A stretch of 61,796 nt of DNA from a virus (IMGVR_UViG_3300046171_000163:1-61796); one strand, 5' to 3'. Shown: positions 1-61,796, counted from the stretch's first letter. The notes: generated by a model not told the origin, from the letters alone. A program made the numbers and translations.

Positions 1-1
1 C

Positions 2-466
2 TATGCTACTATCATCTCACAAGGCGATGTCGTAAAAATCGACGAAGCTGAAGGTGATGTACAGCTTTTTGCAGCAAACGGTGGTGGCACAGACGCTACT
101 AATGCTATAGGTGTTTTTTGGGGATCTTCGTTTACGGATTCTAATGGTAAACCAACTTTTAAAAACACAAGACCAGCTTCTCAACTAGCAGAAGTTTTCG
201 TGTACGACGATCCATATCAAATGTTCGAAGTACAAGGTGACGGCGCTTCAGCCCAAACCGATATATCAAATCACGCTGACTTATCTGTGGTTGCTGGTTC
301 AACAATAACAGGTGTAAGTAAATCAGAACTAGATTCAAGTGATATTGGAACTGGAAACAACTTAAGAATCGTAGGCTTTTCTAAAAAAGAAGGCCGAGAT
401 ACAGTCGGAACTAACGGCGCTAATGTTGTTTATAATGTTTTGATTAACGAACACAAATACAAATAA
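2..466 (+). CDS. Capsid decoration/minor head protein, 3' part (5' part at window end 61715-61796)
   Basis: Frame of ORF 200..466 is open back to position 2 (YATIISQGDVV...AIGVFWG...VYDDP..FEVQ); lies immediately upstream of the major capsid gene. Confidence 0.65.
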   Translation, partial: YATIISQGDVVKIDEAEGDVQLFAANGGGTDATNAIGVFWGSSFTDSNGKPTFKNTRPASQLAEVFVYDDPYQMFEVQGDGASAQTDISNHADLSVVAGSTITGVSKSELDSSDIGTGNNLRIVGFSKKEGRDTVGTNGANVVYNVLINEHKYK

Positions 467-482
467 TAGCAGGAGGTAACAC

Positions 483-1385
483 ATGGCTATATCAAGACAA
501 CAACTAGCAAAAGAGCTAGAGCCAGGTCTAAATGCATTATTTGGACTTGAGTACAAAAACTACGAAAACCAACACGCTGAAATTTATGATACAGAAAATT
601 CTGATCGAGCATTCGAAGAAGAAGTAATGTTATCAGGTTTCGACAAAGCTGCCGTTAAGTCAGAAGGCGCAGCAGTGGTTTACGATAGCGCGCAGGAAAC
701 TTACACTGCAAGATATCAACATGAGACAATCGCTCTCGCTTTCTCTATCACTGAGGAAGCTGTTGAAGATAACTTGTATGATAAGATTTCAACTCGTTAT
801 ACGAAAGCACTAGCTAGATCTATGGCTCAAACTAAGCAACTTAAAGCTGCTGCGATTTTAGATGGAGCTTTCACTACTTCTACAGGTGGTGACGGTGTTG
901 CACTTTGTGCAACTAACCACCCAACAATCGCTGGAACGTTTGCAAATGAGTTAGCAACAGCTGCTGACTTATCTGAAACTTCATTAGAGCAGTCTTTAAT
1001 TGACATTGCTAAAATGACAGACGAGCGTGGACTAAAAATTGCTGCTAAGGGAATGAAACTAATCATTCACCCAGCTCAGCAATTTGCAGCTGAAAGAATC
1101 ATGAAATCTGCCAACAGAGTTGGTACTGCTGATAATGATTTGAATGCTATGAAATCAATGGGAATGATTCCACAAGGATTTGTGGTAAATAACTTCCTAG
1201 CTGATTCAGAGTCTTTCTTCATTAAGACAGACGTTCCTAACGGAATGAAACACATGGTTCGTGCACCAATCAAAACTGCCATGGAAGGTGATTTTGAAAC
1301 TGGTAACGTTAGATATAAAGCTAGGGAAAGATACAGCTTCGGCTTCTCTGATCCTAGAGGTATCTTCGGATCTCCAGGTGTATAA
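483..1385 (+). CDS. Major capsid protein (Mu gpT-like, HK97 fold)
   Basis: MAISRQQLAKELEPGLNALFGLEY N-terminus and YKARERYSFGFSDPRGIFGSPG C-terminus typical of this capsid family; AGGAGG RBS; followed by terminator. Confidence 0.9.
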   Translation: MAISRQQLAKELEPGLNALFGLEYKNYENQHAEIYDTENSDRAFEEEVMLSGFDKAAVKSEGAAVVYDSAQETYTARYQHETIALAFSITEEAVEDNLYDKISTRYTKALARSMAQTKQLKAAAILDGAFTTSTGGDGVALCATNHPTIAGTFANELATAADLSETSLEQSLIDIAKMTDERGLKIAAKGMKLIIHPAQQFAAERIMKSANRVGTADNDLNAMKSMGMIPQGFVVNNFLADSESFFIKTDVPNGMKHMVRAPIKTAMEGDFETGNVRYKARERYSFGFSDPRGIFGSPGV

Positions 1386-1408
1386 TCAGTAAGGTTATAA
1401 ACCATTTT

Positions 1409-1437
1409 AAGGGGCGCTTCGGCGCCCCTTTTTATTT
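1409..1437 (+). terminator. Rho-independent terminator after capsid gene
   Basis: AAGGGGCGC-TTCG-GCGCCCCTT hairpin followed by a T-run. Confidence 0.85.
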
Positions 1438-1464
1438 GCATAAAGTATTTAAAAAGCGTATACT
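1436..1464 (+). promoter_or_regulatory. Sigma70-like promoter
   Basis: TTGCAT (1436-1441), 17 bp spacer, TATACT (1459-1464). Confidence 0.6.
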
Positions 1465-1485
1465 CGCTAATCTGCGATAAAAAAC

Positions 1486-1526
1486 TAATGTAGACGCGCG
1501 CAGGCGACGGCCTAGAGACTACATTA
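1486..1526 (+). ncRNA. Candidate structured RNA leader downstream of the gpT-like capsid gene (possibly Mu-gpT-DE-type motif)
   Basis: TAATGTAG...CTACATTA closing stem enclosing a GC-rich insert with AGGC-GACG-GCCT hairpin, between the promoter and the RBS of ORF 1550. Confidence 0.4.
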
Positions 1527-1549
1527 AACACAACTAGGAGGATTAAATC

Positions 1550-2011
1550 ATGGCTTCAACAACTTTTTCCGGACCGATTAAGGCTGGAACAATTAAAGAA
1601 ACTACCGGGTCTACTCTCGGTAAAGACGTAAAAAACACAGGACAAGTAGTAATGTCTCAAACACACTTGATTGATTTATCAGGTGGTGCAATTGCTGCAG
1701 GAGCAACTAACATGGTTATTCCAGCAAATTCACAAATTATAGACTGTATTATAGATTCTGTTGTTGCTGCATCAGGTGCAACCAATTTAAGTATTGGTGA
1801 CACTGTAGGTGGAGCTACATCAATACTTAACACTTTTGCACTAGGTACAGCTGTTGGTAGAAAAAGACCAACAACAGAAGCTGGTGGTGCATTAGCTTGG
1901 TCTGATACAGGTTCTGCTGATATTAAGTTAACTATAACTGCTTCAGCGGCTACGAATGCCGGATCAACTAGAGTTACAATTCTGTACGCACAGAATAACA
2001 ACTTAGGTTAA
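1550..2011 (+). CDS. Virion structural protein
   Basis: MASTTFSGPIKAG N-terminus, Ala/Thr/Gly-rich, strong RBS, follows capsid gene. Confidence 0.6.
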   Translation: MASTTFSGPIKAGTIKETTGSTLGKDVKNTGQVVMSQTHLIDLSGGAIAAGATNMVIPANSQIIDCIIDSVVAASGATNLSIGDTVGGATSILNTFALGTAVGRKRPTTEAGGALAWSDTGSADIKLTITASAATNAGSTRVTILYAQNNNLG

Positions 2012-2021
2012 TAAATAATTA

Positions 2022-2048
2022 ATGTGGGGCTTCGGCCCCACATATTTT
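2022..2048 (+). terminator. Hairpin/probable terminator
   Basis: ATGTGGGGC-TTCG-GCCCCACAT followed by ATTTT. Confidence 0.65.
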
Positions 2049-2062
2049 AAGGAGATTATATT

Positions 2063-2347
2063 ATGTCAGGTGGCGGATCATTTACATCAGATCAAAGGAC
2101 AGCTCACGCAACGGCTGATGGACAGTTAGTTACTGGCCCTTGTAGAGTTACATCTATTCAAGCAGAAGGCGTAGCAAACGCAGCTGTTGTATTGTATGAC
2201 AATACTTCTGCAGCAGGAACAGCTCACACTTTTAAATTTGGCACGGAAGGACTAAGTGTTTTTATTCCTGGAAGTGGTATAAGATTTAAAACAGGTTGTT
2301 TTTTAGATTTAACAGCTACTCCAGGCGTTACTGTAACATTTAACTAG
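2063..2347 (+). CDS. Small virion structural protein
   Basis: 94 aa, AAGGAG RBS, in structural operon. Confidence 0.5.
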   Translation: MSGGGSFTSDQRTAHATADGQLVTGPCRVTSIQAEGVANAAVVLYDNTSAAGTAHTFKFGTEGLSVFIPGSGIRFKTGCFLDLTATPGVTVTFN

Positions 2348-2355
2348 GAGGTTAG

Positions 2356-3099
2356 ATGGCAACATCAGGTACTACTAATTTTGAGAGTGGTTTCTTAATT
2401 GATGATATTATTGAAGAGGCTTACAATCGCGTAGGCCTCGACAGTGTTAGTGGATATCAATTAAAATCAGCAAGACGTTCTTTAAACATAATGTTTCAAG
2501 AGTGGGCCAATAGAGGTTTGCATTATTGGGAGCTAGGTAATCTTGAAATTGATCTTGTTGAAGGACAAGCTGAATATAAGTTTTTTAGAAACTCTGCTGA
2601 TGGCACAAGTGCTACGTCTATCCCTAATGGCGTTTATGGTGTAGATGATGTTTTAGAAGCTGCCTATAGAACTAATAGGGCTACAACCAGTCAATCGGAC
2701 TCTTCTTTAACAAAAATAGACAGAAGTACATATCAAAGTTTATCTAATAAACTTAATAAAGCTCAACCTACACAATACTACGTTCAAAGATTTATAGATA
2801 ATACTACAATTAGTTTTTACCCAACTCCGGACGCTACAGCGGCTGCAAACCATATTACAATGTACTATATTAAACGTATTCAAGACGTAGGCGGATACAG
2901 CAACAATGCTGATGTTCCTTATAGATTTGTTCCTTGTATGACTTCAGGGCTTGCATACTATTTATCTCAAAAAGTAAATCCACAAGTTACTCAACAATTA
3001 AAAATGTTGTACGAAGATGAATTAAATCGTGCATTAGTTGAAGATGGTTCTTCAACAAGTACTTTCATAACACCAAAAGCATATTACCCAGATGTCTAA
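2356..3099 (+). CDS. Head-tail adaptor/neck protein
   Basis: MATSGT..F...IDDIIEEAY..ARRSLNIMFQEWANRGL motif typical of podovirus adaptor/tail-tube-A-like proteins. Confidence 0.6.
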   Translation: MATSGTTNFESGFLIDDIIEEAYNRVGLDSVSGYQLKSARRSLNIMFQEWANRGLHYWELGNLEIDLVEGQAEYKFFRNSADGTSATSIPNGVYGVDDVLEAAYRTNRATTSQSDSSLTKIDRSTYQSLSNKLNKAQPTQYYVQRFIDNTTISFYPTPDATAAANHITMYYIKRIQDVGGYSNNADVPYRFVPCMTSGLAYYLSQKVNPQVTQQLKMLYEDELNRALVEDGSSTSTFITPKAYYPDV

Positions 3100-4117
3100 G
3101 TTTGCATCAGGTAAATACGCTAAAGCTATTTCAGACCGAAGCGGTATGGAGTTTCCATATAATGAAATGGTAAAAGAATGGAATGGTTCTTTTGTACATA
3201 GGTCAGAGTTTGAATCAAAACATCCACAACTAGAACCAAGAGCTCATTATGGTGATGCTCAAGGTTTACAAAATGCAAGACCTGCTAGAACAGAACCACC
3301 TGTAGCACATCTTTTAGCAGAGGATTCTATGGCAGCAGGACCGGTAGATTCTATTTTAGTTACAGTAAATCAACCGGCGCACGGATATAGCACCGGGGAC
3401 CGCGTTAGATTTAGAGGAGCAGACCCACACTTTCCAGACTATCCACAAGTGGCTAGAGTCGATGCAGATAATATAAATGATGCTAGAGGACACTTGGTTA
3501 CAAAAGTTGATGACAATAATTATACTTTTAGTCCTAATGATTTAGTAGAACAGTTTTTAACTGACAACTGTGTTCCAGGAACTACAACTGTTTATGTAGA
3601 CATGGACGGAGTGCAAACAGAGTACTATCAAAAAGTTGCTTCTTACCTACAGTCTGTCGGACAACTTCCTCTTGGTGAATGGTACGACATGACTCCAGCT
3701 GATGAACTAGCAGCTATTGCATCTATTCCTGGTACTCCTGGTTGGTTTGCAGCTTTAGATAAAAGAGCAGAAGCTGACGCATTAGTTGATCTAGTAATTG
3801 CTAAAAATGGTAGTTGGGATGTATTAACTACAGATGCCGGCACAACTGGTAACGCAGCAAAACTATCTTGGGTAACTACAAATTTTGGTACTCCTGGATC
3901 AGGTGTAGGCAGGGCTCCAGCAACTTTTACAGCCGCAGCAAACTTTAATAAAGGAGTTTACGGAGGCCCTAACAAACTACTAATTGATGATAGAACAGAT
4001 TATGTTAATCAATTTGTAAATGCTGGAGGTAAAGCCTTTAAATATTATGAAAGTGGTGGTATAAGAAACTTTGGAGGGACAGGAAAATCAGTAGGACCTG
4101 TTACATTATTACCATGA
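3092..4117 (+). CDS. Structural protein with FCCH-like beta domain and inserted HAD-family 5'-nucleotidase-like domain
   Basis: N-terminal ASGKYAKAISDRSG..FPY; VTV...HGYSTGDRVRF; HAD motifs VYVDMDGV and LLIDDR; C-terminal GG...VGPVTL. Confidence 0.6.
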   Translation: MSKFASGKYAKAISDRSGMEFPYNEMVKEWNGSFVHRSEFESKHPQLEPRAHYGDAQGLQNARPARTEPPVAHLLAEDSMAAGPVDSILVTVNQPAHGYSTGDRVRFRGADPHFPDYPQVARVDADNINDARGHLVTKVDDNNYTFSPNDLVEQFLTDNCVPGTTTVYVDMDGVQTEYYQKVASYLQSVGQLPLGEWYDMTPADELAAIASIPGTPGWFAALDKRAEADALVDLVIAKNGSWDVLTTDAGTTGNAAKLSWVTTNFGTPGSGVGRAPATFTAAANFNKGVYGGPNKLLIDDRTDYVNQFVNAGGKAFKYYESGGIRNFGGTGKSVGPVTLLP

Positions 4118-4812
4118 CCACATACGCAGAATTAGTAACACAAATTAGAGATTATTCAGAGACAGATAGTGCTGTTTTAACTACAACTATTATTAATGAT
4201 ATTATTGCAAATGCAGAAGACAAAATATTTAGAAATATAGAATTAGATTGTTTTAAAGAATACATCAGCGGTAATACAGCTGCTAATAACAGATTTGTAA
4301 GTTTACCGGGACAAACTACTTCTGCTACTACACCTACAATTAGTGATATTGCAACAATCAGATATGTGACTCTTTATACTAACTCAGGTACGAAAGAAAG
4401 ATCTGAGCTTGTAAGAGTAGATGTTGATTTTTTAAATGAATACTATCCAACCCCAGAAGTAGGTTCAACTGCTAAGCCTAGATACTATGCGACTTGGGAT
4501 ATGGGTAAAATAGCTATTGCGCCTACACCAAATGCGGTGTATAAATTTGAGATTGGTATTACTAAAAAACCTACAGGCTTAAGTTCTAGTAATACGACTA
4601 CATGGGTCAGCGTCAATGCTGAACGTGCTTTATTATATGCCTGCATGGTTGAGACTTTTAAATTTTTAAAAGCACCACAAGATCAACAAGTTTACGAGCA
4701 AGCTTATGCTACAGCTGTACAAGAGCTGGCTCAAGAACAGTTGGGTAAAAAACGAAGAGACGAATATAGAGATGGAAGTTTACGGATTAAAGTTCCTTCT
4801 CAAAACCCTTAA
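4114..4812 (+). CDS. Neck/tail adaptor protein
   Basis: MTTYAELVTQIRDY..., PRYYA.W...IAPTP, LLYAC.VE, RRDEYRDG motifs. Confidence 0.6.
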   Translation: MTTYAELVTQIRDYSETDSAVLTTTIINDIIANAEDKIFRNIELDCFKEYISGNTAANNRFVSLPGQTTSATTPTISDIATIRYVTLYTNSGTKERSELVRVDVDFLNEYYPTPEVGSTAKPRYYATWDMGKIAIAPTPNAVYKFEIGITKKPTGLSSSNTTTWVSVNAERALLYACMVETFKFLKAPQDQQVYEQAYATAVQELAQEQLGKKRRDEYRDGSLRIKVPSQNP

Positions 4813-4824
4813 TAGGAGAAAATT

Positions 4825-5271
4825 ATGGCAATATCACAAGCAGTTTGTAATGTTTTTAAACAAGAGCTTTTAAAAGGTAATCACGACTTTGACGGTGGTG
4901 GCACTTACTATATTGCGCTTTATACTTCTTCAGCAACTATGGGTGCAACTACTCTAAAATATGTAACAACTAACGAAATAACAAACGCTTCTGGTTCTGC
5001 TTATACAGCAGGTGGAAAAGTTTGTGGCAGCCCATCAGTAACTGGTGGTCAAAACTCTACTACTGCTTTTGTTGACTTTGATAATGTTAGTTGGGCTAGT
5101 GCTTCATTCACTGCGAATGGTGCATTAATTTACAGACAAGATGGTAGTGGACCAACTAATGATGCTGTTGTTGTGTTAGCGTTCGGTGGTGACTTTACAG
5201 CTTCAAACGGAACATTTGAAATTCAATTCCCAGCAAACGGTGGTGGATCAGAGATCATCAGATTAGGATAA
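4825..5271 (+). CDS. Tail structural protein
   Basis: MAISQAVC..FKQELL.G.HDF...YIALYT...YTAGG..., common in marine podovirus tail modules. Confidence 0.55.
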   Translation: MAISQAVCNVFKQELLKGNHDFDGGGTYYIALYTSSATMGATTLKYVTTNEITNASGSAYTAGGKVCGSPSVTGGQNSTTAFVDFDNVSWASASFTANGALIYRQDGSGPTNDAVVVLAFGGDFTASNGTFEIQFPANGGGSEIIRLG

Positions 5272-5280
5272 GGAGTTTAA

Positions 5281-7491
5281 ATGGCCCTTGTTCTTAATGA
5301 TCGAGTCAAAGAGACTAGCACCAGCACAGGTACGGGTACAATAAATCTCGCTGGAGCCTCTCAAGGCTTCACGACTTTTGTTGCTGGTATCGGTAATGGT
5401 AACACTGTTTACTATTGTATTGAGCTTGATGGTGGATCTGAATTTGAAGTAGGTATTGGTACTGTCACTGACGCAACTCCCGACACACTCTCACGTGACA
5501 CAATTCTTAGAAGTTCTAACTCTAACAATGCTGTAAACTTTGGCGCAGGTACAAAAAATGTATTCTGTACACAACCTGCTAGTAAAGCAGTGTTTGAGGA
5601 TGCAAGCGGTAACGTAACAGTTGCCGGCACAGTTGATGGCATTGACATACAAACTAGAGACGGAGTTTTAACTTCTACAACCACTACAGCAAATGCCGCC
5701 TTAGCTAGAACTGGTGGAACGATGACTGGTCAAATAAGTTTTGGTGATAATGTCAAAGCTAGTTTTGGAGCTGGTGACGATTTAGAAATTTTTCATGACG
5801 GTTCAAATTCAAACATAAGTGATGTAGGCACTGGAAAATTAGTACTAAGAAGTAATGGTACTGGCGTTGATATTAATAAAAACAGTTCTGAAAATATCGC
5901 TAAATTTATTGTTGACGGTGCTGTTCAACTTTATCATGACAATTCAAAAAAATTCGAAACTACTAGCACAGGAACAGATACGACAGGAAACATAGTTGTT
6001 TCAGGTACAGTCGATGGCGTTGATATCGCTGCAAGAGACGCCGTCTTAACTTCTACAACTACAACCGCCAATGCAGCTTTACCTAAAGCTGGTGGTACTA
6101 TGACAGGAGCTACTATACATGGCGACAATGTAAAATCTCAGTATGGTGATAGTAATGATTTAGAAATATTTCACGATGGTACAGACAGCGTTATTAAAGA
6201 CGCTGGTACTGGAAACTTAAGACTACAAGGAACGGATGTTAGAATAGCAAATGCCGGAGGAACTGGAGATTTTCTTCGTGGAACTGATGGAGGTGCTGTT
6301 GATTTATGTCACAACGGAACAGTTAAGTTTTCTACTACTGCATCTGGTGTGTCTGTAAGTGGTAATGTAGCTGTTTCTGGAACAGTTGATGGCATTGATA
6401 TTGCAACAAGAGACGCAGTATTAACTTCCACAACAACAACTGCAAATGCTGCCTTGCCAAAAGCAGGTGGCACGATGACAGGTAATATTGCACATGGCGA
6501 TAATGTCAAAGCTACATTTGGTGCAAGTAATGATTTAGAAATTTACCATGACGGCACTAATTCATTTATCAAAGATGTTGGAACTGGTGGATTATATTTA
6601 AGAGGTGATGCAGTTTTAGGTTTAGGTGTATCTAACGAGACAGCCGTACAATGTAATTTGAATGGAGCCGTAAATATTTATTATGATGATGTAAAGAAGT
6701 TTGAAACAACTTCTGCTGGTGTAGTTGTAACAGGAACTGTAGGAGGTGATGTTGTATCAGCACACACCGCAGAAACAAGTATTGCAAGTGATGACCTTAT
6801 TGCAGTTTACGATACATCAGCAAGTGCAATTAGAAAAGCAACTATTGCAAACGCCGCTCTAGCTGGACCGACAGGACCTACTGGACCGACAGGACCTACT
6901 GGACCCCCAGGATCTAATGGATCAAATGGTTCTCCAGGACCTACAGGACCAGACGGACCTTCAGGTGGTACAGGACCGACAGGACCGACAGGACCTTCAG
7001 GTGGCACTGGTCCATCAGGACCTCCAGGACCAAGTGGTGGCACAGGACCTACAGGACCGACAGGCCCAACTGGACCAACAGGACCAAGTGGTACGATTAC
7101 AAACACATCTTATCAAATGACAGCGTTAGGTGTTGGAACCGGTGCAGGACCAACGGGCCAAATTCGAGCGACCTCAAACATCACAGCGTATTACAGTGAC
7201 TCGCGTTTAAAAGACTTTGAAGGACCAATTGATTCTGCTTTAGATAAAGTAAAAGCCATAGGCGGTTATTATTTTAAAGAAAATGATTTAGCCAGATCGT
7301 TTGGATATGACAACGATAAACGTCAAGTAGGTGTTAGTGCTCAAGAAGTTGAAGCAGTTTTACCTGAAGTAGTTACTGAAGCACCATTCAATTCTGAATA
7401 CAAAAGTGTTTGGTATGAAAAACTTGTCCCTCTATTAATAGAGGCAATTAAAGAGTTAGAGCTTCGAGTACAAGACTTAGAGGATAACTAA
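5281..7491 (+). CDS. Long tail fibre with three internal repeats, collagen-like segment and C-terminal intramolecular chaperone (peptidase S74-like)
   Basis: [13 protein letters not shown]-terminus; GPT triplets; YYSDSRLK...[15 protein letters not shown]...[15 protein letters not shown]. Confidence 0.85.
5626..6745 (+). repeat. Three diverged ~125-aa tandem repeats in the fibre
   Basis: [22 protein letters not shown]...GGTMTG...GDNVK...DLEI.HDG units start at 5626, 6004 and 6379. Confidence 0.85.
6865..7092 (+). repeat. Collagen-like Gly-X-Y repeat (GPT/GPS/GPP)
   Basis: Continuous Gly every third residue; ggaccgaca/ggacctact DNA units. Confidence 0.9.
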
Positions 7492-8810
7492 TGTCATTCG
7501 GTTTTGCACCTTTTGCGGCCGCACCTTTTGCTTCTCCAGGAACTCCAGGGGAAAGAGCGGTTGTCAACGTAACAGGAGTCTCATTAACAGCTACTGTTAG
7601 TAATTCATATACTGTACAAAAAACTCACTTTGTAAGTGGTTTAAATGTAACCTCAAACACAGGAACACTAACAACAAAACTTGCACCAACTGTAGCAGGC
7701 AATGCCGTAAACTCAGCAGTAGGCTCAGCAAATTTATCAGTGGGACAAACTATCTCTGTTACAGGAACTTCATCTAGTTTATCTGTAGGAACACCAAATA
7801 ATTTAATTAGAATACATGAAGCGATCATAGGTGTACAAGTTAACTCAGCTGTTGGAACAGCTACTGCAACAGGTTCTGCAAATGTTGGATTAACAGGAAC
7901 TTCATCTAGTTTATCTGCAGGAACGTTAACAACAACTGCTGATGCTAATGTTGCAGTAACAGGAAATACTGCTGGAGTTACTTTAGGTACGGTAGTTGAA
8001 TCAGTTAAAGCAAGTGTAACAGGAAATTCTATTACTTCTGCGGTTGGCACAGTTTCGTTATCATCAGGTCACACTATTGCTGTAACAGGAACTTCATCTA
8101 GTTTATCTGCAGGAACAGCTGTACCAAAAATTGCTCCAACTATTTTAACTAATTCTCTTTTATCTTCAGTTGGACCAGCTGATCAAACTTTTGCAATTAC
8201 AGTTGCTAATCCAGGATCAGGTAATGTGTTTTATGTTGATGGGGTTGCTAAACCTGCTCTTGCACTAATAAAAGGTAAAACATATACGTTTGATCAAAGT
8301 GATGGTTCAAACGGTGGGCACCCATTAGTATTTGTAACTGGTGCAGGTGCTGGATATACATCAGGAATTACTGTAACTGGAACTGCAGGACAACCAGGAG
8401 CTAAGGTTACTTTTGTAGTTCCTGAGGATGCTCCTTCTGGCTTAGCTTATGTATGTTCTGTCCACGGAGCAGGAATGGGTAATGTTGTTTCTATATCAAC
8501 TTTAATCACTGTTATTGGTAATGCTAATGTTGTGGCACAAGGTAATACAGTTAATACTAGCGTTGGAACAATTACAGGTGTTCTTAAGACAAGTGTTACA
8601 GGGCAGAGTTTAAACACAAGCGTAAACAGCGTATCCATCACACTTTCTCCTACAGCCGCAGTTACAGGTGAACTTATACCTATAACAGTCAATCCATTAT
8701 CAGTCTTTACATGGAGCCAAGTTGATGATACAACTACAGGAGGTTCATCTTGGACCGACGTAGATAGTACAACAGGAGCTGGCGGCAGTAGCTGGCAAGA
8801 GGTAGCATAA
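7491..8810 (+). CDS. Tail protein, Val/Thr/Gly/Ser-rich, with cupredoxin-like domain
   Basis: [15 protein letters not shown] start; repeated VTG.S....VGT; GKTYTFDQSD..N.GHP and YVCSVHGAGMG. Confidence 0.65.
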   Translation: MSFGFAPFAAAPFASPGTPGERAVVNVTGVSLTATVSNSYTVQKTHFVSGLNVTSNTGTLTTKLAPTVAGNAVNSAVGSANLSVGQTISVTGTSSSLSVGTPNNLIRIHEAIIGVQVNSAVGTATATGSANVGLTGTSSSLSAGTLTTTADANVAVTGNTAGVTLGTVVESVKASVTGNSITSAVGTVSLSSGHTIAVTGTSSSLSAGTAVPKIAPTILTNSLLSSVGPADQTFAITVANPGSGNVFYVDGVAKPALALIKGKTYTFDQSDGSNGGHPLVFVTGAGAGYTSGITVTGTAGQPGAKVTFVVPEDAPSGLAYVCSVHGAGMGNVVSISTLITVIGNANVVAQGNTVNTSVGTITGVLKTSVTGQSLNTSVNSVSITLSPTAAVTGELIPITVNPLSVFTWSQVDDTTTGGSSWTDVDSTTGAGGSSWQEVA

Positions 8811-8811
8811 T

Positions 8812-9558
8812 ATGGCATCAACTTACTCAACCCGTTTAAAAGCGGAATTAATAGGCTCAGGAGAACAAGCAAACTCTTGGGGTAATACAACTAACGATAC
8901 ATTTAGTAAAACATTTGAGGAAGCAATTTCTAATGTTTACGAAAAAAACTTATCAGGTGTTTCTTCTCCATACGAATTAACCAATAGTAATGGACCAGTG
9001 ACTGAGGCTAACAACGAAATGCGTCAAGCAGCAATTCGTTTTTATGGTCATACCGCTGCTATGGTTATTAGACAAAAAGCAGCAAATTCTGGAAATGGTT
9101 ATGAAAGAATATACACAATTATTAATGACGGAACTGCGAACGGAACTATACAACTTCAAATAGGAACAAATAATACTTCAGACATTATATCTCCCGGCGG
9201 TAGAGCTATTATTGCAACCAACGGAACAGATTTTTACACAATAGCTGGTGGTGGTAGCACCGGCACAAACTGGAGCACAATAACTTCTGCTACAGCAAAT
9301 ATTTATTCAGGACAAAAAATATTTGTGGATACTTCTAGTAATGCAATAACTTTAACTTTACCGTCTTCCCCTTTTGCTGGAGACGAAATTGCTTTTTTAG
9401 ATGTTGCAGATAATTTTGATACTAATGCATTAACAATAAATCCAAACGGTAAAAAAGTATTTGGCGCTACAGCAAACGGAACAGTTTCAACAGAAGGCGC
9501 TGCATTTACACTGGTCTTTACAGGAAATACGCACGGCTGGAAATTAACGGAGAAGTAA
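8812..9558 (+). CDS. Tail/fibre-associated protein
   Basis: MASTYS..L..ELIG.GEQ..SWG.TTN; C-terminal FVDTS...TLTLP..P..GDEI...D...F..N.LTI.PNG...LVF.....GW domain. Confidence 0.6.
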   Translation: MASTYSTRLKAELIGSGEQANSWGNTTNDTFSKTFEEAISNVYEKNLSGVSSPYELTNSNGPVTEANNEMRQAAIRFYGHTAAMVIRQKAANSGNGYERIYTIINDGTANGTIQLQIGTNNTSDIISPGGRAIIATNGTDFYTIAGGGSTGTNWSTITSATANIYSGQKIFVDTSSNAITLTLPSSPFAGDEIAFLDVADNFDTNALTINPNGKKVFGATANGTVSTEGAAFTLVFTGNTHGWKLTEK

Positions 9559-9559
9559 T

Positions 9560-10555
9560 ATGGCAACATATGAATCGAGACGTTATAATACTCCGGTACC
9601 TGACGCTAGTAAGATTGCTGACGGTTCAGTAAACAATACTGAGTTTCAACATCTAGACGGCGTTACATCAGACATACAAAGTCAGTTTACTGGTAAGCTT
9701 CCACTTGCCGGTGGAACGATGACCGGGGATTTAAACTTTGGTGACAACGTAGATATAAATGTTGGGGCTGGTACAGATCTAAAAATTCTACACGATGGTT
9801 CTAATAGCACTATTAAGAATGACACAGGTGCATTAATTATTAATGCTAATACTTTACAACTTAAAAACAATGCAAACGATGAAACGCTAGCAACTTTTGC
9901 TAACGGGGGCGCAGTAAATCTTCGTTTTAATGACGGTACAAAACTAGAAACTACAAACACTGGTGTAAATGTTACCGGGGAACTTGGAGCAACTGGAAAT
10001 ATTACAGCTAGTGGAAATGTAAATGGTAATGGGCAAAACCTTACAAATATAAACGGATCAAACATTTCATCCGGTACTGTAGCTGACGCAAGAATATCAA
10101 CTTTAACTGCAAGTAAATTAACAGGAGCTTTACCTGCAATCGATGGATCAAATTTAACAGGCATTGATTCAATTCCTAGTAGTTCTACAGCTGTAGGGGC
10201 TATAAAATATTTTGCTCTTTATTACGATGGTTCTGGTACTGATAGTAATACTAGTATAGGTGTCGGGACTGAAGTTGTTCCATCCACATATAATTCTAGT
10301 AATAAATATTTATCCAGTTCTGTAGAATATAACAACAGCGCTAGTTCCTCTGGACCACAAGACACAAGTAGTCTTGGTTATCTGGTTCCAGGGTTTTCTG
10401 GAACCTCTGGCGGTGTATCAGGTAAAACTAGAGCAACTGAATCAGGAACTTGGAGATGTATATCACAAGCTATTTATAATAAATTTACCACTTCAGGAAA
10501 CAGCGGTGGAACTTATACTATTTCTGGCGCCGGATTATTTCAGAGGATATCATAA
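9560..10555 (+). CDS. Tail fibre protein
   Basis: LPLAGGTMTG.L.FGDN...DL.I.HDG module shared with the 5281 fibre. Confidence 0.7.
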   Translation: MATYESRRYNTPVPDASKIADGSVNNTEFQHLDGVTSDIQSQFTGKLPLAGGTMTGDLNFGDNVDINVGAGTDLKILHDGSNSTIKNDTGALIINANTLQLKNNANDETLATFANGGAVNLRFNDGTKLETTNTGVNVTGELGATGNITASGNVNGNGQNLTNINGSNISSGTVADARISTLTASKLTGALPAIDGSNLTGIDSIPSSSTAVGAIKYFALYYDGSGTDSNTSIGVGTEVVPSTYNSSNKYLSSSVEYNNSASSSGPQDTSSLGYLVPGFSGTSGGVSGKTRATESGTWRCISQAIYNKFTTSGNSGGTYTISGAGLFQRIS

Positions 10556-11298
10556 TGGCAACATACGAATCAAAAAAATATAGAACTATACCAATTAACG
10601 CAGAACAGATAGCTGATGAGTCTATTAGCAATACAGAGTTCCAACATCTTAATGGTGTTACAGGAGATATACAGACTCAAATAGGTAACTTAGATACTAG
10701 CAAATTACCTAAAGCAGGTGGCACAATAACTGGCAATATTACTATCACTGATAATGATCATCTTTATGTTGGAGATGGTCAAGATTTAGATCTTTATTCT
10801 GATGGCAGTAAGATATTTTTTAAAACAAATGATTTAGCAATGCAAACATCTACTGGAGAAAACTATGCTGTAATGACTGCTAATGGTGCTGTGGCTTTAT
10901 ATTACGACAACTCGCAAAAAGTTACTACAACATCAAGTGGAGTTAGTGTTAGTGGTCTAATGGCCGCGACCACTGCTTCGACTACCGGTAACATGACTTG
11001 TGGTGGTGCCCTTACAGCTACCGGAGACATAACCGCATTTTCTAGTGAAGCATTGAAAGATGATATAAAAACAATTGACAACGCATTGAGCAAAGTATGT
11101 GATATGAGAGGTGTATATTATACCAAGGATGGTGAATCGGGGACCGGTGTTATAGCAGAAGAGATAGAAAAAGTTTTACCTGAAGTCGTTAGAGAAGGTG
11201 AGCACAAATCCGTTGCTTATGGAAATATTACAGGTATTCTTATTGAAGCTATTAAAGACTTAGGCTATGAGGTTAAAAAACTAAAGGAGTCTAAGTAA
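10555..11298 (+). CDS. Short tail fibre with S74-like chaperone domain
   Basis: GDITAFSSEALKDDI...NAL.KV..MRGV...GVIAEEIEKVLPEVV...SVAYGNI..ILIEAIK. Confidence 0.75.
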   Translation: MATYESKKYRTIPINAEQIADESISNTEFQHLNGVTGDIQTQIGNLDTSKLPKAGGTITGNITITDNDHLYVGDGQDLDLYSDGSKIFFKTNDLAMQTSTGENYAVMTANGAVALYYDNSQKVTTTSSGVSVSGLMAATTASTTGNMTCGGALTATGDITAFSSEALKDDIKTIDNALSKVCDMRGVYYTKDGESGTGVIAEEIEKVLPEVVREGEHKSVAYGNITGILIEAIKDLGYEVKKLKESK

Positions 11299-12080
11299 TG
11301 GCTGGTCTAGCTGCTAACACTAAAGTTCCATCATCTGGACCAATTTCTATTACTGCTCTTAAAGCTGCTTATGCTAATCAGATAGCACGAAACAATATGA
11401 ATGGAGGAGGTAATGGTAATAACATGGACTCATATAGAGGACCTTCATATCTTTCAGTTTCATCTGTGCCTTTTAATAGTACTACTGCACCAACTAGGCA
11501 ATATCCATCTAGTTCTGGATCAATAAGTTTTTCTCAAATGAGAAATAGAATTGATTGGTTACAAGCTACTCCAGTTGCTAACCAACAAATTAATATGATT
11601 TCAGATCAATATCCAATTGGAGGCTGTGCTGGAGCCGGTGTTAAAGGTATGAATTTTAGAACAGACGGTTCAAAAAATGTTGCTATTTATTGTGGTGGTG
11701 CGTATGCTGACTATTCTTCAGTTGGTTCAACAAATTATGACACTTCTTATGGTGGAACAGTTACTGCATGGACTGGTGACTCTACTAGTGACTACGGTCC
11801 TTCCCCTGTTGGTGGCACCGGCAAAACTTTTACTCTTAGCGGACTCAGTGGATCTAACCACGACGCAACTTCTAATCCAGGAAAAAGTATATACGCATAT
11901 AGTAGGGATAACGTTGTATTAACTGTTAGAATGCTTTGGAACTCAGATACTGGACTTGGTGTTCAAATTATATATAACTGTAAAGGTGGTACTTGGCCTA
12001 ATGGTAATGGCTATAGTTTAGTAACTCTTTGGAACTCAAACACTACACTTAACATGACCTTTGAGGAAACAACGGGATGA
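11298..12080 (+). CDS. Putative fibre-tip/adhesin protein
   Basis: PSSGPIS..L / PSS.GSISFS motifs; coupled to the S74 fibre; Gly/Ser/Tyr-rich. Confidence 0.5.
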   Translation: MAGLAANTKVPSSGPISITALKAAYANQIARNNMNGGGNGNNMDSYRGPSYLSVSSVPFNSTTAPTRQYPSSSGSISFSQMRNRIDWLQATPVANQQINMISDQYPIGGCAGAGVKGMNFRTDGSKNVAIYCGGAYADYSSVGSTNYDTSYGGTVTAWTGDSTSDYGPSPVGGTGKTFTLSGLSGSNHDATSNPGKSIYAYSRDNVVLTVRMLWNSDTGLGVQIIYNCKGGTWPNGNGYSLVTLWNSNTTLNMTFEETTG

Positions 12081-13918
12081 CATTAATTAAAGCACAATTT
12101 CAACCAGGCATCGATAAGCAAACTTCTACCTATGGCGCAGAAGGTAAATGGGTTGACTCTAAAAATGTTAGATTTAGAACAGGTCTACCAGAAAAAATTG
12201 GTGGTTGGGAAAAAGTTGTTAATAAATATATTGCTGGTGTGGTTAGAGGCGTTAAAGCATGGGTGTCAAACACAGGTGTGCGTTACATAGCTTTAGGAAC
12301 AGATAGAAAACTATATGTTTATTCCGAAGGTATTTTTTTCGATATTACTCCTTTGCGTAGAGACAATGTAGGACTAACTAATCCTTTTACAACTACTTCT
12401 GGTTCTTCAACAGTTACAGTTGCAGACAACAGTCACGGTTTTGCAGTTGGTGATTTTGTAATATTTAAAAACTTTTCAGCTGTTGGCGGTCTTGATATGA
12501 ACAATGAGTTTGAAGTCAAGTCTGTTGTTAATACTAATTCGTTTACAGTGCAACACACCTCAAATGCTACCGGTTCTGTATCAGGCGGAGGAGGTTCAGG
12601 AAATTTAGATGGTTTAATACCTGTTGGAACTAATGTTTCTACATTTGGTTTTGGTTGGGGTGTAGGTGCTTGGCAAGGAACTGGCCGAGCTTGGAACACA
12701 CCAAGTTCTACTTCTACTGTAGCGTTGGATGCTACTTACTGGTCATTAGATACGTTTGGTGAAGATTTATTAGCGATTCGTAATAATGATAAGTTGTATC
12801 GTTGGGATTTATCAGCGGGCACCGGAACGCGGGCCGCGGCTGTTGCAGGTGCACCAGAAAGAAGTCGTTTGACCTTAGTGTCTTCTCCTGACCGACATAT
12901 ATTTTTATTTGGTACAGAGGTAACAATTGGAAATGCAACTACACAAGATGATTTATTTTTAAGGTTTTCTTCACAAGAAGATTTTAATACATGGGCTCCA
13001 GCAAGTACAAATACTGCTGGTACTTTTAGGATACAAGACGGCTCTAAAATTATGTCTGCAGTTAGGTCTAGAGGATCTATTCTTGTGTGGACAGATACAG
13101 CATTACACTCGCTTAATAATATCGGTCCACCTTTTATTTTTGGTCTAAGTCAAATTGGAGCAAACTGTGGAGCGGTGTCACCTAATTCAGTAGTTGATGT
13201 TAATGGTGTAACTTTCTGGATGTCACAAACAGCTTTCTATATGTTTGATGGTGCAATTAAAAAACTACCTTGCACTGTTCAAGATTTTGTATTTGATGAT
13301 ATTGATGGTACTGCACAAGGGCAAGTAGCTGCAGCAGTTAACACTGATTTTAATGAAGTAACTTGGTTTTATCCGACTAACAATTCTAACTTTTTAAATA
13401 AATCAGTTACGTATAATTATTTAGAAAACGTTTGGTATACTAATGATGGGTTTGCTAGAACAGGTTGGATCGATCGTGGTGTTTATAGTGCGCCTTATGC
13501 ACCCTGTTATAAACCAACTGTTTTACCTAACAATGAAGTTATCATGGGTGTTACTGCTGGGTCTAGTATACTATATGCACATGAAGCAGGTTTTAATGAT
13601 GACGGTGCAGCGATGGAATGTGAAATAACTAGTGGTGACTTTGACATACAAGAAGGCGACGAAGTATTTTTATGTAATAGAGTATTGCCTGATTTTAAAA
13701 CACTTACTGGTAATGCTGATGTTAGAGTTAGGTTTGCTAATTACCCTGCAAGTACAAACACCAGAGATTTTACATCAACAATAACAGACACGACTAAATT
13801 CTTCTCTGTCAGAGGCAGAGGACGACAAGCAAATCTTAAAATTAGTGCTGATGCTGTTAATGATAACTGGAGATTTGGAACTATACGAATGGACATTAAA
13901 CCGGATGGCAGAAGATAA
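12077..13918 (+). CDS. Tail nozzle/DNA stabilisation protein (P22 gp10 / tail tubular B-like)
   Basis: PGIDK....Y..EG.W.D..NVRFR.G.PEKIGGW N-terminus, beta-propeller-like body, ends D.KPDGRR. Confidence 0.7.
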   Translation: MTLIKAQFQPGIDKQTSTYGAEGKWVDSKNVRFRTGLPEKIGGWEKVVNKYIAGVVRGVKAWVSNTGVRYIALGTDRKLYVYSEGIFFDITPLRRDNVGLTNPFTTTSGSSTVTVADNSHGFAVGDFVIFKNFSAVGGLDMNNEFEVKSVVNTNSFTVQHTSNATGSVSGGGGSGNLDGLIPVGTNVSTFGFGWGVGAWQGTGRAWNTPSSTSTVALDATYWSLDTFGEDLLAIRNNDKLYRWDLSAGTGTRAAAVAGAPERSRLTLVSSPDRHIFLFGTEVTIGNATTQDDLFLRFSSQEDFNTWAPASTNTAGTFRIQDGSKIMSAVRSRGSILVWTDTALHSLNNIGPPFIFGLSQIGANCGAVSPNSVVDVNGVTFWMSQTAFYMFDGAIKKLPCTVQDFVFDDIDGTAQGQVAAAVNTDFNEVTWFYPTNNSNFLNKSVTYNYLENVWYTNDGFARTGWIDRGVYSAPYAPCYKPTVLPNNEVIMGVTAGSSILYAHEAGFNDDGAAMECEITSGDFDIQEGDEVFLCNRVLPDFKTLTGNADVRVRFANYPASTNTRDFTSTITDTTKFFSVRGRGRQANLKISADAVNDNWRFGTIRMDIKPDGRR

Positions 13919-14085
13919 TGGCTAGAATTAATATTACTAGGCTTCCGTTGCCGCAAGATAAGTTTGATAGACAACAGCAAGATATTCTGATACGTGAATT
14001 AGAAAGTATCATACAACAGTTAAACTTTACGTACCAGCAAGATCTACGTGAAGAGCTAACAGCAAGGATATGGTTTTTAAAATGA
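13918..14085 (+). CDS. Small hypothetical virion protein (55 aa, absent from ORF track)
   Basis: MARINITRLPLP...LREELTARIWFLK; coupled by TAATG and ATGA overlaps. Confidence 0.6.
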   Translation: MARINITRLPLPQDKFDRQQQDILIRELESIIQQLNFTYQQDLREELTARIWFLK

Positions 14086-14438
14086 GTGATGTATATAAAA
14101 ATAGAAGTGTAACTTTAGCTACTACAAACCAAACAGTAATATATACGGTGCCAACAGCTAACGTTACTACGGTGCCACCACAAAAACCAGTGCAAGCTTT
14201 GATCAAGTCTATCCGAGTATGTAATGATTCAGGAGGAGCGGTTACAATAACAATAGTAAATACAGACGCTAGTGTTGGTGCGGATATTAAAATTACAAAC
14301 CTTTTATCTATTGCGTCAAACACTGCCGTAGAAATACTGGATCAAACTTTGGTGGTAGAAGACGGAGACATAATTAAAGCAACAGCTAGCTCAGGAGGCG
14401 CGCTAGATATAATAGTTTCAGTATTGGAGATAACATAA
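14082..14438 (+). CDS. Hypothetical virion protein
   Basis: ATGA-coupled start MSDVYKN; YTVP...IKSI.VCN...LEIT. Confidence 0.55.
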   Translation: MSDVYKNRSVTLATTNQTVIYTVPTANVTTVPPQKPVQALIKSIRVCNDSGGAVTITIVNTDASVGADIKITNLLSIASNTAVEILDQTLVVEDGDIIKATASSGGALDIIVSVLEIT

Positions 14439-14680
14439 TGAAAAAAATACAAGACGCTAAAATCATAGGACATCAGCAAATAGAGGGTAAAAAAGTACCT
14501 GTTCTACAACCTGAGGTACACCAACGAATCTATTGCAAAAACTGCGAGAATGAGGTAGATTCAGACGAAGAGGCAACTGGAGTATGCAGTAATTGTGGTG
14601 AGCCTTGGGCAGTCCACAAAGCTAAAGATATTCAAGTGAAAGTAATTCAGATACCTATAGGTTCTGGAACTGGCGAATAA
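14438..14680 (+). CDS. Small Zn-ribbon protein
   Basis: CKNC and CSNC pairs. Confidence 0.5.
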   Translation: MKKIQDAKIIGHQQIEGKKVPVLQPEVHQRIYCKNCENEVDSDEEATGVCSNCGEPWAVHKAKDIQVKVIQIPIGSGTGE

Positions 14681-14707
14681 ACAAGACTAGCCAACTTGCG
14701 ATAAATT

Positions 14708-15121
14708 ATGGATGATCTGTTAGACATCATAGCCCTATATAAAGACCACTATCCTTTATGGGCCAACGACAGTTTAAAAGACATTTATGCACATATTTAT
14801 CCTTCTCTAATTTTAAATCAGTTTACCGTTAATCGTGATGATGACGGGATTTACGGGTTTACAAATTGGGCGTTTTTAAATGACGAAACAGAACAAAAAT
14901 TTTTAGACGAAAGATCGTTAGATCTAAATGAATGGAAGACTGGAAATAAGACTTGGGTTATAGATACGATATATACAAAAGAACACAATGCTATGAAATT
15001 TAATAAAACATTTTTTACTCATTTATTAGGCCCAGGAAAAACAGTGCAATGGTTGCGACTAGCTCCAAATGGATTAATCAGAAACCATTTTAAAGTTATT
15101 ACAAAGGAGGCCTGGTTGTAA
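14708..15121 (+). CDS. HlyC-like (RTX toxin-activating lysine acyltransferase family) protein
   Basis: P.L.LNQF...G..GF.NWAFL..E.E..F......L...EWK.G...WVID motif. Confidence 0.65.
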   Translation: MDDLLDIIALYKDHYPLWANDSLKDIYAHIYPSLILNQFTVNRDDDGIYGFTNWAFLNDETEQKFLDERSLDLNEWKTGNKTWVIDTIYTKEHNAMKFNKTFFTHLLGPGKTVQWLRLAPNGLIRNHFKVITKEAWL

Positions 15122-16131
15122 TGGGTTCTATTAAGAAAAAATTAACAAAAACACTTCGTAAGATTACACCAAAAGAGATAGCACCTATTTTACCTTTTGT
15201 GGCTATGGCTATTCCAGGTATGCAAGGAATAGGGATGGCTATGAGATATGCCTTACCACAACTATTAACAGCAGCAGCATCGGCAAGACAATCAGGTGAC
15301 ATAAATTTAATGAACCAAGCATTGGCATTAGCTGGAAGTTATGCAGCAGGTCCTGGTGGATCAGCAGCTACTGACGCACAAAAAGCTTTTGCCGCAAAGG
15401 CACCTCAAACTGAAATGATTAATGCATCTAGAAGTGCTAGAGGAGCATCGTCTTTAGGACAAATATCAAACCCAACTTTAGCAGCAACTAATCCAGCTGC
15501 TTTTGCCGCAAATAATGCAAAAGACTACTCTGCTTTTTTAACAAATAATCCAAACATAGAGAGATCTTTCATGGATTCTTTTAGAGAAAATATTTTACAG
15601 CCCGCTAACGCAGGTTTGAATGATCCGTTTAGTAAAAAAGGTTTGATGACTATAGGTGGCGCTGGTGCGACCATGGCAACAACTGATTATGCTAAGAAAA
15701 AAGAAAATGAAATGGAACAAGAAAACGAAGAACGAATGGGTTTCATCGGAGATTACTATGACGCAACAGAAGCAATGAAAGATTATTTTGTAAACCAAGA
15801 ATACAGTTTAGAAGATGTTTATGGTAAAGGTAATATACCAAGTTTCTTACTTGCAAACGGTGGTCGTGTTAATAAAAACATGGGCGGTATAATGAATGCT
15901 GGAAGTATTCCACAAACAATGTCTATTCCACAAGGTATGCAGTTAGACGGTAGAGGTGGCGGTTTTATACCAATGGGTGCACAAGAAAAACAAGATGACG
16001 TGCCAGCGATGTTAGCAAAGAATGAATTTGTAATGACGTCGGATGCAGTAAGAGCAGCTGGCGGCGGTAGTGTTGAAAAAGGTGCACAAAAAATGTATGA
16101 CTTAATGAATCAATTAGAGGCTCAAGCATAA
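15121..16131 (+). CDS. Internal virion/ejection protein
   Basis: Hydrophobic Ala/Gly-rich N-terminus; C-terminal GG.FIP.G..EK.DDVPAML.KNEFVMT.DAVR.AGGG. Confidence 0.6.
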   Translation: MGSIKKKLTKTLRKITPKEIAPILPFVAMAIPGMQGIGMAMRYALPQLLTAAASARQSGDINLMNQALALAGSYAAGPGGSAATDAQKAFAAKAPQTEMINASRSARGASSLGQISNPTLAATNPAAFAANNAKDYSAFLTNNPNIERSFMDSFRENILQPANAGLNDPFSKKGLMTIGGAGATMATTDYAKKKENEMEQENEERMGFIGDYYDATEAMKDYFVNQEYSLEDVYGKGNIPSFLLANGGRVNKNMGGIMNAGSIPQTMSIPQGMQLDGRGGGFIPMGAQEKQDDVPAMLAKNEFVMTSDAVRAAGGGSVEKGAQKMYDLMNQLEAQA

Positions 16132-17423
16132 TGGCAACATATGAAGAAATATTAGCTGATATAAACAAAGCTAGAGAAAATTTACCTAAAGAGTCCCTTA
16201 GTATTAGTGAAGGTTCTCCTGCTTATGAAGCGTTAGTTGCAGCCTATGCACCTGAGTTAGCAAAACTAGGAAAGACTCCTATACCACAAAAAGGACCACT
16301 ATTACCATCTGTTGCAGGACAAACTGATTTACAAGGTGAAGCGGCTACACTAGCAGCAAGACAAGCAGGACTCATAGGTGCCAACCAATCAATGGTTTTC
16401 AACCCTGCTACGGGAACATTTGATTTACCTGCAAATCCACAAGGAGGAATTGCGGGATATCAACAGTATTTAGATGACGCGACTACAGCACAACAAGCAG
16501 GGCAAGATTTAATTATAGATCCAGCAACAGGTAAAGCAAGACCAGCGGCTGGCGGTACAGCGATGACAAATGCACAAACTGCTTTTGATGCTCAACAAGC
16601 GGCAGCGGCGGCAGGACAAGGAGCAAGTGATGCGTATACACAAGCGGCAGCAGGTTATGTAGGCCCAGGTGCTTATCAGCAATTTATGTCTCCATATCAG
16701 CAAGACGTTATCGATGCGACTATGGCCGACATGAATCAGAAACTACAAGAACAACAAGCGCAACTTGGTGCAAGTGCCGGTAATGCTTTTGGTGGTGGAC
16801 GATTTGGAGTTGCACAAGGACAACTAGCTTCATCTGGAGCTATCGGTCAAGCATTGGCTGGAGCGCAATTAAGACAACAAGGATTTAGTCAAGCACAACA
16901 AGCAGCAGCACAAGCATACCAACAACAAATGGGTATGGGTTCACAGGCAATGCAACAGGCGCAACAAAACGCAGGTCTATACGGAGCAGCTGGACAATCT
17001 CAATTAGGATTATCGCAAGCTCAACAAGGACAGCTAGCAACTCAATTACAACAATTAGGTCAACAAGGACAAATGGCACAAGGAATGGCTACATTACAAC
17101 CACAACTTGCTGCACAAAACATTGGTCAGATTGGTCAACTTGGTGCACAACAACAAGCACAAGCACAAACAATTCTAGACACTGCAAGAGCAGCAGCGAA
17201 ACAACAAGCTTACGAGCCGTATGAAAGATTAAGTTTCATGGGTAGTCAGTTAACAGGATTAAAAGGTGGATACCCTGGAGCTACATATAGTGCAGCACCA
17301 CAACCAGGAACTAGTCCAACTGCAGGAATCTTAGGACTACTAACAGGAGGCGCGGGCCTTGCAACGGGGATCGCGGGTATGATGAATCCTCAACCAACAT
17401 TTAACTTTCCAATGGGTGGGTAA
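16131..17423 (+). CDS. Gln/Ala-rich DNA transfer/ejection protein
   Basis: YQQFMSPYQQDVID, AFGGGRFGV, Q-rich helices, hydrophobic C-terminus. Confidence 0.65.
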   Translation: MATYEEILADINKARENLPKESLSISEGSPAYEALVAAYAPELAKLGKTPIPQKGPLLPSVAGQTDLQGEAATLAARQAGLIGANQSMVFNPATGTFDLPANPQGGIAGYQQYLDDATTAQQAGQDLIIDPATGKARPAAGGTAMTNAQTAFDAQQAAAAAGQGASDAYTQAAAGYVGPGAYQQFMSPYQQDVIDATMADMNQKLQEQQAQLGASAGNAFGGGRFGVAQGQLASSGAIGQALAGAQLRQQGFSQAQQAAAQAYQQQMGMGSQAMQQAQQNAGLYGAAGQSQLGLSQAQQGQLATQLQQLGQQGQMAQGMATLQPQLAAQNIGQIGQLGAQQQAQAQTILDTARAAAKQQAYEPYERLSFMGSQLTGLKGGYPGATYSAAPQPGTSPTAGILGLLTGGAGLATGIAGMMNPQPTFNFPMGG

Positions 17424-18703
17424 TGTCTAAAATATTAAAAAGAAAAATGTTTAAATTAGGTGGTGAGGTCAGTAAGTCTCACGGCGTTGGATTAACACAC
17501 GGATTAAAATTTAATAAAGGTGGTAAAGTTGCTCCTGTAGGTAGTGACGTTTATCCAAAAGTTATGGGCCCCGATGGTCAAATGAGAGAAGGACATGGTC
17601 TTGGAATGCTTTTTGCTCCAGGTATGGCAATAGCTAGAAGTGGAGCTGGACTTGCAGCGAAAGGATTAGGTAAACTAGCGCCAGGTTTTTTAAAGAACTT
17701 TGGTAGTAAAGGTGGCGTAAAAGATTTTGTATTAAAGTCATCAACTGGTTCAACTAGACCTAGTACAAAACAAATTGCAAGAATGACACCAGACGAAATA
17801 GCAAGAACTGTTGGTAAGTATGGTTTTGGTCCAACAGGTCGTGGAGCTCAAGGATTAAGAGCGGCTCAGCTAGCTTTAACTCCAACTGGGCTAACTGCTA
17901 CAGGCGTAGGCTTAGCAGGTGCAGCAGCTCAAAGAGCAGGGTTATTAAATCCTATAGAAGCAGATGATGCCCCATTTACTAAATTTGGTAAGGGAACATT
18001 ACAATCATTAGCTGATTTTAATTTACTAAATGCTGCATCACTGGGAATTCAAAAAGGTGTGGGTGTAGAAGATCCAAAAGGTTTATACGAACTAGTTGCT
18101 GGAGGAGACAAAGTTAAAAAAGTAAAGAGTATTGCTAAAGAAACCACAGAAAAAGAAGAAGAAGATATGTCAGAAATGCAAAGTGAAGCACAAAGAAGAA
18201 TGGCAGAGTACTATCAACTTCTAGGTGGTGGACAAACAAATAAAATGATGCAAGCAAGTAAAGCTTTATTAGCGGCAGCTCCATTAGTGTCTGACGGTGA
18301 CTATGCAAGAGCAATGTCAGCAGCTGGTGGCGAACTAATAGAAGCACAAGAACAAGATGGAAAAATTGCACAAGAAGCAGCGTTGATGACAATACAAGAA
18401 ATGAGACAAGAAGAAGCTGCTAAACAAGAAACTATTAATCAGATTATGTTAAACAACGGCATAGACTCAGCAGTAGAAGCAGAGCGTGTCTACGAGGCTA
18501 TGGAAAAAACAGGATCAGCATCAGCTATTAAACAATTACCTCTTAAAACAAATGGTAAACAAGATACTGAGCTAACTCAACCGGGTGTAGTCTACACAGA
18601 CGTAACTAACATATCTGGATCATTGTTTGTTGTTTATAACTCAGCCGAAGAACCACTAAGGACAAACGACTACCAGGCCGCATTAGCTCACGCGGAGGAG
18701 TAA
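17423..18703 (+). CDS. Internal virion protein
   Basis: MSKILKRKMFKLGG N-terminus, in ejection cluster. Confidence 0.55.
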   Translation: MSKILKRKMFKLGGEVSKSHGVGLTHGLKFNKGGKVAPVGSDVYPKVMGPDGQMREGHGLGMLFAPGMAIARSGAGLAAKGLGKLAPGFLKNFGSKGGVKDFVLKSSTGSTRPSTKQIARMTPDEIARTVGKYGFGPTGRGAQGLRAAQLALTPTGLTATGVGLAGAAAQRAGLLNPIEADDAPFTKFGKGTLQSLADFNLLNAASLGIQKGVGVEDPKGLYELVAGGDKVKKVKSIAKETTEKEEEDMSEMQSEAQRRMAEYYQLLGGGQTNKMMQASKALLAAAPLVSDGDYARAMSAAGGELIEAQEQDGKIAQEAALMTIQEMRQEEAAKQETINQIMLNNGIDSAVEAERVYEAMEKTGSASAIKQLPLKTNGKQDTELTQPGVVYTDVTNISGSLFVVYNSAEEPLRTNDYQAALAHAEE

Positions 18704-18704
18704 C

Positions 18705-21700
18705 ATGTCTATAATACCAACATTAATAAAAGGTGTTAAAGGCGCTAGTAAACTTAAAAGTATTTTAATTAAAGCCGAAAAAACAGATAGAAGAAAACCT
18801 GGTAATCTTGGTCTAGACACAAAACTAAAAGCTATTGCCTACAAATTTAAAAACCCTTACGCTACAACGGATGAAGTAGCAGATAAATTTAAACTTGCTC
18901 ATGGTTCTGCAGGTAATTATATAAAAGACGCCGGCTTATCTACTCCAATTGTTGGTTTAAAGAAAAAAACAAAAGATGAGATACAACAGGTAATAAAGGG
19001 ATTTAAACAATACAAAAAAGAATTTGGCAAAAACCCATCTAAAGATCAACTTTCTACATATCTTGGTTTTGAAAAAATTGGTGGTGCTAGTAAAATTAGT
19101 AGACTAACAGATTATATAAAAAAAGCTGGAGTAAAAGACCCTTTTAAAAATTTAAAATTTAAACTAGGAACAGCAACTAGAGATGGTAAGTATAAAAGGT
19201 CAGACATAATAGAATTTAAAGATATAAAAAAACAAGAATTTTATAATGATCCAAACATACCTAAAGAAGTAAAAGACATAAGAAGAAGAATAGATAAAAC
19301 TACTAGAAAATGGAATAAGGCAAACCCTCTTGATAAAAGAGTATTAGACCATATTGATAATTACTGGAACGCTGCATCAAAAGAAGTGCCTTATGAAGAT
19401 ATAGCTAATTGGCAAATTATTGGTAAAAAAATTAATGGGGTTAAAGCTGCTTTATATGAAAACACTAAAACAGGAGCTAAACATTTAAGCAATAAATTAA
19501 AAAATGCAAAAGGCAAAGAAGAGAGACTAGCTATACAGAAGTTATTTGAAGAGCAAATGACAAAACATATGAATATAGTTGATAGAGGTGACGTTATATT
19601 AAAGCTTAAAGGAATAGATGGGATACCTAATAAATTTGCTCGTTATGCAGAAAAAAACACTAAAGAATTTTTTAACACCATGGATCCTATGGAAAGACTA
19701 ACTTCACAATTAGATGAAATGGACATGATTCTTGAAGCAGGAGTAACTCCACAAATTAGTCCTGGCATGATGAATGTTGTTAAGTCTGTTAAGGCAGCAG
19801 GTTTTGAAGAAGGAGGTCGTGTTGGTTATGCTGACGGCTCTGGACCAGAAGGGGTGCAGCCTTTAGACTTTGATCAGTTTTTAAAAATTAACGAAACAGA
19901 ACACGGATTAGTTGGTAAAGATTTAATTGACGAATCTATTAAAGATTTTTTTAGATCTAGAAAAGACAGAAAGAAATTTCTTTCTGGCGGAGCTGTATCA
20001 ATAGATGGCGGTGGCGTAGGATCATCTGTCGACAATCAAGTAGGAATGTTTCAATCAGTATTATCTGGAATAGGTGCAGGTATAATTGATATACCTAAAG
20101 GTGCATTTAGTTTAGGAGCAAGTTTAATGGACTTGGGATTAGGAACAAGTCATGCAGCAAGTGTAGAAAAATTTTTTGATGATCTAACTACGTTAGATGA
20201 AAAAGCAGAAGCAACAACTGCTGGTAAGATTACTCGTATCATGACTAACTTAGGTATTCCCGGAACATATGCGTTTAAAACAGCCGCAGGATTATCAAAG
20301 AAAGCTTTACTAGCAAAAAAAGCTGGAACGTATTGGAAGCCTACTAAAAACGCTGCAGGAGAATTAGAAAAAACATTAACTAATAAAGGTCGTATGTTGA
20401 CAACTCTTGGTGGTGTAGGTGGTGTTGGAGCAAGTGATGCTATTTTTGTAGGTGACGCAGAACAAGTTGGAACACTTGGTGACGCGTTTAACATAGGAAT
20501 AACGCAACTTGCTGACAACGACGAGAACAACGCAGCGCGGACCGTAATGAACAGAGTCAAGTTTGGTATAGACTCAGCATTTCTAGGTGGCGTTATTGGT
20601 GGAACGGGGACCGCTATTAAACAAGCAGTAAAGAGAAGTAATAAATTAAATCGTAACAATGATTTTATAGATAAAATATTAGAGTACACTACTCCACAAG
20701 GAAGGAAAGACTAAAGAATTTTTTGAAATGGAACGTGAATTAATTGGTAAACGTTCTGCAGACGCTAATCGTATTCAAGAGCTACATAGGCAATTAGATA
20801 AAAACATAGACGCACTGTATCCTTTTGTATCAAGAATAAGTGGTGTTGGAGTGCAAAAAGAAAGAGATGCTATGGTTAAAGTAATAAACAACGCTTTAAC
20901 TTCAGGTAAGCCAAACGTTAAAGAAGTTGTAGACGAAGCTGGAGAAAAGGTTGCTCAGTTTACTCTTGGCGACATGGACGCAAAAGCATTATCTGAACTT
21001 AGAAAATTAAAACTAAAAGATCCTGAAGAAGTTATTAAAATACTGCAGCAGTCTAGAAAAATTATGGATAATTCTTTTACTGCTATTGGAAGCAATATTC
21101 TTAAATCAGGGACTGCTACTAAAGAAGCTGCTGACGCTACCCTAGAGCGTTTTGGTAAATTTAAAACTGCGTTTGAAACAAAATCTTTAGATTGGATAAA
21201 TGACACTTATCAAATATATGGAAACAAAAGCAGTGACGCCTTAAAAGGCTTTAGACCTGCTGATGAAGCTATTACTAATGCAAAAGAATTGTTTAAACAA
21301 TTATCTTTAAAAAGAACTGGTAAAGCTATGAGTGATGAAGACGCTGCTTATGAAGTAGAACGTATTTTAGAAAGCACTAAAAAAACTATGTCTAAGTCGC
21401 CTAACAAAGCATTGTCTTCTGAAGCAGAAGGTGTACCGTTTATAAAAGATGAAACAGGGTTTTTAAAAGACACTGCGATTTCTGACTGGACTAAAGAATA
21501 TTTGCCATTAAACAAATTAGCAAAAGATGAACTTACAGGTTCTCTAACAGGCCTAACTCCTAAAAATATCATGGATGATTTACTTGGTAAGGTAAATGAT
21601 CCTAGTGCAACAATATTAAACTCTATGTCTAAACTTTCTTTAATTAGACGTAAGTACGAATTCTTTGATGATTTAAGTAGTACTATGATGGGTAAACAGT

Positions 21701-23907
21701 TTTTTACTAGCAGAAGAGAAGCGGCTAAAGTTTTTGGTGATAATAATGTTTATGAAAAAGGAATTAATATGCAAGCTACTCAACCTGGAGGAAGCATGTA
21801 TACAGAAGCCCTTAACCCATTGCAAGGAGTATACACAAGTAAAGGTATTCAAGATGCGTTAGAAGGTGTTAACAAAGGTTTTTTTGATTTTACAGAAGCG
21901 GATAACATATTTGCTTCTATGTATAACAATTTAATTCTATACCCAAAAGCAACTTCGCAGTTAGCTAAAACAGTTCTTTCTCCTATTACACACGTACGTA
22001 ATTTAATTTCTGCAGCTGCGTTTTCTTCAGCCAACGGTATTATGCCATTAATGAACAAAGAAGCATTAGACGAAGCAATGGGAGCATTTAGACAAGTTGG
22101 TGCAAAAGGCAGCGAGGCTTCTAACAAAAGATACAGAGAACTATTAAGACTTGGTGTAGTTAATAAAAACGCTAGATTAGGTGACCTAGAAGATTTACTT
22201 GCCGATATAGATTTTGGTTCAAAAGCATCACAGATGCGAGCTATACGATCCTTTACAAAGGCAGGTAGTAAACTTAAAGAGGGTGCAACAGACCTGTATA
22301 CAGCTGAGGATGATTTTTGGAAAATATTTACATTTGCAACAGAGCGCTCTCGTATAGGTAAAGCTTTAGACAAAGCAGGAATAGATAAAAATGTTTTTGC
22401 AACTTCTGCTGACAATGATTTAGGCAGGGCCTTTGCTAATGCAGATGAATATTTAGATGAAGCAGCTGCAAACATTGTACGTAATAATGTACCTAACTAT
22501 GATTATGTTTCTAAGTTTGTAAAAGATTTAAGAAGGGCTCCGTTTGGTAACTTTGTGTCTTTCCCTGCAGAAATTATGCGTACTAGTGTAAACATTATGG
22601 GTAAAGGTTTGAAAGAATTTAACTATGTAGATCCTGTTACAGGAGCTAAACCATTTAGAGCAATAGGTATGCAACGTTTAGCTGGGTTTGGTGCAACAGC
22701 TGTAGCAATACCTTACGCAACTGTAGAAGCTTTTAAAGCAGCTTACAACGTAAGTGGTATTGAAATGGATGCACTAAGAAGATTTGTTCCTGACTGGTCT
22801 AAGAATTCAACACTAATACCGATTAAAGATGAAGATGGTAAACTAAAATATATTGATTTTTCTCACGCTAATGCATACGACACAATGATTAGGCCTTTTA
22901 AAACTGTTATGAATGCAATTGCAGATGGTAGAACTGATAATGATACTATTATGGAAGATGTTATACAAGGAACAGTAGAGGCAACTTCAGAACTGGGCTC
23001 ACCTTTTATTAGTGAATCTATTTGGACACAAGCTATTGGTGATGTTTTTTTAAGAGGAGGTCGTACTAAAGATGGTAGAAGGCTATATACAGATCAAACA
23101 CCGTTCGGTGATCGTGTATTTGAAGCAGCTAAACATATGGCAGAAGCGCAGTATCCAGGTTCAATTAAACAAGGACAAAGACTATTTCAATCTATAACAA
23201 AAAACCCTGATGAATACGGCAGAACTTTTGAACTAAAAGACGAAGCATTAGGTTTTGCTGGACTACGTGCAGTAGAAATTGATCCGGTAACTTCCATGAA
23301 ATTTAAAATTGCTAGTTTTAGAACTGGTATTAATAATGCTCGTCGTGAGTTTACTTCTCCTTTACTTAAAGGTGGACCGGTGACTCCAGAACAAATTGTT
23401 GATAGATATAAAATTGCTAACGAAGCTTTATACAAAGTGCAGAAAGAAATGTCACAAGATTATTATGGAGCATTAATACTTGGTGCCGGCAATAAGCCAT
23501 TACAAAATGAGTTTAAAGACAGAGTATCTAACGCTCAACTTAGAGCTATTATAAATGGAGATTTTAAACCATTTATACCATCAGAAAACATTCAAAAAGC
23601 ATTTAGGGACAACGCTAATAAAATAGGTCAAGGTGATCCGTATAGCGCAGCCAAAGCAACAATTAATAGAATAGCTAGGCAGTATAATAAACTTAAATTA
23701 TTTGATGATGCTTTACCAGATATAGAAAACCCATTTAGTGCTTCTACTGTAGGTTTACCTTCATTAAATACTACACAAACTAGTTTACCTGGATTGAATA
23801 CTGGTATAAATTCACTTACTGGGGGTACTTCCAGTCTAGGACTAAACAGAACCATGCAAAAAGGCCAACAAGTTTTTGGTCCAAACGATACAGTATTTGG
23901 GAGCTAA
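18705..23907 (+). CDS. Very large internal virion/ejection protein with N-terminal HTH+HNH-like region, interrupted by an apparent +1 frameshift near 20703 (ORFs 18705-20714 and 20728-23907)
   Basis: Removing one A from CAA GGA AGG AAA GAC TAA gives CAA GGA GGA AAG ACT AAA GAA TTT TTT GAA ATG, joining both ORFs; downstream motifs KTVLSP.TH.RN, Y.AEDDFWK, PNY, PFGNFVSFPAEI.RT. Confidence 0.6.
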
Positions 23908-23909
23908 TT

Positions 23910-24135
23910 ATGGAAATGGAACCACAAACAGAACGCGAACACATAATTTCAATACAGGGACATATAACCGGAGTGAAACGAGAAGCTAGATAATATAAAA
24001 CAAGATGTGTCACACGTGCACAAGGACGTAGAGAAATTGGGCGGTAAGATAGACAAAATCTATTGGGTTGTTTTAACTACGGTGGGGGCCGTTGGTTTAA
24101 TTGTTATTGAGACATTGTTAGGGATGATTAAATGA
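23910..24135 (+). CDS. Small coiled-coil plus C-terminal TM protein (holin/XhlA-like), apparent +1 frameshift near 23984
   Basis: MEMEPQTEREHIISIQGHITGVKRE in one frame continues as LDNIKQDVSHVHKDVEKLGGKIDKIYWVVLTTVGAVGLIVIETLLGMIK in the +1 frame, ending in an ATGA overlap with 24132. Confidence 0.5.
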
Positions 24136-25331
24136 TACCTATAGGAAACATAAACCTTGACGAATTAGAAATACCTGGCAATACTCCTGATATGCTTGGA
24201 TTTGGCGCGTCGATACCTGGAGGACCAGGAGCAGAACAAATGCCAAAAGGAATACTACAAGGAATAGCTGCTAAACAACCTGCTCTAGGACAACTAGGGC
24301 CTGATCCAAGTGTAATATTCGACGAAACTTTTGGTGGTCAAAAAATACCATATAATGCAACGGTTGCTTCAGATCCATATAAAAATTACAACGTAGCAGA
24401 TACTTATAAGCAATCTGACTTCTACGATAATTCTATGAACTCTCAAGGATATTTAGATTTTCTTCAAGACGCTAGAGATAATTTTATGAGAAGAGATATG
24501 CAAATGGATGGGAAGTCTGCGGCGTACAATGATGCACGAAGTAAAATTTTTGATGCATACGACACCTTTAATCCAGTAACTAATATAGCTGAGCAAAAAG
24601 CGTACTATGCTGCAAACCCATATACACTTGGTGGTCCTGGAAACGTAAGAAAATACGACGATGGTTTCTTTTTAGAGCCAATTCCAAGAGGTGGATTTGT
24701 TCCAAGAGGTGGAAGTGAAATGGACCCAGGAACAGGAATGAATCTTAGTCCTACTGGTCAAATATTAGATGAATTTGGTAATCCTGTTACGGGTACAGCC
24801 ACAGCAGCTGCAGGAATGGGTCAAGAAGACAATCGTTCTTTAGAAGAAAAAATGATAGAAAGGTATGGCAGTATGGACAACGTACCTCATACTAATTTAG
24901 GTTTTGAACCAGCTCCTACAAATACTATGCAGCCAATATTAACACCTGGAGTTGATTATGATGCGCAAGCGAATGATGCTGGTGGAATGAATACTTTTGC
25001 AGACAATACTGATTTCTTTAACAATATGCATTCATCACCATTTACAAATGCCAGCATATTCGCAAACGAACCCACTGGTCCCGTAACTCCACAACAACCA
25101 ACAGGTGGTATGAATTCTGATTTTGCAAATCAATTATTAAGTGGCATAGGTAATCTGTTTGACAAATATTTATCAAGCCCAAGTATGAAACAAAATAATT
25201 TAGGTATGGGTTCTACTAATCAAATAACACCACCTACTCCACCAGAACAAATGATGACAGCAGACACACAAAGCTCTATGCCTAACTCTCTAGGTAGCCA
25301 AGGAATGTTTACACCGGGCCGAGGATACTAA
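24132..25331 (+). CDS. Hypothetical low-complexity (Met/Pro/Gly/Asn-rich) protein
   Basis: 399-aa ORF, coupled on both sides. Confidence 0.5.
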   Translation: MIPIGNINLDELEIPGNTPDMLGFGASIPGGPGAEQMPKGILQGIAAKQPALGQLGPDPSVIFDETFGGQKIPYNATVASDPYKNYNVADTYKQSDFYDNSMNSQGYLDFLQDARDNFMRRDMQMDGKSAAYNDARSKIFDAYDTFNPVTNIAEQKAYYAANPYTLGGPGNVRKYDDGFFLEPIPRGGFVPRGGSEMDPGTGMNLSPTGQILDEFGNPVTGTATAAAGMGQEDNRSLEEKMIERYGSMDNVPHTNLGFEPAPTNTMQPILTPGVDYDAQANDAGGMNTFADNTDFFNNMHSSPFTNASIFANEPTGPVTPQQPTGGMNSDFANQLLSGIGNLFDKYLSSPSMKQNNLGMGSTNQITPPTPPEQMMTADTQSSMPNSLGSQGMFTPGRGY

Positions 25332-26137
25332 TGACATTTTCTGAAGCCTTTGCAAAAGCAAGAAAAGAACAAGGACCAGGTGGGGTATTTACCTACAAAG
25401 GTAAAAAGTATTCTACTAATAGAGCCGATGATAAAGCAAAGACAGCCAAGAATAATGTAGAAAAGAAAACAGATATTATTCCTGTTAAAAAACCTAAAGT
25501 AGAAAAGAAAACAGAAAAAAAGAAAAAAGATATTATTCCTGTTAAAAAACCTAAAGTAGAAAAGAAAAGTGATCTAGTTTCTGATAATATAGAGTATCAA
25601 ATTAAAGATTTAATTCAAAAAAATGTTTTAGGACCACTGGGCTTTGACCCTAAAACGTTAACAGAAGAAGATTTTGGTGACACCACTATAGACGCTTTAA
25701 AAATAGCTGCACAGAACGCTATTGATGCTGATAGGGAAGGAGTTATTTATGCAGACTACGACGATATTTTAGGTAGCACATATAGCGACTCTATATTTAA
25801 GTCAATTACTGACCCAGACAAAATTGCAAAAACAACTTTTGGTATGAGTGGGTCACCAATGACAGTTGGAGAAGATGGAAATTTATATTTTAATGATCAG
25901 TACAATTTTGATAATCCTCAAGGGAGTAATCTTGGTGAAAAGATGCTTATGCTTGGTAAAGACGTTGTTAATAATCCAAGTCCTTATGGCATTATGAGAG
26001 CAATAAGTGGACAGTTTGGATCAGGAACTGGAGAAGGATCTCCAATAAAAATTAATCTTGGACCAGCATCTGACTTTTATGATGAAGATCAACTAGCCGG
26101 TATCATGTCAACAGAAGCAGCAAAGGATAAAGCATAA
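25331..26137 (+). CDS. Hypothetical protein with N-terminal TF..AF..AR...G...F...GK.Y.T module and Lys-rich repeat
   Basis: Motif seen in translation; DIIPVKKPKVEKK occurs twice. Confidence 0.5.
   Translation: MTFSEAFAKARKEQGPGGVFTYKGKKYSTNRADDKAKTAKNNVEKKTDIIPVKKPKVEKKTEKKKKDIIPVKKPKVEKKSDLVSDNIEYQIKDLIQKNVLGPLGFDPKTLTEEDFGDTTIDALKIAAQNAIDADREGVIYADYDDILGSTYSDSIFKSITDPDKIAKTTFGMSGSPMTVGEDGNLYFNDQYNFDNPQGSNLGEKMLMLGKDVVNNPSPYGIMRAISGQFGSGTGEGSPIKINLGPASDFYDEDQLAGIMSTEAAKDKA
25471..25568 (+). repeat. 41-bp exact direct repeat, period 57
   Basis: agatattattcctgttaaaaaacctaaagtagaaaagaaaa at 25471 and 25528. Confidence 0.85.
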
Positions 26138-26598
26138 TGAACTTATCAAACAACTTTACATTAGCAGAGCTAACTAAATCTCAAACAGCGGTACGTAAGA
26201 ATATTAATAATGAACCGGGGACCGCGGAGATTGAAAATCTTATTCACCTAGCGAAGACTGTCTTACAACCAGTGCGCGAGCATTTTGGTAAACCAGTCAT
26301 GATATCCTCAGGCTACAGAAGCCCAGAGCTGTGCGAGGCTATCGGGTCTTCGGCTAAGTCACAGCATGCCAAGGGTGAGGCAGCAGACTTTGAGATTAAT
26401 GGAGTTGACAACAAGGAACTTGCATCGTGGATTAGTAAAAACTGTGACTTTGATCAATTGATACTAGAGTTCTATGATGGTGTTGATCCCAATTCAGGGT
26501 GGGTTCATTGCTCAGCATCCATGTCAAGATCAAGAAAACAAACATTGAAGGCAGAAAAAGTAGAAGGAAGAACGTCGTACGTTCCAATTCTTTTTTAG
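26137..26598 (+). CDS. Endolysin, peptidase M15A family
   Basis: LS.NFTL.EL..S, ISSGYRS, SQH..G.AAD, DQLILE, WVH motifs. Confidence 0.85.
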   Translation: MNLSNNFTLAELTKSQTAVRKNINNEPGTAEIENLIHLAKTVLQPVREHFGKPVMISSGYRSPELCEAIGSSAKSQHAKGEAADFEINGVDNKELASWISKNCDFDQLILEFYDGVDPNSGWVHCSASMSRSRKQTLKAEKVEGRTSYVPILF

Positions 26599-28043
26599 AT
26601 CCAGTTCTTAAGATCTTCTCCCATAATTTCATTTGCTATATTTACCTTTGTCCTTAATGCTTTTACAATACGTTCATCTATAGTACCTTCTGCAATTAAA
26701 TCTATGTACAATACACTGCCAGTCTGGCCGATGCGGTGCGCTCTATCTTCTGATTGTAGTCTTTTTTCTAGGTCATATGAGTTAGAAAAGTAAATTACTG
26801 TATTTGCGGCCGTAAGGGTAATTCCGTACCCTCCAGTTTGTGCATTTCCTACGAAATAGCGTGTAGGGCCCTTTTCTTGCTGAAACTGAGCAATGTGCTC
26901 CTGGCGAAGGGTAGCATCCACCCCACCGTGATATTCGACTGTAGAGGCTTCTCCGTAAGCTTTTTTTAAAGATTCGACTATTTTTTTGATGTCCTCACGG
27001 TAAGTTGCCCATATTATGACCTTGCCGTCAGTTTCTTCTAGACAATCCATTAAAGCCTGTATTCGATTGTTAGGAAGATGTTTTACTGTACCATCGTCAG
27101 CTTTAAACGTACCACAAGTGACTTGATGCAACCGCATCAACTGTGTCATAACATTTACTGTTGACATAACTTTGCCATCTTCTGTAAATGCCAACGCCGT
27201 TTCTTTTAGTTGCGCGTATATTTCTTTTTGCTCTTTAGATAATTCTACAATACGTTTAGTAAATACTTTTTCTGGTAGATCTAAGCAGTCTTCTTTCAAC
27301 ACACGATAAGAAAAATCATCTAGCTTATCTCCAAGTTCATCTAGTCTTCTATAACTAGTAACTAATTGCACTGAACGACCGCCAAAATTTCTCTTGACCA
27401 TATTTGCATAACGTGCACGAAAACTGTAATAAGAGTTGTGGCCTAATAGCCAAGGGTCCAGGAATTCACATTGACTATATAAGTCAAGCGGAGACTTGGT
27501 TACGGGAGAGCCTGTCAATATTCTACGGTACTTCGCGAGTTCCCCAATGGTTAAAATATTTTTTGTTCGCTTTGCTGTCGGACTCTTGATCGTCGTAGAT
27601 TCGTCAATTCCTATTAAAGCTCTTCCAAGAAAGATGTTAAGGAAACTATGCGCAAAGTCCAGACCTTTCGACGTAGAAAAAGCTTCTACGTTCATTATCA
27701 GTATCTTAAGTTCTTCTTTACCATCAAATAATGTATCTAACTCAGTCTGTTTTTTCTTAGTTATGTTTGCTTCCCACAATACTTTTGTGTGTTCGACATG
27801 GTCTGGTAGATGTACAGGAAATTCTATTTGGTCCCAATTCTTGTAAACACCTTTAGGTGCCACTATTAGTGCACCGCGGATCGCGCCATTGTCGTATAAC
27901 ATAGCAATGTTATCCACAAGTACTTTAGATTTGCCGGTACCCATTTCCATGAATAAAGCGTAGTTTTTCTGCGCCCACGACTTTTTTAAAGCCTTTAATT
28001 GATGGGCATAAGGCTTGGTTTTATACCTATATGTATCTATCAT
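26595..28043 (-). CDS. SNF2-family (SF2) helicase
   Basis: PY.HQ, MEMGTGKS, IDES, LTGSP, GG.G.TLT.A, QSEDRAHRIGQ. Confidence 0.9.
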   Translation of the reverse strand: MIDTYRYKTKPYAHQLKALKKSWAQKNYALFMEMGTGKSKVLVDNIAMLYDNGAIRGALIVAPKGVYKNWDQIEFPVHLPDHVEHTKVLWEANITKKKQTELDTLFDGKEELKILIMNVEAFSTSKGLDFAHSFLNIFLGRALIGIDESTTIKSPTAKRTKNILTIGELAKYRRILTGSPVTKSPLDLYSQCEFLDPWLLGHNSYYSFRARYANMVKRNFGGRSVQLVTSYRRLDELGDKLDDFSYRVLKEDCLDLPEKVFTKRIVELSKEQKEIYAQLKETALAFTEDGKVMSTVNVMTQLMRLHQVTCGTFKADDGTVKHLPNNRIQALMDCLEETDGKVIIWATYREDIKKIVESLKKAYGEASTVEYHGGVDATLRQEHIAQFQQEKGPTRYFVGNAQTGGYGITLTAANTVIYFSNSYDLEKRLQSEDRAHRIGQTGSVLYIDLIAEGTIDERIVKALRTKVNIANEIMGEDLKNWI

Positions 28044-28064
28044 AAAATAATTTATTATTCTTTC

Positions 28065-28100
28065 TTGACATTAATGTATATATGATTATCTTATTGTCAA
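28065..28100. promoter_or_regulatory. Overlapping divergent sigma70-like promoters
   Basis: TTGACA at 28065-28070 (+; TATCTT after 16 bp) and TTGACA at 28100-28095 (-; TACATT after 16 bp) between divergent genes. Confidence 0.6.
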
Positions 28101-28118
28101 CAAGAAAGTATAATAAAA

Positions 28119-28526
28119 ATGAAACACAGAATTTTTGAACTATATAAACCACGTTCACTCGCAGAGTTTTTGGCATTCTACAAAGAGAATCCTAAGGAAA
28201 CTTTTGTATATGTATTACAGCACCCGGCGCCACAAATAAATATTTTAAGTGCGTCAGATTTTGGATATTTGGTAATTTGTTTACCATCAACAGATAATAT
28301 GTTGTACAGCACGGCACCTTTTATTAGAAAGATGAGAAAAAATTTACAGGATTTTAAACCCGATGATTATATTTTATGTACGGGTGATCCTTCAATTATT
28401 GGATTATCCACTGCTATTGTTAGTGACATTACGCAAGGACAGTTTAATCTCTTGAAATGGGATAGACAAGAGAGAAGATATTATCCCTTAATGATAGACA
28501 TATATAATAAAGGAGAAATAGAGTGA
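28119..28526 (+). CDS. Conserved hypothetical replication-module protein
   Basis: VYV.Q...INI..A..FG...DYIL..GDP..I...LLKWDRQ...YYP. Confidence 0.55.
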   Translation: MKHRIFELYKPRSLAEFLAFYKENPKETFVYVLQHPAPQINILSASDFGYLVICLPSTDNMLYSTAPFIRKMRKNLQDFKPDDYILCTGDPSIIGLSTAIVSDITQGQFNLLKWDRQERRYYPLMIDIYNKGEIE

Positions 28527-29083
28527 GTACACTTACATTAGATGATCTAGAACAAGATCAACAAAACTTAATAGAAAAATCAGATATAAAAACTTTGGCT
28601 ATGCATTGTCAAGAACTGCAGGCGCATGAAGAAGAGATTATAAGACTAGAAGAACAAGTTAAAGATATCAAACAAAAAGCAGATAAAATTTCATCAGAGG
28701 TGATACCAGAATTACTTGCAGAGCAAGGGCTGTCATCTTTGAAACTTGCTGATGGTAGTGGAGTAGAAGTTAAAAAAACTTACAGTTGCACTGTAAAAAA
28801 AGACTCTATGGAATTAGCATACAACTGGCTTCGAGAGAATGGACTCGGTGATCTTATTAAAAATGAGGTTGCTGTTACATTCGGTAAAGGCGAAGATAAC
28901 AAGGCAGAGCAATTGCTTAGCCTTGCAGAGCAAGAAGGTTATGAGCCTCAACAAAAACAAAAAGTTGAGCCCATGACATTGAAGGCTCTCTACAGGGAGC
29001 GTGTCGAGGCCGGCCTCGACATGCCTTCCGAATTCTTTCACACGTTTGTGAAGGATCAAACTAAAATAGGCCGGAAATCGTGA
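28523..29083 (+). CDS. Conserved hypothetical protein upstream of SSB
   Basis: Coiled coil then IP..L.E.GL..LKL.DG...WLR.NGLGDLIKN.V.V.FG. Confidence 0.55.
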   Translation: MSTLTLDDLEQDQQNLIEKSDIKTLAMHCQELQAHEEEIIRLEEQVKDIKQKADKISSEVIPELLAEQGLSSLKLADGSGVEVKKTYSCTVKKDSMELAYNWLRENGLGDLIKNEVAVTFGKGEDNKAEQLLSLAEQEGYEPQQKQKVEPMTLKALYRERVEAGLDMPSEFFHTFVKDQTKIGRKS

Positions 29084-29114
29084 ATCATGAAACATTAACA
29101 AGGAGAATATAATC

Positions 29115-29876
29115 ATGAACCAAGTAGCAGAAAAAAAGAAGACAGACATTGCTTTAACAAGCATGTTTGAAGAAGACGCTAATACAGCTATAGGAGAAAT
29201 GGGAGCAGAAGATTTTGCTTTACCTTTCCTAAGAGTATTAGGACAACTATCACCCGAGATAAATAAACGGGACGCTAAGTACATAGAAGGCGCTGAAGCA
29301 GGTATGATATTTAATACCGTGACTAAGCAAGTGTATGATGGTGAGAAGGGAATCAACATAATTCCATGTTATTATAAACGTGAGTATGTTGAATGGTCGG
29401 ATAGAGGAACAGGAACAAGTGCTCCTGTAGCTATACATCCGTCAACAAGTGATATCATCAATCAAGCTAAACGTGATGCAAATTACAAAGATAGATTATC
29501 TAATGGTAACTATCTTGAAAACACTGCATCGTATTTTGTATTGACTGAAGATATGCAAACCGCACTAGTAACCATGAAATCTACGCAGTTAAAAGTTGCG
29601 AAGAACTGGAACACTATGATGAACACGTTAAAGATCAAAGGAAAGAATGGTCTGTTCACACCGGCGGCTTACAGTCACGTGTATAACCTTAAAACAGTAG
29701 AACAATCAAACGACAAGGGAACTTGGTTTGGTTGGAGTGTTGAAAAGGTTGGACCAGTACAAGAAAAATCTTTGTATGAGTCCGCAAAAAGTTTTGCTGA
29801 GAGTGTGTCTAAGGGAGACGTCAAAGCAAAACATGGTAATGACAGTACTAAGTCAGACGACGAAGTACCGTTTTAA
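29115..29876 (+). CDS. Single-stranded DNA-binding protein
   Basis: LPFL..L..LSP, MKSTQLK, GTWFGW, acidic tail DDEVPF. Confidence 0.65.
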   Translation: MNQVAEKKKTDIALTSMFEEDANTAIGEMGAEDFALPFLRVLGQLSPEINKRDAKYIEGAEAGMIFNTVTKQVYDGEKGINIIPCYYKREYVEWSDRGTGTSAPVAIHPSTSDIINQAKRDANYKDRLSNGNYLENTASYFVLTEDMQTALVTMKSTQLKVAKNWNTMMNTLKIKGKNGLFTPAAYSHVYNLKTVEQSNDKGTWFGWSVEKVGPVQEKSLYESAKSFAESVSKGDVKAKHGNDSTKSDDEVPF

Positions 29877-29885
29877 TTAACCATG

Positions 29886-29922
29886 ATGTTCCGGGCAACT
29901 CCCCCTGCCCGGAACATATTTC
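29886..29922 (+). terminator. Hairpin after SSB, probable terminator
   Basis: 12-bp stem ATGTTCCGGGCA / TGCCCGGAACAT with 8-nt loop, weak T-tail. Confidence 0.6.
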
Positions 29923-29926
29923 TAGT

Positions 29927-30154
29927 ATGAAAAGAAGCAGAGAATCGTTATATCAAATGCGTTACTATCGTAAAAAAACGATGGACGCTTTACGTAATGA
30001 AAATAAACGGCTGAAAGAGCGAATTAATTTAATTCTAGACAGTCCGGAGGGAAAAGAATATAAACGAAGAAAGGCTCGCGAATACTATCGTGAGTATAGA
30101 GAGAAAAATAAAGATAAAATTAGAGAGTATCAAAGAGAGTATGCAAAAATTTAA
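29927..30154 (+). CDS. Small basic hypothetical protein
   Basis: 75 aa, Arg/Lys/Glu/Tyr-rich. Confidence 0.45.
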   Translation: MKRSRESLYQMRYYRKKTMDALRNENKRLKERINLILDSPEGKEYKRRKAREYYREYREKNKDKIREYQREYAKI

Positions 30155-31673
30155 GGATATATTTGAAGGCAATAATAGTGCTTATGGACAATTAATATTA
30201 TCAGGCGAAACTACAGACAAAGGTAAAGCCGTTGGTAAAGCATTTATTAAAAGAGAATCAATTCCTGATCAGTTATGGAAAGAACACATTGAAGGTAAAG
30301 AGCCTGCACTAGGGGTAATACCTATTAATGAAGACAACATGTGTAGATGGGGATGTATTGATGTTGATGAATATAATTTAAGTCATCAAAAAATAATTGA
30401 CGATGTAAAGAAAGCAAAGTTTCCATTAGTAACATTTAGATCAAAGTCTGGCGGCGCACATTTATTTTTATTTGCGAAAGAGTTTATTCCAGCATCACTG
30501 ATGCAATCAAAATTAAAAATGATGTCAGAGGCGCTAGGCTTTGGCGGTAGTGAGATATTTCCTAAACAGACAGAGATACTCGTGGAGCGTGGAGATACAG
30601 GAAACTTTTTAAACTTACCATATCATGGAGACACATTAGGTTTTAGGTATACGTTTTTAGAAAATGGAGAAGAAGCTAGTCTAGAAGAGTTTTATAAAAT
30701 ATATGACAACTCAGTACAGACTAAAGCTCAAATAGAATCTATTGTAGTAAAAGGCAAGGTTGTAAAAGAAGAAGCATTTAAAGATGGGCCACCATGTTTA
30801 AATAAATTAGCAGACGAAGGTTTTGGTGAAGGCTCACGTAATAATGCATTATTTAATGTAGCTGTATATCATAAACAGGCTAACCCGGATAATTGGGAAG
30901 ATAAAGTTATGGAGGATAATACTAAGTGGATGAATCCACCATTAAACTATAAGGAAGTACAGGCACTATTAGCATCAGTAAACAAAAGAGGTTATGATAA
31001 ATATAGGTGTAAAGATCAACCTATTTGTGGAGTATGTAATGCTGCTAAATGTAGAACTAAAAGATTTGGTGTTGGATTTGAGGAAGAGCAGATGCCGGAG
31101 ATGGATACATTAAGTAAGATAGCATCTAACCCACCGCAATGGTTTTTAAATGTTGGTGGTAAAAGAATAGAACTAAACTCGATGCAGCTACACAATGCTA
31201 ATTTATTTGCGTTGGCTGTATTAGATCAAGCTAACATTATATCTCCTATACCAAAAGCAAAAGACTGGAGAGAGATTTATCTAAAACAACTTATGTTAAA
31301 TCTAGAAGAGATAGAGCCTTTAGAATCATTAAACAGCAACGAACAGTTAGAAAATTTATTGTATGACTTTACAGTGCATAGAGCACAAGCAAGAACTAAG
31401 GAAGACATATTGAATAAAGCAGCGTGGACCGATGATGATAAGAAGATAACATTATTTAAGATGGATGATTTCTTTGCATTTGCGAAACGTAATAACTGGG
31501 AGATGGATAAAACTAAAACAGGTAATTTATTAAAACAATTAAAAGATATATTTGTAGAAGAGGTCAGATTAAAGATTAAAAACCAAACTCCTCGTCTTGT
31601 AAAAATAAAAGCTATGAAGAGATATGAACCGGATGTTTCTCAAAAGCCATACGAAGAAGAGGTACCTTTCTAA
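30141..31673 (+). CDS. AEP-superfamily primase with PriCT-like domain
   Basis: LW..H..G...LGV.PI...C.WGCIDVD, SKSGGAH, GNFLNLPY, GPPCL, EG.RNN.LF; ATG 30141 preferred to the GTG start. Confidence 0.75.
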   Translation: MQKFKDIFEGNNSAYGQLILSGETTDKGKAVGKAFIKRESIPDQLWKEHIEGKEPALGVIPINEDNMCRWGCIDVDEYNLSHQKIIDDVKKAKFPLVTFRSKSGGAHLFLFAKEFIPASLMQSKLKMMSEALGFGGSEIFPKQTEILVERGDTGNFLNLPYHGDTLGFRYTFLENGEEASLEEFYKIYDNSVQTKAQIESIVVKGKVVKEEAFKDGPPCLNKLADEGFGEGSRNNALFNVAVYHKQANPDNWEDKVMEDNTKWMNPPLNYKEVQALLASVNKRGYDKYRCKDQPICGVCNAAKCRTKRFGVGFEEEQMPEMDTLSKIASNPPQWFLNVGGKRIELNSMQLHNANLFALAVLDQANIISPIPKAKDWREIYLKQLMLNLEEIEPLESLNSNEQLENLLYDFTVHRAQARTKEDILNKAAWTDDDKKITLFKMDDFFAFAKRNNWEMDKTKTGNLLKQLKDIFVEEVRLKIKNQTPRLVKIKAMKRYEPDVSQKPYEEEVPF

Positions 31674-33220
31674 TGAAAGAATTAATACTAGGTCCTCCAG
31701 GTACAGGTAAAACAACTGAGCTTTTAAACATAGTTAAAAAACATTTAGATGAGGCTGTTGATCCTAAGGAAATAGGTTATTTTTCTTTTACAAAAAAGGC
31801 GGCTATTGAAGCTAAAAGCAGAGCTATTGAAAAATTTCCAATGTATGTTGAAGAAGATTTTCCTTATTTTAGGACTTTACATTCACTAGCATTTAATCAG
31901 CTACGATTAAAGAAAACACAAGTAATGCAAAAAGCTAATTATAAAGAGTTTGGAAAAGATTGCGGCATACCTTTAGACATAAAAATTGCTTACAATAGCG
32001 AAGAAGATGGAACATTTACTACCGACAATGAATACTTAAGATTGATAGATAAAGCGAGAGCCATGGACATACCTTTGCTAGATCTATACGACAGAAATAC
32101 ACATTATATAGACATAGAAAGGGATAAGCTTTATCTTATAGATAGAGAACTAAAAAGATATAAGCAAGAAACAGGGCTATTAGATTATGGAGATATGTTA
32201 CAGAGGTTTGTTGAGTCGGATATGGCTCCAAGATTTACTGTCTTGTTCATCGATGAGGCCCAAGATTTATCTCCTCTCCAATGGAAGTTGGTGCGAAACC
32301 TCTGGGGAAGATCTACTAATACTCACATCGCAGGCGATGATGATCAGGCTATATTCAGATGGGCAGGAGCCGATGTGGATCATTTCCTCAGGCTGGACAG
32401 AGAAGTCGACAATATCCGTATTCTAAAAAAGTCTTATAGAGTACCTCCTGTAATTCATGAGGTTGCGCTAAGCGTTATAGGTAGAGTAGAAAACAGGTAC
32501 GAAAAAGAATATCAACCTTGTTCTGAAAGAGAATATAAAAAAGGTGTAATGACTAAGATAACCGGAAGCAGTGAACGTTATTCTAGTATTGAACAAATAG
32601 ATATGTCAAAAGGGAACTGGTTAGTGTTGGCTAGTACTAATTATCTTTTAGAAGATGCGGAAGAGCTTTGTAAAGAAAGGGGTTGGTACTATTCTAAAAA
32701 AGGCAATAACTCTTTACCTTTAAAACTATTGAAAGCAATTCAAGACTGGGAAAAGTTTAGACTAGGTGGAACTACTTTAAACTCTAAGGATATAAAAGAT
32801 ATCTATAGCTACCTAGGAGAGAATGTCGCTAGGGGGTATAAGACTGGAACAACTTTGAAAGAAGATTCATACTATAATCATGAAACGTGCACCGCGGATC
32901 ACGGATTGTTGACGGATAAAGTTTGGTATGATGCTTTTAAAAAATTAGATCCGTTCACAGAAATTTATATAAGAAACATGTTAGCAAACAATGAAAAGAT
33001 TACCAAGGCGCCACGAATAAGTATGTCAACCATACATGGTGCAAAGGGAGGTGAGTGTGATAATGTTTTATTGTTTACAGACATATCAAAAGTAGCAAAA
33101 GAACAACACGACACAAACCCCGACGAACTACATAGACTTTTTTATAATGGCATTACTAGAACAAGAGAAAATCTACATATTTTAGAACCAAAAAATTATG
33201 AAAGAGGATATGAAATATGA
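31673..33220 (+). CDS. UvrD/Rep (SF1) helicase
   Basis: GPPGTGKTT, TLHS, IDEAQD, GDDDQAIF.W.GA, STIHGAKGGE. Confidence 0.9.
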   Translation: MKELILGPPGTGKTTELLNIVKKHLDEAVDPKEIGYFSFTKKAAIEAKSRAIEKFPMYVEEDFPYFRTLHSLAFNQLRLKKTQVMQKANYKEFGKDCGIPLDIKIAYNSEEDGTFTTDNEYLRLIDKARAMDIPLLDLYDRNTHYIDIERDKLYLIDRELKRYKQETGLLDYGDMLQRFVESDMAPRFTVLFIDEAQDLSPLQWKLVRNLWGRSTNTHIAGDDDQAIFRWAGADVDHFLRLDREVDNIRILKKSYRVPPVIHEVALSVIGRVENRYEKEYQPCSEREYKKGVMTKITGSSERYSSIEQIDMSKGNWLVLASTNYLLEDAEELCKERGWYYSKKGNNSLPLKLLKAIQDWEKFRLGGTTLNSKDIKDIYSYLGENVARGYKTGTTLKEDSYYNHETCTADHGLLTDKVWYDAFKKLDPFTEIYIRNMLANNEKITKAPRISMSTIHGAKGGECDNVLLFTDISKVAKEQHDTNPDELHRLFYNGITRTRENLHILEPKNYERGYEI

Positions 33221-33498
33221 GATTTCATGAACATGTAAAAGGCGATAAAGCAGAATACATAGCTGCAATGTGGTTGTGGGATCAAGGATATTTGGTGTGT
33301 AGAAACATGTCTCAACAAGGAGCTGTTGATTTAGTTGCAATAAAAGAATATGAGGTTATACTCATCGACGTGAAATCAGAATGTAGAAGGAAGCGCGACG
33401 GCTATAAAATAAATAGATCATTAACACCAATACAAAAAAATCTTGGTGTAAATATTTTAAATGTAAATGTAGACACAGGAGAATGTACGTATGTCTAA
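33217..33498 (+). CDS. PD-(D/E)xK endonuclease, Hjc-like
   Basis: KG..AE..A..WL..QGY.V...G.VDLVA...IDVKS. Confidence 0.65.
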   Translation: MRFHEHVKGDKAEYIAAMWLWDQGYLVCRNMSQQGAVDLVAIKEYEVILIDVKSECRRKRDGYKINRSLTPIQKNLGVNILNVNVDTGECTYV

Positions 33499-33715
33499 GA
33501 AGTATGATCCGGTAAACTATCCAGAACACTATAATAAAGGTGGAGTACAATGTATTGATGCAATTAAATCAATGCAAGGAGACGGTTTTAAATATTATCT
33601 ACAAGGCAGTGCGGTCAAATATATATGGCGACACGAACACAAAGGCAAACCTATAGAGGACTTAGACAAAGCAATATGGTTCTTAAACAAACTTAAGGAA
33701 CAATATAATGGCTAA
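33491..33715 (+). CDS. DUF3310 protein (T7 gp1.7 nucleotide kinase-like)
   Basis: DPVN.P.HY..G...CID.I...G.A.KY.WR...K....EDL.KA.W.L. Confidence 0.8.
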   Translation: MSKKYDPVNYPEHYNKGGVQCIDAIKSMQGDGFKYYLQGSAVKYIWRHEHKGKPIEDLDKAIWFLNKLKEQYNG

Positions 33716-35621
33716 AAGACCTTATGTACCTTTAAAACCTTTACAAACACCAATGAACTTTAGTCCAGAAACTGATTGGGTTGTACCTAATCTATTGGGT
33801 TTAGATTTATCATCTGCTAAAGAAATAGCTATCGACTTGGAGACACGTGATCCTAATTTAATAAAATTGGGTTCGGGTGCTATTTTTGGGGACGGAGAAG
33901 TTGTTGGTATTGCGGTTGCAGTAGATGGCTGGAAAGCTTATTTACCTTTTGCGCATGAAGGCGGCAAAGGCTGTTTAGGAAAAAAGACTGTGTTAAAATG
34001 GTTTCAAACAGTTTTAGATTTACCTGCAGATAAAATATTTCATAATGCAATGTATGATGTGTCTTGGATACGTGCGATGGGTTTAAAAATTAATGGTCGT
34101 ATTATAGATACTATGATTGCAGCGTCTTTAGTGGATGAGAATAGATTTCGTTATTCACTTGATGCAGTTGCAAAAGATTACGCAGGCATAAGAAAGAATG
34201 AAGCTGTATTAAGAGAAGCAGCTAAAGAGTGGGGTGTTGATCCTAAGGCAGAAATGTGGCGACTACCTGCTCCATTTGTTGGAGAGTATGCAGAAAGAGA
34301 TGCGGAGGCAACTTTAAAACTATGGCATGTGCTAAAAGTAAAACTGGATGAAGAACAATTATGGAATGTTTTTAATTTAGAAACAGATTTATTTCCATGT
34401 TTGGTTGACATGAAATTTAAAGGGGTAAGGGTAGACTTAGAAAAAACAGAAGAGGTTAAAAAATTCTTATTGAAAGAAGAAAAAGAAACTAGGGCGAAGA
34501 TGAAAAAACTGGCAGAGGTAGAAGTAGAAATATGGTCAGCTGCATCTATTGCAAAAGCTTTTGAAAAATTAGATATACCTTTTGATAGAACAGAAAAAGG
34601 AGCACCAAGTTTTACAAAAAACTTTTTAGCAACACACCCACACGATTTTCCTAAACTAGTGGTTACATGTAGGGAACTAGATAAAATGAACTCTACATTT
34701 ATTGAAACAATTTTAAAACGTGAACACAACGGTAGAATTCATGCAGATATAAATCAAATACGATCAGATCAAGGTGGTACAGTTACAGGTAGGTTTAGTT
34801 ATTCTAATCCTAACTTACAACAGATACCCGCACGACATAAAATATTAGGACCAATGCTACGTAGTTTATTTATACCTGAAGAAAAACATACCTGGGGTTG
34901 TTTTGATTATTCACAACAAGAACCTAGGATATTAGTACACTATGCACATAAGATGAATATGGAAGGCGCTAGTACAATTGTTGAAGCATACAACAAAGGT
35001 GAGGCTGATTTCCATCAGATGATTGCGGACATGGCCGGCATTGATCGTAAGCAAGCAAAAACAATTAACCTTGGTATCATGTATGGTATGGGTAAAAACA
35101 AATTAATGTCAGAATTAGGATTAATGAAAGAAGACGCAGAGAGCTTATTAAAAGAATATCATAGAAATGCACCATTTGTTAAAATGATATCTGAACGAGT
35201 GATGCGACAAGCAGAAGAAGTAGGAAAGATACGTACTCTAGAGGGAAGATCTTGTCATTTTAATTTATGGCAACCCGATGAATTTGGGGTATCCACACCA
35301 CTACCTCTGGAAGATGCAAAAAAAGAATATGGTCAGTTTCTAAAAAGAGCTTTTACTTATAAGGCTTTAAATAAATTGATACAAGGATCAGCAGCTGACA
35401 TGACTAAAAGAGCAATGTTAAATTTGTATAAAGAAGGAGTTGTGCCTCACATACAGGTGCATGATGAACTAGATATATCCGTTGAATCACCTGAACATGC
35501 TAAAAAAATAATAGAGGTTATGGAAGCTTCCGCAGACTTATGTGTACCAAATAAAGTAGACTATGAAAAAGGACCAAACTGGGGAGAGATAGTGTCGGAT
35601 GCTAAAAAGGAAAAGAAATAA
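33708..35621 (+). CDS. polA: Family A DNA polymerase with 3'-5' exonuclease
   Basis: DLET, HNA.YD, YAE.DA, TGRFS...PNLQQIP, DYSQQE.R, K.INLG..YG, IQGSAAD, VHDEL. Confidence 0.95.
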   Translation: MAKRPYVPLKPLQTPMNFSPETDWVVPNLLGLDLSSAKEIAIDLETRDPNLIKLGSGAIFGDGEVVGIAVAVDGWKAYLPFAHEGGKGCLGKKTVLKWFQTVLDLPADKIFHNAMYDVSWIRAMGLKINGRIIDTMIAASLVDENRFRYSLDAVAKDYAGIRKNEAVLREAAKEWGVDPKAEMWRLPAPFVGEYAERDAEATLKLWHVLKVKLDEEQLWNVFNLETDLFPCLVDMKFKGVRVDLEKTEEVKKFLLKEEKETRAKMKKLAEVEVEIWSAASIAKAFEKLDIPFDRTEKGAPSFTKNFLATHPHDFPKLVVTCRELDKMNSTFIETILKREHNGRIHADINQIRSDQGGTVTGRFSYSNPNLQQIPARHKILGPMLRSLFIPEEKHTWGCFDYSQQEPRILVHYAHKMNMEGASTIVEAYNKGEADFHQMIADMAGIDRKQAKTINLGIMYGMGKNKLMSELGLMKEDAESLLKEYHRNAPFVKMISERVMRQAEEVGKIRTLEGRSCHFNLWQPDEFGVSTPLPLEDAKKEYGQFLKRAFTYKALNKLIQGSAADMTKRAMLNLYKEGVVPHIQVHDELDISVESPEHAKKIIEVMEASADLCVPNKVDYEKGPNWGEIVSDAKKEKK

Positions 35622-35737
35622 CACCCGACACATGAAGGTGATGAAGATATCTATAAAATAAATTAAAATAAAATATTGTCAAATCTTATATTTGATATAT
35701 ATTGTCCCATACAATAACAGAACAAGGAGAAAGAAGC

Positions 35738-35902
35738 ATGCCAGCAAACCCTAATTTTAAATCGGTTTCGGTATCTGTGGATACACATAAACGTTTGGAA
35801 TCATTAGCAAAATCTCATTTTGAGGTTCCTGTTAGTATTCAAACATTAATTGATTTTTTACTTAAACAAAAAATAAAAAAGAAAAATGGTAGATCTCGTT
35901 AA
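35738..35902 (+). CDS. Ribbon-helix-helix-like regulator
   Basis: FKSVSVS strand then two helices; AAGGAG RBS before ATG 35738. Confidence 0.55.
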   Translation: MPANPNFKSVSVSVDTHKRLESLAKSHFEVPVSIQTLIDFLLKQKIKKKNGRSR

Positions 35903-36125
35903 AGCTATTTGTCCCCGCTGTGACGGAAACAGTTTTATTAGAGTACAAGACAAAGAAGTTGATTGTACTATGTGTGAAGAAGAATTTATGCATATGGGGA
36001 TGAAAATAACAACCCACAACGGATATGTAATGCTACCAGTAAATCAAACAAGAACTAATGTTGAAGGCGGTATTGAATCTAAAACAAAATGGTCAGGAGA
36101 AACTTTACCAGAGGTAGGTAAATAA
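35886..36125 (+). CDS. Small Zn-finger protein (DnaJ-like Cys pattern)
   Basis: ICPRCDGN...DCTMC. Confidence 0.5.
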   Translation: MVDLVKAICPRCDGNSFIRVQDKEVDCTMCEEEFMHMGMKITTHNGYVMLPVNQTRTNVEGGIESKTKWSGETLPEVGK

Positions 36126-36156
36126 TGGGACCACTAGACCCGGAGGATGAATACGG

Positions 36157-36324
36157 ATGGATAACGATGATGAGTTTATAATATTTTTAGTTAGGGTATC
36201 TTCCCTACGAAAAGCTGCTGAAAGAGCAAAAGATCCCGAATGGAAAAGAATGTGGGAGCAAAAATTGGAGGAGTTAATAAATAATGAAGAAGAAACTACT
36301 TACGGAACTAAAAGCGTACACTAA
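36157..36324 (+). CDS. Small hypothetical protein (55 aa)
   Basis: MDNDDEF...AKDPEWKRMWEQKLEEL, read manually. Confidence 0.4.
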   Translation: MDNDDEFIIFLVRVSSLRKAAERAKDPEWKRMWEQKLEELINNEEETTYGTKSVH

Positions 36325-36502
36325 TTTTTTGTTGGCAGGCCTAACAATTTTTGTTTGTCTAATAGTTATTATTGTAAATTCTAGATATATTGTTAAATTA
36401 GAAAGTACTATAGACACAATGTGGCACGAGATAAAGCAGGTGAAGGAGACTAATATAGGTTTATACCAATTTATCGAGGAACACGGAGATGACATTAATT
36501 AA
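36284..36502 (+). CDS. Small membrane protein
   Basis: One TM segment then short coiled coil; GGAGG upstream. Confidence 0.5.
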   Translation: MKKKLLTELKAYTNFLLAGLTIFVCLIVIIVNSRYIVKLESTIDTMWHEIKQVKETNIGLYQFIEEHGDDIN

Positions 36503-36884
36503 TAAGGATAACAAGGTGAGAAGACAAATTCCTAATAGGATGCCTAGTGCAACTTTCACTCTACCAATTGATGGTAGACGAGTTGTTGGTATTGTAAACT
36601 ATGATGTCACTGACACAGGTATTATTCCAATGGCATTTTGGGTAAAACTAAAGCCAACAGATTCTTATCTAGACAGAGAGCTACGCGCAAGTGGTAAACT
36701 AATATCTAGATGTCTACAAAATAACGAGTCACTAAAAGATTTGGTTGATACATTGTCACAAGATAATGTCATTGGTCAAATGGCTAATTATTTATATAAA
36801 AATATGGAAGATATTATTATGGGCAAGCAACCGGAGAAGAAACAACGAGAGCTATCGACTGATCCGTATGCTATGAAAGAATGA
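36489..36884 (+). CDS. Stand-alone TSCPD-like domain (as at the C-terminus of class II RNR NrdJ)
   Basis: R..IPNR....TF.........V......P...W.......LD.......LIS..LQ....L..L...L pattern. Confidence 0.5.
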   Translation: MTLINKDNKVRRQIPNRMPSATFTLPIDGRRVVGIVNYDVTDTGIIPMAFWVKLKPTDSYLDRELRASGKLISRCLQNNESLKDLVDTLSQDNVIGQMANYLYKNMEDIIMGKQPEKKQRELSTDPYAMKE

Positions 36885-37024
36885 ACAAATTTTTTACAGA
36901 CGCTGATGTTGAATATATTAAAGAACACACTGAACGAGTGTTCAATCTTAAACAACAACGTGACGATAAAATAAAACAAATGGAAAGAGAAAACGAAAAG
37001 TGCTTACAGAAGAATTTGAAATAG
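36881..37024 (+). CDS. Small hypothetical protein (47 aa)
   Basis: ATGA-coupled ORF MNKFFTDADVEYIKEH... Confidence 0.35.
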   Translation: MNKFFTDADVEYIKEHTERVFNLKQQRDDKIKQMERENEKCLQKNLK

Positions 37025-37227
37025 AGTGGGTACCAGAAACACCTGAAGAGGCAATGTCTTCAGTTGATCTACCAACGTGCACCGTGGATCGCCTTTGTAA
37101 AAAACTGTATGGCCATACTAACTGGGCAAGAATGGGTGCGGTTACTCCGGACGAACTTCTAAGAAACCCACACAGCTTTGATTTTGATGAAGGGATAGTT
37201 TATTTCAAGCAAGCAAGATTGGTATGA
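37000..37227 (+). CDS. Hypothetical protein
   Basis: 75-aa ORF coupled to the next gene. Confidence 0.4.
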   Translation: MLTEEFEIEWVPETPEEAMSSVDLPTCTVDRLCKKLYGHTNWARMGAVTPDELLRNPHSFDFDEGIVYFKQARLV

Positions 37228-37904
37228 TAAAGGAAAATATATATTATTCTAAAAATGTTTTAGATGCTGCTCGTTTTAGAGATTTAAAAGATTTTTGTAC
37301 AAACCATTGTGAAGAAATACCAACATACAATTTTTGCAGAAGACAACAAGAGTCTTCTAATTTTATAGAAGAAATAATTAGACATTTAATAGGAAGAGAT
37401 CACCACGTAGAGTATTGGGTAAGGGACCAAATTGACTCAACCTTATTTCACGTAGATGCTAACGAGTTGCAGGCTAAAATAGACACAGCAAAATATGGTA
37501 AAGAAGACCCTGAAATGGTCGTTCAGTTTCCTTTAAATACTCACATACTATACGTAAACATAGATGAAAAAATGGAAGGCGGAGAGCTACTATTACTGCC
37601 GACCGAAGAATATATTATAGGTAGGCCTATACTAGATGAAAGATATAGAGTTAGAGAGGGGTCACAAATGTTGGTTGTTGAGCCTAGAGAGAACCATATG
37701 GTACTTTTTGACAAACCTATATATCATGCTATAACTAAAGTAAGGAATAAAAGCGCTAAACGTCGTATTTCTCTTATGTTTTCGTCGTGGGGATATGTGC
37801 CTGATATATACAAAGACCATGAACATTGGGGTAATTACAGCATTGGTGACATAAATCCTACAAAATGGAAAATTCCACAAGCTGAGGAGCTAGAATTAAA
37901 ATGA
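37224..37904 (+). CDS. 2OG-Fe(II) oxygenase
   Basis: FHVD, ILY, EGGEL, N..VLFD...YH.I..V, R.S. Confidence 0.75.
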   Translation: MIKENIYYSKNVLDAARFRDLKDFCTNHCEEIPTYNFCRRQQESSNFIEEIIRHLIGRDHHVEYWVRDQIDSTLFHVDANELQAKIDTAKYGKEDPEMVVQFPLNTHILYVNIDEKMEGGELLLLPTEEYIIGRPILDERYRVREGSQMLVVEPRENHMVLFDKPIYHAITKVRNKSAKRRISLMFSSWGYVPDIYKDHEHWGNYSIGDINPTKWKIPQAEELELK

Positions 37905-38575
37905 CATTACCATCAAGTGGACAATTAGATTTTAATAGTATTAGGGCAGAATTTTCTGGTCCTTCTTCTAATGTAACGATGAGTACATATAACAGAGGAG
38001 GAACTTATGTTTTTGCTGTTCCAGCAAATGCAAACATACCCACTAGTACTACAGCGCAAATTGAAGTTCCTGATTTTTATGGGGCTAAAAATAAAAGTGA
38101 TTATGCTTCTTTTACAGGAGGCAGCCACGCTTATGGTGGCAAAGCAGCCTACACTAGTTATGGAGTAGGAGGCCCTAATCTACCTGCAGCTATAAGTGAC
38201 TCTTACAAAGTTGGTAGTAGTACCTATACTCTGACAGCTTGTTATAACGATGGTGCCAGTCGTAATAATTTTCACCTTAAACACTCCTCTGGCCCAGCAT
38301 CAGGTTATGCTGGAGACAGTAATTGGACATCTCGTAATTTTTATTTTTATGACACAAGTGGTAATGTAGATTTTCAATTCCGAACAGGAAGCAGTAATGG
38401 GATATGTACGCCTCCACCAGATTTATGTTTCTGTGGACAATACGGAAACTTGAACTATTATTCAAATACTGATAATGGGTTTCTGTGTTCTACTGCACAA
38501 GGTGCGACACCAGCAGATAAACAAACAGGCGACTTCGATGCTTTAAACCAAACTGTTGTTGTAAAGGCTTTTTAA
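37901..38575 (+). CDS. Fibre-tip/adhesin-like protein outside the structural module
   Basis: MTLPSSGQLDFNSIRAEF.G...YNRGG...IPTS....DFYG N-terminus, similar to 11298. Confidence 0.55.
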   Translation: MTLPSSGQLDFNSIRAEFSGPSSNVTMSTYNRGGTYVFAVPANANIPTSTTAQIEVPDFYGAKNKSDYASFTGGSHAYGGKAAYTSYGVGGPNLPAAISDSYKVGSSTYTLTACYNDGASRNNFHLKHSSGPASGYAGDSNWTSRNFYFYDTSGNVDFQFRTGSSNGICTPPPDLCFCGQYGNLNYYSNTDNGFLCSTAQGATPADKQTGDFDALNQTVVVKAF

Positions 38576-38806
38576 ATGTCTGATCTTGAAAACATATTTG
38601 AAATAACTTTTTTAAACAAAGAGTCAGAAACAACTCCTCCTGAAGAAATGACAATGCGTTACATTGCAACCAGCGCCGATGTTGCAAAAGGTTTATTTAT
38701 ACAAAACTTTCATTCACGTGATTGGGAGTTCTTGTCTGCAAAATATCTTGGACAAAAAGACAAAAGTGCAGGTGATTGGGACTGTGCTGGGTGTGGGCAA
38801 AACTAA
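38576..38806 (+). CDS. Hypothetical protein
   Basis: 76 aa, C-terminal CAGC. Confidence 0.45.
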   Translation: MSDLENIFEITFLNKESETTPPEEMTMRYIATSADVAKGLFIQNFHSRDWEFLSAKYLGQKDKSAGDWDCAGCGQN

Positions 38807-39181
38807 ATGGATTTATCAGATTTCACCAGAACATCTTCATACATGCCCGACGAAGTAGTTTATTTCGACGAAGAAACTAATGAAAATAAAACTGCTAAAG
38901 AAATAAAACTAGTTTGGACACATAATACAGAATCGAGTTTATCTGTACACGATATGTGTATTAGAGAAGGCCACGAACAGTATGACGAGTTTGTGTTAAG
39001 GGAAGAAAATAGAATAGCAAAAAAATGGATGATTGAACTTGGTTATGACCCAGATTTATATATCACAAAAGAATGGATGATTGTAGAAAAAGGTAAAATT
39101 AGTGAACCTGATGAAATAGAGGAGTGGTTAAAACCAAATCATCCGACGGCGATAAGCCCAATAACCTCGGAGGAAATATGA
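38807..39181 (+). CDS. Acidic hypothetical protein
   Basis: 124 aa, abutting both neighbours. Confidence 0.5.
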   Translation: MDLSDFTRTSSYMPDEVVYFDEETNENKTAKEIKLVWTHNTESSLSVHDMCIREGHEQYDEFVLREENRIAKKWMIELGYDPDLYITKEWMIVEKGKISEPDEIEEWLKPNHPTAISPITSEEI

Positions 39182-39876
39182 TATTTAATGTACCTTTTGA
39201 CGTTAGAAATATTGATAACCAGATTCAAATATCAATTAGTCAAAACACTAAGGCTAAACAAAGAATAAAACGTGAAGGCGTTAATGAATACACTAAGGAC
39301 TCTGAAGGTAATTTTTTACTAACACCTCACCCAGATTATAATTTTTTAATAAGATCGAACAATAATTATTTTTTATTAAATGGTAAAATTAAAGTTAGGT
39401 TTGAATGGGATGAAACATCTGTGTTTCAAGACGAACATAAACAAACTTATAGAGATCTTTTAGATAATCAATACGTAGGTTTAAAAAACCCTATAGAAGG
39501 ATCATATACCCACGGAAGTGGTTTTATGGAAAGTTCTGTAGACCATCAGTATAGATCAGACACGTGGAAATCTTCTCACCTTGCTTACGAGCCTTATTGC
39601 ACAACAGGAGAAATAACTGTTATGGAAGACAACACAACTATTCTATGCCCAATGCAGCACTATCCTGGTTGGACATTTGAACACATAGATATAATGCCAG
39701 GAGAAAGCATTGTAAGTACTAAACCAGGGGACGATACATATATTGTTTTTGGTGATACTTGTTCTATAGCAGGAACAGATATTGCTAAACATGCGGTAAA
39801 GAAACAAACAAGTTCTGAAATTACAATTAAGAATGATTCTTTAAATGTCTGTACTTTGGTTCGTATTTATAAATGA
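39178..39876 (+). CDS. Hypothetical beta-rich protein
   Basis: GGAGG RBS before ATG 39178 (MIFNVPFDV). Confidence 0.5.
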   Translation: MIFNVPFDVRNIDNQIQISISQNTKAKQRIKREGVNEYTKDSEGNFLLTPHPDYNFLIRSNNNYFLLNGKIKVRFEWDETSVFQDEHKQTYRDLLDNQYVGLKNPIEGSYTHGSGFMESSVDHQYRSDTWKSSHLAYEPYCTTGEITVMEDNTTILCPMQHYPGWTFEHIDIMPGESIVSTKPGDDTYIVFGDTCSIAGTDIAKHAVKKQTSSEITIKNDSLNVCTLVRIYK

Positions 39877-40628
39877 CAGAAATTATTCCTACAAAATATG
39901 ATCGGCATTATCTTACAATCACGTATCTTCTCATTACGTTTTTTACATTAGGTTGGGTATGGCAATACATCTGGAACTTAGATCCACGATTAATCATTAC
40001 ATACATATTAGCTGTTCTGGTAGGAACACTAGGAACAAATGTTGGCTACCATCGATTGTTTACTCATAAAGCATTTCGCACGTCAAAGTTTTGGTATAAC
40101 TTTTTAGCTTTCTTTGGTGTGTATGGTACAGTTGCAGGTCCGGTAGGCTGGGTCGCGACGCACTTACACCATCACCGGCATCTTGGAACAGACATGGATC
40201 CACATACACCGTGGACCGAGGACAGCTGGTTTGTAGGCTGGCTAAGAACGTTTCTACCGTATTGGATGAACATACCGGAACCAGACCTAAAGTTGTTGGT
40301 GGGTGTTAGGCATCTGCTAGCTAATAAGTTTATTATGTTCTTGCATAAGTGGGCACCAATACAGGTCTACGGAACGGGGATCGTGATTTGGTTGTTGTTT
40401 GGTTTTGACTGGTTCTTACTGGCGTTTTGTTTCCCTATTGGTTACTCATTGATTAGTCAGTTTTTTGTTAACTGGTTTCACTACGACATTGACTTTGTAC
40501 ATAAAAATCGTAAATGGATAAATATAGTTATTGGTGGCGAAGGCAATCACAAAGAACACCACGAGCGACCACGTGATTATTCCAATGACTACCCAATAAA
40601 ATATTTTATAGACTGGATTAAGACATGA
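39873..40628 (+). CDS. Membrane fatty acid desaturase (delta-9-like)
   Basis: His boxes HRLFTH, HLHHH + DPHTP, HKEHH; TM helices. Confidence 0.85.
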   Translation: MTEIIPTKYDRHYLTITYLLITFFTLGWVWQYIWNLDPRLIITYILAVLVGTLGTNVGYHRLFTHKAFRTSKFWYNFLAFFGVYGTVAGPVGWVATHLHHHRHLGTDMDPHTPWTEDSWFVGWLRTFLPYWMNIPEPDLKLLVGVRHLLANKFIMFLHKWAPIQVYGTGIVIWLLFGFDWFLLAFCFPIGYSLISQFFVNWFHYDIDFVHKNRKWINIVIGGEGNHKEHHERPRDYSNDYPIKYFIDWIKT

Positions 40629-41365
40629 CTTGGTATCAAAAGTTCCCACAATATTATATTTCACTATGTTACATAGTTAGTGTTGCGTTATTTTTTACGT
40701 TTATATGGAATTATCTTGATTATAGGCTCATTTTGACGTGGCTGGTGTTACAATTCTTAGGTATGGTGGGCATAAACATGGCTTATCATCACCTGGTGAC
40801 GCATAAATCGTACAAAACGAACTGGTTTTGGAAGATAATACTAACATATTTTGGTGGTATCGCGACACAATCAAGTCCGAATGAGTGGGCATTGGTGCAC
40901 TTAACACACCACCGATACACTGACACGGAGCAGGACCCACATACACCTAATCTATCCGGCAATAAAATTATGGGAGTGCTGCGCGCGGCGCTGCCAATGT
41001 TTATGAACATCACGATAACAGATACGAAGGTTAATTTGATGGCGAAAAAAAGTTTTGATGACCCTATCTATCGGTTCTTTGACTATACCCATATGTTATG
41101 GTTTCATGGAACGTGGATCGGGATTTATTATTTATTTGGTTTTGATTGGCTTATGATAGCGTTTGTATTTCCGGTGGCGTTGTGTCATATCGGAGAAACT
41201 GTCATTAATTGTTTTCATTTTGATATGGATTCTGTCAGACGCCATGCCTGGTTTTGGAACATGTTGATTGTTGGTGCGGGATACCATGCTAAACATCACG
41301 ATACTCCAAGAGATTACACTACAGACTGGCCAGTGAGTAAAATTATTGATATGATAAAGACATGA
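40625..41365 (+). CDS. Second membrane fatty acid desaturase
   Basis: His boxes HHLVTH, HLTHH + DPHTP, HAKHH. Confidence 0.85.
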   Translation: MTWYQKFPQYYISLCYIVSVALFFTFIWNYLDYRLILTWLVLQFLGMVGINMAYHHLVTHKSYKTNWFWKIILTYFGGIATQSSPNEWALVHLTHHRYTDTEQDPHTPNLSGNKIMGVLRAALPMFMNITITDTKVNLMAKKSFDDPIYRFFDYTHMLWFHGTWIGIYYLFGFDWLMIAFVFPVALCHIGETVINCFHFDMDSVRRHAWFWNMLIVGAGYHAKHHDTPRDYTTDWPVSKIIDMIKT

Positions 41366-41631
41366 CTATACCACAAACTACAGGACACAAATACAAATAC
41401 GTCGGTAGTTTGAATATAGTTGATACAGATGAGAAATATATAAAGGAATTGGAAAGAACAGTGGAAGAGTATTTTGATTATTGGGATTTCTCTGTCCACG
41501 AATGGAAAGAAGTATTATGGCCAATGATAACAGCGTTAAAGCACGAAAACAGACAGTTGAAAGCAGAGATTGCGCTACTAAAGAAAGGAATAGAAAAAGC
41601 CAAAAGAATGACGAACCAGAAACTCGATTAA
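41362..41631 (+). CDS. Hypothetical protein with C-terminal coiled coil
   Basis: ATGA-coupled 89-aa ORF. Confidence 0.4.
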   Translation: MTIPQTTGHKYKYVGSLNIVDTDEKYIKELERTVEEYFDYWDFSVHEWKEVLWPMITALKHENRQLKAEIALLKKGIEKAKRMTNQKLD

Positions 41632-41700
41632 TACATTACGGGGATAACCCGAAATGGCGTCGATACTGGAGCATTGTTTTTAGGCGAATGAGATAGTAAT

Positions 41701-42399
41701 ATGGATTTAATAAATGTACAAAAATATGATTATCCGAATTCTACTCGCTCCATTCATAAGGGTAGCAGACATTATACTATTGCAGATGTTCTTCAAGGAC
41801 AGCCTCTTCCATCGGTCACTAGCATTTTGTCAGCGACTCAAGAAAAAGATAAAGCAGCTAGCCTGCAAAGGTGGCGAGATCGTGTCGGACATGCTAAAGC
41901 GGCTGAAATAACAAAGACTAGCGCAGCGCGCGGCACGGCAATGCATCTCTATCTAGAGAAATATTGTCTTGGTGAGGGCTACATGGACCTGACGGACCTT
42001 GGAATAGAAGCCAAGAAGATGGCAGAAAAGATCGTGGACCGCGGGATTGATAATAGGATCGACGAGGTGTACGGGAATGAAGCGACACTATACTATCCAG
42101 GACTATATGCAGGTAGCTGTGATCTTATTGCAAGATTAGATGGTGATCTATCAATCATAGATTTCAAACAGAGCAATAAACCAAAACAGAAAGAATGGAT
42201 TAAAGACTATGAGCTGCAAATGGCGGGCTATGCGATGGCTCATGATGCAGTTTACGGCACAAATATTGATAAATGTGTCAATATGGTATGTACTCCTGAC
42301 CTATATTATCAAGAATTTACGATTTCAGGTGACGAACTACGCGAAGCCAAGTATGAATGGTTAAGAAGAGTTGACCTATTTTACAGTGAAAGGGATTAA
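41701..42399 (+). CDS. PD-(D/E)xK exonuclease (Cas4/MGME1-like)
   Basis: LPSVT.IL, RGT.MH..LE, E..L....YAG..D, IIDFK, Y.LQ..GYA. Confidence 0.8.
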   Translation: MDLINVQKYDYPNSTRSIHKGSRHYTIADVLQGQPLPSVTSILSATQEKDKAASLQRWRDRVGHAKAAEITKTSAARGTAMHLYLEKYCLGEGYMDLTDLGIEAKKMAEKIVDRGIDNRIDEVYGNEATLYYPGLYAGSCDLIARLDGDLSIIDFKQSNKPKQKEWIKDYELQMAGYAMAHDAVYGTNIDKCVNMVCTPDLYYQEFTISGDELREAKYEWLRRVDLFYSERD

Positions 42400-42401
42400 T
42401 T

Positions 42402-42626
42402 ATGTATTTTGTAATAACAATATACTTGTTAATGGCAGGGACCAATGAAACAATAATGAGAGAATACACCGCTCAATCTTTTGAAGACACCTGGGCTTGT
42501 CATGCTTTTATACATAGAAACAAAATGGAGCTATTGACCCCACATATATTAAAACACGGTGATGATTTAAAAAGTTGGGAATTGTTTTGTGAATCTAGAT
42601 ATTTGAAGGATTTAGACGACGTATGA
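42402..42626 (+). CDS. Hypothetical protein
   Basis: 74 aa, hydrophobic N-terminus, two Cys. Confidence 0.45.
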   Translation: MYFVITIYLLMAGTNETIMREYTAQSFEDTWACHAFIHRNKMELLTPHILKHGDDLKSWELFCESRYLKDLDDV

Positions 42627-42763
42627 TAAACTATTTATTAGAAAAATTGTATAAATTCTTGTTTGAATCAGACTGGGATCAAATGCATGTAGATAAAATA
42701 ATTATAGTGATGTATGCAATACCATTAGTGTTGCTAATATGTCACACATTTACCAAGGTATAG
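42623..42763 (+). CDS. Small membrane protein (46 aa)
   Basis: ATGA-coupled, C-terminal hydrophobic helix. Confidence 0.35.
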   Translation: MINYLLEKLYKFLFESDWDQMHVDKIIIVMYAIPLVLLICHTFTKV

Positions 42764-42807
42764 TGGAGATTTGCCCCTATGAGTTACAAACAAAACAAAA
42801 ATTTCTG

Positions 42808-42907
42808 AAACAGGCGGTAGATTGGTAGATTTGATGTTAAAGTATTGTTTTTATTTAGCAAACAGGCTACCGCGTAGTCTACCGGCTACCGCCCAAGTTG
42901 GTAGATT
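42808..42907. repeat. Cluster of GGTAG/CTACC direct and inverted repeats (candidate origin or operator)
   Basis: GGTAG at 42816, 42824, 42900; CTACC at 42867, 42879, 42886; AT-rich flanks. Confidence 0.55.
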
Positions 42908-43008
42908 ATTCAATTTTTCCCAGTTTTTTCACACTTCGCACGCGCGCATATTTCTTACAAATTTTTTTACAGAGGAGGGTCAAAATCCCACTATACTAAG
43001 GAGGCATC

Positions 43009-43413
43009 ATGATTAAAAAGAAACAAACATTGACGGAGGTACACGAGGTACCAGCTAATGGTAGACCTACTGAAGTTAAAGTTGGTTATAGAACTATAAA
43101 AATTAAATACATAAACCCCAGCTTTATACTAGACGACATGACCGACAGCTACGGTGAGTACAGGGCCAGAGAAGGTGTTATTTATATACAAGATAAACTA
43201 TGCGGACAAGAGCGCTGCAACACTACGTGGCATGAAATACTACATGCAGTAGTTTATGTTTTCTCACTTAACCAAGCAAACGGCCCACTTAAAGAGGAAG
43301 ACGCAGAAGAATTGACTGTAAATACAATATCTAATGCTATGATGGGTGTATACAGGGACAACCCCTGGTTGTTAGACATGCTTAAAAAACATCTAAATGA
43401 AATCGATAGCTGA
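43009..43413 (+). CDS. HExxH metallopeptidase-like protein
   Basis: G...I.I.......TT.WHEILHA...EE. Confidence 0.65.
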   Translation: MIKKKQTLTEVHEVPANGRPTEVKVGYRTIKIKYINPSFILDDMTDSYGEYRAREGVIYIQDKLCGQERCNTTWHEILHAVVYVFSLNQANGPLKEEDAEELTVNTISNAMMGVYRDNPWLLDMLKKHLNEIDS

Positions 43414-43942
43414 AGATATACTTGAGTGGTCTGAGAAGTACCTAGAACCAAAGAATGAATACTTAGGAAATGTCCCGGTATGTCCTTACGCGCGCACAGC
43501 CAGACTCAAGAAAACTTACAGAATATTAGAATGTAAAAACTTTAATGCTTTCCAAGATGCCATAATAGAGGGAGCAAAACTAGTAAAAGATCCTGATATA
43601 CAGATAGTTATAGTTGGTTGTGCTGATATTAAATATGAACCAGAAGAATTAGATTCAGTCATAGATATATTAAATCGTGTGTTAGTTCCACAAGACGTAT
43701 ACCTGATGGGATCACATCCCTGGGACGAAGAAGAAGATCAACCTGTAGAGTTTTTAGAAACAGGAGAATGGGAACCAGAAAATGAGTTTATGATGGTGCT
43801 TATACAAAAATACGATGAACTAGAAAAAGCTAGTGACAATTTACGCAAAACTGGATATTATCGGCACTGGCCTAAGGACTATTACGAGGGCACAGTAAAT
43901 AAACGAAAATCTTATAGGAGATATCGACATGAAACCAGTTGA
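43397..43942 (+). CDS. Conserved hypothetical protein (DUF1415-like)
   Basis: W....LE.....L...PVCPYA; L..TGYY..W. Confidence 0.5.
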   Translation: MKSIAEDILEWSEKYLEPKNEYLGNVPVCPYARTARLKKTYRILECKNFNAFQDAIIEGAKLVKDPDIQIVIVGCADIKYEPEELDSVIDILNRVLVPQDVYLMGSHPWDEEEDQPVEFLETGEWEPENEFMMVLIQKYDELEKASDNLRKTGYYRHWPKDYYEGTVNKRKSYRRYRHETS

Positions 43943-44111
43943 TAAAAAGAAAAATCCCGGTTTAGCAAAATTGCCGACAGAAGTTCGTAATAAAATGGGC
44001 TTCATGAAAAGAGGTGGGGCTGTTAAGAAAAAAATTAAAAAGAAAAAACGTGCTGGCAAAATGGGTGGCGGCATGATGAAAAAAAGAATGAAACGTGGAG
44101 GTAAAGCATAA
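43929..44111 (+). CDS. Small very basic protein
   Basis: GLAKLP.EVRNKMGFMKRGG; Lys-rich. Confidence 0.6.
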   Translation: MKPVDKKKNPGLAKLPTEVRNKMGFMKRGGAVKKKIKKKKRAGKMGGGMMKKRMKRGGKA

Positions 44112-44281
44112 TGGCTAAAGATACACACGTAACTAAGGATGGTAGAACAGCTAAAAAGGGTTTGTACTACTACATGAACCAACGCAAAAAGAAAGGCACT
44201 AGCCGTAAAGGCAAAGGAACTGTTTCTGATAAAGCGTTAAAAGCATCTGCTAAAACTGCGAAGAAGCCAAAGAAAAAATAA
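44111..44281 (+). CDS. Small very basic protein (56 aa, absent from ORF track)
   Basis: MAKDTHVTKDGRTAKKGLYYYMN...SAKTAKKPKKK; coupled on both sides. Confidence 0.6.
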   Translation: MAKDTHVTKDGRTAKKGLYYYMNQRKKKGTSRKGKGTVSDKALKASAKTAKKPKKK

Positions 44282-44577
44282 TGGCAACTTCTAGGGGGCA
44301 AATACCGAAGACCACTACTGGTAAAGGTGCGAACTATCGCAAGACTAAATCAGGTGCAGGTATGACAGCAAAAGGTGTAAAAGCCTATCGTCGTGCTAAT
44401 CCTGGTAGTAAATTAAAAACAGCTGTCACTGGTAAAGTTAAGCCAGGCAGTAAAGCTGCAAAGAGACGTAAGTCTTACTGCGCACGATCAGCAGGTCAAT
44501 TAAAAAGGTCATCTGCAAAAACAAGAAACGATCCTAATTCTAGAATTAGACAGGCGCGTAGAAGATGGAAGTGTTAA
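44281..44577 (+). CDS. Basic protein, DUF6321-like
   Basis: GAGMT.KGV.AYRR.NPGSKLKTAVT...RRKSYCARS...RRRWKC. Confidence 0.65.
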   Translation: MATSRGQIPKTTTGKGANYRKTKSGAGMTAKGVKAYRRANPGSKLKTAVTGKVKPGSKAAKRRKSYCARSAGQLKRSSAKTRNDPNSRIRQARRRWKC

Positions 44578-44961
44578 ATGAAAAGATTAGATGTCAGTGA
44601 AAACACCGCCATCAGCATGCCGGCGCGCAACCTTCTTAGTATTATTGGCGCTTGTCTTGTTGGTGCTTGGTTCGGGTTTGGCGTCATTGAGCGACTTAAT
44701 ACTATAGAAACAAAAATACAGCTCATGGAGAAAGACTTGGAAGCTGCTAATACTTTTATTGACGGGGTCCCCAAAGGCGACATGGTCAGTCCACAAGTCC
44801 AAGAGCTCTACATGTTGGTTGAGTACCTTGCAGAAAGTACGGAAAAACTTAAAGAACAAATGGAAGGAGAAATACCTCTTATATTAAAAAATGAAATGGT
44901 TATACAGTTTCATGAAGAGAGGTTGATAGATTTAGAGGAACGAAAGAATGGGAATCATTGA
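44578..44961 (+). CDS. Membrane-anchored coiled-coil protein
   Basis: SENT.ISMP.RNL then TM then coiled coil. Confidence 0.55.
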   Translation: MKRLDVSENTAISMPARNLLSIIGACLVGAWFGFGVIERLNTIETKIQLMEKDLEAANTFIDGVPKGDMVSPQVQELYMLVEYLAESTEKLKEQMEGEIPLILKNEMVIQFHEERLIDLEERKNGNH

Positions 44962-45175
44962 AACAGTTATCATACTTAGTTTGTACGTCTATGACGGGGG
45001 CAATAAAAATATTGAAGGTTGGTATCACCAGGATAATTTAAGTACATGTCTCACAGCTAAACGCACGGCGGAAAGGAATTCCGGCAATCAAGTACAATAT
45101 ACTTGCAGTTTAGAAAAATGCATGATGACAATAGATCAAACCGGCGTAAAACATTGCGATAAAATAATAAAGTAG
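44948..45175 (+). CDS. Small Cys-containing protein
   Basis: Hydrophobic start, LS.CL..KR.AER, Y.C. Confidence 0.5.
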   Translation: MGIIETVIILSLYVYDGGNKNIEGWYHQDNLSTCLTAKRTAERNSGNQVQYTCSLEKCMMTIDQTGVKHCDKIIK

Positions 45176-45188
45176 TATAGTAATATAT

Positions 45189-46688
45189 ATGAATTTAGTA
45201 GGTTTCGGACTTACTGTACATGACAGTTCAGTAGCCGCATATAAAAACGGAAAGTTTTTATACAGAAAAGCAGAAAGACAATTTAAATCAAAACATGCTC
45301 ATGGTGATATGCATTGGGCCAAGTCTGTTTTAGATGAATGGGACATAGATGATTTTGAGTTAGCTGTTTCTACTTGGTTGTCTGGAAATAATTCACAAGA
45401 TTTTATTAGAACTGTTGAAGGCATAGTGTATATAGATCATCACTACAGTCATTTACTTTCTTCGAGTATTAAACAATGCAACAACTTAGTTTTAGACTCT
45501 TATGCTAAAGGTCCCGCAGATGTTCCTGACGGCCTTTCTCCTTACACCGGACTTCAAAACAAAACTAGAGTAAAAGAATTAAGCCCCTCTCAATTACTAA
45601 CACACATGATTAAATCCAGTAGTTTTGATCATGAAAAAGTTACTTATTCTTTTGAAGAAATATATGACATCGTAATAAATAAAGCTGTTGATTCTTACCA
45701 ATCAGGAAAAGATCCTTCTCTGTCTCCTGAGTGGCCTTTGTTTGTAAAACTTATAGACATTCCAGGAAAAGTTATGGGCCTCCAAGCTTACGGCAAACCT
45801 ATGCTTAATAAAGTTTCAGATTGGCTTCAAAGAACAAATTTTAGAAACCTTCAAGTTTCTTCTGAAATAGCTTTTATGCCAAAAGATGAAATGGATATAA
45901 ATTTTATATCAACAGTACATAGGTTTTGCGAAGAGTTAGTTTTAGAAAAAACTGCAGGCATGAGTAACTATTTTAGTTACTCAGGAGGGTTGGCACAAAA
46001 CGTTGTTTGGAATAGAGCAATGTTAGACAGGGGTTTGCATCCACATATAGATCCATGGGCTTATGATGGTGGTTGTAGCATAGGTGCTTTGCATTATTTG
46101 TTGGATAAACACGACATTGAGAGGCCAAATCATTGGGAACAGGACGACGAAGCACCACTTGGAGAGCCTGACGGGCCTTTATTTAAGCAAGTTGCACAAC
46201 TTTTAGCACAAAATAAAGTTGTTGGTTGGTATCAAGGCAACGGAGAAGTAGGACCAAGAGCACTTGGTAACAGAAGTGTTTTATTTAATCCTATGTATAA
46301 AGAAAACAAAGACAGAGTTAATAAAATAAAAAATAGAGAATGGTGGAGGCCTTTTGGGGCCAGTGTTAAAGAAGACGAAGCTGATAGGTTTTTTGATTTA
46401 CCTATTAGTAGACACATGCTTTTTAATTCTAATGTTAGGTATTCAGGAATACCTGCTGTCACTCATGTTGACGCTACCTGCAGACACCAAACAGTTCCAG
46501 AAACAAACCACACTTATTATTGGATGTTAGATGCTTTTGAACAAGAGACTGGATTACCAGTGTTGGGCAATACTTCATTAAATAAAAAGGGCAAACCTAT
46601 TTGTAGCACTGTTGAAGAAGCACTAGATATTTTTAAAACCTCTGAGCTTGATGCTATTTGTATAGGTGGAGAGCTTTACCAAAAATGA
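45189..46688 (+). CDS. Carbamoyltransferase (NodU/CmcH/TobZ family)
   Basis: HDSS, ER..K.KH, HH.SH, GKVMGL.AYG, SGG.AQN, D.G.SIG, E.GPRALGNRS, KNRE.WRPF, THVD.T.R.QTV, NTS.N..G.PI. Confidence 0.9.
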   Translation: MNLVGFGLTVHDSSVAAYKNGKFLYRKAERQFKSKHAHGDMHWAKSVLDEWDIDDFELAVSTWLSGNNSQDFIRTVEGIVYIDHHYSHLLSSSIKQCNNLVLDSYAKGPADVPDGLSPYTGLQNKTRVKELSPSQLLTHMIKSSSFDHEKVTYSFEEIYDIVINKAVDSYQSGKDPSLSPEWPLFVKLIDIPGKVMGLQAYGKPMLNKVSDWLQRTNFRNLQVSSEIAFMPKDEMDINFISTVHRFCEELVLEKTAGMSNYFSYSGGLAQNVVWNRAMLDRGLHPHIDPWAYDGGCSIGALHYLLDKHDIERPNHWEQDDEAPLGEPDGPLFKQVAQLLAQNKVVGWYQGNGEVGPRALGNRSVLFNPMYKENKDRVNKIKNREWWRPFGASVKEDEADRFFDLPISRHMLFNSNVRYSGIPAVTHVDATCRHQTVPETNHTYYWMLDAFEQETGLPVLGNTSLNKKGKPICSTVEEALDIFKTSELDAICIGGELYQK

Positions 46689-47248
46689 TTACTTGTATTG
46701 TTAATCCTTCTAGATGTGGGTCTACCCTACTACTACATATACTAGATAAATATTTTCGTCTTAAAAACACACCAAATTATTCTATGGAATATGAAATTAT
46801 TGATAATGTTTCAGGAAAACAAAAGATAAAAGAAAAAACAGGAACTAACTTTTTATTTAAATACCAATATTTATTCGTACACAAACCATTATTGGGAGCA
46901 GATAAATATATTGTAATAGATCGTAAAGATAAAGATGCCTGGGCTTATTCTTCTTATCATTCTTGGATTAATCAACATTGGCATGGAAAACTTGATGCAC
47001 AAAAACAATACATTTCAGATAAAAAATCTTTGCAAGTACATAAAGAAAACATGATTAATAATCTGGACTCTTGGCACAAAGAAAAGAATAGGTTGATTAG
47101 TCAAGGAGCTGTTAGTTTATGGTATGAAGATATTAAAGATTTATCAGCAAAAGAAATACTTATTTTGTGTGGATATGATGATGCAATGGAATTTAATAAA
47201 GATGATTTATATTTTAGGGGTGTCAGACTAGAAAAAGTTTGGTCTTGA
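46685..47248 (+). CDS. Sulfotransferase-like protein
   Basis: P-loop-like PSRCGSTLL, I...R.D....A.S, WYED; ATGA-coupled to the carbamoyltransferase. Confidence 0.55.
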   Translation: MITCIVNPSRCGSTLLLHILDKYFRLKNTPNYSMEYEIIDNVSGKQKIKEKTGTNFLFKYQYLFVHKPLLGADKYIVIDRKDKDAWAYSSYHSWINQHWHGKLDAQKQYISDKKSLQVHKENMINNLDSWHKEKNRLISQGAVSLWYEDIKDLSAKEILILCGYDDAMEFNKDDLYFRGVRLEKVWS

Positions 47249-47282
47249 TAACTTAAGATAACTATACTATATATTATTGTAA

Positions 47283-47807
47283 ATGGGCGTACCTAAAAAA
47301 CTTACAGAAATGCAAATGAAATTTGCGCAGTTGTTGGTAAACAACGAAGGACGTATGACACAAACAGAGTGTGCTAAAGAGGCTGGTTATGCTGAAGGCA
47401 CTGAAGCAGTCAAAGGTTCTGAGCTTACTAACCCTAATAAATATCCTTTAGTTGCTAAATATATTGGCGAGCTACGAGAAGAGAACCAGAAAAAATATTC
47501 AGTTACATTTGAGAAACACATAACAGAGCTAGCTAAGATAAGAGAAGCAGCATTAAACAAAGGAGCATTTAGTGCAGCAGCAAACGCAGAAGTTGCTAGA
47601 GGTAAAGCTGCAGGACTATACATCGAACAAAAAATAATCAGAACAGGTAAATTAGAGGACATGTCTATTGAAGAATTAGAAAGTAAAATGAAAAAGATTT
47701 ATGAAGAGAACAAAGTTTTAGTTGAAGGTGAGTACACTGTTTTAGCTAATGATAATTTAGAATACAACGGAGTTAAGCTTAAGGATGTTTTAGATGAAGA
47801 AGAGTAA
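47283..47807 (+). CDS. terS: Terminase small subunit
   Basis: LTE.Q.KFA...V......T.TECA..AGY...S.L...P.V..YI; AE..RGKA.GLY. Confidence 0.75.
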   Translation: MGVPKKLTEMQMKFAQLLVNNEGRMTQTECAKEAGYAEGTEAVKGSELTNPNKYPLVAKYIGELREENQKKYSVTFEKHITELAKIREAALNKGAFSAAANAEVARGKAAGLYIEQKIIRTGKLEDMSIEELESKMKKIYEENKVLVEGEYTVLANDNLEYNGVKLKDVLDEEE

Positions 47808-47937
47808 ACTTTATTCAGACCACACACCCGGACCAAAGAAAAGAACTTCTATTGGTAACAGTGTTAGATCAAGACCTAAAAATAAGCATAAGAAACGTAA
47901 TTACAAAAAATATAGAGGACAAGGAAAAAGAAGATAA
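47794..47937 (+). CDS. Small basic protein (47 aa)
   Basis: KKRTSIG.....PKNKHKKRNYKKYRGQG. Confidence 0.55.
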   Translation: MKKSKLYSDHTPGPKKRTSIGNSVRSRPKNKHKKRNYKKYRGQGKRR

Positions 47938-48608
47938 TGTTTACATCATACAGACACCCAGAAAACAAATCACCTGCCTATGTTATACATAACGCATTTG
48001 ATTCAGATTCTTGTTATACAATTATAGAGCGTTATAAAAACAACACAAGCAAAGCTACCCACGTTACTAAAGAAGGTGATTTAATTGGAGGAATTAATAG
48101 CACCAGAGACTCAAATGTTGCTTTTATTTCTGAGCCTGGGGTTATTGGTAAGATACAAGAATTTATTAAAGTGGCTAATCATATTACTGCTTGGAATTTT
48201 GATATTACTATGACTGAAGATATTCAGTTTACTAAGTATGGTCCAGAACAACATTACAGTTGGCATTTTGATGGTTTTGGAGACCATCATGCAAAAAGAA
48301 TTTTTTGTTTTCGTAATGATATGCCTGAAAACCCAGGATTAAAATTTACTTCAGCCCCACAGGCTATAGACACAGTTAGAAAAATATCTGCTTCAGTTGT
48401 GCTTAATGATGACTATTCAGGAGGAGAGTTCGATACTGCTTGGCTAGATGCAGATGATGGCCAACTTCCAATAAGAAAATCTACTTTTAAACCTAAAATG
48501 GGAGACATGATTATATTTCCTTCTCATATACCACATAGAGTACGTCCGGTCAGAGTAGGTACAAGATATAGTCTTGTTGTGTGGGCAGGAGGACCAGCTT
48601 TCAAATGA
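47937..48608 (+). CDS. 2OG-Fe(II) oxygenase, prolyl-4-hydroxylase/PKHD type
   Basis: R.S.V, QFT.Y...HY.WH.D, RKIS..V.L...Y.GG, G..I.FPS...HRV.PV..G.RYSLV.W. Confidence 0.85.
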   Translation: MFTSYRHPENKSPAYVIHNAFDSDSCYTIIERYKNNTSKATHVTKEGDLIGGINSTRDSNVAFISEPGVIGKIQEFIKVANHITAWNFDITMTEDIQFTKYGPEQHYSWHFDGFGDHHAKRIFCFRNDMPENPGLKFTSAPQAIDTVRKISASVVLNDDYSGGEFDTAWLDADDGQLPIRKSTFKPKMGDMIIFPSHIPHRVRPVRVGTRYSLVVWAGGPAFK

Positions 48609-48820
48609 GTAGTCCACATTGGTATAATACAAAAAAGCTAATACAAGTCTTGACTAGATTTACTGAGTCTGAAGAAGGCGGCGATGCAAAAGTTCAAATG
48701 TTATTGCCTGATGGTAGAAACCCTTTACAAAAAGAGTTTAACATCAAAGAAATTAAACTGGTTGAGAACAAAATCATAGGTTCTAAAGAGCGTTATAGGC
48801 TTATGATCTTAGTGGAATAG
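48605..48820 (+). CDS. Hypothetical protein
   Basis: ATGA-coupled MSSPHWY... Confidence 0.45.
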   Translation: MSSPHWYNTKKLIQVLTRFTESEEGGDAKVQMLLPDGRNPLQKEFNIKEIKLVENKIIGSKERYRLMILVE

Positions 48821-48825
48821 TTATT

Positions 48826-49209
48826 GTGAAAAATGAGTCGAAACTCTGGCAAAAACTAAAAAAATCTACACCAAATATTACATGGACACGCGTTGAATCT
48901 TGGGCATCTTTTGGCTTTCCTGACCTAGTAGGATACACGGAAAACACTGGCTTTTTTACTGTTGAGTTAAAGATAGTAAAAAGTAATAAAATTACCTTCT
49001 CACCACACCAAATTGCGTTCCACGTGAAACACCCAACCAACACCTGGATCTTGGCAGCGACCCTCGATCCACGCACCAATAAACTTTATGAATACTATCT
49101 CGAGCCGGGGTCCAAGGTCCGCGAGCTTGCGGCCGACGGCTTGCGTGCTTGCGGGCCCACCCGCCCCGCCTGTGAGCTTGAGCGCTTGTTGCTTGAGGCT
49201 TGTGCCTGA
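48826..49209 (+). CDS. VRR-NUC-like PD-(D/E)xK nuclease (possible resolvase)
   Basis: ESKLW..LK, TR.E....G.PD......F.VELK, SP.Q..FH. Confidence 0.7.
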   Translation: MKNESKLWQKLKKSTPNITWTRVESWASFGFPDLVGYTENTGFFTVELKIVKSNKITFSPHQIAFHVKHPTNTWILAATLDPRTNKLYEYYLEPGSKVRELAADGLRACGPTRPACELERLLLEACA

Positions 49210-49374
49210 GCCCTTGAGCGCTTGCGCTCGTAGTTCTCGCGCATCTGCTTGCGCCTCAGGTCTGCTTGTATCCTGTTCTTAACCGGGAACGCGCGTGGCG
49301 TTCCCAGAGGGAAGGTCCGGCCGCGCATTAGCAGCTGGACCCTGACAGGCTAAAGGATAAGAAAAGCCTGAATA

Positions 49375-50082
49375 TCATACGTTAACAACGAAACCTGTTT
49401 CGTCCTTCTTGCCGCGGCCCTTAGCCAGCAGCCCAATAATGGTCCCCGGGCCGGCATCCGTAAAGCGCGCGTCGTGTTCGTCGCCATCAATAACAGGATA
49501 CCCGCGCCACGTATCAGGCAGCGCATCGCCTGCAAAGACAACGGCCGCGCTGGTGTGCTCCAGTACCTGGTCCACCTTGTGATCGTTATCCTCAGCACGT
49601 GAGAAAGTTAAATGATAGTTGGCCGGCAGCTGGCCCTTGGTGATACGCGTTTCTAATTTTGTGTAGTCATAGAATTGTATATCAGGAAACAGCTCCATAA
49701 TATTTTTACCAGTGTCGCGAACCTTATATTTTTCATACGGTAGGTCGCTGGTGCCGTTAAGCCTAACGGCTGCCTTCATGCCCTTAGCTTTTGCCTTACG
49801 GCGCAGCGCGCTTATCTCTATCACCAGGTCCCAGAGAAACTGCTGGCGGTCCTCAAAGAATCTATTCGTCTTCTTGAGTCGCGCAGCCTGTACAACGTTC
49901 ATTGCTCCCCGGCCCGCTGTGTTCAGGCATGCAGCCGCGCAGCCTGTGCTGGCGTTAGGACATACGTTCTTGCCGCTCAGGTTATACGGGGCCATATAAA
50001 GAATGCCTGTGAGCACGCCTATTTTCTCCGATTTGATTGTCTTATAACTGGTGCCTACGCCCAGCAGCTTTTGCTTTTTCAT
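49375..50082 (-). CDS. GP88-like protein (Cys-cluster, radical-SAM-like)
   Basis: CP.AS.GC...CL..AGRG, VRLNGTSD, FYDYTK, NYHLTFS, IDGD..D.RF.D. Confidence 0.7.
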   Translation of the reverse strand: MKKQKLLGVGTSYKTIKSEKIGVLTGILYMAPYNLSGKNVCPNASTGCAAACLNTAGRGAMNVVQAARLKKTNRFFEDRQQFLWDLVIEISALRRKAKAKGMKAAVRLNGTSDLPYEKYKVRDTGKNIMELFPDIQFYDYTKLETRITKGQLPANYHLTFSRAEDNDHKVDQVLEHTSAAVVFAGDALPDTWRGYPVIDGDEHDARFTDAGPGTIIGLLAKGRGKKDETGFVVNV

Positions 50083-50311
50083 AAATTATCCTTTCTATTA
50101 TTTATATCTTATTATCATATATTATATATTTGTCAAGCCTGAGCCCTTGCGCGCTTGCGCTTTTTTATAGGCTTGCTGCCTGTGCCTTGTGCCTTGCTTG
50201 CGCTTCTCAGCTTGCTGCAGCCAGTACGGGTTGACAGTGCCGCGGACGCCGTTCCGCGCAGCAGGTGCCGCGGGCTCAGCCCGCAGCATCCTGCTATTAT
50301 ACGTTGATCTA

Positions 50312-50752
50312 TTAGTCAATGATCGAGGCCACCTTATCCGCGGCTGCAAATATCTCTGCATCTTCAGCGTGAACCAGTGGCTGGCCGTGGAAGTCCGGGG
50401 TCCAGTTTTTATCAAGCTTAAGGCGCGGCGGGAAGACAACGGCCACGTCGCCTGCCAGTCTAGGATCAGGCATTTGCGCGCCGTATTTATTCTTAAACAG
50501 GTGCCAACGTAAGTGGCTGGCGCGGTGATTAATCTTAGCATCCGCCTTCAGCAATGCCTCTTCATCACAGAACAGGTCCACGTTAACGGCCTGGCCATCT
50601 GACTGGACCCAGCGGCCCTGAGCTATTTCAATCATTGATGCATTGATCAACGGGTAGATCTTATCAAAAGCGGGGCCGCCTGTACCATCGATATGATGGA
50701 TCTCAGCTGGTGAGTCATCCGCTTTTAATATCATTACGCTATAAGTTTTCAT
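50312..50752 (-). CDS. DUF3846-like protein
   Basis: P....I...I....IE...CDEE.L.K....N.RA...L.G.V.V. Confidence 0.5.
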   Translation of the reverse strand: MKTYSVMILKADDSPAEIHHIDGTGGPAFDKIYPLINASMIEIAQGRWVQSDGQAVNVDLFCDEEALLKADAKINHRASHLRWHLFKNKYGAQMPDPRLAGDVAVVFPPRLKLDKNWTPDFHGQPLVHAEDAEIFAAADKVASIID

Positions 50753-50820
50753 AAGTATCCTTTCTGTTTATAATTATCACATTATCATATATTCCTGACA
50801 TAATGTCAATGAATCTTTTC

Positions 50821-50880
50821 TGTGGATAAGTCAAAATAAAACTTGACAAATCGCTTGCGGGCTTGAGGGCCCACCCTCCC
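50821..50880. promoter_or_regulatory. Repeat unit: DnaA-box consensus + TTGACA + GGGCCCACCC
   Basis: TGTGGATAA 50821-50829, TTGACA 50843-50848, GGGCCCACCC 50867-50876. Confidence 0.6.
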
Positions 50881-51061
50881 TGAATATTTATACTTTAGAA
50901 TAATTCTAAAGTGTACGGGTGAGAGCCCTTGTACGCCATTATCTAGGATTGGTTATATATCTGACGCCTAGAATTAAAGACAGATACTTTTAGCACTCGG
51001 TAGCTCTCATAGTTTATACTTGGACTTACAGATATACCTACCATGCCAAGTATTAGAAGTA

Positions 51062-52018
51062 TTAATTTACCAATGCAAAACCTTGCGTTGGCACAGCAAC
51101 TTCAACTTCTTTTGGTTGCTGTTCTCTAGCAGATTGTCTTACTGCTAGTGAATGTCTTAGTCTTTCTTTTGTATCGTCTGATACAATAGATAACTCTCTT
51201 GATAGATCACTTGTTTCAAACGAAACACAATCCTCGACATCTTGCCAATACTCTTTGACATCAGACAAGAACTTAGCTTGGTCAATGATACTGTTCATAT
51301 CTTTGATTAACTCGTATTTCATTTGCCACAACTCTCGGTGTGCATTTGTCAAACTACTTTGAGCCTTTGCATACATCTTAAGCTGTTCCCAATGGTGTTC
51401 TTCACACATCATGGTACGAGAATGACAGCCACCCGTATTCGGTACGATACGACTGAAAGCAGAAATGTCATCACTATAATCTCTACCTCCTCTATGATAG
51501 CCATGTTTATTCCACAAGCCACGATCAAGACTTGTTGATACTTTTGACAAATCTTCTTCCATAGCTTTTGTCTTTTCGTGGTAGTGAGGGTTGCGATCTC
51601 TACTTGTCTCACTATACTCAACTTCTAGTGTCGCTTGGTGTCCTTTCTCTTGCAACTCGAAGTGATACAATGCTAGCATTTCATCATCACTAATAGTCCA
51701 CTTGTATTGGCTTTCACTACTATCTGTATGTGTCGGCTTAAAATAAAAGCATTGATCTATTTCTGTGAATGATCTGTAATGATTGCTACCTCTATCGTAC
51801 TTGGCTAATACTTGCATATCCTCTAGTGGAAACTTATTATCCATTATAGGGGTGATTACATTATCCCAAGTTTGTTGTTTTATTGTTCTGTAATTTTCTA
51901 TGGCAAGTTTTAGATTGTCCTCAACTTCCATAGGTGTCTTATTCCAAACAGTCGAAGCCCACTCTCTTTTGAGTAGCTGTCGTTTCTGTTGGTTTAGTCT
52001 TAGTTTATTAGCTTCCAT
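51062..52018 (-). CDS. Hypothetical early protein
   Basis: 318 aa with AGAAAGGATAAT RBS. Confidence 0.6.
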   Translation of the reverse strand: MEANKLRLNQQKRQLLKREWASTVWNKTPMEVEDNLKLAIENYRTIKQQTWDNVITPIMDNKFPLEDMQVLAKYDRGSNHYRSFTEIDQCFYFKPTHTDSSESQYKWTISDDEMLALYHFELQEKGHQATLEVEYSETSRDRNPHYHEKTKAMEEDLSKVSTSLDRGLWNKHGYHRGGRDYSDDISAFSRIVPNTGGCHSRTMMCEEHHWEQLKMYAKAQSSLTNAHRELWQMKYELIKDMNSIIDQAKFLSDVKEYWQDVEDCVSFETSDLSRELSIVSDDTKERLRHSLAVRQSAREQQPKEVEVAVPTQGFALVN

Positions 52019-52021
52019 ATA

Positions 52022-52276
52022 TTATCCTTTCTCTTGGTTGCTATTATCTTCTATCACATTATGTGATATGTTGTCAATTAAATTAGAGAACTCTCGAGAG
52101 TATCTTGCAATCCACTCTTTCATACAGCTTTGTGAATGAAAGTGCTTGTGGATTGGCTCCACTTCATATCGTGTTGGATAATCTGTGTAAGAATAATCAT
52201 CTTGAGGATATGCTGAGTATGACTTGGGGTAAAACTTCTTACCACAAGTCACACAGTACCTTGCGTTCTTACTCAT
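52022..52276 (-). CDS. Small Zn-binding protein (TRASH-like)
   Basis: YCVTCGKKF...FHSQSC. Confidence 0.45.
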   Translation of the reverse strand: MSKNARYCVTCGKKFYPKSYSAYPQDDYSYTDYPTRYEVEPIHKHFHSQSCMKEWIARYSREFSNLIDNISHNVIEDNSNQEKG

Positions 52277-52374
52277 ATTCCAAAAAACACACTAGCTATC
52301 ATGCGTACTGGAAAATAGATGAAAGCACAAAATAGAAAAATGGCTAGCCAGCCATTACTACTAAAATATCTCAT
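52273..52374 (-). CDS. Tiny membrane peptide (33 aa)
   Basis: MRYFSSNGWLAIFLFCAFIYFPVRMIASVFFGI; coupled on both sides. Confidence 0.35.
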   Translation of the reverse strand: MRYFSSNGWLAIFLFCAFIYFPVRMIASVFFGI

Positions 52375-52691
52375 TAGTTCATTACCTCCATTGTATTAGG
52401 TATCATAGCCTCGATATGTTCTATATCGGTTGCAGTTCTATAACCTTTGATTTGATCGTTGTTATCTAAGCATACAAAACATACTGCAACTTTGCCTTGC
52501 TTAGTTTCCCACACTCTACATTTTTCATCAAAGAAGCCCTTGCGTATTATAATATCCTCTTTGCCATTATGAAAAAAATGTATCTTGAATTGTGTTGCCT
52601 TGCTTAGTTCTGTTTGAATCCACTCCAAAGCTATTGGCTTGTCCTCTTTGTCTAAGATAGAATATATCTCATCATATCTTTTATCTAACAT
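52374..52691 (-). CDS. Hypothetical early protein
   Basis: F.I.F....K..II.R.G.....C..W.TK.G......D.....YRTA. Confidence 0.55.
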   Translation of the reverse strand: MLDKRYDEIYSILDKEDKPIALEWIQTELSKATQFKIHFFHNGKEDIIIRKGFFDEKCRVWETKQGKVAVCFVCLDNNDQIKGYRTATDIEHIEAMIPNTMEVMN

Positions 52692-52752
52692 TTATTATCC
52701 TTTCTATTGGTTATGGGAACATATCATATAGATATGTTCCCAATCGTCAAGA

Positions 52753-52962
52753 TTAATTAACCAACTCGACTATTTGAAAAACAGTATTTGTGCTTGGCGT
52801 ATAATCTTCGTCATACTGCCTTTCTGTTTTAATTTCTTCTTCTAGTGCGTTCTCTTTGACTAACTTCATAGCCTTGACAACTTCTATTTTAGGTGTTTGA
52901 AATACTACATCTACACCCCACTCAATACTTTTGTATTGATCTATTTTTAAAAGTGCGTACAT
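52753..52962 (-). CDS. Hypothetical early protein
   Basis: GGGGAGGG RBS before MYALLKID; longer ORF-track start overlaps the next gene. Confidence 0.45.
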   Translation of the reverse strand: MYALLKIDQYKSIEWGVDVVFQTPKIEVVKAMKLVKENALEEEIKTERQYDEDYTPSTNTVFQIVELVN

Positions 52963-52963
52963 A

Positions 52964-53134
52964 TTAGCCCTCCCCTTGTGCTTCTTGGAACTGCTCAAAC
53001 CTTGCTTCTGCTTGTTCCCATTGTAATTGGTCATCTTCATCTTGAGTAATGCAATCTAAACAGACATCACCACTCTCAACTTGTGCAATATAATCGTGTG
53101 TTGTATTGCAATCACATCTTATACATTTAATCAT
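52964..53134 (-). CDS. Small Zn-finger protein (56 aa, absent from ORF track)
   Basis: MIKCIRCDC...VCLDC then acidic tail. Confidence 0.5.
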   Translation of the reverse strand: MIKCIRCDCNTTHDYIAQVESGDVCLDCITQDEDDQLQWEQAEARFEQFQEAQGEG

Positions 53135-53214
53135 CTTTATACTTTCTGTTAGTTAATTAATAATATCTTATCTCATATTATCATATAATAATCAAGTATT
53201 AATTTATTTTTTTC

Positions 53215-53408
53215 TGTGGATAACTTTATTTTTTTATTGACATATCTTGTGTCCCTTGTGGGCCCACCCACCACATGTAGGTTGCATAAATGTCACTGTG
53301 GATAACTTTTTTTATTTGTGTCGTTTTTTTCTTGACACAAGATCTTGTGCCCTTGCGGGCCCACCCACCCCATATGTAGTATGTGCTTGAGCACTGAGGG
53401 GCCCACCC
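53215..53408. promoter_or_regulatory. Two tandem units of DnaA box + TTGACA + NrdR-box-like pair + GGGCCCACCC
   Basis: TGTGGATAA at 53215 and 53297; 16-mers at 53237/53268 and 53335/53367; GGGCCCACCC at 53260, 53357, 53399. Confidence 0.6.
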
Positions 53409-53596
53409 ACCCCGCCAATAGAGGTACCATGTCAGATTCTGAGCTAGAAAGTCATGACCCCCACCCCACCCGGATTCTGTCAGAAAGGGATCCTATATGT
53501 TGATATATAGTTTGATTTGTAAATAGATATGGGCTAAAATCATTTTCACTTTGCTAGAAACAAAAAGGTGCAAAATTTTTTATAAATTTTTTTCAA

Positions 53597-55063
53597 ATGC
53601 TAACCCCAGAACAAGTTAAACAATTACCGCCTGATACCAGGAAAGAATATCTTAAGACAATGCTTCTTCTTGAAGAGAAAAAGAAGGAACAAAATATTAG
53701 AGATGATTTCTTAACTTTTGTAAAACATCTATGGCCAGATTTTATTGAAGGTGATCATCATAAAATTATGGCAGAAAAATTTAATCAGGTTGCTAATGGT
53801 GATCTAAAAAGATTAATTATTAATATGGCGCCAAGACATACTAAGTCTGAGTTTGCATCCAACTTTCTACCTGCATGGATGATTGGAAACAATCCTAAGT
53901 TAAAAATAATCCAAGCCACGAACAACGCTGAGTTAGCCGTGAGGTTTGGTCGTAAGGCTAAAGGTCTTATGGAGCAGGCAGAGTACCAAGAGATATTTGA
54001 CACTAGACTTAAAGAAGATTCAAAAGCCGCCGGTAAATGGGAAACGGACCAGGGCGGAGAATATTATGCCGCGGGTGTTGGTGGATCAATCACGGGCCGT
54101 GGAGCGGACTTACTTATTATTGATGACCCACATTCCGAACAGGACGCAATGAACATGGCCAGTTATGATAGAGTTTATGAGTGGTACACATCTGGACCTC
54201 GTCAGAGGTTACAACCTGGCGGCAGAATAATAGTAGTGATGACTCGTTGGAATGTTGCTGATTTAACCGGTAAGCTGATAAAAGGACAAGCAGAACCAAA
54301 AGCAGACCAATGGGAAGTAATCGAGTTCCCAGCAATACTTCCAAGCGGGAAACCGGTTTGGCCTGGTTATTGGAAGCTAGAAGAGCTTGAAGCGGTAAAA
54401 GCATCCGTGAGTATACTAAAATGGAACGCACAATACCAACAAAATCCGACAGCAGCAGAAGGTAGTATTATCAAAAGGGATTGGTGGCAATTGTATGATA
54501 AGCCAGAACCACCGGCACTATTACATGTAATTCAGTCTTATGATACGGCGTTTATGAAAAAAGAAACGGCTGACTACAGCGCCATTACGACTTGGGGAGT
54601 TTTTCATCCAAATGAAGGCGACGCACCTAATTTAATATTATTGGACATGGTCAAGGATAGATACGAGTTTCCAGAGTTACGTAAGAAAGCTAAAGAACAA
54701 TATGACTACTGGAAGCCCGAAACGGTGATCGTGGAGGCTAAAGCTTCAGGCTTGCCTTTAACGTACGAATTACGTAAACTAGGGATACCAGTTATTAACT
54801 TTACACCGAGTAAAGGAAATGATAAACATACAAGGATAAACTCTGTAGCTCCTTTGTTTGAGGCTGGAATGATTTGGGCACCAGACAAAAAGTTTGCAGA
54901 AGAGGTTATTGAGGAATGCGCTGCATTTCCATTAGGTGAACATGACGACTTAGTGGATAGTATGACTCAAGCCGTAATGAGATTTAGACAAGGTGGCTTT
55001 GTCGAGCATCCCGATGATTACGAGGATGAACCATTGCCGGAACACGCGAGGACGTACTATTAA
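53597..55063 (+). CDS. terL: Terminase large subunit
   Basis: RLIINM.PRHTKS, ITGRGADL.IIDDP, MTRW, QYQQ.P, S.DTA, E.KASG, FP...HDD.VD. Confidence 0.95.
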   Translation: MLTPEQVKQLPPDTRKEYLKTMLLLEEKKKEQNIRDDFLTFVKHLWPDFIEGDHHKIMAEKFNQVANGDLKRLIINMAPRHTKSEFASNFLPAWMIGNNPKLKIIQATNNAELAVRFGRKAKGLMEQAEYQEIFDTRLKEDSKAAGKWETDQGGEYYAAGVGGSITGRGADLLIIDDPHSEQDAMNMASYDRVYEWYTSGPRQRLQPGGRIIVVMTRWNVADLTGKLIKGQAEPKADQWEVIEFPAILPSGKPVWPGYWKLEELEAVKASVSILKWNAQYQQNPTAAEGSIIKRDWWQLYDKPEPPALLHVIQSYDTAFMKKETADYSAITTWGVFHPNEGDAPNLILLDMVKDRYEFPELRKKAKEQYDYWKPETVIVEAKASGLPLTYELRKLGIPVINFTPSKGNDKHTRINSVAPLFEAGMIWAPDKKFAEEVIEECAAFPLGEHDDLVDSMTQAVMRFRQGGFVEHPDDYEDEPLPEHARTYY

Positions 55064-55707
55064 TGAGTATTGCAAATTTAACAAAATTCGACCCTGCTAA
55101 GAATACTTTTTCTTTTGATTCGACTTTACAGTCTGGAATCTTAAATTCAATGAACCAAAGTCAAGATCCGATAAATTCTACTTTTATACCTTTTCCTGAA
55201 ATTAATCCTTTTCCTGAAATTGGTGTACCTCCTCCATTCGGTGGTGGTGGCGGTGATGGTAACCCCTATAGAGAGCAAGACAATCCAGTAACTGGAGAAA
55301 TTAATATGGACAACATTAGAAGCTTCTTTGGTTTTAATCAAGCTGCAGAAGGAGAAGAGGGAGAAGAAGGAGAAGATGGATTTAGCTTTGATGGTATTAT
55401 GAATGCGTTTAGAACTTTTAGCCCAGTTAATTTTGCAATTAGAAATATAGTTTCTCCAGTGGTTGATAAGATAAACGAAACCTACGAAGCATATAGAGAA
55501 AGACAAAGACAAGCTTCAATAGCTGAAGGAGCAACTTCAGCTGCAACTAATGCGAACAGAACAGCACAACAGTCACAACACGACAAACTTGCGGACGCAT
55601 TTAATGATCGTACAGGGGGTGGTAATCATGGGAGTACTGGTACTAGTGGCGGTCCATCAGCAGGTCCAGGAGCTAACGCAACAGGTAATGGTAACGGCCT
55701 AGCATAA
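55063..55707 (+). CDS. Hypothetical low-complexity protein between terL and portal
   Basis: Pro/Gly- and Glu/Gly-rich segments, Gly-rich tail. Confidence 0.45.
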   Translation: MSIANLTKFDPAKNTFSFDSTLQSGILNSMNQSQDPINSTFIPFPEINPFPEIGVPPPFGGGGGDGNPYREQDNPVTGEINMDNIRSFFGFNQAAEGEEGEEGEDGFSFDGIMNAFRTFSPVNFAIRNIVSPVVDKINETYEAYRERQRQASIAEGATSAATNANRTAQQSQHDKLADAFNDRTGGGNHGSTGTSGGPSAGPGANATGNGNGLA

Positions 55708-55724
55708 TTTAACGAGGTAATAAT

Positions 55725-58214
55725 ATGGCAATAGATAAAGTAAGCGATTTAACAAAAACAACTAACGTAATTGACGAGTCAGTTGAAGTAGCAATACAGG
55801 AACGTGAAGCAAATGATCCGACAGAAGTAAATGTTGAGATGATGGATGACGGCGGTGCAGAAATAGATTTTGATCCACAAGCAGAACAGTTTCAAAGTGG
55901 TCAAGATTTTGACACTAACTTAGTTGAGTTTTTAGATGAGGATGTATTAATAGAAGTTGCATCTGATCTTGAAGATTCTTATGAAGATTTTAAATCAGGT
56001 AGATCTGATTGGGAAGACACTTACACCAAAGGTTTAGAGCTTTTAGGTTTTAAATATGAAAATAGATCAGAACCATTCCAGGGCGCAAGTGGTGCAACTC
56101 ACCCTGTACTAGCTGAAGCTGTTACACAGTTTCAGGCTTTAGCTTATAAAGAATTACTTCCAGCACAAGGGCCGGTCAGAACTCAAATTATTGGTGCGCA
56201 CAATCCAGATTCAGAAAAACAATCTGCACGTGTAAAAGATTTTATGAATTATCAGCTTATGGTAAATATGAAAGAGTACGAGCCTGAGTTTGATCAGATG
56301 TTATTTAATTTACCTTTAGCAGGATCAACATTTAAAAAAGTTTATTACGATTCTGTTTTGAATAGATGTGTTTCTAAATTTGTACCTGCAGAAGATTTGT
56401 ATGTTAGTTACAATGCAACTTCTCTAGAAGATACTGATGTAATTATTCACAAAATAAAAATATCACAAAACGATTTACGTAAACAACAACTGACAGGTTT
56501 TTATGCAGACATAGAACTAAGTGAAGATAGTTACGAGGCAGACGAAGTTACCGATACTAAAGATGATATATCTGGTGTTGAAAGAACTGCAAAAAGCGAC
56601 GTGCACACTTTATTAGAATGCCATATTGAATTAGACCTAGAAGGTTTTGAAGACAAAGATGAGCAAGGTGAAGAAACAGGATTGAAGTTACCTTACATTG
56701 TAACTATTCACCATGACTCAAGTAAAGTTTTATCAGTTAGAAGAGCGTACGCGGTCGATGATCCGTTACGCAAGAAGAAAGAATATTTTGTACACTTTAA
56801 GTTTTTACCAGGACTAGGCTTCTATGGATTCGGCCTTATCCACATGATCGGCGGACTGTCACGAACTGCAACTGCAGCATTGAGACAGCTTCTTGACGCC
56901 GGCACCTTGTCAAACTTACCGGCCGGATTCAAACAAAGAGGTATTAGAGTCAGAGACGAAGCTCAACCGTTGCAGCCGGGAGAGTTCCGTGATGTCGATG
57001 CGCCTGGTGGAAATCTTCGTGACGCATTCATGCCGTTACCATTTAAAGACCCAAGTGCCACGCTCCTACAACTAATGGGAGTTGTTGTCCAAGCAGGTCA
57101 ACGTTTCGCGTCCATTGCAGATATGCAAGTGGGTGACGGAAATCAATCGGCAGCCGTGGGTACAACTATGGCGCTCTTGGAACGTGGATCGCGGGTCATG
57201 TCTGCTATTCACAAAAGAATTTATGCAGCAATGAAATGCGAGTTTATGTTACTTGCTAAATGTTTTGCAACGTACTTACCAAAAACATATCCATACGATA
57301 TTGTTGGTGGTGCAAGAGAAGTTTTTGCAACTGACTTTGATGACAGAGTCGACATTATACCGGTTGCAGATCCAAACATCTTTTCACAAACACAAAGAAT
57401 TACGATTGCACAAACAGAATTACAAATGGCAATGTCAAATCCGCAAATGCATAATTTGTATCATGCTTATAAACACATGTATGAGGCGTTAGGTGTAAAA
57501 AATATTGACACACTATTGCCGCCACCAATGCAACCAACACCTTTAGACCCTGCAAGTGAAAATATTTTAGCAATGAACGGTAAAAAGTTTCAAGCATTCC
57601 CAAAACAAGATCACCAAGCGCACATGAAAGCGCATTTACAGTTTATGGGGACTACAATTGTACGAAATAATCCAAAAGCAATGGGCTTGTTACAGCAAAA
57701 TTGCATGGAACACATAACTTTGATGGCTGGAGAGCAGATTGAGTTAGAATTTAGCGAAGAAATTACTCAAATGCAGCAAATGGGACAACAATTACAGATG
57801 ATTATGCAACAGGCGGGACCAAATCAAGCTCAAATGCAGCAAAATCCGCAAGTTATGCAACTACAACAGCAAATGCAAAGCATGCAAACTTCAATGGAGG
57901 CTAGAAAATCACAATTAATAGCTGAATTTATGGCAGAGTACGCAGAAGCAGAACGTGAAGTGTTAAATCAGATTGAAAATGATCCATTATTGAAACTTAA
58001 GGACAGAGAAATTGATCTTAGGGCTAAAGAAGAGGCTAGAAAAGAAGAAGAGTCACAAAATGATCTAGCAATGGACAGAGCTAAACTATTACAAGCTCGA
58101 GAGCTAGCAGAAGAGAAAATGGAACAGAACGATGAGCACCAAAAGCTAAGAGCAAGCGTATCATTAGCTAAAAGTGGTATTCAGCAAATGAAAAGTACAA
58201 TAGTAGAGAACTAA
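55725..58214 (+). CDS. Portal protein
   Basis: EPF.GASG..HP.L.EA, GS.FKKVY.D, PGLGFYGFGLIH.IGGL, RQL.DAGTL.NLP; Gln-rich C-terminal barrel. Confidence 0.9.
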   Translation: MAIDKVSDLTKTTNVIDESVEVAIQEREANDPTEVNVEMMDDGGAEIDFDPQAEQFQSGQDFDTNLVEFLDEDVLIEVASDLEDSYEDFKSGRSDWEDTYTKGLELLGFKYENRSEPFQGASGATHPVLAEAVTQFQALAYKELLPAQGPVRTQIIGAHNPDSEKQSARVKDFMNYQLMVNMKEYEPEFDQMLFNLPLAGSTFKKVYYDSVLNRCVSKFVPAEDLYVSYNATSLEDTDVIIHKIKISQNDLRKQQLTGFYADIELSEDSYEADEVTDTKDDISGVERTAKSDVHTLLECHIELDLEGFEDKDEQGEETGLKLPYIVTIHHDSSKVLSVRRAYAVDDPLRKKKEYFVHFKFLPGLGFYGFGLIHMIGGLSRTATAALRQLLDAGTLSNLPAGFKQRGIRVRDEAQPLQPGEFRDVDAPGGNLRDAFMPLPFKDPSATLLQLMGVVVQAGQRFASIADMQVGDGNQSAAVGTTMALLERGSRVMSAIHKRIYAAMKCEFMLLAKCFATYLPKTYPYDIVGGAREVFATDFDDRVDIIPVADPNIFSQTQRITIAQTELQMAMSNPQMHNLYHAYKHMYEALGVKNIDTLLPPPMQPTPLDPASENILAMNGKKFQAFPKQDHQAHMKAHLQFMGTTIVRNNPKAMGLLQQNCMEHITLMAGEQIELEFSEEITQMQQMGQQLQMIMQQAGPNQAQMQQNPQVMQLQQQMQSMQTSMEARKSQLIAEFMAEYAEAEREVLNQIENDPLLKLKDREIDLRAKEEARKEEESQNDLAMDRAKLLQARELAEEKMEQNDEHQKLRASVSLAKSGIQQMKSTIVEN

Positions 58215-58215
58215 T

Positions 58216-58758
58216 ATGAGAGAATCCGACATCATAGCACCACTTGGACTTATGTCTATTATGGGTATGTTGGCTGGAGACAAAAAATCTAATTTGTTGC
58301 AAGAACAAATAGAGGCTTACCAAAAAGAACAAGAGGAAGCAAAGAACAAAAAAGAACAAGAGATTCCTGTTGTTGAAGAAGATGATTCTCCTGAACTAAC
58401 TGTGTCAAATTTATCAAAGTATTTTAAACCAGGAATACAGGACGACAGTCTTAAAGAAACTAGTGACGCATTAAGTTCAGCTTTTAATATTGGACCAGAA
58501 TTATTCGGCTTTAATGTTATGCAATCTCTTTTTCCACAATTAAGTATAGCTGATGCAACTACTAAAGGTGGACTAGAAAACTTAGACGATTTTATTGAGA
58601 TGGATGGTGATCCAATGGGAACAGCTTTATATTTAAGTAAAGGAACAACTATACCTGGACTAGAAAACGAAATTTTTGGCTATAACCAGGGCGGCCTAGT
58701 ACCACCGCTACGCGGACCGATGTCAAGTGGTATAGGTACATTATACAAACTTAAATAA
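58216..58758 (+). CDS. Hypothetical protein
   Basis: Ends YNQGGLVPPLRGPMSSGIGTLY. Confidence 0.5.
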   Translation: MRESDIIAPLGLMSIMGMLAGDKKSNLLQEQIEAYQKEQEEAKNKKEQEIPVVEEDDSPELTVSNLSKYFKPGIQDDSLKETSDALSSAFNIGPELFGFNVMQSLFPQLSIADATTKGGLENLDDFIEMDGDPMGTALYLSKGTTIPGLENEIFGYNQGGLVPPLRGPMSSGIGTLYKLK

Positions 58759-58916
58759 TGAAAAAAGAGAAAAAAATCAGCAAAGTAATGCGTGAATATA
58801 AATCAGGCAAACTTAAATCTGGTAAATCTAATAAAAAAGTGGTAAATAAAAAGCAAGCCATAGCTATCGCGCTCAGCGAAGCAGGTGTAAAAAAGAAAAA
58901 AAGGAGGTCATCATGA
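58758..58916 (+). CDS. Small basic protein, DUF6496-like
   Basis: KI.KVMREYK.GKL.SGKS...V...KQAIAIALSEA. Confidence 0.7.
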   Translation: MKKEKKISKVMREYKSGKLKSGKSNKKVVNKKQAIAIALSEAGVKKKKRRSS

Positions 58917-59029
58917 TCGACGATTTAAAATGGAAAGCCCAAGAATGGTGGAACGGAACCACTAAGAAAACAAAAATTATAATTGCCGTTGGCGTTATAA
59001 TTGTCATCGCGGTAATCATCAACAACTAA
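58913..59029 (+). CDS. Small membrane protein (38 aa)
   Basis: AGGAGG RBS; C-terminal IIIAVGVIIVIAVII. Confidence 0.5.
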   Translation: MIDDLKWKAQEWWNGTTKKTKIIIAVGVIIVIAVIINN

Positions 59030-59439
59030 TGAACCCACTGCTACTTATCAAACCACTTTTAGGTCTTGGAGGAGGATTATTAAATAATCCCGTTGCAAAA
59101 CTCATCACCGAAAAGACCGTTGGCGCAATTTCTCACAAGCTAGAAAAAGATAAAATTATAAAAGCAAAGGAGATAGAAGCGGCTGCAAAAGTGGACGTAG
59201 CAAAGATTGGTGTTCAGATGGAACAGGTGAGACAAACTGCTAATTCATGGAAAGACGAATATTTGGTCGTTTTCTGGAGCCTCATTATTTTGGCACATTT
59301 CACACCTTGGACGCAACCATGGATGGCGGCAGGCTGGGAGATATTAGGCCAAGCAAATGATTATTTTTGGATCATTATTCTTACCATAGTTGGTGGAAGT
59401 TTTGGGGTTACTACTCTTAGTAAGTTTAAAGGCAAATAA
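59029..59439 (+). CDS. Holin-like membrane protein
   Basis: SWKDEY followed by two TM helices and SFG. Confidence 0.55.
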   Translation: MNPLLLIKPLLGLGGGLLNNPVAKLITEKTVGAISHKLEKDKIIKAKEIEAAAKVDVAKIGVQMEQVRQTANSWKDEYLVVFWSLIILAHFTPWTQPWMAAGWEILGQANDYFWIIILTIVGGSFGVTTLSKFKGK

Positions 59440-59579
59440 AAACTTAGGGGGATAAATGGTGGAGGATAAGAAGTGTGCTTGTCACACTGAAGAAAAAGTA
59501 CGTTCGGGGGAATGTTGCAAACAAAAAGCCAACGCTCTCGATGAGTTTTGGCATAACTTAGGAGATAAGAAAAAGAAAT

Positions 59580-59819
59580 ATGTCAGAAGCTATAGACCCA
59601 GTACACGTAGTATACAAGATCCAGAGACTACTTGACGAAATAATGGAAAACAACGCTAACGTCTTAATTGGCGGTGGTGTTGACAATATGGAGAAATATA
59701 ACTATATTCTCGGAAAGATCCACGTTACGGATCAAATTAAACAGGAAATCTCTAACCTGCTACAACCAAAGGAGCCAGAACCAGATGACGAAACGAACAT
59801 CGCACGCCTTAGAAGATAA
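59580..59819 (+). CDS. Conserved hypothetical protein upstream of GroES
   Basis: GGVDNMEKY.Y..G......I.QEISNLL. Confidence 0.6.
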   Translation: MSEAIDPVHVVYKIQRLLDEIMENNANVLIGGGVDNMEKYNYILGKIHVTDQIKQEISNLLQPKEPEPDDETNIARLRR

Positions 59820-60225
59820 ATATAATGCTGAAGCAGATGCAAAAAAGATTGCAAAAAACGAAGCAAAAAAAGAAACTCAAGAAACAAATTTAGATAAGTT
59901 ACCGCATCCTACAGGATGGCGTATACTTGTTATGCCCTTTCAAGTTAAAGAAAAAACTGAAGGTGGAATTATTATTGCACAAGAATCTTTAGACAAAGCA
60001 CGTGTAGCAACGCAAGTTGGATACGTATTAAAGATGGGTGATCTCTGTTACAAGGATGAGGAAAAGTATCCAACAGGACCATGGTGTAAAGAAAAACAAT
60101 GGGTGGTCTTTGCAAGATACGCAGGATCACGTATGCAGATTGATGGTGGTGAGATAAGAATGTTAAACGATGACGAGATACTAGGGACAATAGATGATCC
60201 TGAAGATCTTATTCACGCAATGTAA
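59785..60225 (+). CDS. groES: Co-chaperonin GroES-like
   Basis: P.PTGWRILV.P....KT.GGII, G.V...G...Y, F.RYAG, R..NDDEI.G. Confidence 0.85.
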   Translation: MTKRTSHALEDKYNAEADAKKIAKNEAKKETQETNLDKLPHPTGWRILVMPFQVKEKTEGGIIIAQESLDKARVATQVGYVLKMGDLCYKDEEKYPTGPWCKEKQWVVFARYAGSRMQIDGGEIRMLNDDEILGTIDDPEDLIHAM

Positions 60226-60244
60226 TTCATAGGAGGAATTAACT

Positions 60245-61198
60245 ATGCTAGAAGATAAAATAGATGTCGGTGAAACCGATGAACAAGAAATGGAGATTGA
60301 TCTTGATGCTCCAGAACAATCACTAGAAGAACCAACAGAGGAGATTAAAGTTGAACAAATCGAGGAAACCGATGACACATCTGAGGAACCTAATGAGCAG
60401 CCTGCTGTTCAAGCTGATAAACCCCAAGACGAACTGGGAGAATATTCAGAAGGTGTTAAAAAAAGAATAGCTAAACTTACACGTAAAATGCGTGAAGCTG
60501 AAAGGCAAAAAGAAGAAGCTATTACTTACGCTCAAACTTTAAAACAACAACAAGACAAAATTAGAGGTCAGTACGACAAACTTGGCACTACTTATACTCA
60601 AGAACTAGAAGCAAAAGTAAATAATGGTATGGATGCTGCTAAACTTGCGTACAAGCAAGCAGTAGAGACGCAAGACATAGACGGTCAAATTGCAGCTCAA
60701 CAAGCTATTGCTGAAATGGCTATGGAAGATGCTAGATTAAAACAAATCAAAGCAAACCAAGAACAAAGAGTGCAAGCTGCAGAACAGGTTGTACAACAAC
60801 CAAAAACTGCACCTCAACAACAAGCAGAACCTGATTTTGACCCTAGAGCAGAAAGCTGGGCCCAAAAAAATAGATGGTTTGGTACTGATAATGCAATGAC
60901 TTACACTGCATTTGATATACACAAAGAGCTTGTTGAAAACGAAGGATTTGATCCACAATCAGAAGAATACTATACGGAAGTCGACAAACGAATAAGGGTT
61001 GCATTTCCGCACAAATTTGATACTGTGGAGCAATCTACCACTGCACCAACGCAGAGTGTAGCAAGTGCCCGACGTCCGGCCAGTACAAAAGGACGCAGAA
61101 AAACTGTGAAACTCACACCTTCACAGGTAGCAATTTCTAAAAGATTAGGTGTGCCGCTAGAAGAATATGCGAAACAATTAGCCGCGAAGGAGGTATAA
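60245..61198 (+). CDS. Capsid scaffolding protein
   Basis: Acidic N-terminus, YS..VKKRI.KLT coiled coil, W...N.WFG, LT.SQ.AI.K.LGV.LEEYAK. Confidence 0.7.
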   Translation: MLEDKIDVGETDEQEMEIDLDAPEQSLEEPTEEIKVEQIEETDDTSEEPNEQPAVQADKPQDELGEYSEGVKKRIAKLTRKMREAERQKEEAITYAQTLKQQQDKIRGQYDKLGTTYTQELEAKVNNGMDAAKLAYKQAVETQDIDGQIAAQQAIAEMAMEDARLKQIKANQEQRVQAAEQVVQQPKTAPQQQAEPDFDPRAESWAQKNRWFGTDNAMTYTAFDIHKELVENEGFDPQSEEYYTEVDKRIRVAFPHKFDTVEQSTTAPTQSVASARRPASTKGRRKTVKLTPSQVAISKRLGVPLEEYAKQLAAKEV

Positions 61199-61202
61199 GC
61201 AT

Positions 61203-61664
61203 ATGGAAAAAGATAAAATGAAAACCACTCGCGTGAGTCAATCTAGAGCAAAAACTGAAAAGCCTAAGATTTGGACTCCTCCATCATCACTGGACGCACC
61301 ACCTGCGCCAGACGGATATCGACATAGGTGGATAAGAGCTGAAAGCATGGGGTACGACGATACCACTAACATGTCAGGTAAGCTTAGATCAGGATGGGAG
61401 TTAGTTAGAGCTGACGAATATCCAAATGATAATTATCCTTCTATAGATAACGGCAAATACGCAGGTATGATCGGGGTTGGTGGCCTTGTGCTGGCAAGGA
61501 TATCTGAAGAGCTCGCGCAATCACGTGAAGAGTACTTTAAAAAAGTAACTCAAGATCGAAATGATGCAATTGAAAACGATGTCTTGAAGGAACAGCACCC
61601 AAGTATGCCGATTAATCAAGATCGACAGACTCGTGTAACTTTTGGTGGCTCGAAAAAAGACTAA
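61203..61664 (+). CDS. Conserved head-module protein
   Basis: W.PPS.LDAP..P.GYRHRWIR, GWELV, IGVGGL.L.RI. Confidence 0.6.
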   Translation: MEKDKMKTTRVSQSRAKTEKPKIWTPPSSLDAPPAPDGYRHRWIRAESMGYDDTTNMSGKLRSGWELVRADEYPNDNYPSIDNGKYAGMIGVGGLVLARISEELAQSREEYFKKVTQDRNDAIENDVLKEQHPSMPINQDRQTRVTFGGSKKD

Positions 61665-61714
61665 TCTTTTCTCAACCATCGATTTAACTTTAACCCTTTA
61701 AGGAGGATAACAAT

Positions 61715-61796
61715 ATGGCAAATATAGATGCCCCTTTTGGTTTATCTCCAATTGGAAAAATCGGCGGCGGAACTGATCCGGCAATGAACTCTTATA
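61715..61796 (+). CDS. 5' part of the capsid decoration gene continuing at window start
   Basis: AAGGAGG RBS, MANIDAPFGLSPIGK..., runs off the window end. Confidence 0.65.
   Translation, partial: MANIDAPFGLSPIGKIGGGTDPAMNSY

What the first reader, a model, noticed from the sequence alone, without database searches (positions are those of the whole stretch)
3394..58719. Genome-wide, strand-polarised 9-mer CG[CGT]GGA[CT]CG embedded in coding DNA
Seen: exact + strand copies at 3394, 11138, 17365, 20536, 20605, 26216, 27875, 31423, 37083, 40210, 40375, 41112, 42033, 57183 and 58711 (15 by eye), with near-copies at 12828 and 32893. They fall in unrelated genes and encode different peptides. The 27875 copy keeps + orientation inside a minus-strand gene, so protein coding does not explain it. 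Many extend with a 7-nt period (e.g. GGAA-CGTGGAT-CGCGGGT around 57183). The only reverse copy I found is at 49065, beside the GC-rich early region. A rough base-composition estimate for this AT-rich genome expects well under one copy per strand. Inference: a directional cis-signal analogous to Chi or KOPS, guiding DNA ejection, packaging, primase/helicase loading or nuclease protection.
Basis: partly seen in the sequence, partly recalled or inferred. Interest (0 to 1): 0.8.

Follow-up and report, generated by a model that had tools for sequence, protein, structure and literature searches.

The report
One-strand DNA word tied to phage packaging
An abundant type of marine phage has written a short GC-rich DNA word about twenty times into one strand of its genome by its choice of synonymous codons, and the same 7-letter unit forms repeat arrays beside the DNA-packaging genes of its distant relatives, so it is most likely a directional signal for the packaging machinery.

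Summary
CGBGGAYCG occurs 15 times on + and once on − in this complete 61.8-kb phage genome (0.21 expected). It survives synonymous-codon shuffling. It occupies 14 of the 61 places where the proteins allow it on +, against 1 of 35 on −.

The 9-mer is the core of two to four tandem 7-bp units (GSANCGN-GGAYCGN). Polarity and enrichment persist, at graded density, in related HTVC023P-type marine phage contigs, but individual sites turn over.

It is not a host Chi in the genomes tested: five Pelagibacter genomes hold 1 copy in 6.2 Mb. Placement near gene starts did not replicate.

A gene-blind scan of viral contigs for heptad arrays returned loci carrying this phage's TerS, TerL and an adjacent Hjc/VRR-NUC nuclease in 52, 51 and 42 of 119 cases. 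A backwards-read control gave 5, 7 and 3. Arrays usually sit just upstream of TerS or TerL.

Best reading (about 0.4): a packaging-machinery recognition unit, dispersed and oriented genome-wide in this lineage. Strand-specific nick motifs (phages tf, T5) are the closest known phenocopy. No nick, binding or terminus could be tested.

The parts
3394..3402 (+). strict copy CGGGGACCG in gene 3092-4117 (two-unit element spans 3390-3403)
9717..9725 (+). near-copy (TGGAACGATGACCGGGG), 14.9 bits
11138..11146 (+). strict copy in gene 10555-11298
12828..12836 (+). near-copy (CGGAACGCGGGCCGCGG), 20.6 bits
17365..17373 (+). strict copy in gene 16131-17423; highest-scoring site
20536..20544 (+). strict copy in gene 18705-20714
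20605..20613 (+). strict copy in gene 18705-20714
26216..26224 (+). strict copy in the endolysin/peptidase gene 26137-26598; kept in 5 related loci
27875..27883 (+). strict + copy inside the - strand SNF2-type helicase gene; the peptide A-I-R-G-A is unchanged while motif-less clades use common synonymous codons; realised in 9 of 16 loci at this place
31423..31431 (+). strict copy in the AEP primase gene; appears and disappears among relatives through two synonymous third positions
32886..32909 (+). near-copy, four heptads (GAAACGT GCACCGC GGATCAC GGATTGT) in the UvrD-type helicase gene; third codon positions unusually conserved in all relatives (top 0.5% of windows)
37083..37091 (+). strict copy lying in none of the ORFs I listed (no ORF of 80 aa or more)
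40210..40218 (+). strict copy in the desaturase-like gene 39873-40628
40375..40383 (+). strict copy in gene 39873-40628 (residue 168 of 251; a copy lies at a similar place, residue 163 of 246, in the neighbouring gene, 41112)
41112..41120 (+). strict copy in gene 40625-41365
42033..42041 (+). strict copy in the exonuclease gene 41701-42399
54723..54731 (+). near-copy inside TerL (CGAAACGGTGATCGTGG), 15.2 bits
57183..57191 (+). strict copy in the portal gene; three heptads GGAACGT GGATCGC GGGTCAT
58711..58719 (+). strict copy in gene 58216-58758
49046..49120 (-). the only - strand cluster: a three-unit array GGTGCGT GGATCGA GGGTCGC (strict copy 49065-49073) plus weaker units around 49100-49120. 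It lies inside the 3' half of gene X. It is orthologous to the - copy in L129, and an array lies at about the same place and on the same strand inside the X gene of L406. Candidate primary site.
47283..47807 (+). small terminase subunit (TerS) with N-terminal HTH-like matches; candidate reader of the heptads (inferred)
48826..49209 (+). gene X: Hjc/VRR-NUC-type PD-(D/E)xK nuclease; follows TerS directly in 41 of 42 array-bearing loci; holds the window's - strand array
53597..55063 (+). large terminase subunit (TerL); its family co-occurs with heptad arrays in 51 of 119 pattern-selected loci, against 7 of 119 controls

Best explanation
The 9-mer is the core of a 14-17 bp element built from two (sometimes three or four) tandem 7-bp units, G-S-A-N-C-G-N followed by G-G-A-Y-C-G-N.

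This 7-bp unit is a cis-element of the phage's DNA-packaging module. In distant members of the same terminase family it forms clustered arrays of 3 to 17 units immediately upstream of TerS or TerL. It is therefore most likely the word recognised when packaging starts, a pac-type iteron. The probable reader is the HTH small terminase, possibly working with the neighbouring Hjc/VRR-NUC nuclease.

In the window's lineage one short array remains beside the terminase module (49.05-49.12 kb, - strand). In addition, two-unit copies have been written by synonymous codon choice into about a quarter of all places on the + strand where the proteins permit them.

I infer that these dispersed, co-oriented copies act during headful packaging as secondary recognition sites. 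They would mark phage DNA as self (the word is virtually absent from Pelagibacter genomes) and engage the terminase in one direction only. Engagement may leave a strand-specific nick, as seen in phages tf, T5 and phiKMV.

Shown: the enrichment, the polarity, the heptad architecture, the synonymous-codon origin, the turnover of sites, and the statistical linkage of the arrays to the terminase genes. Inferred: who binds the word, and what the dispersed copies do.
For: Enrichment and polarity:
- 15 copies on + and 1 on -, against 0.21 expected.
- Synonymous shuffles give 1.1-1.2 per strand.
- 14 of 61 encodable + places are used, against 1 of 35 on -.

Architecture:
- Flanks are conserved and the units stand in 7-nt register.
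- Relatives show 4-unit arrays and copies 7 or 14 nt apart.

Relatives:
- 74+/1- in 80 primase-centred loci.
- 25 distinct site clusters, 10 of them absent from the window.
- Whole contigs of other clades hold 4/0, 3/0, 6/1, 0/0 and 1/0, with 0 for the backwards control.

Independence from gene direction: the + copy in the - strand helicase gene is kept in 9 of 16 loci.

Link to packaging:
- A pattern-only scan for three heptads found arrays of up to 17 units.
- Of 119 such loci, 52 carry TerS, 51 TerL and 42 X, against 5, 7 and 3 of 119 loci found with the backwards pattern. Fisher p values are 1e-13 to 1e-11.
- Arrays lie 161-528 nt (21 loci) or 1090-1418 nt (12 loci) upstream of the TerL start, out of 50 loci.
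- The order is arrays-TerS-TerL in 15 loci and TerS-arrays-TerL in 14, out of 31.
- The window's - array lies inside X at about the same place and on the same strand as the array in L406.
- Distant complete genomes keep the word almost only in the array.

Private to the phage: 1 copy in five Pelagibacter genomes.

Precedent: the SPP1 pac site consists of sets of direct repeats at the start of the terS gene (PMC4737164, passages read).
Against: - No binding, cleavage, terminus or nick could be tested. The only raw-read runs offered do not contain the phage.
- Array orientation relative to TerL is not fixed among relatives (33 opposite, 17 same). This fits poorly with a signal that sets the direction of packaging.
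- The window's candidate primary array is inverted relative to the dispersed copies.
- In solved TerS rings neighbouring HTH motifs are about one helical turn apart, not 7 bp, and the SF6 DNA-binding domain showed little sequence specificity (PMC4737164).
- Position upstream of the first late genes is also where late promoters or operators sit, so linkage to the terminase genes does not prove a packaging role.
- I know of no described phage with many oriented pac-like units spread over its genome (recall; the one literature search on pac repeats, showed none among the 12 listed titles and abstracts).
- The cultured relatives HTVC023P and HTVC027P have only 1 and 0 copies.
Confidence: 0.4

Rival explanations
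1. Programmed strand-specific nick sites. The motif is the recognition sequence of a phage nicking activity, and virion DNA carries a single-strand interruption at each copy, as in phages tf, Rembedalsseter and other LUZ24-like phages, phiKMV-like phages and T5. This overlaps the best explanation if the terminase module does the nicking.
For: The statistical signature is nearly identical.
- tf has 14 copies of the 9-mer TACTRTGMC, all on the top strand and all nicked, despite two convergent transcription units. Single-mismatch variants lie on the same strand (PMC3517423, passages read).
- Rembedalsseter has 13 copies of WACTRTGAC on one strand, 0.7 expected. The enrichment is shared by 61 related phages and the copies lie inside and outside genes (PMC11780129, passages read).
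- Here: 15/1 copies against 0.21 expected, near-copies on the same strand, uneven distribution, and independence from gene direction.
- A small PD-(D/E)xK nuclease, X, sits in the terminase module.
Against: - No nick was observed or could be observed: there were no raw reads of the phage, and contig ends are not near motif sites (2 of 128 ends within 100 nt).
- Arrays of up to 17 tandem units beside terminase genes are not a feature of described nick motifs.
- X matches junction-resolving enzymes by fold, not known nickases.
- No HNH or other nickase candidate was found among the roughly 55 window ORFs scanned.
Confidence: 0.2
2. Binding sites of a phage transcription regulator. The arrays upstream of TerS or TerL would be the operator or enhancer of the late operon, and the dispersed two-unit copies would be phage-specific middle or late promoters or activator sites.
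For: - Arrays sit just upstream of the first late genes.
- In the window, realised sites are closer to the next + gene start than unrealised encodable places (median 250 against 727 nt, p=0.018).
- 27875 lies 244 nt upstream of the first gene of the replication module.
- Sigma70-like TTGACA boxes were seen at three of five intergenic GGGCCCACCC copies at 49-53.4 kb. I did not scan the long + block for promoters.
- The outgroup phage YuA uses a phage-specific promoter motif at nine mapped start sites (PMC10914365, passages read).
Against: - The placement signal does not replicate in relatives: 23 realised against 203 never-realised places, median 861 against 650 nt, p=0.71.
- Many sites lie 1.5-2 kb from the next gene start.
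- Individual sites are not positionally conserved.
- No conserved -10-like element follows the motif.
- YuA's own motif is unrelated, and the motif-like 8-mer CGGGATCG seen in two YuA promoter fragments shows no polarity in YuA (7 on + and 7 on -).
- The fit to the sigma54 -24/-12 rule is poor: GG in 6 of 16 and C at -12 in 8 of 16 (consensus recalled).
Confidence: 0.15
3. Replication signal. The heptad arrays are origin iterons bound by the phage initiator (the AEP primase or a partner). The dispersed oriented copies are lagging-strand priming or helicase-loading sites for forks that move in the direction of most genes.
For: - Polarity is independent of gene strand.
- Spacing of 0.07-6.5 kb is compatible with Okazaki-size intervals.
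- The phage encodes its own AEP primase with a PriCT domain, a UvrD-type helicase and a family A polymerase.
- Short iterons bound by primase-type initiators, and sequence-specific AEP priming, are known (recalled: P4 alpha, NrS-1; not checked here).
Against: - The arrays travel with the terminase genes, not the replication genes. In the 119 pattern-selected loci the primase is present in 4, the helicase in 6 and the polymerase in 9, against 51-52 for the terminase genes.
- Relatives with a 72%-identical primase have 0-1 copies.
- A 12.7-kb stretch has no + copy.
Confidence: 0.1
4. Host recombination or nuclease-control signal (Chi-like), or a host translocase-orienting sequence (KOPS-like), borrowed by the phage.
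For: Strong strand polarity and a density of about one copy per 3-4 kb resemble Chi in bacterial genomes (recalled). The host of this particular phage is unknown, so an untested host could carry the word.
Against: - Five Pelagibacter genomes (6.2 Mb) hold 1 copy, against 45 of the backwards control.
- The Polaribacter MAG that holds a related contig has 2 copies in 2.2 Mb, one of them on that contig.
- The word is tied to phage terminase genes across genomes of 39-62% GC.
- Its 14-17 bp two-unit footprint is longer than known Chi or KOPS words (recalled).
Confidence: 0.03

Closest known systems
Nick-associated strand-specific motifs of Pseudomonas phages tf, Rembedalsseter and other LUZ24-like phages (TACTRTGMC / WACTRTGAC), of phiKMV-like phages and of T5/BF23
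   Same: A 9-mer with one or two degenerate positions. 13-15 copies in a 45-60 kb genome against fewer than 1 expected. All or nearly all copies on one strand whatever the gene direction. Near-variants on the same strand. Enrichment shared by relatives with little nucleotide similarity. Uneven distribution along the genome. Function still unknown in the described cases (PMC3517423, PMC11780129, PMC10644984; passages read).
   Different: No nick has been shown here. The word is built of tandem 7-bp units and forms long arrays beside the terminase genes in relatives, which is not described for nick motifs. It is GC-rich in an AT-rich genome. The phage family is different (HTVC023P-type marine phages).
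pac sites of headful-packaging phages (SPP1/SF6 boxA-C direct repeats; P1 hexamer repeats and P22 pac, both recalled)
   Same: Clusters of short direct repeats at the head of the terminase genes. A small terminase with an N-terminal HTH is encoded nearby. In SPP1 the site overlaps the terS promoter and the start of the gene (PMC4737164).
   Different: Known pac sites are single loci. Here two-unit copies are spread over about 50 kb on one strand. The period is 7 bp, against about 10.5 bp between HTH motifs in TerS rings. Array orientation varies among relatives. No cleavage site or terminus is known.
Chi (RecBCD/AddAB) and KOPS/SRS (FtsK/SpoIIIE) polar sequences
   Same: Over-represented, strongly strand-polarised short words embedded in coding DNA and read by a machine that tracks along DNA. 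This is the same logic as I propose for a packaging motor.
   Different: Those are host-genome words read by host enzymes. This word is nearly absent from the host genomes tested and travels with phage terminase genes.
Heptad operators of the ribbon-helix-helix omega repressor of plasmid pSM19035; heptamer arrays next to the T7 terminal repeats
   Same: 7-bp units in tandem arrays. For omega, at least two adjacent units are needed, and unit orientation matters. For T7, the heptamer arrays lie next to the packaging ends.
   Different: The sequences are unrelated. I did not look for a ribbon-helix-helix protein. Those arrays are local, not genome-wide.

Membership tests
Nick-associated strand-specific phage motifs (tf/LUZ24-like, phiKMV-like, T5-like) | Short consensus present many-fold above chance | tested here: met
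   16 copies against 0.21 expected; 14 of 61 encodable + places used
Nick-associated strand-specific phage motifs (tf/LUZ24-like, phiKMV-like, T5-like) | Copies confined to one strand regardless of gene direction, near-variants included | tested here: met
   15 on + and 1 on -; matrix hits 21 and 4; + copy inside a - gene kept in relatives
Nick-associated strand-specific phage motifs (tf/LUZ24-like, phiKMV-like, T5-like) | Enrichment shared by related phages | tested here: met
   74+/1- in 80 loci; whole contigs 4/0, 3/0 and 6/1, but 0/0 and 1/0 in the 72% clade; HTVC027P has 0 and HTVC023P has 1
Nick-associated strand-specific phage motifs (tf/LUZ24-like, phiKMV-like, T5-like) | A ligatable single-strand break at the motif in virion DNA | not testable with these tools
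   The two raw-read runs laid held 8 partial reads each at 90-95% likeness, so the phage is not in them. Contig ends are uninformative.
pac site / small-terminase recognition repeats | Cluster of direct repeats at or in the terminase genes | tested here: met
   Met in distant relatives: arrays 161-528 or 1090-1418 nt upstream of TerL in 33 of 50 loci; next to TerS or TerL in 29 of 31; association 51 against 7 of 119. In the window there is only a 3-unit array, 1.2 kb beyond TerS and inside gene X.
pac site / small-terminase recognition repeats | One site per genome | tested here: not met
   About 20 dispersed + copies besides the - array
pac site / small-terminase recognition repeats | Bound by TerS; the first packaging cut is nearby | not testable with these tools
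   No binding assay and no read-end data
Chi-like host recombination signal | Highly frequent and skewed in the host genome | tested here: not met
   1 copy in five Pelagibacter genomes against 45 for the control; 2 copies in a 2.2-Mb Polaribacter MAG. The true host is unknown.
KOPS/SRS-type translocase-orienting sequence | Read by an FtsK/SpoIIIE-type translocase; polarity switches at a defined terminus | tested here: inconclusive
   No FtsK-like protein among the ORFs scanned. The polarity switch lies somewhere within 42-54.7 kb.
Sigma54 (-24/-12) promoter | Near-invariant GG and GC spaced 10 nt apart (consensus recalled) | tested here: not met
   When aligned to the motif, GG is present in 6 of 16 copies and C at -12 in 8 of 16, while the invariant GGA falls in the 'spacer'. 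Placement near gene starts did not replicate.
YuA-type phage-specific promoter | Conserved motif at mapped start sites in intergenic regions | tested here: not met
   YuA's annotated repeat (CTTTACTTCTTCGG...CACTATAC) is unrelated. Here only 1 of 16 copies lies outside the listed ORFs.
Hjc/VRR-NUC PD-(D/E)xK nucleases (for gene X, 48826-49209) | E...PD...ExK catalytic residues and the resolvase fold | tested here: met
   Invariant E24, D33, E47, K49 and Q62 in 26 sequences. The profile hits 4qbo at E=0.006 with these residues aligned. Pfam VRR_NUC matches 7 of 26 members and Hjc 4 of 26. The model has pLDDT 90.4. Best Foldseek match: Hjc 2wcz, E=2e-4, probability 1.0. No nuclease activity was tested.

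The most novel reading that the evidence does not exclude
The dispersed heptad pairs are a genome-wide, oriented 'self' code for a viral packaging motor, a KOPS-like system for a terminase. There would be many co-oriented loading or engagement sites, written into coding DNA by synonymous codons. They would let the headful motor start or re-engage only on phage DNA and always in one direction, with the ancestral single pac array still visible beside the terminase genes. Programmed strand-specific nicks of other phages might then be a by-product of the same kind of terminase engagement.
Probability: 0.2. Interest if true: 0.85.

Novelty: new variant of a known kind. Interest (0 to 1): 0.72.

Why it matters
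[quoted passage not shown] Almost nothing is known about how they replicate, express or package their DNA.

This finding gives a concrete, testable cis-element and three candidate protein partners (TerS, the Hjc/VRR-NUC nuclease X, TerL). It also gives a clear evolutionary series from a local repeat array to a genome-wide polarised word.

If the link to packaging holds, it would be the first case I know of in which a packaging signal is distributed and oriented along a whole phage genome. It might also explain the 50-year-old puzzle of strand-specific nick motifs.

Practically, the word is a compact marker for recognising this terminase lineage and for orienting fragmentary metagenomic contigs.

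Tried and rejected
1. Read-level test for nicks or termini. Raw-read runs X22 and X23 gave 8 partial reads each at 90-95% likeness, so they do not hold this phage. RNA runs X15 and X16 are low-depth contigs that cannot show starts. No conclusion.

2. Contig ends as a proxy for breaks. 2 of 128 ends lie within 100 nt of a motif, against 3.6% for random positions. Uninformative.

3. Codon-phase bias as a protein or translation effect. Rejected: the phases used follow the numbers of encodable places.

4. Promoter placement. The signal in the window (p=0.018) was not reproduced on 226 distinct places in relatives (p=0.71).

5. Gene-sense against genome-sense orientation. Minus-strand ORFs offer only 13 and 16 distinct places (0 and 1 realised). 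Too few to decide.

6. Sigma54 resemblance and YuA. Two of three YuA sigma54-type fragments contain ACGGGATCG. However, YuA shows no polarity (CGGGATCG 7 on + and 7 on -, about 2 expected per strand). Dropped.

7. Equivalent polar words in HTVC023P (GGAACTGC, 13/0) and HTVC027P (CAAGCACAA, 8/0). These are in-frame peptide repeats, not DNA signals.

8. Host Chi. Rejected for Pelagibacter and for one Polaribacter MAG.

9. Synonymous-site conservation of single sites. Modest at 27875 (0.71 against 0.57, top 13%) and absent at 31423 and 26216.

10. Known RNA families and tRNAs: none.

11. More likely a junction-resolving accessory of packaging.

12. The 235-aa GP88-family gene next to the window's array is unrelated to the 240-aa ORF beside the arrays in L391.

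13. Earlier notes of this scan: nothing for this genome or its relatives. A word search returned similar one-strand words in unrelated phages. I treated these as leads only.

14. Supplementary tables of PMC10914365 (YuA promoters) and of the pelagiphage papers were not available. They might list motifs or termini that bear on the promoter rival.
Full report
**What the window is.** The window is a complete single-contig phage genome of 61,796 bp and 38% GC. Nearly all genes lie on the + strand. The exceptions are an SNF2-type helicase (26595-28043) and a block at 49.4-53.0 kb. The genome encodes:
- an AEP primase, a UvrD-type helicase and a family A DNA polymerase;
- TerS, TerL and a portal protein;
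- tail-fibre proteins;
- several auxiliary genes: 2OG-Fe(II) oxygenases, a Nol-like carbamoyltransferase and desaturase-like proteins.

By TerL and primase it belongs with the HTVC023P-type marine phages. TerL is 73% identical to that of phage 023Pt_psg01, 70% to Pelagibacter phage HTVC027P, 62% to DSL-LC04 and 60% to HTVC023P. Fourteen seawater DNA runs hold 97-100% of the sampled words of a 7-kb stretch. The host of this particular phage is unknown.

CGBGGAYCG occurs at the 15 stated + positions and once on the - strand (49065-49073). Dinucleotide-preserving shuffles expect 0.21 copies.

Shuffling synonymous codons while keeping every protein gives 1.1-1.2 copies per strand. One copy per strand was untouched by construction.

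A census of opportunity is the sharpest measure. The proteome allows the + strand word at 61 places by synonymous choice alone, and 14 are used. It allows the - strand word at 35 places, and 1 is used. The codons used (NCG, GGG, CGG, ACC) are ones I would expect to be rare in an AT-rich genome; I did not tabulate codon usage. The shared codon phase (9 of 13 copies in + genes) only reflects where the word can be encoded.

**Anatomy.** Flanks that were not part of the search pattern are conserved: T at -5, G at -4 (14 of 16), S at -3, A at -2 (14 of 16), then c-g-g after the 9-mer.

In 7-nt register every site reads as two tandem units, G-S-A-N-C-G-N and G-G-A-Y-C-G-N, often followed by a third unit beginning GG. 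Relatives show four-unit arrays, for example TAGACGT GGACCGG GGGCCGC GGACCGT, and strict copies 7 or 14 nt apart.

A position matrix finds 21 sites on + at 14 bits or more. It finds 4 on -, all between 49.0 and 50.3 kb. No + copy lies between 42033 and 54723.

**Relatives.**
- In 80 IMG/VR loci centred on the primase gene (699 kb) the strict word occurs 74 times on the gene-sense strand and once on the other. A relaxed pattern gives 136 against 0. Many of these loci are near-duplicates of each other.
- Collapsed by flank similarity there are 25 distinct + sites. Ten of them lie at places where the window has none, and they show the same upstream flank.
- Around TerL the count is 74 against 25. 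About 20 of the - copies are one inherited site 105 nt inside TerL. That site lacks the conserved flank. The remaining - events lie in the early block upstream of TerL, one of them orthologous to the window's 49073 copy.
- Whole contigs of more distant clades hold 4/0 (a complete 64.7-kb genome), 3/0, 6/1, 0/0 and 1/0. A backwards-read control pattern gives 0 in all of them.
- 023Pt has 3/1, HTVC023P 1/0 and HTVC027P 0/0.

The enrichment is therefore graded across the group, and the polarity is kept.

**Sites turn over.**
- At 27875 the helicase peptide A-I-R-G-A is unchanged, while motif-less clades use common synonymous codons.
- At 31423 the word comes and goes through two third positions.
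- Third-position conservation inside the motif is modestly raised at 27875 (0.71 against 0.57 in the flanks). It is not raised at 31423 or 26216.
- The near-copy at 32886-32909 is the exception, in the top 0.5% of windows. I cannot explain it.

Many redundant, individually dispensable sites with a conserved orientation point to a process that tracks along the DNA, not to a few fixed regulatory sites.

**What it is not.**
- It is not a peptide motif or a translation signal. The peptides differ, all three phases occur, and one conserved copy lies antisense in a - gene.
- It is not a host Chi-type word in the genomes I could reach. Five Pelagibacter genomes (6.2 Mb) contain 1 copy against 45 of the backwards control. 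Part of that gap may reflect CpG depletion. A Polaribacter MAG that holds a related 5-kb contig has 2 copies in 2.2 Mb.
- It is probably not a set of promoters. The window's tendency to sit 58-415 nt upstream of gene starts (p=0.018) vanished on 226 distinct places in relatives (p=0.71). No downstream -10-like element is conserved. The promoter motif of the outgroup phage YuA is unrelated.
- No Rfam family or tRNA is present.

**The link to packaging.** I scanned 2.9 million viral contigs with a gene-blind pattern of three heptads. This returned many contigs of 43-62% GC that carry clustered arrays of the same unit, such as (GGATCGG)n, (GGACCGT)n, (GGATCGT)n and (GGATCGC)n. Arrays reach 17 units, lie mostly outside long ORFs, and several are at contig ends.

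I then ran every window protein against the 119 loci:
- TerS is present in 52, TerL in 51 and the small gene X (48826-49209) in 42.
- The next most frequent is the portal, in 21. The replication genes are present in 4-9.
- The same pattern read backwards returned 119 loci of equal size and GC. TerL was present in 7, TerS in 5 and X in 3. Fisher p values are 1e-11 to 1e-13.

Position of the arrays:
- Among the 50 loci with TerL, the array lies 161-528 nt upstream of the TerL start in 21 and 1090-1418 nt upstream in 12.
- With TerS mapped as well, 15 loci read arrays-TerS-TerL, 14 read TerS-arrays-TerL and 2 differ.

X follows TerS directly in 41 of 42 loci. X is an Hjc/VRR-NUC-type PD-(D/E)xK nuclease:
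- E24, D33, E47, K49 and Q62 are invariant.
- The profile hits PDB entry 4qbo.
- Pfam VRR_NUC matches 7 of 26 members.
- The model has pLDDT 90.4, and its best structural matches are Hjc resolvases.

I read X as a junction-resolving accessory of packaging.

The window's only - strand array (49046-49120) lies inside X, at about the same place and on the same strand as the array in L406. In complete distant relatives the word is almost confined to the array: 5 copies in the array plus 3 elsewhere in a 51-kb genome. Genome-wide dispersal is thus a speciality of the window's lineage.

**Mechanism proposed.** The heptad is most likely the recognition unit of the packaging machinery, a pac-type iteron. 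This explains why the same GC-rich word persists in genomes from 39 to 62% GC.

In this lineage two-unit copies have been spread along one strand. I infer that they act during headful packaging as oriented secondary engagement sites. These would distinguish phage DNA from host DNA and keep all motors moving in one direction. Engagement may leave a nick.

The closest described phenomenon is the strand-specific nick motif of phages tf, Rembedalsseter, phiKMV and T5. Its numbers and strand rule match almost exactly, and its function is still unknown.

**Points against the proposal.**
- Array orientation relative to TerL varies (33 opposite, 17 same).
- The window's array is inverted relative to the dispersed copies.
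- In solved TerS rings the HTH motifs are about a helical turn apart, not 7 bp, and the SF6 domain binds without clear specificity (PMC4737164).
- The position upstream of the late genes is equally the place for a late operator.
- Nothing physical (binding, cut, nick, terminus) could be tested.

I therefore put the packaging reading at about 0.4, a dedicated nick system at 0.2, a transcription regulator at 0.15, replication at 0.1 and a host signal at 0.03.

**Novelty.** The two papers describing HTVC023P-type phages that I searched do not mention 'promoter', and PMC9599517 does not mention 'nick' either; I did not search the preprint for 'nick'. 'Motif' appears once, in another sense. The search of papers on small-terminase pac repeats showed no dispersed oriented pac units among the 12 listed titles and abstracts.

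I rate it a new variant of a known kind: a strand-specific phage genome word of the nick-motif type, with a new architecture and a first statistical tie to the terminase module.

Noticed in passing
window 49154, 50868, 53261, 53358, 53400 (+ strand); also 5 copies in phage 023Pt_psg01: A second conserved word, CTTG[YG]G-GGCCCACCC, occurs five times, all intergenic in the early region. Three of the five copies are preceded by a TTGACA box. They look like early promoters or operators, and the complementary strand is G-tract rich (GGGTGGGTGGGCCC). The same 9-10-mer occurs five times in 023Pt.
   Followed up: partly
window 32886-32909: A four-heptad near-copy in the UvrD-type helicase gene (consensus TGCAYCGCGGAWCAYGGATT) is kept in all related loci. 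Its third codon positions are far more conserved than those of the flanks (0.78 against 0.53, top 0.5% of windows), even in clades that otherwise lack the motif. Unexplained.
   Followed up: partly
window 48826-49209: The PHROG family that this gene matches is labelled 'DNA helicase', but the protein is a 127-aa Hjc/VRR-NUC-type PD-(D/E)xK nuclease. It sits between TerS and TerL in 41 of 42 related loci, which suggests a packaging-associated junction resolvase.
   Followed up: yes
Pelagibacter genomes G007-G011: The word is almost absent from SAR11 genomes (1 copy in 6.2 Mb), while the same letters read backwards occur 45 times. This may be CpG depletion or active avoidance.
   Followed up: no
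L114-L170, about 105 nt inside TerL, - strand: One clade (TerL 85-88% identical to the window's) carries a - strand strict copy at a fixed place in the 5' end of TerL. It lacks the conserved upstream flank and is present whatever the direction of the upstream genes. It is probably a by-product of coding.
   Followed up: partly
L356 (GC 0.61), last 120 nt of the locus; L348 and L373 ends: Arrays of 6 to 17 perfect heptads lie at the very ends of some loci. This could mark physical genome ends, or simply assembly breaks at repeats.
   Followed up: no
window 39873-40628 and 40625-41365: The first of two adjacent genes matches the fatty-acid desaturase family. Each gene carries a strict motif copy at a similar place (residues 168 of 251 and 163 of 246) in locally similar sequence (...IWLLF / ...IYYLF). 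I did not compare the two proteins, so paralogy is only a guess.
   Followed up: no
window 5281-7491: GGACCGACAGGACC-type words (GACCGACAG 6 copies on + and 0 on -; ACAGGACC 10 and 0) top the k-mer list. By eye they read as in-frame Gly-Pro-Thr repeats, and four bare GGAYCG hits cluster at 6865-7054 inside this tail-fibre gene. I did not locate the words themselves. They are not part of the motif family.
   Followed up: no
L171 (contig of a Polaribacter MAG): A 5-kb contig with a TerL 74% identical to the window's is binned in a Flavobacteriaceae MAG and carries one motif copy. This is weak evidence that some members of the group infect hosts other than SAR11.
   Followed up: partly
window 37224-37904, 47937-48608, 45189-46688: Two 2OG-Fe(II) oxygenase genes and a Nol-like carbamoyltransferase. 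One oxygenase gene is inserted between TerS and X. The literature on this phage group discusses such genes as possible DNA or protein modification functions (PMC9599517).
   Followed up: no
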